Below, in pieces: positions 1 through 64,000 of a stretch of 64,000 bases of DNA. The notes beneath the pieces are model-generated. The model searched no databases. It was not told the origin of the DNA and saw only the letters and a list, made by a program, of their open reading frames with translations. Source of the stretch: Eledone cirrhosa (Eukaryota); assembly GCA_964016885.1 (NCBI GenBank), contig OZ024754.1, positions 10,850,001 through 10,914,000 of the forward strand, given 5' to 3'. Positions within the stretch are counted from its first letter, which is position 1. Every line of letters begins with the position of its first letter. A program made the translations under genes and the position numbers.

Positions 1-1830
1 CATCTGCTCTGTGGTGAGAGTGAACGGTCACCTGTCGGAACCGTTCAACATCATGCGCTCGGTCCGCCAAGGATGTCCCCTCTCGTCCCTCTTGTACGTA
101 TTGACTCTCGAGCCATTACTGCACAAACTGGAGACGTTGAGGGGAGTCCCGCGCGAACTAGGATGCGGAAGATCCGTGTCAGCATATGCGGACGATGTCA
201 CCGTAGTGGTGTCGAACGCCAAACACATCGAGGCGATCGGCACTACACTAAGAGAATACGAAGCGGTGACAGGAGCAATGATCAACCAGGAAAAGTCAGT
301 GGGCCTGCAGCTCGGCACCTGGAGAGGCAGGTCCATGCCGTCCAACAGCGTCGTCGGGCGCTGGATGGACGGACCGGTTAAATTGCTAGGGGTCTGGTTC
401 GGTCCGGACCTCCAGACGGACAAAAACTGGGACGAGGTGACGAGCAGGGTGGCTTCTCTCACCCAGAAATGGGCGGAGAGGAAGCTATCCCTGAAAGGTC
501 GAGCGGAGGTGGCTAACGCGTACATCGCGTCTGTCATCTGCTACCGCCTAACCGTCGTACCTTGTCCTAAGCCTCGCCTGACTGCGCTGGAGCGTTTGCT
601 CTTTCGCTTTTTGTGGAAGGGACGTGCTCCGATGGTCAGGCGGTCCATCTGTTGTCAACACCCGCTACGTGGAGGGCTGGGCATGCCGTGGCTGATGATG
701 CGCAGGCACGCGCTCAGGCTACGACATCTCCACCTCTTCCTCGACGGTGATCAGGTGTGGTCGCCGTTTGCTAGACGCGTTTTTCCCCAGCTCGTTTCCT
801 TGACGGAGCTGCAGTCCTGGGTCAAGCGAAGACCGAGAGGGAGCGCCTGGAGACTGGAATGTTTTCAGGCGCTCACAGCCCTCGACCAATCGGGCAATGT
901 GATCGGTGGAAACTCCACCTCGGCGTTCTATAGAGGATTAGTGGAGGGGAAGAGCGACGACGTACTTGGGGAAACTCTAGGCGTCGACGAAAATCAACTA
1001 GCCAATCTCTTCGGAAGAACTTTCGGGCCAGGGCCTATGGACAACTTCCAGAAATCTCTGGCCTGGCAGTGCTACCGAGGAGCCTTGCCAGTTCGGGATA
1101 AACTCTACAGGCATGGAGGTGCCGTCAGCCGGGCATGTCCGAGATGCGCGCAGGGCGACGAAACCGTCCTGCACGCACTCGTCCAGTGTCCGAAAATTGC
1201 TGACTTGTGGGTTTATGTCGAACACCTGCTGTCGCGTTTAGGACGGATCCAGCTATCATCTGAGTCCATCGTGAGGATTGCCCCGCCCTCCTCCTTTAGC
1301 CGGGAAGGGCAGGCAGTTTTTATCTGTCTGGTGGCCATGGCGAAAGAGATAGTATGGTGGACACGTTTGAAAGGGCTGAAGACGAGCACTTACCTCTTCG
1401 GTGATGCTCTGATTGACTTTTTCAAATTTCATTTGAAAAGGAAAATCAGAGTAGAGAGGGAAGTGCTCTCTTCCCAGCATTTTGTTGAAAGATGGGTGAG
1501 AGAAGCAAGAATGGCCCGAGTGAATGGGCCGACTCTGAGTATATATCTGTAAACTAAAGGTGGAAAACTGGGAGAGGGCACTTGCCTTGGTGGTCAGGGT
1601 CATTGTGGCTTTTTACTGGGCTTTCTCCACAAATGTCCCTCCGAAGTCTCCCCCCTATTGGGGAATTTTTCATTGTTATTTTCATTGTTATTTTTGTTAC
1701 ATCCTCTGTTTTTGTTTTTTTACACGCAGAAATGCCCATTTGTACCGTCCTGCATTGTCCTGCACTGTCCTTAATGTCTACTTTATGTAAACCCTTGTGG
1801 TTAATAAAGAAATCATTATTATCATTATTA

Positions 1831-1869
<39 letters not shown>
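1..1869 (+). mobile_element. 3' part of a Tx1/L1-like non-LTR retrotransposon (ORF2 end, 3' UTR, AATAAA, (ATT)n tail); 5' part lies outside the window
   Basis: GC-rich block against AT-rich flank; open frame to 1552; AATAAA at 1803-1808 followed by (ATC/ATT)n at about 1812-1869. Confidence 0.9.
11..1552 (+). CDS. LINE ORF2 C-terminal part: reverse transcriptase and zf-RVT CCHC knuckle (partial; 11 is not the true start)
   Basis: Motifs VRQGCPLSSLLY, YADDV, KLLGVWFG, LSLKGR, GGLG, CPRC...ETVLHALVQC; no stop or frameshift in 513 codons. Confidence 0.92.
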   Translation: MVRVNGHLSEPFNIMRSVRQGCPLSSLLYVLTLEPLLHKLETLRGVPRELGCGRSVSAYADDVTVVVSNAKHIEAIGTTLREYEAVTGAMINQEKSVGLQLGTWRGRSMPSNSVVGRWMDGPVKLLGVWFGPDLQTDKNWDEVTSRVASLTQKWAERKLSLKGRAEVANAYIASVICYRLTVVPCPKPRLTALERLLFRFLWKGRAPMVRRSICCQHPLRGGLGMPWLMMRRHALRLRHLHLFLDGDQVWSPFARRVFPQLVSLTELQSWVKRRPRGSAWRLECFQALTALDQSGNVIGGNSTSAFYRGLVEGKSDDVLGETLGVDENQLANLFGRTFGPGPMDNFQKSLAWQCYRGALPVRDKLYRHGGAVSRACPRCAQGDETVLHALVQCPKIADLWVYVEHLLSRLGRIQLSSESIVRIAPPSSFSREGQAVFICLVAMAKEIVWWTRLKGLKTSTYLFGDALIDFFKFHLKRKIRVEREVLSSQHFVERWVREARMARVNGPTLSIYL

Positions 1870-1870
<1 letters not shown>

Positions 1871-2205
1871 GGAGTGTTAGAGTCAGCTGAATCCACTTAA
1901 ATATCTTGTTACCACTTAATCTATTGAGACACAGAGTATGGAGAGTAAAGTTGATTGTGATGGGGATTTAACATGAAACTTACGCAGCCGGAATTTGATA
2001 AGTTGAAGGATTTGAGGAGACAGTTTATTTGGCTTTACAAAACTAGATTGTCTATCATCCTTGTCCTCCTCCTTATCATGATCATCATGATCATCATTAT
2101 CCTTATCATCATCATCATCATCATCATTAACATCATCATCATAATTGTTTCTACTTTTGGCACAAGGCCAGCAATTACCCAGTGCATAATCATCATCATG
2201 TTAAT

Positions 2206-2674
2206 GTTAATGTATATTAACTTTACTAACTATATTATCTATCATCCATTGCCCCCTTCTCCACCACCACCACCACCATCATCATGTTAATGTATATTAA
2301 CTTTACTAACTATATTATCTATCATCCATTGCCCCCCTTCTCCACCACCACCACCATCATCATCATCATCTTAATGTATATTAACTTTACTAACTATATT
2401 ATCTATCATCCATTGCCCCCTTCTCCACCACCACCACCACCATCATCATGTTAATGTATATTAACTTTACTAACTATATTATCTATCATCCATTGCCCCC
2501 CTTCTCCACCACCACCACCATCATCATCATCATCTTAATGTATATTAACTTTACTAACTATATTATCTATCATCCATTGCCCCCTTCTCCACCACCACCA
2601 CCATCATCATCATCATCTTAATGTATATTAACTTTACTAACTATATTATCTATCATCCATTGCCCCCCTTCTCC

Positions 2675-2708
<34 letters not shown>

Positions 2709-2764
2709 TAATGTATATTAACTTTACTAACTATATTATCTATCATCCATTGCCCCCCTTCTCC

Positions 2765-2798
<34 letters not shown>

Positions 2799-3028
2799 TA
2801 ATGTATATTAACTTTACTAACTATATTATCTATCATCCATTGCCCCCCTTCTCCACCACCACCACCATCATCATCATCATCTTAATGTATATTAACTTTA
2901 CTAACTATATTATCTATCATCCATTGCCCCCCTTCTCCACCACCACCACCACCACCATCATCATCATCATCTTAATGTATATTAACTTTACTAACTATAT
3001 TATCTATCATCCATTGCCCCCCTTCTCC

Positions 3029-3062
<34 letters not shown>

Positions 3063-3292
3063 TAATGTATATTAACTTTACTAACTATATTATCTATCAT
3101 CCATTGCCCCCCTTCTCCACCACCACCACCATCATCATCATCATCTTAATGTATATTAACTTTACTAACTATATTATCTATCATCCATTGCCCCCCTTCT
3201 CCACCACCACCACCACCACCATCATCATCATCATCTTAATGTATATTAACTTTACTAACTATATTATCTATCATCCATTGCCCCCCTTCTCC

Positions 3293-3326
<34 letters not shown>

Positions 3327-3465
3327 TAATGTATATTAACTTTACTAACTATATTATCTATCATCCATTGCCCCCTTCTCCACCACCACCACCATCATCA
3401 TCATCATCTTAATGTATATTAACTTTACTAACTATATTATCTATCATCCATTGCCCCCCTTCTCC

Positions 3466-3499
<34 letters not shown>

Positions 3500-3638
3500 T
3501 AATGTATATTAACTTTACTAACTATATTATCTATCATCCATTGCCCCCTTCTCCACCACCACCACCATCATCATCATCATCTTAATGTATATTAACTTTA
3601 CTAACTATATTATCTATCATCCATTGCCCCCCTTCTCC

Positions 3639-3672
<34 letters not shown>

Positions 3673-3812
3673 TAATGTATATTAACTTTACTAACTATAT
3701 TATCTATCATCCATTGCCCCCCTTCTCCACCACCACCACCATCATCATCATCATCTTAATGTATATTAACTTTACTAACTATATTATCTATCATCCATTG
3801 CCCCCCTTCTCC

Positions 3813-3845
<33 letters not shown>

Positions 3846-3902
3846 TTAATGTATATTAACTTTACTAACTATATTATCTATCATCCATTGCCCCCCTTCT
3901 CC

Positions 3903-3936
<34 letters not shown>

Positions 3937-4159
3937 TAATGTATATTAACTTTACTAACTATATTATCTATCATCCATTGCCCCCCTTCTCCACCACCAC
4001 CACCATCATCATCATCATCTTAATGTATATTAACTTTACTAACTATATTATCTATCATCCATTGCCCCCTTCTCCACCACCACCACCATCATCATCATCA
4101 TCTTAATGTATATTAACTTTACTAACTATATTATCTATCATCCATTGCCCCCCTTCTCC

Positions 4160-4193
<34 letters not shown>

Positions 4194-4249
4194 TAATGTA
4201 TATTAACTTTACTAACTATATTATCTATCATCCATTGCCCCCCTTCTCC

Positions 4250-4283
<34 letters not shown>

Positions 4284-4339
4284 TAATGTATATTAACTTT
4301 ACTAACTATATTATCTATCATCCATTGCCCCCCTTCTCC

Positions 4340-4373
<34 letters not shown>

Positions 4374-4427
4374 TAATGTATATTAACTTTACTAACTATA
4401 TTATCTATCATCCATTGCCCCCCTTCT

Positions 4428-4460
<33 letters not shown>

Positions 4461-4680
4461 TCTTAATGTATATTAACTTTACTAACTATATTATCTATCA
4501 TCCATTGCCCCCCTTCTCCACCACCACCACCATCATCATCATCACTGTGCTAATGTATATTAACTTTACTAACTATATTGTCTATCATCCATTGCCCTCC
4601 TTCTCCACCACCACCACCACCACCACCACCATCATCATCATCATGATCATCACCGTGCTAATGTATATTAACTTTACTAG
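2206..4680. repeat. Minisatellite, about 80-93 bp unit (TTAATGTATATTAACTTTACTAACTATATTATCTATCATCCATTGCCCCCCTTCT plus variable (CCA)n(TCA)n), about 28 copies
   Basis: Tandem copies read directly; length varies in the internal trinucleotide runs. Confidence 0.95.
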
Positions 4681-5050
4681 CTAGAGTGACTAACATCCTT
4701 TACTTGCTAAGTCTAACATCAATTATGTTAACATATCATGGATTTACTATTTAGTTTCTCTAATGTCCATGATCATCATCATCATCACCACCACCATTTA
4801 ATGTACATTTTCCATGCTAACATAGGTTAGACAGGTCCTGTTGTGAGACAATTCAGATCAGGTGACTGTGTCTTGTTCACACAACAATTTCTGGTTTGGT
4901 TTCTACAGCTGGATGCCCTTCTTTACACCAAACACTGGACTGAGTGTTTACAGCATGGACTGAGTGCTTTCTATCGTAGCACCAAAATGACCACCCTATG
5001 TTAACATATATTATCTTTACTAACTAGTTTTGTTTAACATTATTTCTAAC

Positions 5051-6145
5051 GGTGGATTGGCAAGTATCGGTAGAGGGTCGGACGCCATACTTTGAGGCAT
5101 AGAGTTACGGCCCTTTATGGTCTGAGTTCAAATCCCGCCGAGGTTAACTTTGCCTTTCATCCTTACGGGGTCGATAAAATAAAGCACCAGTAATGCTCTG
5201 GGTAATTGCTGGCCTTGTGCCAAAAGTAGAAACAATTATTTTTAATGGTGGGTTTGGCAGTATTGGTAGAGGGCTGGACACCATGCATTGCAGCATAGAG
5301 TTACGCCCCTTTATGATCTGAGTTCAGATCCCGCCGAAGTAAACTTTGCCTTTCATCCTTACGGAGTCAATAAAATAAAGTACCAGTAATGCACTGGAGT
5401 AATTGCTGGCCTTGTGCCAAAAGTAGAAACAAGTATTTCTAACATATATTATGTATTGCTAATATATAGTTTGTCTCATATCTAATAATATTATTTTGTT
5501 ATGTAGGCGGTGGATTGGCAGTATCGGTGGAGGGTCGGACGCCATGCTTTTCAGCATAGTTACGTCCCTTTACGATCTGAGTTCAAATCCCGCCGAGGTT
5601 GACTTTGCCTTTCATCCTTACGGGGTCGATAAAATAAAGTACCAGTAATGCACTGGAGTAATTGCTGGCCTTGTGCCAAAAGTAGAAACAAGTATTTCTA
5701 ACATATATTATGTATTGCTAATATATAGTCTCATATCTAATAATATTATTTTGTTATGTAGGCGGTGGATTGGCAGTATCGGTGGAGGGTCGGACGCCAT
5801 GCTTTTCAGCATAGTTACGTCCCTTTACGATCTGAGTTCAAATCCCGCCGAGGTTGACTTTGCCTTTCATCCTTACGGGGTCGATAAAATAAAGTACCAG
5901 TAATGCACTGGGTAATTGCTGGCCTTGTGCCAAAAGTAGAAACAATTATTTTTAATGGTGGGTTTGGCAGTATTGGTAGAGGGCTGGACACCATGCATTG
6001 CAGCATAGAGTTACGCCCCTTTATGATCTGAGTTCAAATCCCGCCGAGGTTGACTTTGCCTTTCATCCTTACGGGGTCGATAAAAATAAAGTACCAGTAA
6101 TGCACTGGGTAATTGCTGGCCTTGTGCCTAAAGTAGAAACAATTA
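5051..6145 (+). mobile_element. Five head-to-tail copies of a tRNA-derived SINE with a Meta-SINE-like central domain
   Basis: Copies start near 5051, 5247, 5506, 5761 and 5957; A-box-like TGGCAGTATCGG, B box GAGTTCAAATCC, central GACTTTGCCTTTCATCCTTACGGGGTCGATAAAATAAAGTACCAG. Confidence 0.85.
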
Positions 6146-6236
6146 TTTTGTTATGTAGCATTCTTGTGTTAAACACATTTGAAATGTGACTTCAAACATT
6201 AATCTTTTCCTTCTGTTGTCCTACATGTTGCATTTC

Positions 6237-6268
<32 letters not shown>

Positions 6269-6591
6269 CCACAGACCATGGCAACCATGATCATTTCAAT
6301 TTAAAAAAAAAATCAAAGTGCAGGAAACCTAGGACCTCATTATCCAATGTGTTTTATTTTAGGACTTAAAGATGTAAGTTTAGAGAGATTTGGCTGTTAT
6401 TTTCTAGAAGGTCAAGTGACCACATGAAGTACTCTCAGTTGTAGCTTCTTTTCATGTTCTGTTGACTGTTGGTTGGTTATTATGTATAACATTTCCCTTT
6501 TTAATATTATTCTTGCAAATTGATATATACAAATGTCACATACTTTCAGATATGTTTCAAAATTATTTATTTGGTCCTCTCTGTCTTCTAG

Positions 6592-6638
6592 GTTTCTGTT
6601 TGACTTTCTCTATGTCAGTTGTTTTGCCTGCATTGTCT
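6592..6638 (+). CDS. Candidate signal-peptide exon of the MIB/HERC2-CUB gene (xFLFDFLYVSCFACIV, joining L-GCTEE)
   Basis: Pyrimidine tract and CTTCTAG acceptor, GTAAGT donor at 6639; in this frame it ends in phase 1, matching the 12525 exon; hydrophobic peptide; no in-frame ATG inside the exon. Confidence 0.3.
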
Positions 6639-6680
6639 GTAAGTACATTTTTATATTTTCTCTCGTGCCTTAAATATTAA

Positions 6681-6884
6681 CCCTTTCTTTATCACATTTC
6701 TAACTAAAGTCTCTGACTATGGTTTTTAAATAATCAAGAATTTATAGATATTTAGTAATAAGACTAACTTTTTCATTACATAAATTTATAACGAAAGTCT
6801 TTAGGATAAATATAAACACTTTGAAATAAACAGTTTTGTATCATAGAACCAGGGGCAATTTCATGCAGTTTGGTACCAAAAGGG
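6681..6884. mobile_element. piggyBac-type MITE
   Basis: TTAA|CCCTTT ... AAAGGG|TTAA termini. Confidence 0.7.
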
Positions 6885-7515
6885 TTAAGTTGTCTGCCAA
6901 CTGATTCAGCTACCCAGTTTTAATTCTCTGAGGCAGTTACTTCACTTACAACATTAGGGCTCTCAAGGAAAATATGAATGTTACAGTTCTTATTTCCATC
7001 TTTACTGAAGTTAAGAAATTGATAAAGTCTCTCTCAAGCTCAGAGGTTCATAAGGCTGATGCTTTTCCTAATTCCCTTGGCATTAACCTCCTCCATGCCA
7101 CGGATGAGATAACTCATCCTAACATGTTTGAACTCTTTTTCAACAGTTTATAACTTCAAAGTTATGAAATTGTTTCCAAAAGTTCATAACTTCAAAGTTA
7201 TGAACTCGTTTCCAACAGTTCGGAACTCGTTTCCAATAGTTCATAACTTCAAAACTAGATGGAGTTACTAGTTTATGGATGTGATGTTTGTCAATCATTC
7301 AGATATATGTTGTTAATAAATGTTTGTTTAAAAAGAGAAAAAAAAATTATTATGTTTGTATTTTCATTTTTTTATGTGTATGCCAAATTTCTGCATGAAT
7401 GATGCTGTGTTATAGTATTTGTACAATTGTGCCTGGCCAATATGGGAATATAATTGTGATAGCATCTGTACTTGATGTTGTGTGTGTGTGTGTGTCATGG
7501 CATCTGCACTTGAAG

Positions 7516-7547
<32 letters not shown>

Positions 7548-7640
7548 ACATATAGGAAGGTCATGCATATATAGGTTAAAGATAAGTGGTTAAAGGACAG
7601 AAAATTGAGGTTTTTAGATTTTTTTGTTGTTGGAATGGAA

Positions 7641-7890
7641 AAGATTGCATATTGATGGTGGTTAGGATAGTCAAATCCTGTAGCATAGTTGCAAGGTTGT
7701 AAAAGTTTCATGAGGAAATTTTCTTGCTCTTAAAATGTGGGTATTACCTGTCATTGTTATTGTGATATGGGATATGGACGCAGTGCTGGACTCACCTGTA
7801 AGCTAAATAAGGCATAGCTTAGCAGCACACACCTGTGGGGCCTCATTTTTAAAATATATTTTTATCTTATCATTAGTTTGTATTATTTAA

Positions 7891-7940
<50 letters not shown>

Positions 7941-8200
7941 TAATGATTTAGTGTTAAATAATACAAACTAATGATAAGATAAAAATATATTTTAAAAATG
8001 AGGCCCCACAGGTGTGTGCTGCTAAGCTATGCCTTATTTAGCTTACAGGTGAGTCCAGCACTGCGTCCATATCCCATATCACAATAACAATGACAGGTAA
8101 TACCCACATTTTAAGAGCAAGAAAATTTCCTCATGAAACTTTTACAACCTTGCAACTATGCTACAGGATTTGACTATCCTAACTACCATCAATATGCAAT

Positions 8201-8203
<3 letters not shown>
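7641..8203. repeat. Near-perfect fold-back inverted repeat, arms about 255 bp (7641-7895 and 7949-8203), (TA)n in the spacer
   Basis: AAGATTGCATATTGATGG...TTTAACACTA is the reverse complement of TAGTGTTAAA...CCATCAATATGCAATCTT. Confidence 0.93.
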
Positions 8204-8240
<37 letters not shown>

Positions 8241-8506
8241 CCAGGTGATGTGTTGTTTCCTTGAGCAAGACACTTTATTTCCCATTGCTCCAGTTTACTC
8301 AGCCGTAGAAATGAAATGATATGGACTGGGGTCCCTATCATACCACTGCAAAGTGGTCGTGGAGATGCCATGGTAAAAAAGCTCCCAGCCCACACTGTAA
8401 ATGAGGTTAGGAAGGGAATCCAGCTGTAGAAATCAAGCCAGAATCAGTTCCCGTTCCACCCTTGCAAGCAGGGAAAAGCGGACGTAAAATGATGATGATG
8501 ATGATG
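8241..8506 (+). mobile_element. 5'-truncated CORE-type SINE with RTE-like tail and (GAT)n
   Basis: CCTTGAGCAAGACACTTTA core; AGGAAGGGAATCCAGCTGTAGAAA; GGACGTAAAATGATGATG end. Confidence 0.75.
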
Positions 8507-8522
8507 ATATATATATATATTT

Positions 8523-8648
8523 AATATAGAAATGGCTTCTACATGACTAGAACTGTTTCATTCAAAGGAAATCATCAGGGAAGCAGCCTTCCTGATGATT
8601 TCCTTCAAATGAAACGGTTCTAGTCCTGTAGAACCCATTTCTATATTA
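8523..8648. repeat. Short fold-back element with degenerate hammerhead cores on both arms
   Basis: Arms are reverse complements; CTGATGA...GAAAC on + (8592) and on - (about 8578). Confidence 0.7.
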
Positions 8649-8746
8649 GATATTTATACTCTGCTATGTATTGAGTACCTTACTTACTGTGGTTACCCCT
8701 GATTAAACCCAACACACACACACACACATATACATATATATATATA

Positions 8747-8960
8747 TCATCATCATCATCATTCGTCAACTACTGTCGAGATGATGGATCTCACTCTCAT
8801 GCCCCAGAATCCCCTGTCCCCCATCGCCACCCTCAGGTCCTGTCTACTGATCCCCGTATCCCTAGAGATAACGTCAGGGAATGACAGCTTCCTACTCCTA
8901 GTCAGGCTGGAGTCAGGGTTCCAGAGCAAGAGAGCGGATATGATTTCATTGCTGGCATAT
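8747..8960 (-). mobile_element. 3' end of an RTE-like LINE with (GAT)n tail
   Basis: Minus strand reads LLLWNPDSSLTRSRKLSFPDVISRDTGISRQDLRVAMGDRGFW...*, then GATGATGAT. Confidence 0.7.
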
Positions 8961-9117
8961 TAGGATTGGTGCTCTGAAATAGCGATGTATACATGAATGT
9001 ATGTATAGTATATTTGGCAATATACTGTATGTTTAATTAAAAACATTTAGAAGACCATATGCTATCGGTTTTAAAGTAGTGACTATGTCACTTCTTTTCG
9101 GCGAAAGAAGGGAGAGA

Positions 9118-9159
9118 AGCTGACAGTCTGTTTCACGCTGGTTGCCGTTCATCAGAGCC
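9118..9159 (-). ncRNA. Minimal type I hammerhead ribozyme motif
   Basis: Minus strand GGCT-CTGATGA-ACG(GCAACCAG)CGT-GAAA-CAGACTG-TC-AGCT: intact core, stems I/II/III, GUC triplet. Confidence 0.8.
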
Positions 9160-9427
9160 ACGCACCCCTGCTTCCACTGACAATTATAGAAGCTGGATTC
9201 TTATAGAATTCCAGTAATAATCAGGAGCTGATTATACAGAGCGATTGCCGGTCCAGCAAAAATTAGGTATTAGGATTGGTGCTCTGAAATAGCGATGTAT
9301 ACGTGAATGTATGTATAGTATATTTGGCAATATACCGTATGTTTAATTAAAATATATAATTGTTTCTACTTTTGGCACAAGGCCAACAATTACCCAGTAT
9401 ATTGCCAAATATACTATACATACATAT

Positions 9428-9924
<497 letters not shown>

Positions 9925-10621
9925 TCATCATCATCATCATCATCAACGTTTAACGTCCGTGTTCCACGCTTGCATGGGTTTGGACGGGGGTAGTCCCACT
10001 TGAGGCAAGAGTGATTGTCTTGCTCGCATAGGACTGTCTGGCAGATTTTCTACAGTTGGATGCCCTTCCTAACACCAACCACATTTACAGTGTGGGTCTG
10101 GGAGGTTTTTACCGTGTTGCCTACACGGCCACATTACAGCGTGGACTGTGTGTTTTTTTGTCGTGACACCTACACGATCTCGTTTGTTTCGGCCTGGATA
10201 TATATATATATATATATAAACAAATTTTAGTACAGCATTAACGAAGCTTTAGTTTGCGGCCAACTAACGAATGTAAATTCGGTATGTAGCTTTAGCACTC
10301 AGATGGGGATAGTACCCCAGAGTAATAACAATATGTTTAGACAGCTTAGCAAATCAAATATAGCGATCGGAAGTCCAGCCGCATTACCACAGCAACGAAA
10401 ATACAGAACTCAGGAAAAGATTTTAGACACATATATATATATGCCAACACAAGAGCAAGATTCATGGGGGTCATTCTACTGACATGGCTTATGAGGGTGT
10501 TTGCATAATTGCAAACGAATCAAATATTATGAATAATTTTTGAAAAACTCAGATTTACATTTCTTGTATTCAGCCATGTAGAGCGATAAAACTATTTATA
10601 CATACATACATATATATATAT

Positions 10622-11088
10622 AGAAGTTGATGGAAACCGCGGAGTGGGGAGACCCAAGATGACCTGGGATGAGGTGATAAAAGCCGACCTTACCCAATTA
10701 CACCTCTCAAAGGCAATGACACACGACCGTGACCTCTGGCATCACGCAGTAATACAGAGTACCCGACCTCCCATGGGTACAAGCTGAAGCATATAGACAA
10801 TATGCCCCCACACACCCCACCGCAAGGTGGTCGTGGAGGTGCCACAGCAAAAAAGCACCCAGCCCACACTGTAAAGTGGACGTGTAGGCGCCACGAAAAA
10901 GCACCCAGCACTCACTGTAAATGAGGTTGGTGTTAGGAAGGGCATTCAGCTGTAGAAATGAAGCCAAATCAGTTCCTGTATGAGCAAGGCATGGTCAGCC
11001 GACCAGACACTGCCCACAACAGGACAACCCGTCTAACCCATGCTAGCGTGGAAGAATGGACGTAAAACGGTGATGATGATGATGATGA
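10622..11088 (+). mobile_element. RTE LINE 3' end and UTR with (GAT)n tail
   Basis: Encodes GRPKMTWDEVIKADL...DRDLWH; closely similar to 38990-39440, 32035-32425 and 39940-40252. Confidence 0.8.
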
Positions 11089-11424
11089 TATATATATATA
11101 TATATGAGTGAAGAATAACATGGTCGGCTGTACAATAGGGTTAATTCAAAGTATTAACAATTGTTTCATTAGTCTGGTGTCTAAAAATCGCTGATTGCTA
11201 CCTTAAACGATATCTTGTTAACTTATATATATATATGTAAATGTGATTGGTGTTAAGAAGGACACCCAGCCGTAGAAAACCAGCCAGAAACAGTCCTGTA
11301 CAAGTGAGACTCGGTCACCTGACCAATCTTGCCTCAAGTGGGACAAACCCGTCCAACCCATGCTAGCGTTTAAGATGGACGTTAAACGATGATGATGATG
11401 ATGATATACATACATACATACATA

Positions 11425-11633
11425 CATGGTGGCTGCCAACTCGTTTTCGAGTACGGCCACTACTTTATATCCATGTAGGAGAACCCCTACCGATGCGCTG
11501 AACGAGTGTGACTTTTTAGTCCAGCCAGCGACTTGAAAACTCTGGTACAAACACTACACTTGTGACAATTATTGACACATAGTGCTGGGCCCTTGGTACA
11601 TGTGACGACAAGTGCAGAGAGATCTCCAGATAT
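11425..11633 (-). mobile_element. LINE 3' end encoding a C2H2 finger (HKCSVCTRVFKSLAGLKSHTRSAHR*), RTE-like
   Basis: Second copy in the opposite orientation at 37846-38053; both flanked by TA/TACA runs. Confidence 0.7.
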
Positions 11634-12524
11634 ACATACATACATATATATATAATGAAGTGTAACAGCCCAATTATGTAAATATCTGCTGATATTAAGT
11701 GACTTTCTGAACATTGAGGATGTAATATCTGCATTTGTTAAGTTATGTTGCACAGAGACGATATCGTCCAGGAGTTGAGATTCTTCCCTGTCTCTCTACC
11801 AAAACACAGCCACTGGAATTGCTATTAACTAAATGTGTGCATTCTGAACAGCTGATTGCAGCTGCATTACTGCAATTTAGCAGATTCATTGAGTGAGCTA
11901 GACATTAGCTGGAGAACGTTATACCACTCATCTTCGTTACTTGGCCAGCCTGAGGAGGAAATGATGTGCGTAGCAGGAAAGTAAGATGAGAGGAAGGAGC
12001 ATATCTTTCTTCCAATCTGGCATGGGTTTGACAAAGAAACTGAATCAGGAATGTGCTTTCCTCTTTTTAAGGTCGATAAAAAAAAATTAGTAATCAAGTA
12101 CAGTGGTTCATTCTTCCTCTCTATCTCTTTCTCACTTTCTATTCTTCTCTGCAAGAAATCTGCTGTATTCAGACCTGGAGAGGAGATGGACGCTACCAAG
12201 TTTAGAAATATGACCTAGAAACACCACTACGACACCATCAGTAGATGGAACAATATCATATCAATAATACTGTGGTACCTGATAAGCTCACTTTCTAGCA
12301 GGTTAAGGGGTCATACAGAGCAGGCATAGGGAACCTTTCTTAAGCTGGGGGCCACGAAAGGCCTCACTATGGAAAAACTTCCAACTGAATCAGGAATGTG
12401 AGTGAATGATATCTTTATGTATAGACTTCCATAATATTTTCACTATTTTTTCACACATCTTTATAGATAAGATAATGTTTTACTGAAAGTTTGATTTCTT
12501 TTTTATTTTTATTTCTTTTTGTAG

Positions 12525-12607
12525 TGGGCTGTACAGAAGAGTTCCTGAACAATTTGAAGCCTGGGGTTCGTGTGAAACGAGGGCCACACTGGAAATGGGG
12601 TAACCAG
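12525..12607 (+). CDS. Exon A, MIB/HERC2 N-half (GCTEEFLNNLKPGVRVKRGPHWKWGNQ)
   Basis: T-rich tract TTTGTAG acceptor; CAG|GTAAGA donor; phase 1 to 0; G-x-R-V-x-R-G-x-x-W-x-W-G-x-Q motif. Confidence 0.9.
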
Positions 12608-12661
12608 GTAAGAAAAACAAACTGGTTAATAAAATATATTAAATTGTTGATAATCTGTACT

Positions 12662-12727
<66 letters not shown>

Positions 12728-12926
12728 AGTACAGATTAAAAGTTTAATAAAAAAAATCTCAGCTTATACAGCCTGCCTTTCATTTTTAGAGTGAACCCTT
12801 TAGCGGCCAATAGGTTAGCCCATATGTCACCTGCAATGCTAACACCAATGGCTGCTCCCTCCTCTTGGGCATATGTGTTTCCATTAAAGGTGGCATAGCA
12901 TTGCAGGTGACATAGCTAACCTATTC

Positions 12927-13450
12927 ATGGTATGGTGGGACAATAAACTTAAACTTAAACTTAAAGAACAATTAGAAGACATCAACCTCTTAACCCTGAT
13001 AATGTACTCCCGCTACGTTGATGATATAAACATTGTAGTAAAAACACCCCCACTAGAGAACAGTCATGGAATTAGAGAAAAACACCATGGAAAGCATCAG
13101 CAAATAGCTAACTCCATCCACCAGAGTATTAGAGTTACTATAGACTACCCAAGCAAACACCCCAACCATCGATTACCTGTACTAGACACAGAGCTCTGGT
13201 TAGAAACCATTAATAACAAAAAACAAATCCTCCATTCCCATTATACCAAACCCATGACTTCCAAATATCTGATCCACCGAAAGTCAGCTGTTTTGGATCA
13301 CACCAAAATCAACACACTGATTGCGGATTTGGTACGAGTGATGAGAAACGTGTCCCGCATGTGCAACCCCAAAGAACTAGAGAGACACATACAACACTTC
13401 ATCTATCTCTGGTTACAATCAGAGAGATAAAATCAGAGTATATAGAGGAG
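12927..13450 (+). mobile_element. Penelope-like element RT/thumb fragment (intronic, degenerate) with an inverted segment upstream
   Basis: YSRYVDDI, LPVLDTELW and HYTKPMTSKYLIHRKSA motifs; inverted repeat 12810-12846 versus 12889-12923. Confidence 0.8.
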
Positions 13451-13807
13451 CCAGAACCAAATGGGAAAAAATGGGAAATAATGATACAAATGGGACCTCA
13501 TAGTTTATATATAACTGTATACAAACAGCCCTAATTGAGACCTCCTATGTATATATATATTGAAAATTCAGGACCCCAACAGCCGAGCTCCTCCTGTTTC
13601 AACAGTTGGAGTTAAGATCTAGCTGTTGAAATGGCAGGAGCTCAGTCGTCGAGGTCCCAATTTTTTCATATTACCCACTCTACTACCCCAAGTATCAAGT
13701 ACTCTGGTGAGTAATGGTCTAACTGGTTTTTACGGCACCCATTTTGATTTATATATATATTCTTTCTCACAAAAATAGATATTAACAACTAGATTTCTTT
13801 ATCCTAG

Positions 13808-13952
13808 GATGGTGGTGTTGGCAGCCTAGGAACTGTAACTGAAAGAAAAACATCAAATGGATGGGTCTCCGTGAAATGGACCAATGGACATACAAACTTA
13901 TATCGTGTTGGTTTCGAGAAAAACTGTGATTTGGATATTGTCGGTCACAATT
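13808..13952 (+). CDS. Exon B, MIB/HERC2 C-half (DGGVGSLGTVTERKTSNGWVSVKWTNGHTNLYRVGFEKNCDLDIVGHN)
   Basis: CCTAG acceptor, GTAAGT donor, phase 0 to 1; DGG-x-G-x-x-GTV...V-x-W-x-x-G-x-x-N-x-YR-x-G...DL motif. Confidence 0.92.
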
Positions 13953-14044
13953 GTAAGTCTGATTGTTTGAAACTCTCATCATTACCATCACCATCATCCT
14001 TGCCATCCAACTATACACCTACAACGCAACCATAACTCTACAGT

Positions 14045-16395
14045 CCCTCCTCTACTATAGAATATCTACTTTTAATTCCTGTACTACCTTAAGTCTACCA
14101 ACCACTATATATCTAGAACACAACCATAACTTCCCACTATCTCCTCTACTATAGAATATCTACTTTTAATTCCTGTACTACCTTAAGTCTACCAACCACT
14201 ATATATCTAGAACACAACCATAACTTCCCACTATCTCCTCTACTATAGAATATCTACTTTTAATTCCTGTACTACCTTAAGTCTACCAACCACTATATAT
14301 CTACAACTCAGCCATAACTTCATACTATCTCCTCTACTATAGAATATCTACTGTTAATTCCTATACTACCTTAAGTCTACCAACCACTATATATCTAGAA
14401 CACAACCATAACTTCCCACTATCTCCTCTACTATAGAATATCTACTGTTAATTCCTCTACTACCTTAAGTCTACCAACCACTATATATCTAGAACACAAC
14501 CATAACTTCATACTATCTCCTCTACTATAGAATATCTACTGTTAATTCCTCTACTACCTTAAGTCTACCAACCACTATATATCTAGAACACAACCATAAC
14601 TTCCCACTATCTCCTCTACTATAGAATATCGACTGTTAATTCCTCTACTACCTTAAGTCTACCAACCACTATATATCTAGAATACAACCATAACTTCCCA
14701 CTATCTCCTCTACTATAGAATATCTACTGTTAATTCCTATACTACCTTAAGTCTACCAACCACTATATATCTAGAACACAACCATAACTTCCCACTATCT
14801 CCTCTACTATAGAATATCTACTGTTAATTCCTCTACTACCTTAAGTCTACCAACCACTATATATCTAGAACACAACCATAACTTCCCACTATCTCCTCTA
14901 CTATAGAATATCTACTGTTAATTCCTCTACTACCTTAAGTCTACCAACCACTATATATCTAGAATACAACCATAACTTCCCACTATCTCCTCTACTATAG
15001 AATATCTACTGTTAATTCCTGTACTACCTTAAGTCTACCAACCACTATATATCTAGAACACAACCATAACTTCCCACTATCTCCTCTACTATAGAATATC
15101 TACTGTTAATTCCTGTACTACCTTAAGTCTACCAACCACTATATATCTAGAACACAACCATAACTTCCCACTATCTCCTCTACTATAGAATATCTACTTT
15201 TAATTCCTGTACTACCTTAAGTCTACCAATCACTATATATCTACAACTCAGCCATAACTTCATACTATCTCCTCTACTATAGAATATCTACTGTTAATTC
15301 CTATACTACCTTAAGTCTACCAACCACTATATATCTAGAACACAACCATAACTTCCCACTATCTCCTCTACTATAGAATATCTACTGTTAATTCCTATAC
15401 TACCTTAAGTCTACCAACCACTATATATCTAGAACACAACCATAACTTCCCACTATCTCCTCTACTATAGAATATCTACTGTTAATTCCTCTACTACCTT
15501 AAGTCTACCAACCACTATATATCTAGAACACAACCATAACTTCATACTATCTCCTCTACTATAGAATATCTACTGTTAATTCCTCTACTACCTTAAGTCT
15601 ACCAACCACTATATATCTAGAACACAACCATAACTTCCCACTATCTCCTCTACTATAGAATATCTACTGTTAATTCCTCTACTACCTTAAGTCTACCAAC
15701 CACTATATATCTAGAACACAACCATAACTTCATACTATCTCCTCTACTATAGAATATCTACTGTTAATTCCTCTACTACCTTAAGTCTACCAACCACTAT
15801 ATATCTAGAATACAACCATAACTTCCCACTATCTCCTCTACTATAGAATATCTACTGTTAATTCCTGTACTACCTTAAGTCTACCAACCACTATATATCT
15901 AGAACACAACCATAACTTCATACTATCTCCTCTACTATAGAATATCTACTGTTAATTCCTCTACTACCTTAAGTCTACCAACCACTATATATCTAGAACA
16001 CAACCATAACTTCCCACTATCTCCTCTACTATAGAATATCTACTGTTAATTCCTGTACTACCTTAAGTCTACCAACCACTATATATCTAGAACACAACCA
16101 TAACTTCATACTATCTCCTCTACTATAGAATATCTACTGTTAATTCCTGTACTACCTTAAGTCTACCAACCACTATATATCTAGAACACAACCATAACTT
16201 CCCACTATCTCCTCTACTATAGAATATCTACTGTTAATTCCTGTACTACCTTAAGTCTACCAACCACTATATATCTAGAACACAACCATAACTTCCCACT
16301 ATCTCCTCTACTATAGAATATCTACTGTTAATTCCTATACTACCTTAAGTCTACCAACCACTATATATCTAGAACACAACCATAACTTTATACTA
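14045..16395. repeat. Intronic minisatellite, 94-bp unit, about 25 copies
   Basis: TTCCCACTATCTCCTCTACTATAGAATATC... recurs at 14131, 14225 and onward. Confidence 0.95.
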
Positions 16396-16415
16396 TATCC
16401 TCTTCTCTTCAACAG

Positions 16416-16503
16416 CTACTGAATGTACAATTCTACCACAAAATGACACAATTGATACTGCACTTATTTTCCCAAGTGACACAATTTCCTTTACTTCAAA
16501 TAT
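16416..16503 (+). CDS. Exon C, CUB1 part 1 (STECTILPQNDTIDTALIFPSDTISFTSN)
   Basis: TCTTCAACAG acceptor, GTAAGT donor, phase 1 to 2. Confidence 0.8.
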
Positions 16504-16679
16504 GTAAGTAGTAATGAAGCTTTTGTTAAATATTTCAAATTATGTATGGAACTCTTACAACACTAAAATTGTTACAGTGTAACGGTAAGAATAGGGTAGT
16601 GGATCAAAGGTGAGGGGTAAAGACCCAATTCAGTCACAAATGAACATGACATTTGTACCTAAAAAGTTCCCCCTCCGAG

Positions 16680-16945
16680 GTAGAAGTCTTGGCAAGGTTG
16701 TTTATGGAAGATCAGCAGTCACTCATGCATACCACCAGCCTCCCCTCTCTATGCCACCAATGTTGTCCAAGGGAAAGGCAATGGACGATACAGCTTGGCA
16801 CCAGTGACATCACAACTCATTTCTACAGCTGAGTAAACTGGAGCAACATGAAATAAAGTGTCTTGCTCAAGGACACAACACATCACCCAGCCAGAGAATC
16901 AAACACACAACCTTATGACTACAAGCCTAATGCTCTAACCACAAG
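16680..16945 (-). mobile_element. CORE-type SINE, minus strand
   Basis: AAAGTGTCTTGCTCAAGG core reverse complement and tRNA-like head near 16945. Confidence 0.65.
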
Positions 16946-17100
16946 GGTCGTGTATAGAACCACTTTAATTCATATGTTCTATGGTGTGTTATGTAAATTT
17001 CCCTTATACTTCATCTTTCTCCTTCAGTCCCTTTTGTTCCCTATGGGGAGTGTCCTTTTCACTAGTTTATATGCTACCTGTCCAATATATTACTTAGGAC

Positions 17101-17560
17101 ATTTAGCTGGTGTTTCTAGTAGGTTGAGTGACCAGTTAGTGGTCCTTTCACTGGTCTATATTACTAATGATATTTAGCTGGTGTTTCTAGCAGGTTGAGT
17201 GACCAGTTAGTGGTTCTTTCACTGGTCTATATTACTAATGATATTTAGCTGGTGTTTCTAGCAGGTTCAGTGACCAGTTAGTGGTCCTTTCACTGGTCTA
17301 TATTACTAATGATATTTAGCTGGTGTTTCTAGCAGGTTCAGTGACCAGTTAGTGGTCCTTTCACTGGTATATATTACTAATGACATTTAGCTGGTGTTTC
17401 TAGCAGGTTGAGTGACCAGTTAGTGGCCCTTTCACTGGTCTATATTACTATATGTTGTCCAATGTATTACTAATGACATTAAGCTGGTGTTTCTAGCAGA
17501 TTCAATGACCAGTTAGTGGTCTTTTCACTGGTATATATTACTATATGTTGTCCAATGTAT
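17101..17560. repeat. Intronic minisatellite, 71-bp unit, about 6 copies
   Basis: ATTTAGCTGGTGTTTCTAG... at 17101, 17172, 17243 and onward. Confidence 0.9.
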
Positions 17561-17586
17561 TACTTAGGATATTTATTTATTTGCAG

Positions 17587-17693
17587 TTTTTATTACTGTC
17601 AAAGAAAACTGATAAGTACAAGCAGTGACCAAATTATTTCTTTCACATTATTGTGGTATAATGAAGACTCCTGTAATATAACAATTTATGAAG
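17587..17693 (+). CDS. Exon D, CUB1 part 2 (FYYCQRKLISTSSDQIISFTLLWYNEDSCNITIYE)
   Basis: TTGCAG acceptor, AAG|GTGAGT donor, phase 2 to 1. Confidence 0.85.
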
Positions 17694-18104
17694 GTGAGTA
17701 CTGTATATGTTATATATTCAACACTTACACAGCTAATGGTGTAGTTAGCAGCTAAATTGGTAAGGTATTGATATAATTCAGGGTTTCACAACCTGGGTGA
17801 TACTGCCTAACAGTGGGTAGCAACTGAACAGAAAATGAAGGGCGATTGGAAATTTTGGTGTATGTGTATGTGTTCTTCTGGTTTTATAATTTCACAAAGT
17901 TTTACCAATAGAGAGAGAGTCGGTTTCTAAGATAGACACAAGACTCTCTCATTGGAATTTACACAACATCAACTAGGTAGATATGTCTGCATGCATGCAT
18001 GCATGTGTAGATATGGATGTTGTTGTATGTGTGGATGTGTATGTTTTGAGTTGTATGTGTGCATGTGTATATGCTTTGTATCTGTACATGTGTATATGCA
18101 GTTA

Positions 18105-18530
18105 TTAGATGAAAAATGTTTGGAATGTTTTACATATTTTTACTGTTCCATTAATGGATTGTACTTGTAATTTCCTAACTAGTTGTGTTCTTTCTGTTCC
18201 TGTGAAGCCTAGCTTCTCAAGATTTGTATTGAGGCAGTTACTAACATATCCCAGTGCCTCAATAATCACAGGCATAAATCTGAAGGTGTAATCAGAGTGG
18301 AGTATCTGCAGATTTCTCATCAGTTCTGCATAAATATTCTCCTTTTCGCTAATCTTTGATATTATATTGGCATCTGCTGGGCAGCTAATTTCCTCTACTG
18401 TGCATGTTTTCTTCTCCCTGTCCCATATTATTATATCTGGTCTGTTATGCCTGCATTTTATTGGGGTTTTTACTGGAACATTCCACCAGTACTCTTTCAT
18501 ATTATGTACATGGATGTCTTCCACATTGTT
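18105..18530 (-). mobile_element. 3' end of an RLE-bearing non-LTR retrotransposon (R4/NeSL-like restriction-like endonuclease)
   Basis: HNRPDIIIWD...EISCP...EKENIY...PVIIEALG, a PD-(D/E)xK-type motif, then stop and microsatellite. Confidence 0.8.
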
Positions 18531-19369
18531 GTAGCTTTTAATGTGTTTATTATCAGGGCTATCTTTTTGTGTGTATGTATATGTGTATGTTTGTATATTT
18601 CTTGTGTATTTTTTTTCGGTTTTCTTTCTTTCCTTACAATTGTCTATCTTTCAATTTCTCCTCTCTCTCTCTCTCTCTCATTCTATATTCCGATGAATGA
18701 CTAACGTCCAAAACGTTAAGATATGTTTCCTACAATATCAAATGTTACACAAATATATGCATGCAATATCCTGTAACAACTGAGGGAATCATAGGGCAGC
18801 GTATTGACATACAGCATTTCTTGGGCATCTTTAAGCCTGGCAGAGCCCATTTCCCCTCCAACAGATCTCTTTGAGAGAATAATAGAGAGTGAGAGAATGG
18901 AAGTGAGAAAGAGATATAGAGGCAGAATCAACCCCAGTAATAGACTGGTACCTTTTTTTATCGACCTTGAATGGATGAAAGGCAAAGCTGACTTCTGCAG
19001 AATTTGAACTCAGAGAGCAGAAAGCCAAAACTTATACCACAAAGCATTCTATCCGATGTTCTAATGACTCAACTCCTTATTATATATATATATATATATA
19101 TATACATATTTATTAAAATAACAGATTAAAGTTTAAGCAAAGAATCTTAACGGGATCTTCTGAAACTCAGATCCCGTTAAGGGTGAAAGCAGCGATTCTT
19201 TGCTTAAACTTTAATCTGTTATATTAATAAATATTTGCTCTACAGTTTTTATATATATTTATATATATAATATCCTTATCGAGCCCTCTTCGGATTTTAG
19301 TCTCTTCACATTTATTATTATTATTACACACACACACACACACACACACATATATGTATATATATATAT

Positions 19370-19767
19370 GAAGGCGCATGGTTTAGTGGTTAGAGCATTG
19401 GGCTTGCAATCGAAATGTTGTGAGTTCAATACTCGGACCGGGTGATGTGTTGTTTCCTTGAGCAAGACACTTTATTTCACATTGCTCCAGTTTACTCAGC
19501 TGTAGAAATGAGATGATAGGACTAGGGTCCCTATCATTCCACTGTAAAGTGGACGTGTAGGCACCACAGAAAAAAGCACCCAGCACTCACTGTAAATGAA
19601 GTTGGTGTTAGGAAGGGCATCCAGCTGTAGAAATTAAGCCAGAATCAGTTCCCGTATGAGCAAGACAAGGTCAGGCGGCCGGACACTGCCCACAACAGGA
19701 CAACCCGTCTAACCCATGCTAGTGTGGAAGAACAGACGTAAAACGGTGATGATGATGATGATGATGA
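19370..19767 (+). mobile_element. Full-length CORE-type tRNA SINE with RTE-derived tail
   Basis: A box TGGTTTAGTGG, B box GAGTTCAATAC, core CCTTGAGCAAGACAC, tail shared with RTE 3' UTR, (GAT)n. Confidence 0.85.
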
Positions 19768-20142
19768 TATATATATGTGTGTGTGTATGTAAAAGGTAAA
19801 CAGAAATAACAACACAAACGGTACAATATATGGAAGGAATATATTAGGTTAATGCTTGAAATAGCAGGAAGGGGGTCTTAATGTTTCGGACGCTAATCCT
19901 TCATCAGAAGAAAGAATGAGAAATTAGAAAGATTGAAGGGACGGGTTGAGTCGAATTGGAAAAAAATGTTTTTAGAGAAAAATAACAGGTCCATTTATGT
20001 TGCCATCTATTATGTATGTATATATACTACATGAAAGATAGACATACTATTTCTCTCCTACAAATTCATTCACTCATAAACATATATACATGCAGATATA
20101 AAGATTGGATATATACTTTTTGTTGTTTTATCTTTTGAACAG

Positions 20143-20295
20143 GGTCAGGCAACAAAGGGGAAATATATGGAAGTATTTGTCAGAATAAAATTGGTACCTA
20201 CCACTCCAGAAATAACAGCCTTTTTGTAGAATTCTCTTTAAAAAATGAAACTGAAAGAGCAGGCTTTTTAGCCAGTTTCCACAGTGAAGAACCAG
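20143..20295 (+). CDS. Exon E, CUB1 part 3 (GSGNKGEIYGSICQNKIGTYHSRNNSLFVEFSLKNETERAGFLASFHSEEP)
   Basis: GAACAG acceptor, CAG|GTAAAT donor, phase 1 to 1; CUB C-terminal S-x-x-N-x-L-x-V-x-F...GF-x-A-x-F pattern. Confidence 0.9.
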
Positions 20296-21014
20296 GTAAA
20301 TTGAAGAATTTTTTATTCTGAGATTTTATTATTTATTTGATTCTTACCATCTATATAGAAAACTGGTCATGGATTCCAAACTCCCTCCCAAATCTAGAAT
20401 GCTGTTAAACATGAGACCTGGGAAACCACAAGAAAAGACATTTAAAGCTAAAGATAGCCATAAAGATAGTTCAGGAATGAATATGATAGAAAACTACTTT
20501 CCCTGTACCAAACCTAAACGGTACTTTTCATTGAAACACTGAGAAATAGAAAAGAGTAGCAACAGTAGGCACTTTGACATAAGAAATACCAACAGTTGAG
20601 TCAGTTTTCTTTGTTATGGATTGAAAGCTTTTGTTAATTATACATATCTATATCCACTGTTTAGAGCAATATTTCTAAACTGAAGTCCATATGGTCCCTG
20701 GAGATCGATATAAGACTTCTGGGGATCAACAGTGGTATTTTAGGAGTCCACAACAATAATTGCTTTCAAAGAAAATATCTTAAGCCTTAGAGAAAGAAAA
20801 CAATTTTAAAAATTAAACAAATAAAACAATTAACCAAAGCAGTTGGTAAAAAAATTCCGTAGGGAATTAATAAAAAAAAAATGATACTGGAGAAAAACAA
20901 AAGCAAAGACAACTGGATTTAATGGTGATGTAGTGTAAATAAATATATGATGTATATATACTTAACTGTTAAAACAGTTAAGTATATACAAGATTCATTG
21001 TTCTTCAATTTCAG

Positions 21015-21099
21015 AATGTAAAGAATCTTACAACAAATTTATAAAAGGTGGAGAAAGTGGATATATACAACCTCCATATAGTAATATTACATTAATTAC
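21015..21099 (+). CDS. Exon F, CUB2 part 1 (ECKESYNKFIKGGESGYIQPPYSNITLI)
   Basis: TTTCAG acceptor, GTAAGT donor, phase 1 to 2; C...SGYIxxP-Y motif. Confidence 0.9.
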
Positions 21100-21226
21100 G
21101 TAAGTTACAGCTATATATAATTTTATATCATTTCTATATACTGTAAAATATGGAATAATATGCTATAACTATGATTGTGGTATTTGTTATACATAACATA
21201 TGCCACATTTCATTATACCTATACCA

Positions 21227-21622
21227 GTGGATTGGCAGTATTGGTAGAGGGTCGGACGCCATGCTTTGACGCATAGAGTTACGGCCCTTGCCATTCTGAG
21301 TTCAAATCCCGCCGAGGTTAACTTTGCCTTTCATCCTTATGGGGTCGATAAAATAAAGTACCAGTAATGCACTAGGGTAATTGCTGGCCTTGTGCCAAAA
21401 GTAGAAACAATTATACCTATATACTACTCAGGGTGGGGGATTGGCAGTATCGGTAGAGAGTCGGACACCATGCTTTGCAGCATAGAGTTACGGCTTTTTA
21501 TGGTCTGAGTTCAAATCCAGCCGAGGTTAACTTTGCCTTTTATCCTTACGGGGATTGATAAAATAAAGTACCAGTAATGCACTGTGGTAATTGCTGGCCT
21601 TGTGCCAAAAGTAGAAACAATT
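21227..21622 (+). mobile_element. Two tandem Meta-type SINE copies
   Basis: Same sequence as the 5051 copies; further single copies at about 25057-25180, 33620-33820, 43868-44055 and (minus) 18905-19070. Confidence 0.8.
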
Positions 21623-21975
21623 CTATCTATATGCTACTAAAACTCTGTGATTGTGGGCTTGTCTGTAATTTAATAAAGCCAAAATGGTGCATAATGGGAA
21701 AATACTTTGAAAGTAATTTGCCTCTGAAATGGGAATACAAATGGAATAAAACAAGTTTTGTGTAAATCGGAGCACAGGTTCTAGGTACCTTCATAAATAG
21801 AGAGAGAGAGAAAGATAGAGAGAAAGAGATAGTGGTTGTGAGAGAGTAGATTGAAAATTTCATTTTACATTATATACATGTCTATATATATTTTTAAGTG
21901 AACGGTTGGTCTCGTTTATAATATCAGTTATTCTAATAGAACATTATAACTTGTCATCTTGTCTTCTTGTTACAG

Positions 21976-22076
21976 CCCATTGAAATGTCAGTGGACCCTA
22001 ACAACTGACCATAGTCATGTGTTCCAAATTAATTTGGTCAAGTTTGAAGAGTTGAAATACCTTGATATCTATGATG
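21976..22076 (+). CDS. Exon G, CUB2 part 2 (PLKCQWTLTTDHSHVFQINLVKFEELKYLDIYD)
   Basis: TTACAG acceptor, G|GTTAGT donor, phase 2 to 1; C-x-W and YLxIYDG motifs. Confidence 0.92.
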
Positions 22077-22174
22077 GTTAGTACCTCTTACATCCAGTGT
22101 GTGTGACATTTCTGTCTCTTATTGTGAAGCTTTGTCTTGTCACAAGTTGACATATTTATGACATTTTACAGCTG

Positions 22175-22930
22175 TTGACACATCTCTCTATACCAGTGTC
22201 TGATGTTGACATTGTCTGACAGTTGACATCTCTCTATACCAGTGTCTGACAGTTGACATCTCTCTATACCAGTGTCTGATGTTGACATTGTCTGACAGTT
22301 GACACCTCTCTATACCAGTGTCTGATGTTGACATTGTCTGACAGTTGACATCTCTCTATACCAGTGTCTGACAGTTGACATTGCCTGACAGTTGACATCT
22401 TTCTATACCAGTGTCTGATGTTGACATTGACTGACAGTTGACATCTATCTATACCAGTGTCTGATGTTGACATTGTCTGACAGTTGACACCTCTCTATAC
22501 CAGTGTCTGATGTTGACATTGTTTGACAGTTGACATCTCTCTATACCAGTGTCTGACAGTTGACACCGCTCTATACCAGTGTCTGATGTTGACATTGTCT
22601 GACAGTTGACATCTCTCTATACCAGTGTCTGACAGTTGACATCTCTATACCAGTGTCTGACAGTTGACATCTCTCTATACCAGTGTCTGATGTTGACATT
22701 GTCTGACAGTTGACATCTCTCTATACCAGTGTCTGACAGTTGACACCGCTCTATACCAGTGTCTGATGTTGACATTGTCTGACAGTTGACATCTCTCTAT
22801 ACCAGTGTCTGACAGTTGACACCGCTCTATACCAGTGTCTGATGTTGACATTGTCTGACAGTTGACATCTCTCTATACCAGTGTCTGACAGTTGACACAT
22901 CTCTCTATGCCAATGTCTGATGTTGATATA
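22175..22930. repeat. Compound minisatellite (about 46-bp and 30-bp variants of ACATCTCTCTATACCAGTGTCTGA[TGTTGACATTGTCTGA]CAGTTG)
   Basis: Tandem copies running up to the 22950 acceptor. Confidence 0.9.
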
Positions 22931-22950
22931 TCTCTATTTTATATTTTCAG

Positions 22951-23085
22951 GTAACACACAAATTGAACATTTGAATCGTAAAACTTTTCACTATAAAACA
23001 AAATTGCCTACATTAGATGTATTCTATAACAAACCAAGTATATACAGTTCTGGTTTTGTTATCTCTTATAAATCTATTCCTAAAG
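22951..23085 (+). CDS. Exon H, CUB2 part 3 (GNTQIEHLNRKTFHYKTKLPTLDVFYNKPSIYSSGFVISYKSIPK)
   Basis: TTTTCAG acceptor, AAG|GTACAT donor, phase 1 to 1; GF-x-I-x-Y motif. Confidence 0.88.
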
Positions 23086-23143
23086 GTACATGGCTTTCTT
23101 TCTCTGGTAATTTTACTCTAAGAATATTCAATAAGTTTATTAA

Positions 23144-23369
23144 CCCTTTAACATTTACAATATTCTATATTTACTATTGTATTTTCACAGTAAGGCTTTA
23201 TAATTATTTCACATAATTATCTCACATAATATAAAATCAATGAGATTTTGATGTTATTTATTTTGAGAACAATATCTTAATGTAGGTATGAGCAGCCAGT
23301 TACAGCCGGTTTGAACAGAAAGAGGTGAGAGAGTTCTGGCTGGATACAGACGGTTTAAATGCTAAAGGG
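23144..23369. mobile_element. piggyBac-type MITE (second copy at 34109-34316)
   Basis: TTAA|CCCTTTAACATTT ... AAATGCTAAAGGG|TTAA; internal similarity to the 34109 copy. Confidence 0.8.
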
Positions 23370-23479
23370 TTAAAGAAACTTTCTCTTTAGAACAAGAAAT
23401 GTTTCACCCATTATGTTTCCATATTTTCCCAGACTTGTGAGATAAATATGATTGATATTTATCTTGATCTTCTGCAGGC

Positions 23480-23848
23480 TGATGTTGTATGAATATGTGC
23501 AAGGAGTGGGAGGGCAAGAGTTCTGTGGAAGAAGGATTGGAAAAATACTTAAAGCAGAGTTTAGGTTAAATGAATGAGAGGAGAAATTACAGGTGTAAAA
23601 ATAATAATTGATAAAGCAATATGATTGTGATGAACATATATCTTATTGATATGACAGAAGCATATGTGTATATACTTGTTGATAGGAAGCAAGTTAGTCA
23701 AGAGGCAGTGAAAGATATTGTGTATTCCTACACTAAAGAAATTAGACTCTTTACCATACATAAATAAAGTAGTTCTACTTATTAAACCTGAGAGATAGGC
23801 TTGGAAAACCTGGAAGAATGAGGGGTGGAGAACAAAAAACAACAAGTA

Positions 23849-23880
<32 letters not shown>

Positions 23881-24720
23881 CAATATCAAGGAGCTAAAAT
23901 AGAAGCTAGTTGACAGGTATATAATATTCTATGTAAAGAAACTGAAATCAGAAGTTTTGCCAACATTCTACAACATGGATAACATTGCAAAGAAGTGTGT
24001 TAGTGTGAATCAGGATGTTGTTGGGGGAAAAATGTGTTTGGAATAACACAGGTACACTTAACATCACTGATGCTCAGAAGAAAGAGGCTTGGAAATGATA
24101 TTATGAGAGGTTAATGAATGAGGAGAATGAGTGGCAAGAAGAGGGGCTTCCCTCAAAAGACATAAAGTGAAACCAGCCATTGAAGTTGACAATTATAGGG
24201 TCAAAGAAACAATCGGGGAGATGAAAAATGGAAAAGCAGCTGGACAGTAAGAGTTAGTTACTGAGATACAGAGATTTCCTGGTGAAGTAGGAGTCAAGAT
24301 AATCACTCACATAATCAATCAAGAAATACAGAATGATGCCATACTCAATAACTGGCAGTAGTATAATCAATTGTTTCAAGGGAAAACTACAGAGCCATAA
24401 AACTGGTTCTTGGAGGAGGTTGCTCTTTACACTTTGTTGTTCATGTATATTACTATTACACATCCATCGGAGCATGCTAGCTTCATTTCTTTCCAATCTT
24501 TGTAAGTCCTTTGCACACAGCAACCAGGTCTCACTACCATGCACCATTGCTGTTTGTACAATCTGCCTTTCACTTTAATGGAAAAACCTTTTGTAGCTAG
24601 CAGCGGTCGTAGCTCCCTGAACTTTTTCCATCCCCTGGCTACTGTACTTTTGAAATATCCACCTCCACTGTTAATTTAGTCACCCAGGTAACAAAATCTG
24701 TCACCTGCTTCTATGGATAG
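23480..24720. mobile_element. Degraded RTE-like LINE ORF fragments, + strand to about 24400 and an inverted piece at 24430-24720
   Basis: Minus piece reads MVHGSETW...LERNEASMLRWMC; + piece is purine-rich with remnants such as MKNGKAAG. Confidence 0.65.
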
Positions 24721-24878
24721 TCCAACACTTGTTAGCAGGATAAACAGATATCAAATGATGATGATGATGAGGATATATATGTATATGTGTGTGTGCGTAA
24801 TTAATGTTCAAACAGTTCCATTACTACTTTGATTCCCTTTAACAATTTTCATGATCCAAATTCTCAATTTATTCCTAG

Positions 24879-24966
24879 AAAAACTATTCTGTCCAGATAT
24901 TAAGTCTAGAGATTATGGAACAAGATTTCAGTTTCCGATATCAACAGTTTTTAAAAATGATAGTAT
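24879..24966 (+). CDS. Exon I, CUB3 part 1 (EKLFCPDIKSRDYGTRFQFPISTVFKNDS)
   Basis: TTCCTAG acceptor, GTAAGT donor, phase 1 to 2. Confidence 0.8.
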
Positions 24967-25384
24967 GTAAGTAAACATTTTGTGTTTTTGTCACTTTTTA
25001 TATCATTCTAATAATTTTCAATGGTTCCATCTATTTTTATTATATTAGCAAAGATAGGGTGGTGGATTGGCAATATCGGTAGAGAGTCGGACGCCATGTT
25101 TTGCAGCATAGAGTTACGACCCTTTATGATCTGAGTTCAAATCCCGCCGAGGTTAATTTTGCCTTTCATCCTTACGGGGTAGATATATTAGCAAAGATGG
25201 AATGGTTTTGGGGAGACAAAAAGAAAGGAAAAATATATCAATTTTCTTTGGTTGCACATGATACAAACTACACCGGGAATGAGACAATGAGAAAGTCTCT
25301 ATCTGTTACTCATCTTGCTTGAAATAATACCCAATCTTCCCTCATATCTCTTACTATTGTTTTAAAATGAAGGAAAAACACAGA

Positions 25385-26460
25385 TAGTAAGGAAAGGGAA
25401 TGACCACAACCAGAATACCCCTACCCATGGGTCTGATAAATGTTGACCAACACAGTAAGGAAAAGGAACGACCACAACCAGAATACCCCTACCCATGGGT
25501 CTGATAAATGTTGACCAACACAGTAAGGAAAAGGAATGACCACAACCAGAATACCCCTACCCATGGGTCTGATAAATGTTGACCAACACAGTAAGGAAAA
25601 GGAATGACCACAACCAGAATACCCCTACCCATGGGTCTGATAAATGTTGACCAACACAGTAAGGAAAAGGAATGACCACAACCAGAATACCCCTACCCAT
25701 GGGTCTGATAAATGTTGACCAACACAGTAAGGAAAAGGAATGACTCCAACCAGAATACTCCTACCCATGGGTCTGATAAATGTTGACCAACACAGTAAGG
25801 AAAAGGAATGACCCCAACCAGAATACTCCTACCCATGGGTCTGATAAATGTTGACCAACACAGTAAGGAAAAGGAACGACCACAACCAGAATACTCCTAC
25901 CCATGGGTCTGATAAATGTTGACCAACACAGTAAGGAAAAGGAATGACCCCAACCAGAATACCCCTACCCATGGGTCTGATAAATGTTGACCAACACAGT
26001 AAGGAAAAGGAACGACCACAACCAGAATACTCCTACCCATGGGTCTGATAAATGTTGACCAACACAGTAAGGAAAAGGAATGACCCCAACCAGAATACTC
26101 CTACCCATGGGTCTGATAAATGTTGACCAACACAGTAAGGAAAAGGAATGACCACAACCAGAATACTCCTACCCATGGGTCTGATAAATGTTGACCAACA
26201 CAGTAAGGAAAAGGAATGACCACAACCAGAATACCCCTACCCATGGGTCTGATAAATGTTGACCAACACAGTAAGGAAAAGGAATGACCACAACCAGAAT
26301 ACCCCTACCCATGGGTCTGATAAATGTTGACCAACACAGTAAGGAAAAGGAATGACCACAACCAGAATACCCCTACCCATGGGTCTGATAAATGTTGACC
26401 AACACAGTAAGGAAAAGGAATGACCACAACCAGAATACACCTACCCATGGGTCTGACAAT
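25385..26460 (-). repeat. 68-bp satellite, about 16 copies, inverted relative to the 46.7-64 kb array
   Basis: Unit GTAAGGAAAAGGAATGACCACAACCAGAATACCCCTACCCATGGGTCTGATAAATGTTGACCAACACA. Confidence 0.95.
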
Positions 26461-26753
26461 GTTGATCAGGGGCTAAACAACATCAGTTAATAGAATTGGT
26501 TCTCAAAAGTGGAACAGAAACACAGTAGGTTTCTTATACTGGACTTGATATTAGAAACTTGATTGAAATAAATAATTGTCATAAATATTATAGAATAATA
26601 AACTTTATATAGCAATTTCCTTTATTAAATGTTCAGCCATTTTGTAAAAATAACGAGTATAACTTATTGTATTCTGAAAATTTGATTAAAGTCAGTAATC
26701 TGGAGATGGACGGACTCTCATAGATTAATTTGAGCATTTATTTAATTTCGAAA

Positions 26754-26897
26754 TACCGTATTTCCCAGCGCCGAAGATGCTTCGTCCAGAAATAAAAAAA
26801 TTAAAAAATAAACAACTTTCGGCCTCCAGGATGCATGGTAGATTTTTTAGACTTATTTCAGGAAAAAAGTAGTGTCTTCGACGCTGGGGAATACAGT
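26754..26897. mobile_element. Small TIR MITE (Tc1/mariner/pogo-like)
   Basis: TACCGTATTTCCCAGCGCCGAAGA versus TCTTCGACGCTGGGGAATACAGT imperfect terminal inverted repeats. Confidence 0.55.
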
Positions 26898-27651
26898 CAT
26901 TCTATTTTTCTATGTAAATACATGCAGTTTTTTTAAGATAATTACTTTGTGATTCATTCATTACTACTTCAGTAAGTACAGGAAGTCTATGATCTTATAA
27001 AGAAGTTACAATAATATGTAAACTTGACAGGAGTTACCATGAACTTACCTTAGAGAACACAACATAAAGCTGCATATGATTGGATAATATGAAAACATGA
27101 ATGTTAAGTCATATGATTGGATAATATGAAAACATGAATGTTAAGTCATCTGATTGGATAGTGTTGACTCATGTGATTAGAAAATGTCAAGCCAATTAAT
27201 TACATTTATCAATTTTTCATTAGCTAAATAAATAATAATTTCTTTTGATTAACCACAAGACAAAACATTGTAAGAACTGATAGTAATATCAACAGAATCA
27301 AGCCATGTTTATTAAATCTTGTCATAAAAATTGAAGTCAACTTCTGTAGGATCAAGTGTAGAATTATGATATAACCTGTGGAGCTGCCAAAAAAAGGAGT
27401 GCTGGAAGAGTGGGTGAGGTCTTGACAGAAGTGAGGGACCAGTGATATCATGTCAGGGTTCGGGTACCTATCACTACCTCTTTTTTGTCAGATAATGGCC
27501 TGGTATGGACGTGTTATGATTGTATGCGACAGAGGCTCTGTATTTCTCGGCCAGACGTAAGTCATGTGGACATACAGTCTCGATCCAAGTGGAATAGCAC
27601 GGTAGGTCCGGTTGTTTCCCACCACATAAACAAATATCTTTAATATTTCAG

Positions 27652-27773
27652 GTTAAAAAAAGCTTGTCAGTTCTTTATTCATTCGGATGAATCTACTTAT
27701 GTTGAATTAGACTTCCAACGAATTGATAACTCCTCATGTAATCCAAAGTTCCTTGAAATGAAAATCAATAATC
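27652..27773 (+). CDS. Exon J, CUB3 part 2 (LKKACQFFIHSDESTYVELDFQRIDNSSCNPKFLEMKINN)
   Basis: TTTCAG acceptor, GTAAGT donor, phase 2 to 1; C-x-F-x-I...V-x-L-x-F...C...FLE pattern. Confidence 0.85.
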
Positions 27774-28856
27774 GTAAGTTGTATTCTCTTACAAATTATA
27801 TTGATTTATTTATATGATGTATGGCACCATTACCATTATTGTCACCTTCATCAACATTATTATCATAATCGTCAACATCAATCTCATCACCATCATCATC
27901 ATCAGCAGCAATAGGAATAGTAGCATTATTCTTTCATTTTGTGTGTAGTTGAGAGAATTGTTTAAACCACTGCTGCTGTGTAAATACATCTATTATGGTC
28001 TAACAGAAAGTCATGGAGAAGATCTCACATCTCCTTTAGCGATGAAAATTTCATCAAATAAATTCCTCTAACCAAGAAATGATGATAGCTGAATAAAACT
28101 GAAATATATGAGCTAACAGTGAATGGAAACAAAAGGGCCACCTTATCCCTTTCAATATGTAATTATTGAACTGAACTAAAATAATGGATCCCTTATGACA
28201 CAAGTCTCTACTGAGGGAATCCTTGAAAGAAACAAATCTTACTGAAAATAACACTAAAGTTCAAAAATGCAGTCAGCTATGGTTGGATATGGTTTAAATT
28301 GCTTGTGAACTTGAAATAAAGGAATAATCATTATAATTATTTTAATATATATATCTTTCTATTCTGCTGTTTCATAGATTATATTTTCTTTCTCTGCTTT
28401 TCAATCTAATCTGTCAGTCAGTACATCTGACCGCCTATGTAAAATCAGAATGACAGCATTCCTCCTAAGGAAAGAAGGCTGTTGCAGCTGATGGCGCTGG
28501 CCGTTGTCAATAGAAATGCCCCTGCTATTTCGTCCGCAGGACGCTGCCAAAACACTGTTCTGACTTAGGTGTAGAGTCTCTCACCCTCTCCCCTTCCACA
28601 GTTCTTTTTTTTTTTTCACTTAATAATCCTTGCTCTGTCCCTCCTTTCCTCTTCTTTTTTTGTATGTTGCACTAAATATTAAATTCTTTATTATTTTTAT
28701 GTAATTTTATCCTAGGAATATATTTGAGTATTTTGAAATTAAATATTTGGATATAAATTTTTGTTTAATATGACAAAAAAAAAAAAAAATCTGTAAATAA
28801 ACTATTATCATATCTTGTGGGAGAGATATATCTTTCAATCATTTAACAACATGGGA

Positions 28857-31746
28857 ACTATGATGACCTCTAGTGTATCTGATACTATGATGACCTCTAG
28901 TGTTCCTGATACTATGATGACCTCTAGTGTTCCTGATACTATGATGACCTCTAGTGTATCTGATACTATGATGACCTCTAGTGTATCTGATACTATGATG
29001 ACCTCTAGTGTATCTGATACTATGATGACCTCTAGTGTTCCTGATACTATGATGACCTCTAGTGTATTTGATACTATGATGACCTCTAGTGTATCTGATA
29101 CTATGATGACCTCTAGTGTATCTGATACTATGATGACCTCTAGTGTATCTGATACTATGATGACCTCTAGTGTATCTGATACTATGATGACCTCTAGTGT
29201 ATCTGATATTATGATGACCTCTAGTGTATCTGAAACTATGATGACCTCTAGTGTATCTGATACTATGATGACCTCTAGTGTATCTGATACTATGATGACC
29301 TCTAGTGTTCCTGATACTATGATGACCTCTAGTGTATCTGATACTATGATGACCTCTAGTGTATCTGATACTATGATGACCTCTAGTGTATCTGATACTA
29401 TGATGACCTCTAGTGTATCTGATACTATGATGACCTCTAGTGTATCTGATATTATGATGACCTCTAGTGTATCTGATACTATGATGACCTCTAGTGTATC
29501 TGATACTATGATGACCTCTAGTGTATCTGAAACTATGATGACCTCTAGTGTATCTGATACTATGATGACCTCTAGTGTATCTGATACTATGATGACCTCT
29601 AGTGTATCTGATACTATGATGACCTCTAGTGTATCTGATACTATGATGACCTCTAGTGTATTTGAAACTATGATGACCTCTAGTGTATCTGATACTATGA
29701 TGACCTCTAGTGTATCTGATACTATGATGACCTCTAGTGTATCTGATACTATGATGACCTCTAGTGTATCTGATACTATGATGACCTCTAGTGTATCTGA
29801 TACTATGATGACCTCTAGTTTATCTGATACTATGATGACCTCTAGTTTATCTGATACTATGATGACCTCTAGTTTATCTGATACTATGATGACCTCTAGT
29901 GTATCTGAAACTATGATGACCTCTAGTGTATCTGAAACTATGATGACCTCTAGTTTATCTGATACTATGATGACCTCTAGTTTATTTGATACTATGATGA
30001 CCTCTAGTGTATCTGATACTATGATGACCTCTAGTTTATCTGATACTATGATGACCTCTAGTGTATCTGAAACTATGATGACCTCTAGTGTATCTGAAAC
30101 TATGATGACCTCTAGTGTATCTGATACTATGATGACCTCTAGTTTATCTGATACTATGATGACCTCTAGTTTATCTGATACTATGATGACCTCTAGTGTA
30201 TCTGATACTATGATGACCTCTAGTGTATCTGATACTATGATGACCTCTAGTGTATCTGATACTATGATGACCTCTAGTGTATCTGATACTATGATGACCT
30301 CTAGTGTATCTGATACTATGATGACCTCTAGTGTATCTGATACTATGATGACCTCTAGTGTATCTGAAACTATAATGACCTCTAGTGTATTTGATACTAT
30401 GATGATCTCTAGTGTATCTGATACTATGATGACCTCTAGTGTATCTGAAACTATGATGACCTCTAGTTTATCTGATACTATGATGACCTCTAGTGTATCT
30501 GAAACTATGATGACCTCTAGTTTATCTGAAACTATGATGACCTCTAGTGTATCTGAAACTATGATGACCTCTAGTGTATCTGAAACTATGATGACCTCTA
30601 GTGTATCTGATACTATGATGACCTCTAGTGTATCTGATACTATGATGACCTCTAGTGTATCTGATACTATGATGACCTCTAGTTTATTTGATACTATGAT
30701 GACCTCTAGTGTATCTGATACTATGATGACCTCTAGTGTATCTGATACTATGATGACCTCTAGTTTATTTGATACTATGATGACCTCTAGTGTATCTGAT
30801 ACTATGATGACTTCTAGTGTATCTGATACTATGATGACCTCTAGTGTATCTGATACTATGATGACCTCTAGTGTATCTGATACTATGATGACCTCTAGTT
30901 TATTTGATACTATGATGACCTCTAGTGTATCTGATACTATGATGACCTCTAGTGTATCTGATACTATGATGACCTCTAGTGTATCTGATACTATGATGAC
31001 CTCTAGTTTATTTGATACTATGATGACCTCTAGTGTATCTGATACTATGATGACCTCTAGTGTATCTGATACTATGATGACCTCTAGTGTATCTGATACT
31101 ATGATGACCTCTAGTTTATTTGATACTATGATGACCTCTAGTGTATCTGATACTATGATGACCTCTAGTGTATCTGATACTATGATGACCTCTAGTGTAT
31201 CTGATACTATGATGACCTCTAGTGTATCTGATACTATGATGACCTCTAGTTTATTTGATACTATGATGACCTCTAGTGTTCCTGATACTATGATGACCTC
31301 TAGTGTTCCTGATACTATGATGACCTCTAGTGTATCTGAAACTATGATGACCTCTAGTGTATTTGATACTATGATGACCTCTAGTTTATCTGATACTATG
31401 ATGACCTCTAGTGTATCTGATACTATGATGACCTCTAGTTTATCTGATACTATGATGACCTCTAGTGTATCTGATACTATGATGACCTCTAATGTATCTG
31501 AAACTATGATGACCTCTAGTTTATCTGATACTATGATGACCTCTAGTGTATCTGATACTATGATGACCTCCAGTGTATCTGATACTATGATGACCTCTAG
31601 TGTATCTGATACTATGATGACCCCTAGTGTATCTGATACTATGATGACCTCCAGTGTATCTGATACTATGATGACCTCTAGTGTATCTGATACTATGATG
31701 ACCTCTAGTGTATCTGATACTATGATGACCTCTAGTTTATCTGAAA
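28857..31746. repeat. 24-bp minisatellite (ACTATGATGACCTCTAGTGTATCTGAT-type), about 120 copies, intronic
   Basis: Indel-free tandem array; produces the 994-aa (+) and 977-aa (-) ORFs. Confidence 0.95.
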
Positions 31747-32554
31747 ATCTTTCTGGTAAATGTAACAAAATATTAGAAATATTTTCAATTTTAACTTAAT
31801 ATTTCTTTTTTAATTTTCAACTATAAATTTTTTGTTTTATGAAATGAAAGAGTGAAAAGCCATCCTGTCTGCAGGGTGCAGCACTCCTTCCCCCTTGCCC
31901 TAGGCCCAATCACCTTCCCCCATCACCCCCTCTCTTCTGCGACACCAGAGCTATTGCCCCCCCCCCCATTTCCCTTCTTTTTCTTCTTTCTTTCTCTTTG
32001 TTTTTTTCTTTTCTATATTACCCTATATGACATATGACCGTGACCTCTGGCATCACACAGTAATACGGAAGACCTGAGCCCCCACGGGTACAAGCCGAAG
32101 CTGAAGCATATAGACAATATGTCCCCATACCCTCCCACTGCAAAGTGGTTGTGGAGGTGCCACGGCAAAAAAGCACCCAGCCCACACTGTAAAGTGGACG
32201 TGTAGGCGCCACGGAAAAAAAAGCACCCAGCACTCACTGTAAATGAGGTTGGTGTTAGGAAGGGCATCCAGCAGTAGAAATCAAGCCAGAATCAGTTCCC
32301 GTATGAGCAAGACAAGGTCAGGTGACTGGACACTACCCACAACAGGACAACCTGTCTAACCCATGCTAGCGTGGAAGAACGGATGTAAAACTGTGATGAT
32401 GATGACGATGATGATGATGATGATGATTATCCTATTCTTTCTTTCCTTGTATTTCCCCCGTTTTTTGTTTTTTTTCTTACTAAATAAGGTTTGTTTCTTT
32501 TGCATTCATTTGATTAAAATCATTTTTTTATCACCAATTTTATATTATTTGTAG

Positions 32555-32686
32555 GAATTTATCCATTGGAAACTGGTGGTTCTATTCAACAATTTTCTAT
32601 GAGAGCTAAAAAGTTTCACATTGAATATTTATTGATAACTCGCTGTAGTAAATTCTCCATACTTGTTTATGTTAAAAGAGTACCAA
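32555..32686 (+). CDS. Exon K, CUB3 part 3 (RIYPLETGGSIQQFSMRAKKFHIEYLLITRCSKFSILVYVKRVP)
   Basis: TTTGTAG acceptor, GTAAGT donor, phase 1 to 1. Confidence 0.8.
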
Positions 32687-32790
32687 GTAAGTTGCCTACC
32701 AATATTTCTTCCTTATCTGATTTCTGTCTAAATTAAGGAGCCAATATTTTTTTAAAGGGTAGTTATATGCAGCTCTCAGCTGCATATAGT

Positions 32791-33340
32791 CTGGCTGGCT
32801 GTGTGGTTAACTGGTTCTATACACAAACACAAAACCACATAACCAGGATGGCTGGCTGTGTGGTTAACTGGTTCTATACACAAACACAAAACCACACAAC
32901 CAGGATGGCTGACTGAATGGTTAACTGGTTCTATACACAAACACAAAACCACATAACCAGGATGGCTGGCTGTGTGGTTAACTGGTTCTATACACAAACA
33001 CAAAACCACACAACCAGGATGGCTGACTGAATGGTTAACTGGTTATATACACAAACACAAAACCACACAACCAGGATGGCTGACTGAATGGTTAACTGGT
33101 TATATACACAAACACAAAACCACACAACCAGGATGGCTGACTGAATGGTTAACTGGTTATATACACAAACACAAAACCACACAACCAGGATGGCTGACTG
33201 AATGGTTAACTGGTTATATACACAAACACAAAACCACACAACCAGGATGGCTGACTGAATGGTTAACTGGTTATATACACAAACACAAAACCACACAACC
33301 AGGATGGCTAGCTGAGTGGTTAACCAGTTCTATACACAAC
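32791..33340. repeat. Intronic minisatellite, 57-bp unit, about 9.5 copies
   Basis: TGGTTAACTGGTT(C/A)TATACACAAACACAAAACCACACAACCAGGATGGCTG tandem. Confidence 0.92.
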
Positions 33341-34669
33341 CATATGGTATGTTGTTGAGTGTTTTAATCCAGCTACCTGGCAATCATTTATTCTTTTAGT
33401 CTTTTACTGGTTTCAGTCATTAGACTGAGGCCATGCTGGGGCACTGCTTTGATTTAGTCAATCATATCAACTTCCATACTTACATTTTCTGGGTCCAGTT
33501 ATTAGACTGTGGCTATGCTGGGGTATTACCTTCATTTAGTTGATCATATCAACTAAATATATTATAGCAGTTATCTCTGTACTCTATCATTTTGTCAGCT
33601 CACTACCTTTCTTTATTATAATCGGTAGAGCGTCGGACAACATGCTTAGCGGCATAGAGTTTCGGCCCTTTGCGTTCTGAGTTCAAATCCCGCCGAGGTT
33701 AACTTTGCCTTTCATCCTTACGGGGTCGATAAAAAAAGTACCAGTAATGCACTGGGATCGATGTTATTGACTTTCCCCTCCCCTTCAAATTGTTGACTTT
33801 GTGCCTAAAGTAAAAATCATATTAATATTGGTTTCTAATTTAAGCACAAGGCCAGCAATTTCGGAGGAATGACAAAGTTGCTTAACCTGTTGACTGCTGT
33901 GTATATTTTACACAGCTACAGATTCTGTGCCAGTTTTTTTTTTTTTTTTTTTTTCAGTAAAATGACTATTTTTTTAAACAAACATTTATGAACAAAACGT
34001 GACATCAATAAACTAGTAACTCCATCTAGCTTCACAGTTATGAACTGTTGGAAAATTGTTCAAACATGTTAGGACGAGTTATCTTGTCTAAGGCACTGAA
34101 TAGGTTAACCCTTTAACATTTTCATTACTCTATATTTACTATTTTATTTTCATGGTAAAGGCTTTATCTCACATAATATTGAATCTATGAGATTTTGATA
34201 TTATTTATTTTAAGAACAATACCTTAACATCAGTATGAGTGGCCGGTTACAGCCGATTTGAACAGAATGAAGTGATATAATTCTGGCTGGATACAGTCGG
34301 TTTAAATTCTAAAGGGTTAAATCCACACCAGTACTTGACTGGGGCTTTCTTTTATTGGCCCTGGAAGAATAAAAGGCAAAGTAGACCTTGAACACAAGAT
34401 GTAAAGGGCCAAGACAAATACTGCAACAGTATTTTATCTGATGTTTTAACAATTATGCCAACCCACCACCCTCTCATTCTATAACCTAATATTTTACCTA
34501 ATTTTCTAACTATTTTCTAAACTATCAGCGTTTGGCTTTCAACATTTCAAATTCCCAAACATCAAAACATCTTGATAAATTGTAAGAATTTATTCTCATT
34601 TCATCTAACTGTTAGAAATAAGCTATTCATATTTTAAAAATGTTATTTGTGATAGATTAGCTTCCTACA

Positions 34670-35222
34670 TTGAAGCTCCGACGCCTGGCAAACACCCACA
34701 AAATTATTAACCATCTTGCAAACAACAACCCTGAGTACCTTTTTTGATTTCCATGTGTCTAACACACGTGGGCATGCCCACAAAGTCAGAAAACAACACA
34801 GCTCCCATGACTTTCGGAAACATATTTTGACGCTCAGAGTTGCTGAAGCATGGAACAAACTACCTGCATCAGTTGTTAGCTGTTGAGACACTGCATCCTT
34901 TAAAACCTTCATGGAACAAACTACCTGCATCAGTTGTTAGCTGTCGAGACACTGCATCCTTTAAAACCTCCATGGAACAAACTACCTGCATCGGTTGTTA
35001 GCTGTCGAAACACTGCATCCTTTAAAACCTCCATACTTCCTGAGATTTGCCAACACTACACCTAATGTTCCCCCTCCATACACATACACACATGTATATC
35101 ATGACTCATACACTATTCACTTCCCTGACATTTGTATATTATTCTATGTACTAAACATGCACCTTTGATGAGTTGTAGTGCACCTGAGCACTGTACACAA
35201 TAATTTCATAATTATTATTATT
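34670..35222 (+). mobile_element. CR1-like LINE 3' end with an internal triplicated ~62-bp segment; shorter copy at 40633-40862
   Basis: Reads NTRGHAHKVRKQHSSHDFRKHILTLRVAEAWNKLP; shared 3' UTR and (ATT)n end. Confidence 0.75.
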
Positions 35223-35334
35223 CTAACTTTTGGAAAAATGAATGTTCTATCTGTTTAGTAATTTACAGCATCAGAGAGACTTAATACCTTTTATGAAAGA
35301 CCTAGACTTGTTGTAACATATATATTTTTTGCAG

Positions 35335-35425
35335 TTCCTTCCTGTTTCCGCAACTCTACTGTTGAAGTTACCAGTGGATCAACACGATTTATAAATGTCC
35401 CACAGTTGATACCATATGACAATGT
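35335..35425 (+). CDS. Exon L, CUB4 part 1 (IPSCFRNSTVEVTSGSTRFINVPQLIPYDN)
   Basis: TTTTGCAG acceptor, GTATGT donor, phase 1 to 2. Confidence 0.82.
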
Positions 35426-35664
35426 GTATGTAATATATTACTTTTTGTATCAATTCAATAATCACTAATTAAAATACTCAGTTATCATTATCCTTAGTCA
35501 AAGAACTCAATACACACAACATACCTAGAACTTTCTACATTCACTTCTATAACTCCCAATTACTAACAAATTACTAACATTCAAAGAGATTATGTCTGTT
35601 AGCAAGTGACAACATATTAAAAGAAATAAAAGATAGATTAATCTTTTCGTTTTTTATTTTCTAT

Positions 35665-36388
35665 TGTTAAGTCAGTGATGTGAGGGCAGTGTCTATAGCT
35701 TTTTTCAGGACCTCTGGGTCTAGTGAAAAGAAGGAAGTTATTTTACTGCTAAGTCAGTGATGTGAGGCCAGTGTCTATAGCTTTTTTCAGGACCTCTGGG
35801 TCTAGTGAAAAGAAGGAAGTTATTTTACTGTTAAGTCAGTGATGTGAGGCCAGTGTCTATAGCTTTTTTCAGGACATCTGGGTCTAGTGAAAAGAAGGAA
35901 GTTATTTTACTGTTAAGTCAGTGATGTGAGGCCAGTGTCTATAGCTTTTTTCAGGACATCTGGGTCTAGTGAAAAGAAGGAAGTTATTTTACTGTTAAGT
36001 CAGTGATGTGAGGCCAGTGTCTATAGCTTTTTTCAGGACCTCTGGGTCTAGTGAAAAGAAGGAAGTTATTTTACTGTTAAGTCAGTGATGTGAGGCCAGT
36101 GTCTATAGCTTTTTTCAGGACATCTGGGTCTAGTGAAAAGAAGGAAGTTATTTTACTGTTAAGTCAGTGATGTGAGGCCAGTGTCTATAGCTTTTTTCAG
36201 GACATCTGGGTCTAGTGAAAAGAAGGAAGTTATTTTACTGTTAAGTCAGTGATGTGAGGCCAGTGTCTATAGCTTTTTTCAGGACATCTGGGTCTAGTGA
36301 AAAGAAGGAAGTTATTTTACTGTTAAGTCAGTGATGTGAGGCCAATGTCCATGACCTCTGGGACTAGTGGATGGTAGGAAGTTATTTT
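35665..36388. repeat. Intronic minisatellite, 82-bp unit, about 9 copies
   Basis: TGTTAAGTCAGTGATGTGAGG... at 35665, 35747 and onward. Confidence 0.93.
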
Positions 36389-36476
36389 GATTAATTATAA
36401 CAATAACTTAAATTATACAATAACTTATACAATAACTTAAATTTTTTTAACATTTTTCTTTTTATTTGTTTCACAG

Positions 36477-36589
36477 GGGAGAATGTAAATGGACATTTAA
36501 CATCAAACCAAAGCATATTTTAAATCTTGAAATTATAACAACATACAAAAAAGCATGGCCAACATATAAGTGTTTCTCATACCTTAATG
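36477..36589 (+). CDS. Exon M, CUB4 part 2 (GECKWTFNIKPKHILNLEIITTYKKAWPTYKCFSYLN)
   Basis: TTCACAG acceptor, G|GTAAGG donor, phase 2 to 1; C-x-W...C-x-x-YL motifs. Confidence 0.88.
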
Positions 36590-37017
36590 GTAAGGACAGT
36601 CTCAGTATTATGATTCTGGATTAATATTTTTTCTCTTTAATTAGCCTTAATTGTTTCTACTTTTGGCACAAGGCCAGCAATTTTGGGGGAAGGGAAAGTC
36701 GATTGAATTGACCCCCAGTACATTACTGGTGCTTTATTTTATTTAACCTAATAATTGTTTCTACAAAGCCAGCAATTTAAAAGAGAGGTGGAAAGTTGAT
36801 TACTCCCAAAAAGGCGCCTAAGATCCAAGTGTTGTTAAATAACATTTATCAGATTATATTAACTCTGATCTTTACATATTGTATCTTGGATGTTTGTTTT
36901 GCTCTCAAAGATGTTTTAGTAAAAACCATTTTAACCTTAAAACATAAAAAGTAGAAAAATATATTTTCAAGAGTTGACAATTAATGCTAGTTAATAAATA
37001 TATTTATTCATTTTCAG

Positions 37018-37143
37018 GAACATCTTGGCAAAGGTTACAGAATAGTAAAATTTACACATCAGGGCTCACATTTCAACTGAAGTATAAAAAACAACATGAA
37101 TTCATGAAAATGTCTGAAGATATCATAATTAGCTATACTTCTG
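37018..37143 (+). CDS. Exon N, CUB4 part 3 (GTSWQRLQNSKIYTSGLTFQLKYKKQHEFMKMSEDIIISYTS)
   Basis: TTTTCAG acceptor, G|GTAAGT donor, phase 1 to 1. Confidence 0.82.
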
Positions 37144-37189
37144 GTAAGTTGGTTGGCTTCTGGTAAGTTGGTTGGCATCTGGTAAGTTG

Positions 37190-37440
37190 CCGAGGCATCT
37201 GAGAGACTTGCATGACGTGGAGGTGGATATCTTTAAGAAACATCTCGACACCTTGTTATCCAGGATCCCGGATGAGCCCACAGCAAGACACGAGGAAACC
37301 TAAGGGGAGCAGCAACAAACTCCCTCTTACACCAGTGGCCAACCTATACAGGCTGGAGATAAAATGTGTAGCAACAAGGGCGGTGCCCCAGCATGGCCTC
37401 AGCCGGATGGCTGAAACAGGTAAAAGAGTAAAAGAGTATA
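37190..37440 (+). mobile_element. LINE 3' end fragment (VDIFKKHLDTLLSRIPDEP) with GTAAAAGA-type tail
   Basis: Translated remnant typical of CR1/L2/Jockey-group C-termini; tail GCGGTGCCCCAGCATGGCC also at 39788. Confidence 0.6.
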
Positions 37441-38415
37441 CATTCCTATTCTTCTTCGCCTGCTTATTCCCGAGAGCGTTGTGGGGCCAGAGTTCTCAAA
37501 CACTCCTTCCAGCAGGTCCTGTCAGAAGTGACTGCTACAACTGCTCCAGCTGGATCCTTAAGTGAGACCAGCCAAGCTCATGGGTGTTATCTAACCATCT
37601 TGCTTGGGGTCTACCCTTGGGTCTCTTACCAGTTGGTATTTCAAAACATCCAAACATCTGTCCAGCAATTCTTTCCTGAGACAGAAGCTGTGATCTCTCA
37701 ATTCAGAGAAGTAGCAGCTTCTAAAACATATATATATATGAGAGGGTTATATATGTGTGTATGTATCTCTTGGTTAAGAGAGTGGGACTGGCTTTGTGCA
37801 GTGCCTTTGCTCACTATAAAAGCTTCACGGCACAGGCATTGCTTTATATCTGGAGATCTCTCTGCACTTGTCGTCACATGGTACCATGGGCCCAGCACTA
37901 TGTGTCAATAATTGTCACAAGTGTAGTGTTTGTACCAGAGTTTTCAAGTTGCTGGCTGGACTAAAAAGTCACACTCGTTCAGCGCATCGGTAGAGGTTCT
38001 CCTACATGGATATAAAGTAGGGGCCGTACTCGAAAACGAGTTGGCAGCCACCATATATATATATATCACTCGGTAACAAGGCCTGTCTCTCTTCATATCA
38101 GTACCATCCAGTTCCACACTTTAAATGTGGTTGTGGCTCCCAAACTATTGGCTTCGCTGTGAGCAGGGTACAGCGCGGTTAACTGGCCTGTCCCTCCTCA
38201 TAATAGTGCCATCCAATTCCACACTGTAAATGTGGTTGGTGCTAAGAAAGGCACCCAGCTGTAAAAATCACGGCCAAATTTTTCAGTTCTGTCTGAGCAA
38301 GACACTGTGTGGCCAATGTGGTCAGACTTGTCTCATGTTGTGGACGATGTGTCTAACCCATGCAATCATGGAAAATGGATGTTAAATGATAATGATGATG
38401 ATGATGATATATAAA

Positions 38416-38462
<47 letters not shown>

Positions 38463-38468
<6 letters not shown>

Positions 38469-38760
38469 GTTTGTATTTGTAAAGCCAAAACAATGCAGGT
38501 ATGAATATAGAAAATAAATGCAAATGCAAAAGATATTGTTGACAATTAGTCTTTTACCTTAAATTTATTTAAATATCCTTAATTTTTGAGATAATATCTC
38601 TTCTTCAGAGGGAAGTAAAGTGGTTAAACCAGCGTTCTAAATAGCTTGCAGCTAAATAAATTTAAGTTAAAGACTAATTGTCAACACTATCTTTTGCGTT
38701 TGCATTTATATTCTATATCCATACCTGCATTGTTTTGGCTTTACAAATACAAACGTTTAT
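38463..38760. repeat. Fold-back inverted repeat, arms about 90 bp, next to (TA)n
   Basis: 38463-38553 is the reverse complement of 38669-38760; degenerate CTGAAGA core on the minus strand in the spacer. Confidence 0.85.
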
Positions 38761-38879
38761 ACCTTATTACACAATGCTTCAAGTGAACTATAACTTCCTC
38801 CATATATATATATATTGTAACCCATGTGCAACCACGCAGTATTCCTCTTCTCATGTTTTTTATATATATATATACGCGA

Positions 38880-39442
38880 ATGGCAAAGCATAAACAAATT
38901 GGGAGAGAGACTGAGCATAAGAATAATCAAATGCTGTGTGCAGGAGAGGTTACGTTGGTATGGAGATGTGATGCGCATGAAGGATGACAGCTGTATAAAA
39001 AGGTCCAGAGCACTAGAAGTCGATGGAAGCCACGGAGTGGGGAGACCCAAGAAGACCTGGGATGAGGTGATAAAAGCCAACCTTACCCAATTGCACCTCT
39101 CCAAGGCGATGACACAGGACCATGACCTCTGGCGTCATGCAGTAATACAGAAGACCCGACTTTCCACAGGAACGAACCGAAGCTGAAGCATATAGACAAT
39201 ATGCCCCCACCCCCTCCCACTGCAAAGTGGTTGTGGAGGTGCCACGGCAAAAAAGCACCCAGCACTCACTGTAAATGAGGTTGGTGTTAGGAAGGGCATC
39301 CAGCTGTAGAAATCCAGCCAGAATCAGTTCCCATATGAGAAAGACAAGGTCAACCGATTTGACACTGCCCACAAAAGGACAACCTGTCTAACCCATGCTA
39401 GCGTGGAAGAACAGACGTGAAACGGTGATGATGATGATGATG
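38880..39442 (+). mobile_element. RTE LINE 3' end
   Basis: RLRWYGDVMRM...GRPKKTWDEVIK...DHDLWR, 3' UTR and (GAT)n. Confidence 0.85.
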
Positions 39443-39591
39443 TGTGTGTGTGTGTGTGTTAAGTATTTCCATAGAAAAAGTAAAGGAAAGAAGAGCGCTC
39501 GGTGTATAGCACATCATCGCCATCATTGTTTAACGGCTATCTTCCACACTAGCATGGGTTTAGATGGGAATTGTCCATGTAATTAAATATA

Positions 39592-39623
<32 letters not shown>

Positions 39624-40908
39624 GATATATATATACATACAATAAAGTATGTCCATAGAATCATTTGATAAAATATATACACCATTTCCTCTCCCAATCA
39701 GTATAATCAACCACACAAAAAAACAATTAAACCAGGCTATAAGATTAAAAGACACCTATGAAGAAATAATATATATATATATAGAGAGCGGTGCCCCAGC
39801 ATGGCCTCAGCCGGATGGCTGAAACAGGTAAAAGAATAGTGGAATAAAATAACAAGGACACTTGGTTACTCCTTCATTACATTTATTGGTTGGTGACGCG
39901 CGTTTCGTCTGGGTATGTATATATATATATATACCTCCTATGGGTACAAGCTGAAGCATATAGACAATATGCACCCCCCCACCCCACCGCAAGGTGGTCG
40001 TGGAGGTGCCACGGCAAAAAAGCACCCAGCCCACACTGTAAAGTGGACGTGTAGGCGCCACGAAAAAGCACCCAGCACTCACTGTAAATGAGGTTGGTGT
40101 TAGGAAGGGCATCCAGCCGTAGAAATCAAGCCAGATCAGCTCCTGTATGAGCAAGGCATGGTCAGCCGACCAGACACTGCCCACAACAGGACAACCCGTC
40201 TAACCCATGCTAGCGTGGAAGAACGGACGTAAAACGGTGATGATGATGATGATATATATATATACACACACACAAACATTTTATTTTCTATGAACCATTG
40301 AGCAAGTTACAAATTTTTGAATTTAAATCTAATTTTAACTTAACAGCTTCAACATAATTTTGATAATGAAATATAGTCTAAACCTGACATAATTCCTTGG
40401 ATGGAAAAAAGTGAAAAGTGATCACATAGACATTTTTCAATGTCTGAATCTATGGTAGATGCCACCTAAATTGCTGCAAGTTGGGATTCAATGCAGAGTA
40501 ATGTGGTTGTAAAACAAACTTCTTAACTAAACCACCATTCCAATGTCCATTGATGATAATATAGTAAAACTGAGTGTTGTAGTATATAACTTTTTTTTTA
40601 CTATGATTGACTCTTTGTTTACATTCAGTGGTGGCATCAGTTATTAGCTGTCGAAACACTGCATCCTTTAAAACCTCCATGTTTCCTGAGATTCGCCAAC
40701 ACTACACCTAATACTCCCCCTCCATACACACGCACACATGTATATCATGATTCATATACTATTCACTTCCCTGACATTTGTACATTATTCTATGTACTAA
40801 ACATGCACCTTTGATGAGTTGTAGTGCACCTGAGCACTGTACACAATAATTTCATTATTATAAACTCAATTGTTATATATTTTTATATTGTTCATTGAAA
40901 TTTTTCAG

Positions 40909-41255
40909 TTATCCAAGAAGAAAAAACAGAAACAACAACAGAACAATCAACCAGAATAACTACCGCAAAACCATGGGGAGCGAAAATAACTACTACAAAA
41001 CCATGGGGAGTGAAAATAACTACCACAAAACCATGGGAAATATCAAATATGAGTGCGATTTCACTGTGTAAAGATAAAATAATTACTGAAACTACAATAC
41101 CACCTTGGATTTACAGTATCTTTGCATTACTCATTCTGATTTGCATTGTGTTGGCATGTGTGTGCTGGATTCTAAACAGAAGAAGGATGTATGTTAACAA
41201 CGAGAGCTTTATATATAACAAAAGTCTTCTGAAACATGAAAATATTGAAATTTGA
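40909..41255 (+). CDS. Exon O: Thr-rich stalk with 3x (R/K)ITT(A/T)KPW, TM helix WIYSIFALLILICIVLACVCWIL, NRRR stop-transfer and short tail
   Basis: TTTTTCAG acceptor in phase 1; either reads to TGA at 41253-41255 or splices at AT|GTATGT (41188). Confidence 0.88.
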
Positions 41256-41867
41256 TTAAAGATGAAGTTATCTTTTTTTATAGGAGAATTTTTGTTCATG
41301 TTTACAATGTTCTCCATGTCAAATAAAATAGATTAACTATATCCCTTCCAGCTGTCCGTGATCTCAATCTGCTAGAAATAGCAGCCAAATTACATGTTAT
41401 CATCTTAATCTTCCTGGCGCTCCAGGCGCCTTATGTTGCAGATAGAGTAATCCCACTTTAATACATAATGCAGTGTCAAGGGGTGTAATTCACAAAAAAA
41501 CAATTCAGCATGCTAAAGGTTAAATAAGTAAAAGATACATTAGTGTCTTTCTCTTGTTTAAAACCATAAGAAAAGAAGCAGGGAAAATGGCAGGAATGAA
41601 ATAGGGTTTCTCTTTCATTTCTGTCTCTAAGTGTGAAGAAACATGTAAAGTCTTAAAATGTTAAGTGTTAGATAATATAATAACAGCTACAATAAACTGC
41701 CCTGCTTATGATATTTACACTGCAAAAAAAATGAAGTGTTCTAAAACCACTTCAAATATCCAGTTGGGATCACATATTTTTTAACTTTGTTTCATATTTT
41801 GTGTTTATTTACAACTTCAATTGAATATTTTTTTACAAACTTTCTGGGTCTTCTTTTTCATTTTTAG

Positions 41868-41904
41868 TAAGGAAGACTGCATTTTCCTGTCAAGTTTGTA
41901 TTAA
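41868..41904 (+). CDS. Possible alternative terminal exon (IKEDCIFLSSLY*)
   Basis: Strong pyrimidine tract TTTTTAG acceptor; phase 2 matches the 41188 donor. Confidence 0.4.
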
Positions 41905-43326
41905 ATATATAAATCTTTATAAACTGTTACATTGTAGAAATGTGAATATCTATTATATTCCAGCCGTTGTAATATTTCATAAAACAACGGTCATACTGGA
42001 AAGGGGCCAATAAGAATTTATGTGTGTGTGACACACACATATAAATTCTTATCGTGTGTGTGTGTGTGAGAGAGAGATTGTGTGTGTAGTGATGATATCA
42101 GCAACACTGAAAAGTTTTTTTTTTTACTCATAGTAAAAGTTGTTTTTTTTACTGTAACAAGTCTTTATGGAAATAGTAAGTGTATATGCTTGTGTGTGTA
42201 GTGATGGTATCAGCAACACTGAAAAGTTATTTTTTTTAATCATGGACAATTATATTTTTTTAATCCCTTACTGTAACAAGTCTTTATGGAAATAGTATAT
42301 ATGTTTGTGTGTGAGAGAGAGAGACAGACAATTTTATTATTCATGTTTATATAACGTATAAATAAAATATATAAAATGTTATATTGATCTTTCATACTTG
42401 GTGGTTATTTTTAATTAAACTGTGGAATTTCCATGGGGTCAGCCAGTTAAATCTAAAATATATCAACAGTGAAATATCTTTTTTTATTTTTTTTATGGTA
42501 ATAATTCAATCTGAATGGAACAAAAAATTCTATCAGGCTAATCAAAAAGTTCGGAAACCAAGAAGACCAGATATAAATCTTATAAATAAACTAATAAACA
42601 AATTTCAGACATTCAATGTAGATTGATGATGAAACTAATCTAATCTGGCTGAGTTTACACTTGCAAATAAGAAGAACCAGGGCCACCCCTAGGAGCATTG
42701 GATTTAGTGTACTTCATATTTGTTTTGGTTGCTGAATACAATCAGGGGTCACTGCTTCTCCTGAAGGTCAATAGTTCTCTTCTATCTCGAGCGGGAGCAC
42801 CTTTCCATTGTCAATTTACATTGATCATCTGCAAAGCTGCATTGTTCTCAGAAGCACTACACCAGTCTTACGATGCGTGCAGCTGGAACTACTGCCATCC
42901 ATTGATTTGGCAGGATTTTTTTGGATTTTTTTAGATGGCCATTGACTCTTACGAGTTCTTCTGCTTTTTGTCAGGTTTTGTTTTTTGTCCTGCAGGGTGC
43001 CCAAAATCACCCTCCTCACCAAGTAAACTTGGTGGGGTTGCCGGTTTAGTTGCCGACACCCCGACCAATGAAACTAAGTCAAAACTTAGAGGTTCTTGTC
43101 AATTGTCTCTTCAGAATATTAAATTTGCACACAGCATACAGGTTATTGAGTACTCATTCATTAGAATATGAACGTTTTTATACAATGGTATTTTATACAC
43201 CCATTCTAATATATGCATACACACACATATATATGTATATTCCTTATTAGTACAGATTAAGAGTTTAAGCAAAGAATTTCTGCTTTCGCCTTAAGTGGGA
43301 TCATCTGATCTACGGGTTTGTATATA

Positions 43327-43358
<32 letters not shown>

Positions 43359-43435
43359 ACGAAGGAATTGTGGTAAGGAACCAGATGGACCATAACACAC
43401 CAGAGTACTCAATACTTGTGGTAGTAGAGTGGGTA

Positions 43436-43555
43436 ATAGGAAAAGGTATGACCCCGATGGCGGAACTCAAGCCGTTTCGACGGCTATTTCTGGACTCTAA
43501 GTCCAGAAATAGCCGTCGAAACGGTTTGAGCTCTGCCGTCGGGGTCATACCTTTT

Positions 43556-43562
<7 letters not shown>
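43436..43562. repeat. Near-perfect palindrome in a (TA)n-flanked element; related element at about 13565-13735
   Basis: ATAGGAAAAGGTATGACCCCGA...TCGGGGTCATACCTTTTCCTAT; flank 43375-43435 is similar to the reverse complement of 13671-13730. Confidence 0.85.
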
Positions 43563-43603
<41 letters not shown>

Positions 43604-44119
43604 CAACCCTTATTGAGTCCTCTACATTGAGTTCAAATGAAAAAGATATATGTATATATAGAGAGAAAGAGCCATATATTGTATAAGAAACACAGTATAT
43701 TGTATATATACCAAGAATGTGTACACAGGTGGAAATATATACCAAGAATGTGTACACAGGTGGAATCATATGTGAAACCTTATAGCGCTATTTCAAATAG
43801 AATTTTGTGTTGAGAAACACAAAATTCTAAACATATCTGATATGTTTTGATTCATTATTTGTATAAGGGCGGTGGATTGGCAGTATCGGTAGAGGGTCGG
43901 ACACCATGCTTTCCAGCATGGTTACGTCCCTTTACGATCTGAGTTCAAATCCCGCCGAGGTTGACTTTGCCTTTCATCCTTACGGGGTCGATAAAATAAA
44001 GTACCAGTAATGCACTGGGTATTTGCTGGCCTTGTGCCTAAAGTAGAAACAATTATTTGTATATTATATATATATAGAGAGAGATTACAGTAATCAAAGT
44101 TCAGTTTAAGTAATTTATT

Positions 44120-44166
44120 TGCTTACAATTGTTTCCTCCAAACCGAGGTTTGGATTCTTCGGAGCA
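44120..44166 (-). ncRNA. Minimal type I hammerhead motif with one core substitution (CCGAAGA)
   Basis: TGCT-CCGAAGA-ATCCAAACC(TC)GGTTTGGAG-GAAA-CAATTG-TA-AGCA; palindromic stem III ACAATTGT. Confidence 0.65.
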
Positions 44167-44654
44167 GTTATTTATAACATACTTGACCTCCTTTTCAACC
44201 CAAGAGACACATATATATATACGATATTAAACAAATGGAAACTATATTTATAAAACCATATTTATTTCATTATACATATTTCAGGGATACCATATAAATA
44301 TAGTTTCCATTTGTTTAATATCGTATATCTACTCCAAAACTTGTTGAGTGCTTTATATCAGTTATAAAATATTTACTCGTTGTAACCCAACAATTTTAAA
44401 TAAAACTTTTGCATATATATATATATATATATATATATGAAAAAGATATAGTTTTTTACAAAAACAATATTAAAAATTTTGAAACATAAGTAATTTATTA
44501 TAATACACAGTACAAAAGGTTATGTTTCATACTTCTTTGAAATATTTTTTCAAACAAGTATGAGTACAAAATCCTATTGTGTTAAAAATAATAATTACTC
44601 ATGAAGCAAATTATTCATTAAAGTAATTACCAAATACGTTTTTACATTAAATAT

Positions 44655-44699
44655 TGATTTACGAACGTTTCGTCCCGTTATTAGGACTTATCAAAATCA
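44655..44699 (-). ncRNA. Minimal type I hammerhead motif, U3-A8 variant core
   Basis: TGATT-TTGATAA-GTCC(TAATAACG)GGAC-GAAA-CGTTCG-TA-AATCA. Confidence 0.7.
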
Positions 44700-46237
44700 G
44701 TTATTTATAAGTAAACGTCTCATTATAAAACCCACCAAACCGCCCAACAACCAGCAGTCAGAGAATTTGTTTACATATAAAAAAGGTTATTACTCTCTAA
44801 TACTTGAAGACATCTGAATGAAAAGATAAAATATCAACCTAGAGAAGAAATTACACATATCAACCATAATCAAACATTACTTGATATATTTTCTATAGTA
44901 TTTTCACGGCGAAGGCTTTACCTCAAATAATATCGAATATATGAAATTTTAATATTATATATTTTGAGAACAATACCTTAACGTCAGGAGAGAGAGAGAG
45001 AGAGAGATCCAGAGACAGTGAAAGATTTAGAGAGAGAGAGAGAGAGAGTGAAAGAAAACGAGCAACAGAAAGAGAGATAGGTATGCTTAGTGACTTGAAC
45101 AAACAAACGTTAATTATAATTATTAGTATTCTTCTTGTATGCTTCTTTAAATATTACTAGCAGAAAACCCATCCTTGGGGTGGTTTTCTGCTAGCATGTG
45201 TAGTGTGTATATTGATATTATACGCAGGTATATATACATGTAGATATGTTACATCAAATAAAATCGTAATTGACAATATACACAGAAATTGAACGAAGAC
45301 GTTGTTACACTGTCTTATGTAATCAGTTACGTAATCCATGATACATTAAAAAAAGACGATATTATATATAAACTGCATTAGGAAAAAATTAGTGACAGAA
45401 AATTAGCATGTTTATTTAAGCGTTCGCCAACCGGAAGTGTTGACATTTCAGAATTTTTAAAGAAGTGAATCTATAAATAAACAAAATATATTTAATCAAC
45501 AACCACGAAATTTAGTAGATAAATTATGTAATATTCATAATTATTTATTCAAAGTAATCCAACTTATTTTACTAATGGGATAAACAATTATAAACCGGAC
45601 GCAGTCTCGCGCTCCGCCCTTTATTATAGAATAGATTCGAGACACTTCAAAAAATACATGTTTATAAGAAAAATAAATATAGATAAATAAAATCGCACGG
45701 ATTCAAATAAATAGATAAATATTATGATTTTAATCATTATTACTGTGAGTTTTAAATATTAGATAAACGTGTGTTATATTTTGTTTACAATATAGGCTTA
45801 ACAGATGCTAAATAAATTTAAATTATATATCGAGTAACATACATATATTGTATATTTAATAATAATTGTTTCTGCTATTGGCACAAGGCCAGCAATTATT
45901 CCAGTACATTACTGGTACTTTATGCTAAGGATGGCATCCGATTCTTTACCGATACTGCCATTTAATAATAATAATATCGATAAATAAATACGAAAAACAA
46001 TGGATATATAATATATATACTCACTAAATTACGTAACTGACCTTGTTACAATTTTCAATATAGAATTCTTAGGTTTCTGTACATGCTCTGGTGTCTGTGT
46101 AAATTAAACATAAAAATAAAAACACACACAGACACCCGGATGTAACACATGCGCAAACTAAGCACACAACACACACAAAAACAAGATGGCGTAGGACAGA
46201 ACAAAGGAGAGGCACAAAAACAAAGAAAATAATCCCA

Positions 46238-46280
46238 GTCACTGAAGAGGTCACAGAATGTGTGACGAAAGAACTTTGAC
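46238..46280 (+). ncRNA. Minimal type I hammerhead ribozyme motif
   Basis: GTCA-CTGAAGAG-GTCACA(GAATG)TGTGAC-GAAA-GAAC-TT-TGAC: 4-bp stem I, 6-bp stem II, very short stem III, CUU triplet. Confidence 0.72.
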
Positions 46281-46711
46281 AATATATGAACAACCGTCCG
46301 GTTGTGGAACCAACCAACCAGCCGGAAATTTATAAATTTAATTTATAATAAATTGGAGTGAAAGCAACTGGTGCATGTGTTTCTTATTGGCAACATGACC
46401 CTCCCAAAGTATAACAATATCGGTTTCAACACACGTTTTCAGATAAAGAATCTTGCTAAACAAATTCAGAAACGAAATATATATATATATATATGTGTGT
46501 ATGTATATATAAATGTTCAGAATACAATAAGTTATACTCGTTATTTTTACAAAATGGCTGAACATTTAATAAAGGAAATTGCTATATAAAGTTTATTATT
46601 CTATAATATTTATGACAATTATTTATTTCAATCAGTTTCCTACTGTGTTTCTGTTCCACTTTTGAGAACCAATTCTATTAACTGATGTTGTTTAGCCCCT
46701 GATAAACATTG

Positions 46712-49700
46712 TCAGACCCATGGGTAGGTGTATTCTGGTTGTGGTCATTCCTTTTCCTTACTGTGTTGGTCAACATTTATCAGACCCATGGGTAGGTGTA
46801 TTCTGGTTGTGGTCATTCCTTTTCCTTACTGTGTTGGTCAACATTTATCAGACCCATGGGTAGGAGTATTCTGGTTGTGGTCATTCCTTTTCCTTACTGT
46901 GTTGGTCAACATTTATCAGACCCATGGGTAGGAGTATTCTGGTTGTGGTCATTCCTTTTCCTTACTGTGTTGGTCAACATTTATCAGACCCATGGGTAGG
47001 AGTATTCTGGTTGTGGTCATTCCTTTTCCTTACTGTGTTGGTCAACATTTATCAGACCCATGGGTAGGAGTATTCTGGTTGTGGTCATTCCTTTTCCTTA
47101 CTGTGTTGGTCAACATTTATCAGACCCATGGGTAGGAGTATTCTGGTTGTGGTCATTCCTTTTCCTTACTGTGTTGGTCAACATTTATCAGACCCATGGG
47201 TAGGAGTATTCTGGTTGTGGTCGTTCCTTTTCCTTACTGTGTTGGTCAACATTTATCAGACCCATGGGTAGGAGTATTCTGGTTGTGGTCATTCCTTTTC
47301 CTTACTGTGTTGGTCAACATTTATCAGACCCATGGGTAGGAGTATTCTGGTTGTGGTCGTTCCTTTTCCTTACTGTGTTGGTCAACATTTATCAGACCCA
47401 TGGGTAGGAGTATTCTGGTTGGGGTCATTCCCTTTCCTTACTGTGTTGGTCAACATTTATCAGACCCATGGGTAGGAGTATTCTGGTTGTGGTCATTCCC
47501 TTTCCTTACTGTGTTGGTCAACATTTATCAGACCCATGGGTAGGAGTATTCTGGTTGTGGTCATTCCCTTTCCTTACTGTGTTGGTCAACATTTATCAGA
47601 CCCATGGGTAGGAGTATTCTGGTTGTGGTCATTCCCTTTCCTTACTGTGTTGGTCAACATTTATCAGACCCATGGGTAGGAGTATTCTGGTTGTGGTCAT
47701 TCCCTTTCCTTACTGTGTTGGTCAACATTTATCAGACCCATGGGTAGGAGTATTCTGGTTGTGGTCATTCCCTTTCCTTACTGTGTTGGTCAACATTTAT
47801 CAGACCCATGGGTAGGAGTATTCTGGTTGTGGTCATTCCCTTTCCTTACTGTGTTGGTCAACATTTATCAGACCCATGGGTAGGAGTATTCTGGTTGTGG
47901 TCATTCCCTTTCCTTACTGTGTTGGTCAACATTTATCAGACCCATGGGTAGGAGTATTCTGGTTGTGGTCATTCCCTTTCCTTACTGTGTTGGTCAACAT
48001 TTATCAGACCCATGGGTAGGAGTATTCTGGTTGTGGTCATTCCCTTTCCTTACTGTGTTGGTCAACATTTATCAGACCCATGGGTAGGAGTATTCTGGTT
48101 GTGGTCATTCCCTTTCCTTACTGTGTTGGTCAACATTTATCAGACCCATGGGTAGGAGTATTCTGGTTGTGGTCATTCCCTTTCCTTACTGTGTTGGTCA
48201 ACATTTATCAGACCCATGGGTAGGGGTATTCTGGTTGTGGTCGTTCCTTTTCCTTACTGTGTTGGTCAACATTTATCAGACCCATGGGTAGGAGTATTCT
48301 GGTTGTGGTCATTCCCTTTCCTTACTGTGTTGGTCAACATTTATCAGACCCATGGGTAGGAGTATTCTGGTTGTGGTCATTCCCTTTCCTTACTGTGTTG
48401 GTCAACATTTATCAGACCCATGGGTAGGAGTATTCTGGTTGTGGTCATTCCCTTTCCTTACTGTGTTGGTCAACATTTATCAGACCCATGGGTAGGAGTA
48501 TTCTGGTTGTGGTCATTCCTTTTCCTTACTGTGTTGGTCAACATTTATCAGACCCATGGGTAGGAGTATTCTGGTTGTGGTCATTCCTTTTCCTTACTGT
48601 GTTGGTCAACATTTATCAGACCCATGGGTAGGAGTATTCTGGTTGTGGTCATTCCCTTTCCTTACTGTGTTGGTCAACATTTATCAGACCCATGGGTAGG
48701 AGTATTCTGGTTGTGGTCATTCCCTTTCCTTACTGTGTTGGTCAACATTTATCAGACCCATGGGTAGGAGTATTCTGGTTGTGGTCATTCCCTTTCCTTA
48801 CTGTGTTGGTCAACATTTATCAGACCCATGGGTAGGGGTATTCTGGTTGTGGTCATTCCTTTTCCTTACTGTGTTGGTCAACATTTATCAGACCCATGGG
48901 TAGGAGTATTCTGGTTGTGGTCATTCCCTTTCCTTACTGTGTTGGTCAACATTTATCAGACCCATGGGTAGGAGTATTCTGGTTGTGGTCATTCCCTTTC
49001 CTTACTGTGTTGGTCAACATTTATCAGACCCATGGGTAGGGGTATTCTGGTTGTGGTCATTCCCTTTCCTTACTGTGTTGGTCAACATTTATCAGACCCA
49101 TGGGTAGGAGTATTCTGGTTGTGGTCATTCCTTTTCCTTACTGTGTTGGTCAACATTTATCAGACCCATGGGTAGGAGTATTCTGGTTGTGGTCATTCCT
49201 TTTCCTTACTGTGTTGGTCAACATTTATCAGACCCATGGGTAGGAGTATTCTGGTTGTGGTCATTCCCTTTCCTTACTGTGTTGGTCAACATTTATCAGA
49301 CCCATGGGTAGGAGTATTCTGGTTGTGGTCATTCCCTTTCCTTACTGTGTTGGTCAACATTTATCAGACCCATGGGTAGGAGTATTCTGGTTGTGGTCAT
49401 TCCCTTTCCTTACTGTGTTGGTCAACATTTATCAGACCCATGGGTAGGGGTATTCTGGTTGTGGTCATTCCTTTTCCTTACTGTGTTGGTCAACATTTAT
49501 CAGACCTATGGGTAGGAGTATTCTGGTTGTGGTCATTCCCTTTCCTTACTGTGTTGGTCAACATTTATCAGACCCATGGGTAGGAGTATTCTGGTTGGGG
49601 TCATTCCTTTTCCTTACTGTGTTGGTCAACATTTATCAGACCTATGGGTAGGAGTATTCTGGTTGTGGTCATTCCCTTTCCTTACTGTGTTGGTCAACAT

Positions 49701-52700
49701 TTATCAGACCCATGGGTAGGAGTATTCTGGTTGTGGTCATTCCTTTTCCTTACTGTGTTGGTCAACATTTATCAGACCTATGGGTAGGAGTATTCTGGTT
49801 GTGGTCATTCCCTTTCCTTACTGTGTTGGTCAACATTTATCAGACCCATGGGTAGGAGTATTCTGGTTGTGGTCATTCCTTTTCCTTACTGTGTTGGTCA
49901 ACATTTATCAGACCTATGGGTAGGAGTATTCTGGTTGTGGTCATTCCCTTTCCTTACTGTGTTGGTCAACATTTATCAGACCCATGGGTAGGAGTATTCT
50001 GGTTGGGGTCATTCCTTTTCCTTACTGTGTTGGTCAACATTTATCAGACCCATGGGTAGGAGTATTCTGGTTGTGGTCATTCCCTTTCCTTACTGTGTTG
50101 GTCAACATTTATCAGACCCATGGGTAGGAGTATTCTGGTTGTGGTCATTCCCTTTCCTTACTGTGTTGGTCAACATTTATCAGACCCATGGGTAGGAGTA
50201 TTCTGGTTGTGGTCATTCCCTTTCCTTACTGTGTTGGTCAACATTTATCAGACCCATGGGTAGGAGTATTCTGGTTGTGGTCATTCCCTTTCCTTACTGT
50301 GTTGGTCAACATTTATCAGACCCATGGGTAGGGGTATTCTGGTTGTGGTCATTCCCTTTCCTTACTGTGTTGGTCAACATTTATCAGACCCATGGGTAGG
50401 GGTATTCTGGTTGTGGTCATTCCCTTTCCTTACTGTGTTGGTCAACATTTATCAGACCCATGGGTAGGGGTATTCTGGTTGTGGTCATTCCCTTTCCTTA
50501 CTGTGTTGGTCAACATTTATCAGACCCATGGGTAGGGGTATTCTGGTTGTGGTCATTCCCTTTCCTTACTGTGTTGGTCAACATTTATCAGACCCATGGG
50601 TAGGAGTATTCTGGTTGTGGTCATTCCCTTTCCTTACTGTGTTGGTCAACATTTATCAGACCCATGGGTAGGGGTATTCTGGTTGTGGTCATTCCCTTTC
50701 CTTACTGTGTTGGTCAACATTTATCAGACCCATGGGTAGGAGTATTCTGGTTGTGGTCATTCCCTTTCCTTACTGTGTTGGTCAACATTTATCAGACCCA
50801 TGGGTAGGAGTATTCTGGTTGTGGTCATTCCCTTTCCTTACTGTGTTGGTCAACATTTATCAGACCCATGGGTAGGAGTATTCTGGTTGTGGTCATTCCC
50901 TTTCCTTACTGTGTTGGTCAACATTTATCAGACCCATGGGTAGGGGTATTCTGGTTGTGGTCATTCCCTTTCCTTACTGTGTTGGTCAACATTTATCAGA
51001 CCCATGGGTAGGGGTATTCTGGTTGTGGTCGTTCCTTTTCCTTACTGTGTTGGTCAACATTTATCAGACCCATGGGTAGGAGTATTCTGGTTGTGGTCAT
51101 TCCCTTTCCTTACTGTGTTGGTCAACATTTATCAGACCCATGGGTAGGGGTATTCTGGTTGTGGTCGTTCCTTTTCCTTACTGTGTTGGTCAACATTTAT
51201 CAGACCCATGGGTAGGAGTATTCTGGTTGTGGTCATTCCCTTTCCTTACTGTGTTGGTCAACATTTATCAGACCCATGGGTAGGAGTATTCTGGTTGTGG
51301 TCATTCCCTTTCCTTACTGTGTTGGTCAACATTTATCAGACCCATGGGTAGGAGTATTCTGGTTGTGGTCATTCCCTTTCCTTACTGTGTTGGTCAACAT
51401 TTATCAGACCCATGGGTAGGGGTATTCTGGTTGTGGTCATTCCCTTTCCTTACTGTGTTGGTCAACATTTATCAGACCCATGGGTAGGAGTATTCTGGTT
51501 GTGGTCATTCCCTTTCCTTACTGTGTTGGTCAACATTTATCAGACCCATGGGTAGGAGTATTCTGGTTGTGGTCATTCCCTTTCCTTACTGTGTTGGTCA
51601 ACATTTATCAGACCCATGGGTAGGGGTATTCTGGTTGTGGTCATTCCCTTTCCTTACTGTGTTGGTCAACATTTATCAGACCCATGGGTAGGAGTATTCT
51701 GGTTGTGGTCATTCCCTTTCCTTACTGTGTTGGTCAACATTTATCAGACCCATGGGTAGGAGTATTCTGGTTGTGGTCATTCCCTTTCCTTACTGTGTTG
51801 GTCAACATTTATCAGACCCATGGGTAGGAGTATTCTGGTTGTGGTCATTCCCTTTCCTTACTGTGTTGGTCAACATTTATCAGACCCATGGGTAGGGGTA
51901 TTCTGGTTGTGGTCATTCCCTTTCCTTACTGTGTTGGTCAACATTTATCAGACCCATGGGTAGGAGTATTCTGGTTGTGGTCATTCCCTTTCCTTACTGT
52001 GTTGGTCAACATTTATCAGACCCATGGGTAGGAGTATTCTGGTTGTGGTCATTCCCTTTCCTTACTGTGTTGGTCAACATTTATCAGACCCATGGGTAGG
52101 GGTATTCTGGTTGTGGTCATTCCCTTTCCTTACTGTGTTGGTCAACATTTATCAGACCCATGGGTAGGAGTATTCTGGTTGTGGTCATTCCCTTTCCTTA
52201 CTGTGTTGGTCAACATTTATCAGACCCATGGGTAGGGGTATTCTGGTTGTGGTCGTTCCTTTTCCTTACTGTGTTGGTCAACATTTATCAGACCCATGGG
52301 TAGGAGTATTCTGGTTGTGGTCATTCCCTTTCCTTACTGTGTTGGTCAACATTTATCAGACCCATGGGTAGGAGTATTCTGGTTGTGGTCATTCCCTTTC
52401 CTTACTGTGTTGGTCAACATTTATCAGACCCATGGGTAGGAGTATTCTGGTTGTGGTCATTCCCTTTCCTTACTGTGTTGGTCAACATTTATCAGACCCA
52501 TGGGTAGGGGTATTCTGGTTGTGGTCATTCCCTTTCCTTACTGTGTTGGTCAACATTTATCAGACCCATGGGTAGGAGTATTCTGGTTGTGGTCATTCCC
52601 TTTCCTTACTGTGTTGGTCAACATTTATCAGACCCATGGGTAGGAGTATTCTGGTTGTGGTCATTCCCTTTCCTTACTGTGTTGGTCAACATTTATCAGA

Positions 52701-55700
52701 CCCATGGGTAGGGGTATTCTGGTTGTGGTCATTCCCTTTCCTTACTGTGTTGGTCAACATTTATCAGACCCATGGGTAGGAGTATTCTGGTTGTGGTCAT
52801 TCCCTTTCCTTACTGTGTTGGTCAACATTTATCAGACCCATGGGTAGGGGTATTCTGGTTGTGGTCGTTCCTTTTCCTTACTGTGTTGGTCAACATTTAT
52901 CAGACCCATGGGTAGGGGTATTCTGGTTGTGGTCATTCCCTTTCCTTACTGTGTTGGTCAACATTTATCAGACCCATGGGTAGGAGTATTCTGGTTGTGG
53001 TCATTCCCTTTCCTTACTGTGTTGGTCAACATTTATCAGACCCATGGGTAGGGGTATTCTGGTTGTGGTCGTTCCTTTTCCTTACTGTGTTGGTCAACAT
53101 TTATCAGACCCATGGGTAGGAGTATTCTGGTTGTGGTCATTCCCTTTCCTTACTGTGTTGGTCAACATTTATCAGACCCATGGGTAGGAGTATTCTGGTT
53201 GTGGTCATTCCCTTTCCTTACTGTGTTGGTCAACATTTATCAGACCCATGGGTAGGAGTATTCTGGTTGTGGTCATTCCCTTTCCTTACTGTGTTGGTCA
53301 ACATTTATCAGACCCATGGGTAGGGGTATTCTGGTTGTGGTCATTCCCTTTCCTTACTGTGTTGGTCAACATTTATCAGACCCATGGGTAGGAGTATTCT
53401 GGTTGTGGTCATTCCCTTTCCTTACTGTGTTGGTCAACATTTATCAGACCCATGGGTAGGAGTATTCTGGTTGTGGTCATTCCCTTTCCTTACTGTGTTG
53501 GTCAACATTTATCAGACCCATGGGTAGGGGTATTCTGGTTGTGGTCATTCCCTTTCCTTACTGTGTTGGTCAACATTTATCAGACCCATGGGTAGGAGTA
53601 TTCTGGTTGTGGTCATTCCCTTTCCTTACTGTGTTGGTCAACATTTATCAGACCCATGGGTAGGGGTATTCTGGTTGTGGTCGTTCCTTTTCCTTACTGT
53701 GTTGGTCAACATTTATCAGACCCATGGGTAGGGGTATTCTGGTTGTGGTCATTCCCTTTCCTTACTGTGTTGGTCAACATTTATCAGACCCATGGGTAGG
53801 AGTATTCTGGTTGTGGTCATTCCCTTTCCTTACTGTGTTGGTCAACATTTTATCAGACCCATGGGTAGGAGTATTCTGGTTGTGGTCATTCCCTTTCCTT
53901 ACTGTGTTGGTCAACATTTATCAGACCCATGGGTAGGGGTATTCTGGTTGTGGTCATTCCCTTTCCTTACTGTGTTGGTCAACATTTATCAGACCCATGG
54001 GTAGGAGTATTCTGGTTGTGGTCATTCCCTTTCCTTACTGTGTTGGTCAACATTTATCAGACCCATGGGTAGGGGTATTCTGGTTGTGGTCATTCCCTTT
54101 CACTTACTGTGTTGGTCAACATTTATCAGACCCATGGGTAGGAGTATTTCTGGTTGTGGTCATTCTTCCTTACTGTGTTGGTCAACATTTATCAGACCCA
54201 TGGGTAGGGGTATTCTGGTTGTGGTCATTCCCTTTCCTTACTGTGTTGGTCAACATTTATCAGACCCATGGGTAGGAGTATTCTGGTTGTGGTCATTCCC
54301 TTTCCTTACTGTGTTGGTCAACATTTATCAGACCCATGGGTAGGGGTATTCTGGTTGTGGTCGTTCCTTTTCCTTACTGTGTTGGTCAACATTTATCAGA
54401 CCCATGGGTAGGGGTATTCTGGTTGTGGTCATTCCCTTNNNNNNNNNNNNNNNNNNNNNNNNNNNNNNNNNNNNNNNNNNNNNNNNNNNNNNNNNNNNNN
54501 NNNNNNNNNNNNNNNNNNNNNNNNNNNNNNNNNNNNNNNNNNNNNNNNNNNNNNNNNNNNNNNNNNNNNNNNNNNNNNNNNNNNNNNNNNNNNNNNNNNN
54601 NNNNNNNNNNNNNNNNNNNNNNNNNNNNNNNNNNNNNNTCATTCCCTTTCCTTACTGTGTTGGTCAACATTTATCAGACCCCATGGGTAGAGAGTATTCT
54701 GGTTGTGGTCATTCCCTTTCCTTACTGTGTTGGTCAACATTTATCAGACCCATGGGTAGGGTATTTGGTTGTGGTCATTCCTTTCCTTACTGTGTTGGTC
54801 AACATTTATCAGACCCATGGGTAGGGGTATTCTGGTTGTGGTCGTTCCCTTTCCTTACTGTGTTGGTCAACATTTATCAGACCCATGGGTAGGAGTATTC
54901 TGGTTGTGGTCATTCCCTTTCCTTACTGTGTTGTGTCAACATTTATCAGACCCATGGGTAGGGGTATTCTGGTTGTGGTCGTTCCTTTTCCTTACTGTGT
55001 TGGTCAACATTTATCAGACCCCATGGGTAGGAGTATTCTGGTTGTGGTCATTCCCTTTCCTTACTGTGTTGGTCAACATTTATCAGACCCATGGGTAGGA
55101 GTATTCTGGTTGTGGTCATTCCCTTTCCTTACTGTGTTGGTCAACATTTATCAGACCCATCGGGTAGGAGTATTCTGGTTGTGGTCATTCCCTTTCCTTA
55201 CTGTGTTGGTCAACATTTATCAGACCCATGGGTAGGGGTATTCTGGTTGTGGTCATTCCCTTTCCTTACTGTGTTGGTCAACATTTATCAGACCCATGGG
55301 TAGGAGTATTCTGGTTGTGGTCATTCCCTTTCCTTACTGTGTTGGTCAACATTTATCAGACCCATGGGTAGGAGTATTCTGGTTGTGGTCATTCCCTTTC
55401 CTTACTGTGTTGGTCAACATTTATCAGACCCATGGGTAGGGGTATTCTGGTTGTGGTCATTCCCTTTCCTTACTGTGTTGGTCAACATTTATCAGACCCA
55501 TGGGTAGGAGTATTCTGGTTGTGGTCATTCCCTTTCCTTACTGTGTTGGTCAACATTTATCAGACTCCATGTGTAGGAGTATTCTGGTTGTGGTCATTCC
55601 CCTTTCCTTACTGTGTTGGTCAACATTTATCAGACCCATGGGTAGGAGTATTCTGGTTGTGGTCATTCCCTTTCCTTACTGTGTTGGTCAACATTTATCA

Positions 55701-58700
55701 GACCCATGGGTAGGGTATTCTGGTTGTGGTCATTCCTTTCCTTACTGTGTTTGGTCAACATTTATCAGACCCCATGGGTAGGAGTATTCTGGTTGTGGTC
55801 ATTCCTTTCCTTACTGTGTTGGTCAACATTTATCAGACCCATGGGTAGGAGTATTCTGGTTGTGGTCATTCCCTTTCCTTACTGTGTTGGTCAACATTTA
55901 TCAGACCCATGGGTAGGGGTATTCTGGTTGTGGTCATTCCTTTCCTTACTGTGTTGGTCAACATTTATCAGACCCATGGGTAGGAGTATTCTGGTTGTGG
56001 TCATTCCCTTTCCTTACTGTGTTTGGTCAACATTTATCAGACCCATGGGTAGGGGTATTCTGGTTGTGGTCGTTCCTTTTCCTTACTGTGTTGGTCAACA
56101 TTTATCAGACCCATGGGTAGGAGTATTTCTGGTTGTGGTCATTCCCTTTCCTTACTGTGTTGGTCAACATTTATCAGACCCATGGGTAGGAGTATTCTGG
56201 TTGTGGTCATTCCCTTTCCTTACTGTGTTGGTCAACATTTATCAGACCCATGGGTAGGAGTATTCTGGTTGTGGTCATTCCCTTTCCTTACTGTGTTGGT
56301 CAACATTTATCAGACCCATGGGGTAGGGGTATTCTGGTTGTGGTCATTCCCTTTCCTTACTGTGTTGGTCAACATTTATCAGACCCATGGGTAGGAGTAT
56401 TCTGGTTGTGGTCATTCCCTTTCCTTACTGTGTTGGTCAACATTTATCAGACCCATGGGGTAGGAGTATTCTGGTTGTGGTCATTCCCTTTCCTTACTGT
56501 GTTGGTCAACATTTATCAGACCCATGGGTAGGGGTATTCTGGTTGTGGTCATTCCCTTTCCTTACTGTGTTGGTCAACATTTATCAGACCCATGGGTAGG
56601 AGTATTCTGGTTGTGGTCATTCCCTTTCCTTACTGTGTTGGTCAACATTTATCAGACCCATGGGTAGGGGTATTCTGGTTGTGGTCGTTCCTTTTCCTTA
56701 CTGTGTTGGTCAACATTTATCAGACCCATGGGTAGGGGTATTCTGGTTGTGGTCATTCCCTTTCCTTACTGTGTTGGTCAACATTTATCAGACCCATGGG
56801 TAGGAGTATTCTGGTTGTGGTCATTCCTTTCCTTACTGTGTGGTCAACATTTATCAGACCCCATGGGTAGGGGTATTCTGGTTGTGGTCGTTCCTTTTCC
56901 TTACTGTGTTGGTCAACATTTATCAGACCCATGGGTAGGAGTATTCTGGTTGTGGTCATTCCCTTTCCTTACTGTGTTGGTCAACATTTATCAGACCCAT
57001 GGGTAGGAGTATTCTGGTTGTGGTCATTCCTTTCCTTACTGTGTTGGTCAACATTTATCAGACCCATGGGTAGGAGTATTCTGGTTGTGGTCATTCCCTT
57101 TCCTTACTGTGTTGGTCAACATTTATCAGACCCATGGGTAGGGGTATTCTGGTTGTGGTCATTCCCTTTCCTTACTGTGTTGGTCAACATTTATCAGACC
57201 CATGGGTAGGAGTATTCTGGTTGTGGTCATTCCCTTTCCTTACTGTGTTGGTCAACATTTATCAGACCCATGGGTAGGAGTATTCTGGTTGTGGTCATTC
57301 CTTTCCTTACTGTGTTTGTCAACATTTATCAGACCCATGGGTTAGGGGTATTCTGGTTGTGGTCATTCCCTTTCCTTACTGTGTTGGTCAACATTTATCA
57401 GACCCATGGGTAGGAGTATTCTGGTTGTGGTCATTCCTTTCCTTACTGTGTTGGTCAACATTTATCAGACCCATGGGTAGGGGTATTCTGGTTGTGGTCG
57501 TTCCTTTTCCTTACTGTGTTGGTCAACATTTATCAGACCCATGGGTAGGGGTATTCTGGTTGTGGTCATTCCCTTTCCTTACTGTGTTGGTCAACATTTA
57601 TCAGACCCCATGGGGTAGGAGTATTCTGGTTGTGGTCATTCCCTTTCCTTACTGTGTTGGTCAACATTTATCAGACCCATGGGTAGGAGTATTCTGGTTG
57701 TGGTCATTCCCTTTCCTTACTGTGTTGGTCAACATTTATCAGACCCATGGGTAGGGGTATTCTGGTTGTGGTCCATTCCCTTTCCTTACTGTGTTGGTCA
57801 ACATTTATCAGACCCATGGGTAGGAGTATTCTGGTTGTGGTCATTCCCTTTCCTTACTGTGTTGGTCAACATTTATCAGACCCATGGGTAGGGTATTCTG
57901 GTTGTGGTCATTCCCTTTCCTTACTGTGTTGGTCAACATTTATCAGACCCATGGGTAGGAGTATTCTGGTTGTGGTCATTCCCTTTCCTTACTGTGTTGG
58001 TCAACATTTATCAGACCCATGGGTAGGGGTATTCTGGTTGTGGTCATTCCCTTTCCTTACTGTGTTGGTCAACATTTATCAGACCCATGGGTAGGGGTAT
58101 TCTGGTTGTGGTCATTCCTTTCCTTACTGTGTTGGTCAACATTTATCAGACCCATGGGTAGGGGTATTCTGGTTGTGGTCATTCCCTTTCCTTACTGTGT
58201 TGGTCAACATTTATCAGACCCATGGGTAGGGTATTCTGGTTGTGGTCATTCCCCTTTCCTTACTGTGTTGGTCAACATTTATCAGACCCATGGGTAGGAG
58301 TATTCTGGTTGTGTCATTCCCTTTCCTTACTGTGTTGGTCAACATTTATCAGACCCATGGGTAGGGTATTCTGGTTGTGGTCATTCCCTTTCCTTACTGT
58401 GTTGGTCAACATTTATCAGACCCATGGGTAGGAGTATTCTGGTTGTGGTCATTCCCTTTCCTTACTGTGTTGGTCAACATTTATCAGACCCATGGGTAGG
58501 AGTATTCTGGTTGTGGTTCATTCCTTTCCTTACTGTGTTGGTCAACATTTATCAGACCCATGGGTAGGGGTATTCTGGTTGTGGTCATTCCCTTTCCTTA
58601 CTGTGTTGGTCAACATTTATCAGACCCATGGGTAGGAGTATTCTGGTTGTGGTCATTCCCTTTCCTTACTGTGTTGGTCAACATTTATCAACCCATGGGT

Positions 58701-61700
58701 AGGAGTATTCTGGTTGTGGTCATTCCCTTTCCTTACTGTGTTGGTCAACATTTATCAGACCCATGGGTAGGGGTATTCTGGTTGTGGTCATTCCCTTTCC
58801 TTACTGTGTTGGTCAACATTTATCAGACCCATGGGTAGGAGTATTCTGGTTGTGGTCATTCCCTTTCCTTACTGTGTTGGTCAACATTTATCAGAACCCA
58901 TGGGTAGGAGTATTCTGGTTGTGGTCATTCCCTTTCCTTACTGTGTTGGTCAACATTTATCAGACCCATGGGTAGGGGTATTCTGGTTGTGGTCATTCCT
59001 TTCCTTACTGTGTTGGTCAACATTTATCAGACCAATGGGTAGGAGTATTCTGGTTGTGGTCATTCCCTTTCCTTACTGTGTTGGTCAACATTTATCAGAC
59101 CCATGGGTAGGAGTATTCTGGTTGTGGGTCGTTCCTTTTCCTTACTGTGTTGGTCAACATTTATCAGACCCATGGGTAGGGGTATTCTGGTTGTGGTCAT
59201 TCCCTTTCCTTACTGTGTTGGTCAACATTTATCAGACCCATGGGTAGGAGTATTCTGGTTGTGGTCATTCCCTTTCCTTACTGTGTTGGTCAACATTTAT
59301 CAGACCCATGGGTAGGAGTATTCTGGTTGTGGTCATTCCCTTTCCTTACTGTGTTGGTCAACATTTATCAGACCCATGGGTAGGAGTATTCTGGTTGTGG
59401 TCATTCCCTTTCCTTACTGTGTTGGTCAACATTTATCAGACCCATGGGTAGGAGTATTCTGGTTGTGGTCATTCCCTTTCCTTTACTGTGTTGGTCAACA
59501 TTTATCAGACCCATGGGTAGGAGTATTCTGGTTGTGGTCATTCCCTTTCCTTACTGTGTTGGTCAACATTTATCAGACCCATGGGTAGGAGTATTCTGGT
59601 TGTGGTCATTCCCTTTCCTTACTGTGTTGGTCAACATTTATCAGACTCCATGGGTAGGAGTATTCTGGTTGTGGTCATTCCCTTTCCTTACTGTGTTGGT
59701 CAACATTTATCAGACCCATGGGTAGGAGTATTCTGGTTGTGGTCATTCCCTTTCCCTTACTGTGTTGGTCAACATTTATCAGACCCATGGGTAGGAGTAT
59801 TCTGGTTGTGGTCATTCCCTTTCCTTACTGTGTTGGTCAACATTTATCAGACCCATGGGTAGGAGTATTCTGGTTGTGGTCATTCCCTTTCCTTACTGTG
59901 TTGGTCAACATTTATCAGACCCATGGGTAGGAGTATTCTGGTTGTGGTCATTCCCTTTCCTTACTGTGTTGGTCAACATTTATCAGACCCATGGGTAGGG
60001 GTATTCTGGTTGTGGTCATTCCCTTTCCTTACTGTGTTGGTCAACATTTATCAGACCCATGGGTAGGGAGTATTCTGGTTGTGGTCATTCCCTTTCCTTA
60101 CTGTGTTGGTCAACATTTATCAGACCCATGGGTAGGAGGTATTCTGGTTGTGGGTCGATTCCTTTTCCTTACTGTGTTGGTCAACATTTATCAGACCCAT
60201 GGGTAGGAGTATTCTGGTTGTGGTCATTCCCTTTCCTTACTGTGTTGGTCAACATTTATCAGACCATGGGTAGGAGTATTCTGGTTGTGGTCATTCCCTT
60301 TCCTTACTGTGTTGGTCAACATTTATCAGACCCATGGGTAGGAGTATTCTGGTTGTGGTCATTCCCTTTCCTTACTGTGTTGGTCAACATTTATCAGACC
60401 CATGGGTAGGGGTATTCTGGTTGTGGTCATTCCCTTTCCTTACTGTGTTGGTCAACATTTATCAGACCCATGGGTAGGAGTATTCTGGTTGTGGTCATTC
60501 CCTTTCCTTACTGTGTTGGTCAACATTTATCAGACCCATGGGTAGGAGTATTCTGGTTGTGGTCATTCCCTTTCCTTACTGTGTTGGTCAACATTTATCA
60601 GACCCATGGGTAGGGGTATTCTGGTTGTGGTCATTCCCTTTCCTTACTGTGTTGGTCAACATTTATCAGACCCATGGGTAGGAGTATTCTGGTTGTGGTC
60701 ATTCCCTTTCCTTACTGTGTTGGTCAACATTTATCAGACCCATGGGTAGGAGTATTCTGGTTGTGGTCATTCCCTTTCCTTACTGTGTTGGTCAACATTT
60801 ATCAGACCCATGGGTAGGGGTATTCTGGTTGTGGTCATTCCTTTTCCTTACTGTGTTGGTCAACATTTATCAGACCCATGGGTAGGGGTATTCTGGTTGT
60901 GGTCATTCCTTTTCCTTACTGTGTTGGTCAACATTTATCAGACCCATGGGTAGGAGTATTCTGGTTGTGGTCATTCCCTTTCCTTACTGTGTTGGTCAAC
61001 ATTTATCAGACCCATGGGTAGGGGTATTCTGGTTGTGGTCATTCCCTTTCCTTACTGTGTTGGTCAACATTTATCAGACCCATGGGTAGGGGTATTCTGG
61101 TTGTGGTCATTCCTTTTCCTTACTGTGTTGGTCAACATTTATCAGACCCATGGGTAGGGGTATTCTGGTTGTGGTCATTCCTTTTCCTTACTGTGTTGGT
61201 CAACATTTATCAGACCCATGGGTAGGAGTATTCTGGTTGTGGTCATTCCTTTTCCTTACTGTGTTGGTCAACATTTATCAGACCCATGGGTAGGGGTATT
61301 CTGGTTGTGGTCATTCCTTTTCCTTACTGTGTTGGTCAACATTTATCAGACCCATGGGTAGGAGTATTCTGGTTGTGGTCATTCCTTTTCCTTACTGTGT
61401 TGGTCAACATTTATCAGACCCATGGGTAGGGGTATTCTGGTTGTGGTCATTCCTTTTCCTTACTGTGTTGGTCAACATTTATCAGACCCATGGGTAGGAG
61501 TATTCTGGTTGTGGTCATTCCTTTTCCTTACTGTGTTGGTCAACATTTATCAGACCCATGGGTAGGGGTATTCTGGTTGTGGTCATTCCTTTTCCTTACT
61601 GTGTTGGTCAACATTTATCAGACCCATGGGTAGGAGTATTCTGGTTGTGGTCATTCCTTTTCCTTACTGTGTTGGTCAACATTTATCAGACCCATGGGTA

Positions 61701-64000
61701 GGAGTATTCTGGTTGTGGTCATTCCCTTTCCTTACTGTGTTGGTCAACATTTATCAGACCCATGGGTAGGAGTATTCTGGTTGTGGTCATTCCTTTTCCT
61801 TACTGTGTTGGTCAACATTTATCAGACCCATGGGTAGGGGTATTCTGGTTGTGGTCATTCCTTTTCCTTACTGTGTTGGTCAACATTTATCAGACCCATG
61901 GGTAGGGGTATTCTGGTTGTGGTCATTCCTTTTCCTTACTGTGTTGGTCAACATTTATCAGACCCATGGGTAGGGGTATTCTGGTTGTGGTCATTCCTTT
62001 TCCTTACTGTGTTGGTCAACATTTATCAGACCCATGGGTAGGGGTATTCTGGTTGTGGTCATTCCTTTTCCTTACTGTGTTGGTCAACATTTATCAGACC
62101 CATGGGTAGGGGTATTCTGGTTGTGGTCATTCCCTTTCCTTACTGTGTTGGTCAACATTTATCAGACCCATGGGTAGGAGTATTCTGGTTGTGGTCATTC
62201 CTTTTCCTTACTGTGTTGGTCAACATTTATCAGACCCATGGGTAGGGGTATTCTGGTTGTGGTCATTCCCTTTCCTTACTGTGTTGGTCAACATTTATCA
62301 GACCCATGGGTAGGGGTATTCTGGTTGTGGTCATTCCTTTTCCTTACTGTGTTGGTCAACATTTATCAGACCCATGGGTAGGGGTATTCTGGTTGTGGTC
62401 ATTCCTTTTCCTTACTGTGTTGGTCAACATTTATCAGACCCATGGGTAGGGGTATTCTGGTTGTGGTCATTCCTTTTCCTTACTGTGTTGGTCAACATTT
62501 ATCAGACCCATGGGTAGGGGTATTCTGGTTGTGGTCATTCCCTTTCCTTACTGTGTTGGTCAACATTTATCAGACCCATGGGTAGGGGTATTCTGGTTGT
62601 GGTCATTCCTTTTCCTTACTGTGTTGGTCAACATTTATCAGACCCATGGGTAGGGGTATTCTGGTTGTGGTCATTCCTTTTCCTTACTGTGTTGGTCAAC
62701 ATTTATCAGACCCATGGGTAGGGGTATTCTGGTTGTGGTCATTCCCTTTCCTTACTGTGTTGGTCAACATTTATCAGACCCATGGGTAGGAGTATTCTGG
62801 TTGTGGTCATTCCTTTTCCTTACTGTGTTGGTCAACATTTATCAGACCCATGGGTAGGGGTATTCTGGTTGTGGTCGTTCCCTTTCCTTACTGTGTTGGT
62901 CAACATTTATCAGACCCATGGGTAGGGGTATTCTGGTTGTGGTCGTTCCCTTTCCTTACTGTGTTGGTCAACATTTATCAGACCCATGGGTAGGAGTATT
63001 CTGGTTGTGGTCATTCCTTTTCCTTACTGTGTTGGTCAACATTTATCAGACCCATGGGTAGGAGTATTCTGGTTGTGGTCATTCCTTTTCCTTACTGTGT
63101 TGGTCAACATTTATCAGACCCATGGGTAGGAGTATTCTGGTTGTGGTCGTTCCCTTTCCTTACTGTGTTGGTCAACATTTATCAGACCCATGGGTAGGAG
63201 TATTCTGGTTGGAGTCATTCCCTTTCCTTACTGTGTTGGTCAACATTTATCAGACCCATGGGTAGGAGTATTCTGGTTGGGGTCATTCCTTTTCCTTACT
63301 GTGTTGGTCAACATTTATCAGACCCATGGGTAGGGGTATTCTGGTTGTGGTCATTCCTTTTCCTTACTGTGTTGGTCAACATTTATCAGACCCATGGGTA
63401 GGGGTATTCTGGTTGTGGTCATTCCTTTTCCTTACTGTGTTGGTCAACATTTATCAGACCCATGGGTAGGGGTATTCTGGTTGTGGTCATTCCTTTTCCT
63501 TACTGTGTTGGTCAACATTTATCAGACCCATGGGTAGGAGTATTCTGGTTGGGGTCATTCCTTTTCCTTACTGTGTTGGTCAACATTTATCAGACCCATG
63601 GGTAGGGGTATTCTGGTTGTGGTCATTCCTTTTCCTTACTGTGTTGGTCAACATTTATCAGACCCATGGGTAGGAGTATTCTGGTTGTGGTCGTTCCCTT
63701 TCCTTACTGTGTTGGTCAACATTTATCAGACCCATGGGTAGGAGTATTCTGGTTGTGGTCGTTCCCTTTCCTTACTGTGTTGGTCAACATTTATCAGACC
63801 CATGGGTAGGAGTATTCTGGTTGGAGTCATTCCCTTTCCTTACTGTGTTGGTCAACATTTATCAGACCCATGGGTAGGGGTATTCTGGTTGTGGTCGTTC
63901 CCTTTCCTTACTGTGTTGGTCAACATTTATCAGACCCATGGGTAGGGGTATTCTGGTTGTGGTCATTCCCTTTCCTTACTGTGTTGGTCAACATTTATCA
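46712..64000 (+). repeat. 68-bp satellite array, about 250 copies, runs off the window end
   Basis: Unit CAGACCCATGGGTAGG(A/G)GTATTCTGGTTGTGGTCATTCC(C/T)TTTCCTTACTGTGTTGGTCAACATTTAT. Confidence 0.98.
54439..54638. other. Assembly gap (200 N) inside the satellite
   Basis: Run of N; the round length suggests a placeholder. Confidence 0.98.

Follow-up and report, generated by a model that had tools for sequence, protein, structure and literature searches.

The window analysed here, a stretch of 64,000 nucleotides from the octopus Eledone cirrhosa, contains a 395-bp locus (8958-9352) in which a type I hammerhead motif lies on the minus strand between two direct repeats and outside both of them (Table 1). 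The repeats are identical at 83 of 85 positions (98%) and are spaced 310 bp apart, and the locus therefore amounts to 1.27 units of 310 bp with one ribozyme and one predicted cut site, 164 nt from its 3' edge and 231 nt from its 5' edge. Repeats of ~85 bp with this period had been described in a first-pass annotation of the same DNA and are confirmed, except that the left copy ends at 9042, one base before the 9043 given there. The left repeat differs from the right at 8993 and 9026, both differences being CpG-type transitions with the CpG kept in the right copy, which is consistent with a fairly young duplication. Around the locus are pieces of other repeats which the first-pass annotation did not include, namely the 3' end of a LINE, a piece of a dispersed repeat, a SINE-like element and the flanking TA microsatellites.

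Table 1. Features of the hammerhead locus and its immediate surroundings, in window coordinates
Feature	Positions	Strand	Remarks
(CA)n/(TA)n microsatellite, left edge of cluster	8713..8745	.	
5'-truncated 3' end of non-LTR (LINE) retrotransposon	8746..8957	-	last ~65 RT ORF codons, stop, (GAT)n tail
Left 85-bp direct repeat	8958..9042	.	3' end of element in ribozyme sense
225-bp single-copy part of 310-bp unit	9043..9267	-	ribozyme and several short hairpins
Full ribozyme domain, with distal mismatched helix I extension	9103..9175	-	constrained fold; HH9 alignment
Type I hammerhead core and proximal helices	9118..9159	-	predicted cleavage after GUC, between 9122 and 9121
Right 85-bp direct repeat	9268..9352	.	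5' end in ribozyme sense
3' piece of a different dispersed repeat, 44 bp	9356..9399	-	12 further matches in window at E<1e-4
31-bp inverted copy of repeat positions 40-70	9395..9425	.	
SINE-like dispersed repeat, 340 bp, (GAT)n tail	9426..9765	-	14 further matches in window
(TA)78 microsatellite, right edge of cluster	9766..9922	.	

The locus appears to encode no protein, as had been claimed from the first inspection. The only frame over the ribozyme has 55 codons from stop to stop and no Pfam match, and the 39 residues that could be read from an AUG inside the core were rejected as coding in the absence of a family match. Neither the unit nor its 225-bp part has a second copy in the 64-kb window. 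Two patterns drawn from the unit had no match in prokaryotic genome contigs and blastn against phages and plasmids found none, so an origin from prokaryotes or their mobile elements was rejected. At the junction of the unit (9260-9279 and 8958-8969), the presumed 3' end of the RNA, there are short TTAGG/TTGG repeats of loosely telomere-like appearance which are too short to be given weight.

The 31-bp inverted piece, also reported in the first inspection, is identical throughout to 8997-9027 (31/31) and over 29 nt to the right repeat. It lies on the 5' side of the unit, ~42 bp from the right repeat, and the gap is mostly occupied by a different dispersed repeat. Since it overlaps the 44-bp piece of that repeat by a few bases, it may be a fold-back formed at that insertion or a 5' inversion of the kind seen in Penelope-like elements (PLEs). 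In a PLE pseudo-LTR (pLTR) the inverted truncated copy stands directly at the 5' end with a tail of 30-40 bp, whereas the piece here is 31 bp long and set back behind another repeat, and it may not be a Penelope-type inversion.

On the minus strand all core positions of a type I hammerhead are present (CUGANGA, GAAA, UH), with three helices of which helix I is open. The core CUGAUGA (9155-9149) leads into a helix II of 3 bp (9148-9146/9137-9135) with an 8-nt loop, the GAAA is at 9134-9131, and helix III, ACAG-A-CUGU (9131-9123), is palindromic, being self-complementary around one A. C17 of the GUC is at 9122, and the proximal part of helix I has 4 bp (9159-9156/9121-9118). In a constrained fold helix I runs on through mismatches to about 9175/9103, and loop II aligns to the loop of the HH9 consensus; the geometry is for these reasons that of a canonical-sized hammerhead, known from tandem retrozymes and not from the pLTRs of PLEs, and the term 'minimal' applied to it at first was mistaken. 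The description of the motif as intact holds for the core but not beyond it, where there are an A10.1-U11.1 pair, a G.G at the fourth position of helix II and a U.U in helix I, departures that may be native or may reflect decay.

The significance of the motif was assessed with descriptors whose thresholds were set after the motif had been seen. A strict descriptor (helices I, II and III of at least 4, 3 and 3 bp) matched once in the window, at this motif, and in none of 300 block-wise dinucleotide-shuffled windows, a result which bears out the report of a minus-strand hammerhead at 9118-9159. A loose descriptor (3, 2 and 2 bp) found a match in 25 of the 300 shuffled windows. With a relaxed descriptor three motifs were found in the window (at 9155, 19907 and 46242), while among 500 shuffles 8 contained a single motif and not one contained two. 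Rfam returned no match at the gathering score anywhere in the window, and no hammerhead family was among the 32 matches at E<=10 in 8400-9500; a search confined to 116 bases gave a weak match to Hammerhead_HH9 of 12.7 bits (E 1.2) against a cut-off of 52. Matches to miRNA families in the Rfam output were far below cut-off and were set aside as hairpin artefacts. That the motif is a chance match within hairpin-rich repetitive DNA is suggested by the lack of an Rfam match at cut-off, by the behaviour of the loose descriptor and by an MFE structure of the monomer that differs from the ribozyme fold. The strict descriptor, however, matched none of the shuffles, and the complete core is combined with a helix III that is palindromic, an extended helix I and a period of retrozyme size, and chance is regarded as highly improbable.

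The energy model gives the active hammerhead fold of the monomer -14.7 kcal/mol against -20.7 kcal/mol for an inactive fold in which the core is trapped, and the probability of the hammerhead helix III was <=0.01 in all four contexts tried. Two active monomers reach -29.4 kcal/mol and a strand-swapped double hammerhead -40.5 kcal/mol, as compared with -41.4 for two inactive monomers and -43.8 for the free co-fold. The single hammerhead is thus predicted to be inactive and cleavage to depend on a dimer, the double hammerhead being nearly isoenergetic with the inactive monomers; because the model ignores tertiary contacts, dimer dependence stands as a prediction only. To that extent the first reading, a type I hammerhead whose helix III is palindromic and which can cleave as a dimer, is supported. 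Dependence on a dimer has been reported for ribozymes with a short palindromic helix III, including those of amphibian retrozymes (PMC7229834). Eight of nine predicted dimers described in a recent preprint did not cleave in vitro (bioRxiv 10.64898/2026.07.22.740005).

Folded as a 310-nt circle, the ribozyme strand had a z score of -3.3 with 62% of its bases paired, and 2 of 200 shuffles were as good; the opposite strand had a z score of -3.1. Five of 47 control stretches of 310 nt, one of which overlaps the locus, folded as well as the unit or better, and the modelled stability of the circle may be taken as weak evidence for a retrozyme RNA. Pairing between the repeat and the unique part was equalled in 96 of 200 shuffles on the ribozyme strand (13 of 200 on the opposite strand), and as it is no better than in shuffles on the ribozyme strand, the folding results are no proof that the 85 bp form part of the RNA unit. 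The control run also contained foldback outliers with z scores of -6 to -24, at 19101-19410, 32601-32910, 43401-43710 and 44301-44610.

Apparent traces of PLEs are present in the same window. An RT remnant lies at 12897-13500, 3.5 kb from the unit, 5'-truncated and with an inverted 5' piece at 12808-12888; the best of its 52 matches, and the only one to carry an organism name, is an Octopus vulgaris protein (66%). A full-length homologue, P0025, groups with RVT_1/GIY-YIG clusters and has by eye a GIY-YIG-like region at its C-terminus, and on these resemblances we infer that the remnant is Penelope-like. Comparison of the unit with it found no meaningful similarity, the one match being of 40 bp and at chance level (E 1.0). 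The other two motifs found with the relaxed descriptor are of the minimal type. That at about 19872-19913 (-) has the extra base after A9 and the G10.1-C11.1 pair typical of PLEs, a 4-bp helix I and a mismatch at 15.2-16.2; that at 46236-46283 (+), with C3 at 46242, has the extra base after A9, a 6-bp helix II and a context that looks like a pLTR, to which no ORF is assigned. A 140-bp foldback at 8516-8655, 88% self-complementary, carries a CUGAUGA...GAAAC core without a helix I in each arm and may represent two decayed PLE ends in inverted arrangement.

The RT remnant and its inverted piece (12808-13500) sit between the two halves of a MIB_HERC2 domain. Exon-like pieces are present on the plus strand at ~12525-12607, ~13808-13945 and ~20139-20318, with matches to MIB_HERC2 (the second piece at E 4e-12) and, weakly, to CUB (E 0.001). 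The ribozyme is antisense to this downstream gene and so would not cut its pre-mRNA. A search for exons of a host gene across the element yielded none (0 of 4 candidates), and the 123 of 231 frames scanned contained no host-gene domain 5' of 8958, where the only match was to a retroelement RT. The output of a sigma-70 scan was disregarded as irrelevant for an animal genome.

The reading that we favour, with a probability of about 0.55, is that 8958-9352 is a stranded cDNA copy of a circular RNA of the non-LTR retrozyme type, made in more than one turn by a Penelope-like RT and inserted into a TA microsatellite. Its observed basis comprises the motif, a redundancy of 85 bp at the termini, the presence of only one ribozyme, the missing ORF, the TA-rich surroundings and the nearby Penelope-like RT remnant. 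With one ribozyme the locus could not be cut at both ends and could not release a circle alone, and it is better read as the product of a circle than, as had first been proposed, as a self-cleaving and circularising monomer in its own right. According to the favoured reading a tandem parent elsewhere in the genome would give rise to a multimeric RNA, in which two ribozymes would exchange strands by way of their palindromic helix III and cleave after GUC, and a host ligase would close the monomer to a circle. The RT would then start on the circle at a point 164 nt downstream of the cleavage site and overrun by 85 nt, the cDNA would be inserted in a TA run, and the LINE 3' end and SINE pieces would have landed later at the same microsatellite. 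RNA from the copy at the locus could be cut no more than once, for which it would need a second molecule acting in trans, and the copy is predicted to have been dead on arrival.

The scheme follows a published model that includes reverse transcription of circles beyond unit length (PMC4209133, PMC7229834), and internal initiation by the RT away from the ribozyme cut, together with AT-rich targeting, has been shown for a PLE of the anole (PMC11167929). PLEs have been described as biased towards insertion in microsatellites and as carrying 5' inversions (PMC8557442), and solo 'monomer' copies of retrozymes are a recognised class (bioRxiv 10.64898/2026.07.22.740005). Against the favoured reading are the departures and mismatches in the hammerhead, the Rfam score below cut-off and the lack of a second unit in the 64 kb, and because of the last of these the tandem parent is something that we infer. 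The control stretches that fold as well as the unit, the pairing of repeat and unique part no better than in shuffles on the ribozyme strand, the lack of similarity to the PLE remnant and the failure of most of the published predicted dimers to cleave also weigh against it.

Non-LTR retrozymes have been characterised as units of 150-450 bp that encode no protein and have a GC content below 45-50% (PMC7229834). Among metazoans, examples of ~350-390 bp are described from Mytilus galloprovincialis, of 220-240 bp from Acropora millepora and of ~330-350 bp, as a satellite, from the axolotl and newt (PMC7229834). The locus resembles these in its canonical-sized type I hammerhead, its ~300-bp unit (GC 0.39), its lack of a coding function and the occurrence of a PLE remnant and two minimal-type motifs in the same window, and it shares with the amphibian motifs the short palindromic helix III and the predicted dependence on a dimer. 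It differs from the metazoan elements in having 1.27 units, one ribozyme, the A10.1-U11.1 pair and a fused LINE 3' end. An active retrozyme has been defined by two or more units in succession with a full ribozyme in every one (bioRxiv 10.64898/2026.07.22.740005), and the locus falls short of this on both counts. In that respect it is like the dispersed solo units treated in the same preprint, of which it may be an example. Those were defined by homology to a tandem family, in a sample that comprised 31 vertebrates, 3 insects and one coral and included no mollusc.

With the pseudo-LTRs of PLEs, as described in PMC4209133, PMC8557442 and PMC11167929, the locus shares the type I topology, a palindromic helix III, a partial tandem arrangement, an AUG in the core and a microsatellite target, and perhaps the inverted piece on the 5' side. 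It nevertheless has no RT/GIY-YIG ORF between the repeats, the intervening 225 bp being non-coding and matched by none of 8 PLE-type proteins, and its ribozyme is outside the repeats. The minimal hammerhead of PLEs has an extra base after A9, a G10.1-C11.1 pair and a long helix II (PMC4209133), while the motif here has no base added after A9, an A-U at 10.1-11.1 and a helix II of 3 bp. On these grounds the label 'pLTR-like' first given to the locus was dropped. Plant LTR retrozymes are similar in having a non-coding unit with a hammerhead and direct repeats, but have type III ribozymes, one in each of their LTRs, unlike the single type I ribozyme found here. The locus is neither a pLTR, nor a plant LTR retrozyme, nor an active retrozyme array, and it likely works like the product of a non-LTR retrozyme.

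The 85-bp redundancy could also have arisen without a 310-nt RNA. In this alternative only the 225-bp ribozyme part was inserted, as a truncated PLE end or another kind of hammerhead repeat, and the 85 bp are a duplication of flanking DNA made at the insertion or later. It accommodates the location of the ribozyme, which is not in the repeats, and the finding that on the ribozyme strand the repeat does not pair significantly with the unique part; the repeats are also AT-rich, and the inverted copy of part of them next door points to local templated copying. Target duplications of animal retrozymes are given as >4 bp (PMC7229834). The hammerhead, however, does not have the minimal traits of PLEs that the two other motifs in the window have, and the 310-bp period is within the typical size range of retrozymes. 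Target-site duplications are, furthermore, usually far shorter than 85 bp. Duplication of the flank is accordingly considered rather unlikely.

Directly left of the left repeat the minus strand encodes, at 8957-8762, the C-terminal ~65 residues of the RT ORF of a non-LTR element. This fragment matched 95 proteins at E<=0.001 in an exhaustive protein search and was missed by a word-index search (0 of 22 candidates). One of its homologues, P0056, has an RVT_1 match at 4.8e-31 and also matches proteins of R2 and LINE-1 whose structures have been solved. From its motifs the element may be of the RTE type. Protein homology begins at 8956 in six of seven tblastn queries and at 8959 with a 24-hit profile, that is at the edge of the repeat, and positions 1-54 of the profile are found nowhere in the window. 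The seventh query, P0054, gave homology through the left repeat, which was rejected as chance since the other six and the profile stop at the repeat edge. On the other side the 44-bp piece of a dispersed repeat begins three bases right of the right repeat and is followed by the inverted piece and the SINE-like element, in which there are matches resembling A and B boxes of pol III promoters (9755-9745 and 9710-9702). ARAGORN found no tRNA gene in it. Pol III read-through from this upstream element into the ribozyme was rejected as unlikely, since runs of T4 (9352-9349) and T5 (9262-9258) precede the ribozyme.

These junctions raise the possibility that the unit was copied by the enzyme of the LINE. 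TPRT would have begun from the (GAT)n tail of the LINE, switched after ~210 nt onto a retrozyme circle, made 1.27 turns and then passed to SINE RNAs, and 8746-9765 would be either one template-switch chimera or a retrozyme that had gained a LINE tail. The LINE end, the ribozyme, the short repeat piece and the SINE-like repeat all have the same orientation, TA microsatellites bracket the block, and there is no TA run between the LINE end and the left repeat. To these may be added the start of LINE homology at the repeat edge and the absence of profile positions 1-54 from the window. The mobiliser of retrozymes is given as 'LINEs or PLEs' in PMC7229834, and 3' ends of RTE type are known as SINE tails, for the origin of which template switching has been invoked (PMC5786205). 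The locus resembles the SINEs and bipartite elements of that study in that a non-coding part is joined directly to a LINE 3' end on the same strand with a microsatellite tail, but the LINE 5' ribozymes described there are HDV-like, whereas here there is a type I hammerhead and the fusion is at one locus. A type I hammerhead would be ill suited as a LINE 5' end, as most of it would stay on the upstream product.

Several observations count against copying by the LINE enzyme. A shared orientation of four pieces has a probability of 1/8 by chance, and SINE-type pieces of the same kinds also stand by themselves in other TA/ATC runs of the window, so that their accumulation in a single microsatellite is nothing unusual. 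The junction lies 164 nt away from the ribozyme cut and hence not at an RNA end, and there is one locus and no second example. The two forms taken together are considered unlikely, and the specific proposal that the block is a snapshot of a LINE RT jumping from its own 3' end to a hammerhead circular RNA and rolling 1.27 turns is unlikely to about the same degree. Were it true, LINEs and not only Penelope elements would mobilise the retrozyme circles of animals, and by capturing a LINE tail a retrozyme could found a ribozyme-headed, SINE-like family in cephalopods. The enzyme that mobilises animal retrozymes is still treated as an open question (PMC7229834; bioRxiv 10.64898/2026.07.22.740005), and the exact junction with the LINE makes that question testable. 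Among the papers listed by a literature search on hammerheads with RTE elements and SINEs, none showed a fusion of a hammerhead with a LINE tail.

As the stranded copy that we favour, the locus is of value as a natural footprint of reverse transcription over more than one unit length, and with it the range of retrozyme-like type I hammerhead repeats likely comes to include an octopus. Literature searches aimed at cephalopods found no cephalopod retrozyme, and the supplement of PMC7229834 may list octopus motifs. In the giant squid genome 235 Rfam hammerhead-1 matches are reported (PMC6962438) and, as retrozymes of a mussel are also published, one in an octopus is expected rather than surprising. 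In the repeat annotation of O. vulgaris PLEs make up 6.83% of the genome, and ribozymes are mentioned neither in its text nor in its supplement (PMC13282606).

Other repeats in the window are abundant. Oppositely oriented copies of one SINE-like repeat (8245-8510 and 9426-9765) bracket the cluster and could pair in a transcript. A second SINE-like repeat, whose 3' piece is that at 9356-9399, forms a tandem run at 5039-6150 with periods of 196 and 255 bp. Next to TA runs there is an inverted duplication of 258 bp (7641-7898 and 7946-8203), 99% complementary and with a 47-nt spacer. At 2-1549 (+) the 3' part of the RT ORF of a non-LTR element (RVT_1, zf-RVT), open over 516 codons, is followed by an (ATT)n tail and looks young. 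At the other end a 68-bp satellite occupies 46705-64000 with 254 copies at 97%, interrupted by a gap of 200 N (54439-54638), and an inverted block of 16 copies of what is apparently the same unit lies at 25386-26465, 20 kb from the main array.

What the first reader, a model, noticed from the sequence alone, without database searches (positions are those of the whole stretch)
12525..41255. Receptor-like protein with an apparently extracellular MIB/HERC2 domain on four CUB domains
Seen: exons A and B splice in frame to a full MIB/HERC2 motif (PGVRVKRGPHWKWGNQDGGVGSLGTV...VSVKWTNGHTNLYRVG...DL). It continues without a stop through four CUB-like domains, a Thr-rich stalk, a TM helix and basic residues. 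Known: MIB/HERC2 is an SH3-like module of cytoplasmic ubiquitin ligases (Mind bomb, HERC2, HECTD1); in Mind bomb it helps bind Notch-ligand tails. CUB domains are extracellular. Inference: the domain was recruited to a cell-surface ectodomain, and its two flanking Cys (GCTEE and NCDL) may form a disulfide. I do not know this architecture from any characterised protein.
Basis: partly seen in the sequence, partly recalled or inferred. Interest (0 to 1): 0.85.

Follow-up and report, generated by a model that had tools for sequence, protein, structure and literature searches.

The report
Ubiquitin-ligase domain on octopus cell surface
An octopus gene joins a small binding domain known from enzymes inside the cell to four extracellular CUB domains and a membrane anchor, so the domain is predicted to sit outside the cell, where it likely grips a still unknown partner; similar moves appear to have happened separately in fish, sponges and clams.

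Summary
Fifteen GT-AG exons (12525-41255) splice in frame. Exons A and B give Pfam MIB_HERC2 positions 1-15 and 16-65 of 66. I found the missing signal peptide in two further exons: 6592-6638 and one upstream of the window. The model is 660 aa: signal peptide, MIB/HERC2, four CUB folds, Thr-rich stalk, one TM helix, 24-aa tail. A 3,153-nt contig splices A to B exactly, and its length fits the whole mRNA; the B-C junction was not read directly. Orthologues exist in three Octopus species, in Argonauta, and on intron-free unnamed contigs. MIB/HERC2 is the best-conserved part (30 of 75 positions invariant, against 2-15 of about 110 per CUB) and has two family-specific cysteines. Extracellular MIB/HERC2 is not unique: sardine, sponge and clam proteins with signal peptides carry it too. 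Ten literature searches found no description. Ligand and function are untested; the best guess is a peptide-capturing surface receptor.

The parts
6592..6638 (+). Coding exon 2: hydrophobic core of the signal peptide (phase 2 to 1). Coding exon 1, with the ATG, lies outside the window at G000:C14:10836216-10836235
   Evidence: tblastn match to the O. sinensis signal peptide; exons 1+2 give a 24-aa leader, 16 of 24 identical to P0155; junctions inferred, not read in RNA
12525..12607 (+). Exon A: Cys25, N-terminal helix, first part of MIB/HERC2 (phase 1 to 0)
   Evidence: Pfam PF06701 1-15 of 66; spliced contig enters exactly at 12525
13808..13952 (+). Exon B: rest of MIB/HERC2 with Cys90 (phase 0 to 1)
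   Evidence: Pfam PF06701 16-65, 48 bits; contig skips the 1,200-nt GT..AG intron and leaves at 13952
16416..20295 (+). CUB1: exons 16416-16503, 17587-17693, 20143-20295 (phases 1-2, 2-1, 1-1)
   Evidence: in frame; Pfam CUB weak on the third exon; 82 of 117 identical to P0155; fold match
21015..23085 (+). CUB2: exons 21015-21099, 21976-22076, 22951-23085
   Evidence: CUB fold Z 11.4, rmsd 2.2 over 99 residues to C1r CUB2
24879..32686 (+). CUB3: exons 24879-24966, 27652-27773, 32555-32686
   Evidence: CUB-like fold in the O. sinensis paralogue model
35335..37143 (+). CUB4: exons 35335-35425, 36477-36589, 37018-37143
   Evidence: Z 8.6, rmsd 2.5 over 91 residues to a chain of the NRP2 complex 7t4s
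40909..41255 (+). Last coding exon: Thr-rich stalk, TM helix, basic stop-transfer residues, 24-aa tail with invariant Tyr, Glu and Leu-Leu, stop codon
41256..42366 (+). Likely 3' UTR ending near the AATAAA at 42361
   Evidence: contig arithmetic leaves 1,074 nt of UTR; a poly(A) signal lies at 1,105 nt; inferred

Best explanation
The gene encodes a predicted type I membrane glycoprotein of octopods whose outermost domain is an intact MIB/HERC2 barrel, likely closed by a new disulfide and likely used to capture a short peptide motif on an extracellular partner. Shown: exon structure, reading frame, domain identity, A-B splicing, orthologues with the same order. Inferred: cleavage after residue 24 leaves Cys25 at the mature N-terminus, bonded to Cys90; four degenerate CUB domains, apparently without calcium sites, and an O-glycosylated stalk hold the barrel away from the membrane; with no catalytic part, the protein acts as a capture, adhesion or co-receptor, and its Tyr/Glu/Leu-Leu tail directs endocytosis or sorting. 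Likely origin: exons A-B form a phase 1-0-1 cassette inserted into the phase-1 intron between the signal-peptide exon and the CUB exons. The genome's HERC2-like gene has the same cassette and is the best candidate donor.
For: Frame and splice sites. Pfam halves. Spliced 3,153-nt contig in run X1, while contigs of X2-X4 run unspliced into the introns; its length fits 116+47+83+145+1,688+1,074 nt. Same architecture in O. sinensis, O. bimaculoides and Argonauta, and without the TM part in the O. vulgaris model. Same architecture in two unnamed Logan-only clusters whose 630-663 aa frames fill contigs of 2.2-3.5 kb. The MIB region is 43 of 75 identical to the distant P0091, against 27-29 of 106-117 for each CUB. 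All 18 positions that are at least 80% conserved among 373 other MIB domains are kept. The model superposes on HECTD1 3dkm (Z 11.3) and on MIB1 4xi6 (Z 10.1, rmsd 1.9 over 68). MIB1's MZM module binds the Jagged1/Delta N-box through a central Asn (PMC11887331, passages). 13 N-glycosylation sequons, 11 before the TM helix. Tail R637, Y640, E644, L652, L653 invariant in 7 of 7. The HERC2-like locus has phase 1, 0, 1 boundaries with the inner intron at the same codon; the MIB1-, MIB2- and HECTD1-like loci do not.
Against: No ligand, tissue or localisation data. Junctions 13952-16416 and 6638-12525 were not read directly. Run X1 is not on record as RNA. No SignalP or DeepTMHMM run; topology rests on hydropathy and homology. 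The model is of middling quality (pLDDT 60.8, pTM 0.33), and the disulfide could not be measured. In MIB1 the peptide site belongs to a two-domain MZM module, and I could not read which residues contact the peptide. The position that is Asp in 75% of other domains is His in most octopod members. Sequence does not single out HERC2 as donor: 30 of 71 identical, against 25-30 of 60-68 for the other five cytoplasmic domains, and the tree leaves the fork open. The octopod tail does not have the canonical acidic-dileucine spacing (motif recalled); the Logan members do.
Confidence: 0.55

Rival explanations
1. Same topology, but the barrel recognises microbial or mucus surfaces (glycan or cell-wall peptide), making the protein an innate-immune or mucosal pattern receptor rather than a receptor for a host peptide.
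For: Other extracellular MIB/HERC2 domains sit in a DMBT1-like SRCR protein (sardine), a mucin-like protein with 8-9 copies (Mya), a Ly6-bearing clam protein and a MAM/LDLa/SRCR sponge protein. Tandem copies on Thr-rich linkers suggest multivalent binding. Bacterial SH3b domains bind peptidoglycan (recalled).
Against: Here the domain is single and the most conserved part of the protein. The family is small: one intact gene in this assembly, two each in O. sinensis, O. bimaculoides and Argonauta. It does not look like an expanded immune family.
Confidence: 0.2
2. It is a luminal cargo or sorting receptor of the secretory or endosomal pathway, like the SH3-derived MOTH domain of TANGO1, and never acts at the cell surface.
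For: SH3-derived luminal domains of the MIA/TANGO1 family bind collagen cargo (PMC10119292, abstract). The tail is short, with conserved Tyr and Leu-Leu.
Against: No C-terminal dilysine retrieval motif and no long cytosolic coiled coil or proline-rich part (motifs recalled). A Thr-rich stalk and many sequons are typical of surface proteins.
Confidence: 0.1
3. The barrel has lost peptide binding and serves as a structural cap or dimerisation element, while the CUB domains do the ligand binding.
For: Many conserved MIB residues may be core-forming. The MOTH paper has a results section stating that canonical SH3 function is abolished in that family (heading only). CUB domains are established binding modules.
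Against: The CUBs are the divergent part (about 26% identity to P0091), CUB1-2 appear to lack the acidic calcium ligands, and one Argonauta model lacks most of CUB3. The barrel keeps 18 of 18 universal positions.
Confidence: 0.12
4. The fusion is a gene-model artefact: exons A-B belong to a separate or cytoplasmic product.
For: The B-C junction crosses a 2.4-kb minisatellite intron and was not read. One O. bimaculoides locus is annotated as two genes, and some models start without a signal peptide.
Against: Compatible phases; contiguous frames on short intron-free contigs in two unnamed clusters; the contig length in this species fits the full mRNA; the split O. bimaculoides models break inside CUB3, not after the MIB domain.
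Confidence: 0.03

Closest known systems
MIB/HERC2 domain (Pfam PF06701) of MIB1 MZM (PDB 4xi6/4xi7) and HECTD1 (3dkm, 2dk3)
   Same: Full-length Pfam match above the cut-off in all orthologues scanned; same fold, Z 10.1-11.3; universal residues kept.
   Different: Lies behind a signal peptide, as a single copy, with two added invariant cysteines; no ZZ, REP, ankyrin, RING or HECT domain.
Multi-CUB surface proteins: cubilin (CUB5-8, 3kq4), CDCP1, neuropilin/NETO, DCBLD
   Same: Tandem CUB folds. Cubilin is the top Foldseek match (E 1.6e-15) and the top CUB sequence match; CUB/CDCP1 clusters lead the Atlas list at 0.75-0.87, which are leads only. Type I topology with a short tail, as in neuropilin and NETO (recalled).
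   Different: About 12-23% identity to solved CUB chains. No EGF, LDLa, F5/8 or MAM domains. Calcium-site acids apparently absent in CUB1-2. CUB2 and CUB4 keep only the first cysteine pair. An N-terminal MIB/HERC2 domain is present.
MIA/otoraplin/TANGO1 MOTH domain (PMC10119292, abstract and outline seen)
   Same: Precedent for an SH3-type barrel moved to the luminal or extracellular side, where it binds a new partner.
   Different: Derived from canonical SH3, not MIB/HERC2; no sequence match; different host architecture.
Sardine DMBT1-like protein XP_062388284 and other signal-peptide proteins with MIB/HERC2 (Sycon XP_065179576, Mya XP_052791386, Mactra KAL4222501)
   Same: MIB/HERC2 between extracellular modules, behind a signal peptide, and before a TM helix in the sardine and sponge proteins.
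   Different: Database predictions, not characterised; several copies each, no CUB, separate branches in the tree. The sardine copies are clearly HERC2-like (42-46 of 70-71 identical).

Membership tests
MIB/HERC2 domain (PF06701) | Profile match over the whole domain above the gathering score | tested here: met
   Exon B alone scores 48 bits against 33.5, and exon A supplies positions 1-15; orthologues score 65-74 bits
MIB/HERC2 domain (PF06701) | SH3-like barrel superposing on MIB1/HECTD1 structures | tested here: met
   O. sinensis orthologue model: 3dkm Z 11.3; 4xi6 Z 10.1, rmsd 1.9 over 68; Atlas TM 0.83
MIB/HERC2 domain (PF06701) | Binds an Asn-centred short peptide, as MIB1 MZM does | not testable with these tools
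   Conserved surface kept; contact residues could not be read
Mind bomb / HERC2 / HECTD1 E3 ligases | RING or HECT catalytic domain with ZZ, ankyrin or RCC1 partners | tested here: not met
   Orthologues show only MIB_HERC2 and CUB in Pfam; the ligase genes lie at four other loci
CUB domain (PF00431) | About 110-residue beta sandwich with an N-terminal cysteine pair | tested here: met
   Whole-protein Pfam scores 29-46 bits against 21.4; fold matches for all four repeats. A profile from repeats 1-2 scored only 3 of 14 repeat-3/4 sequences above the best of 265 scored shuffles, so repeats 3-4 rest on fold and exon phase
Calcium-binding CUB subgroup (cubilin, MASP, PCPE) | Tyr-Glu-Asp-Asp calcium signature (recalled) | tested here: inconclusive
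   By eye the acidic positions of cubilin and PCPE-1 are not matched in repeats 1-2; repeats 3-4 did not align
Type I membrane protein | Cleavable signal peptide, one TM helix, basic cytoplasmic flank | tested here: met
   24-aa hydrophobic leader matching orthologues; one TM window at 3.31 followed by arginines; by hydropathy and homology, no dedicated predictor
Type I membrane protein | Demonstrated surface location of the N-terminal domain | not testable with these tools
   needs protein-level work
MOTH (MIA/TANGO1) domain | Sequence or fold closer to MIA/TANGO1 than to other SH3-like barrels | tested here: inconclusive
   No MIA-family chain among sequence hits or the rows shown; the MIB/HERC2 assignment is explicit

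The most novel reading that the evidence does not exclude
MIB/HERC2 is an unrecognised extracellular recognition module. It has been exported from cytoplasmic proteins into ectodomains at least four separate times in animals (octopods, sardine, clams, a calcareous sponge), here through HERC2's ready-made phase 1-0-1 exon cassette. This cephalopod receptor reads Asn-centred peptide motifs outside the cell with the pocket that Mind bomb uses on Notch-ligand tails.
Probability: 0.3. Interest if true: 0.8.

Novelty: new variant of a known kind. Interest (0 to 1): 0.6.

Why it matters
Few intracellular interaction domains cross into the secretory compartment; the MIA/TANGO1 SH3 derivative is the precedent. 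The papers I read treat MIB/HERC2 as a substrate-recognition part of ubiquitin ligases. Here it caps a conserved, low-copy octopod membrane protein and has gained a likely disulfide, and it recurs in unrelated ectodomains. That gives a small secreted barrel whose ligand can be screened for directly, a candidate cephalopod-restricted receptor, and a test case for how symmetric exon cassettes move domains across the membrane. It also exposes an annotation trap: the O. vulgaris orthologue is labelled 'E3 ubiquitin-protein ligase MIB2' and an O. bimaculoides fragment 'probable HERC2'.

Tried and rejected
A word-indexed search with exon B among longer proteins gave 4 candidates and none scored. No RNA holder was listed for the last exon. 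An out-of-frame ATG near 6552 gives a hydrophobic 29-codon frame ending at a phase-0 donor; it was rejected as the signal peptide because exon A needs phase 1 and the orthologue matches another frame. A scan of 6700-12450 for a bridging exon gave one candidate, apparently repeat-derived. The 1,000-codon open frame at 28797-31796 was rejected as an exon: it is a 27-nt minisatellite open on both strands; 96% of shuffled units have an open plus-strand frame; its two nearby AGs give phases 0 and 2 (the script printed the bases left in the codon); it would split CUB3; and the 3,153-nt contig has no room for it. Naming the donor gene by identity or tree failed (56 rows kept, 33 left out, 72 columns, no starred branch holds the cephalopod rows). 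No phage match with exon B. No earlier scan finding on this sequence or architecture. Literature: 0 papers for MIB_HERC2+CUB (the tool read the term as 'mibherc2'), 0 for 'MIB HERC2'+'signal peptide', 0 for six gene or protein ids. The listings (23 of 26 shown) showed no title or abstract on an extracellular copy; some searches were aimed at binding details and precedent. McMillan 2015 and Guo 2016 are not held. Subscription papers and supplements were not searched, so a mention in an octopus proteome table or the InterPro architecture list is not excluded. No complex prediction was run, since no partner is known.
Full report
Setting. The window is G000:C14:10850001-10914000 of a 3.0-Gb assembly. 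The closest named proteins are from Octopus and Argonauta, so I treat it as an octopod.

The observation. Fifteen exons from 12525 to 41255, all with AG/GT ends, join into one frame of 638 codons and a stop. Exon A matches Pfam MIB_HERC2 positions 1-15 and exon B positions 16-65 of 66. The next twelve exons fall into four triplets with the same phases (1-2, 2-1, 1-1). The last exon holds a Thr-rich stalk, one strongly hydrophobic segment (3.31 over 19 residues), arginines and a short tail. CUB identity is weak by sequence: 9 of 13 single-exon pieces had no Pfam hit, and a profile from repeats 1-2 lifted only 3 of 14 repeat-3/4 sequences above the best shuffle. Whole orthologues pass PF00431. 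The AlphaFold model of the O. sinensis orthologue (pLDDT 60.8) finds cubilin CUB5-8 first and single CUB domains at Z up to 11.4. A second model covering repeats 3-4 (pLDDT 69.8) finds CUB-bearing chains in its top rows among 48,161.

The missing signal peptide. The O. sinensis leader matches 6578-6631. A broken inverted copy of the gene's 5' part lies just right of the window, and it pointed to a shared unique stretch 14 kb left of the window. That stretch holds an ATG followed after 20 nt by a phase-2 donor. Joined to exon 2 (6592-6638, phase 2 to 1) and exon A, it gives a 24-residue leader, 16 of 24 identical to O. sinensis and of the same length, ending just before the first cysteine. The full model has 660 residues. 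These two junctions are inferred.

Splicing. No listed run is on record as RNA. Still, run X1 holds a 3,153-nt contig that enters at 12525, skips the 1,200-nt GT..AG intron and leaves at 13952, with no mismatch; contigs of X2-X4 run on into the introns. It has 163 nt before exon A and 2,762 after exon B. That fits 47 nt of exon 2, 116 of exon 1, 1,688 of remaining coding sequence and 1,074 of UTR, with AATAAA at 1,105. The letters beyond exon B were not shown, so the B-C junction in this species is supported by arithmetic and by orthologues, not read. A search of the own genome (stricter first look) showed no intron-free copy that could explain the contig.

Family. The profile search returned 185 proteins, 150 listed. 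Orthologues are O. sinensis LOC115216771 (338 of 523 aligned residues identical) and LOC115210489, O. bimaculoides LOC106877781 and LOC106875589/LOC106881348, one O. vulgaris model, and two Argonauta genes. Two unnamed Logan-only clusters, P0091 (10 members) and P0188, have the whole architecture at about 30% identity, on contigs of 2.2-3.5 kb for full-length members, which leaves no room for introns. Their taxon is unknown; another cephalopod lineage is my guess. No non-cephalopod MIB+CUB protein appeared; these searches are not exhaustive. Across 7 members, 30 of 75 MIB-region positions are invariant, against 15 of 116, 13 of 107, 2 of 115 (lowered by one model lacking most of CUB3) and 15 of 110 in the CUBs. 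Cys25 and Cys90 are invariant, while the same columns hold Cys in 0% and 2% of 373 other domains where filled. All 18 near-universal positions are kept.

How unusual is the location? Of 135 MIB-bearing representatives, 121 start with Met and 14 pass a crude signal-peptide rule that 25 of 2,620 internal windows pass. Two belong to this family. Four are named animal proteins: a sardine DMBT1-like protein (SRCR, 4 MIB, D8C, Ig, TM), a Sycon MAM/LDLa protein (4 MIB, TM), a Mya mucin-like protein (8-9 MIB) and a Mactra Ly6-bearing protein (3 MIB). Eight are from metagenome sources or were not looked up (4 looked up, all unnamed: searches cover P0010, P0012, P0017, P0053); I presume they are bacterial. 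Inside cells the domain also pairs with kinases, PARP, VWA/WWE and WD40. It occurs in Mastigamoeba, a dinoflagellate and a Spirochaetales MAG, against the older view that it is metazoan-specific (PMC2770060, passages). An orthogroup annotated Mib-herc2 is expanded in bivalves and filed under ubiquitination (PMC8382680, one table passage). Earlier scan notes report it in phages (not checked here).

Origin. The genome has four other MIB/HERC2 loci (9 matches at 5 loci). I name MIB1 and HECTD1 by likeness to the PDB chains printed; the names MIB2 and HERC2 are recalled. The HERC2-like locus has its domain on two exons with a phase-1 acceptor, a phase-0 intron at the same codon as A/B, and a phase-1 donor, read by eye from DNA. 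The other loci have no intron, or one elsewhere. A 1-0-1 cassette fits a phase-1 intron behind a signal-peptide exon without breaking the frame. Sequence does not confirm the donor: identities to the six cytoplasmic domains are 37-47% (two rows carried 1-2 intron-encoded residues, trimmed for the tree). The tree groups the cephalopod rows (SH-aLRT 80) but leaves their sister open; sardine groups with HERC2 (90), and sponge (89) and clam (91) rows form their own groups. Separate recruitments are therefore likely, shown best for sardine, and not proven on 72 columns.

Mechanism. In MIB1 the MZM module, with two such domains, binds the N-box of Jagged1 and Delta through a central asparagine (PMC11887331, passages; bioRxiv 2024.03.01.582834, passages). 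I could not read the contact residues. The barrel is the conserved part and the CUBs have drifted, apparently without calcium ligands in repeats 1-2. I therefore infer that the barrel binds the ligand, and that the CUBs and stalk act as spacer and secondary contacts. With no catalytic domain and a 24-residue tail with invariant Tyr, Glu and Leu-Leu, the protein would capture and internalise a partner, or act as an adhesion or co-receptor. I put the architecture and topology at about 0.93 and this mechanism at 0.55. Rivals are microbial or mucus recognition (0.2), a structural cap (0.12), a luminal cargo receptor of the TANGO1 kind (0.1; PMC10119292, abstract and outline) and a modelling artefact (0.03).

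Novelty. The proteins are in RefSeq and GenBank as uncharacterised or mislabelled ligases. Ten searches of the open library found no description of this architecture or of an extracellular MIB/HERC2 domain; ECOD describes the domain as a substrate-recognition module of E3 ligases (PMC11701565, passage). Subscription papers and supplements were not seen. Verdict: a real, conserved, apparently undescribed variant of the multi-CUB type I membrane protein, and one case of a wider, apparently unremarked export of this domain. Interest 0.6.

Noticed in passing
G000:C14, window-equivalent 63101-77610 (L022, L023), minus strand: Recent inverted, broken copy of this gene's 5' part: upstream region 97% alike, exon 2 and exon D identical, exon A with a stop, exon C 87.5%, no exon B or later exons found.
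   Followed up: partly
window 46705-64000: A 68-bp minisatellite of at least 254 copies, the reverse complement of the 16-copy array in this gene's intron at 25386-26465; 200 N at 54439-54638.
   Followed up: partly
window 28857-31744: Intronic 27-nt minisatellite, 107 copies, stop-free in one frame on each strand and followed by a phase-1 donor-like site at 31755; an open frame is expected by chance.
   Followed up: yes
window 2-1549: 3' end of a non-LTR retrotransposon frame (RVT_1, zf-RVT), followed by an ATT repeat.
   Followed up: partly
window 12770-13500: Very high-copy element fragment in intron A-B (depth above 100,000 in runs X2-X4) with an RT-like two-Asp motif; no Pfam hit.
   Followed up: partly
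window 7641-8203: A 563-bp fold-back palindrome around a (TA)n run, 97.5% self-complementary by blastn; foldback element or assembly artefact.
   Followed up: no
P0011 / XP_062388284 (Sardina pilchardus): DMBT1-like SRCR receptor with four HERC2-like MIB domains in pairs between SRCR repeats; 42-46 of 70-71 identical to the octopod HERC2-like domain, a likely independent recruitment.
   Followed up: partly
P0010, P0012, P0017, P0053, P0089 and others: Proteins with secretion- or lipoprotein-like N-termini and 2-6 MIB/HERC2 domains, one with a caspase-like domain; presumably bacterial.
   Followed up: partly
G000:C1637:47917-48039 (L027): Weak match to the last CUB4 exon on a 56-kb contig, possibly a fragment of a second paralogue.
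   Followed up: no
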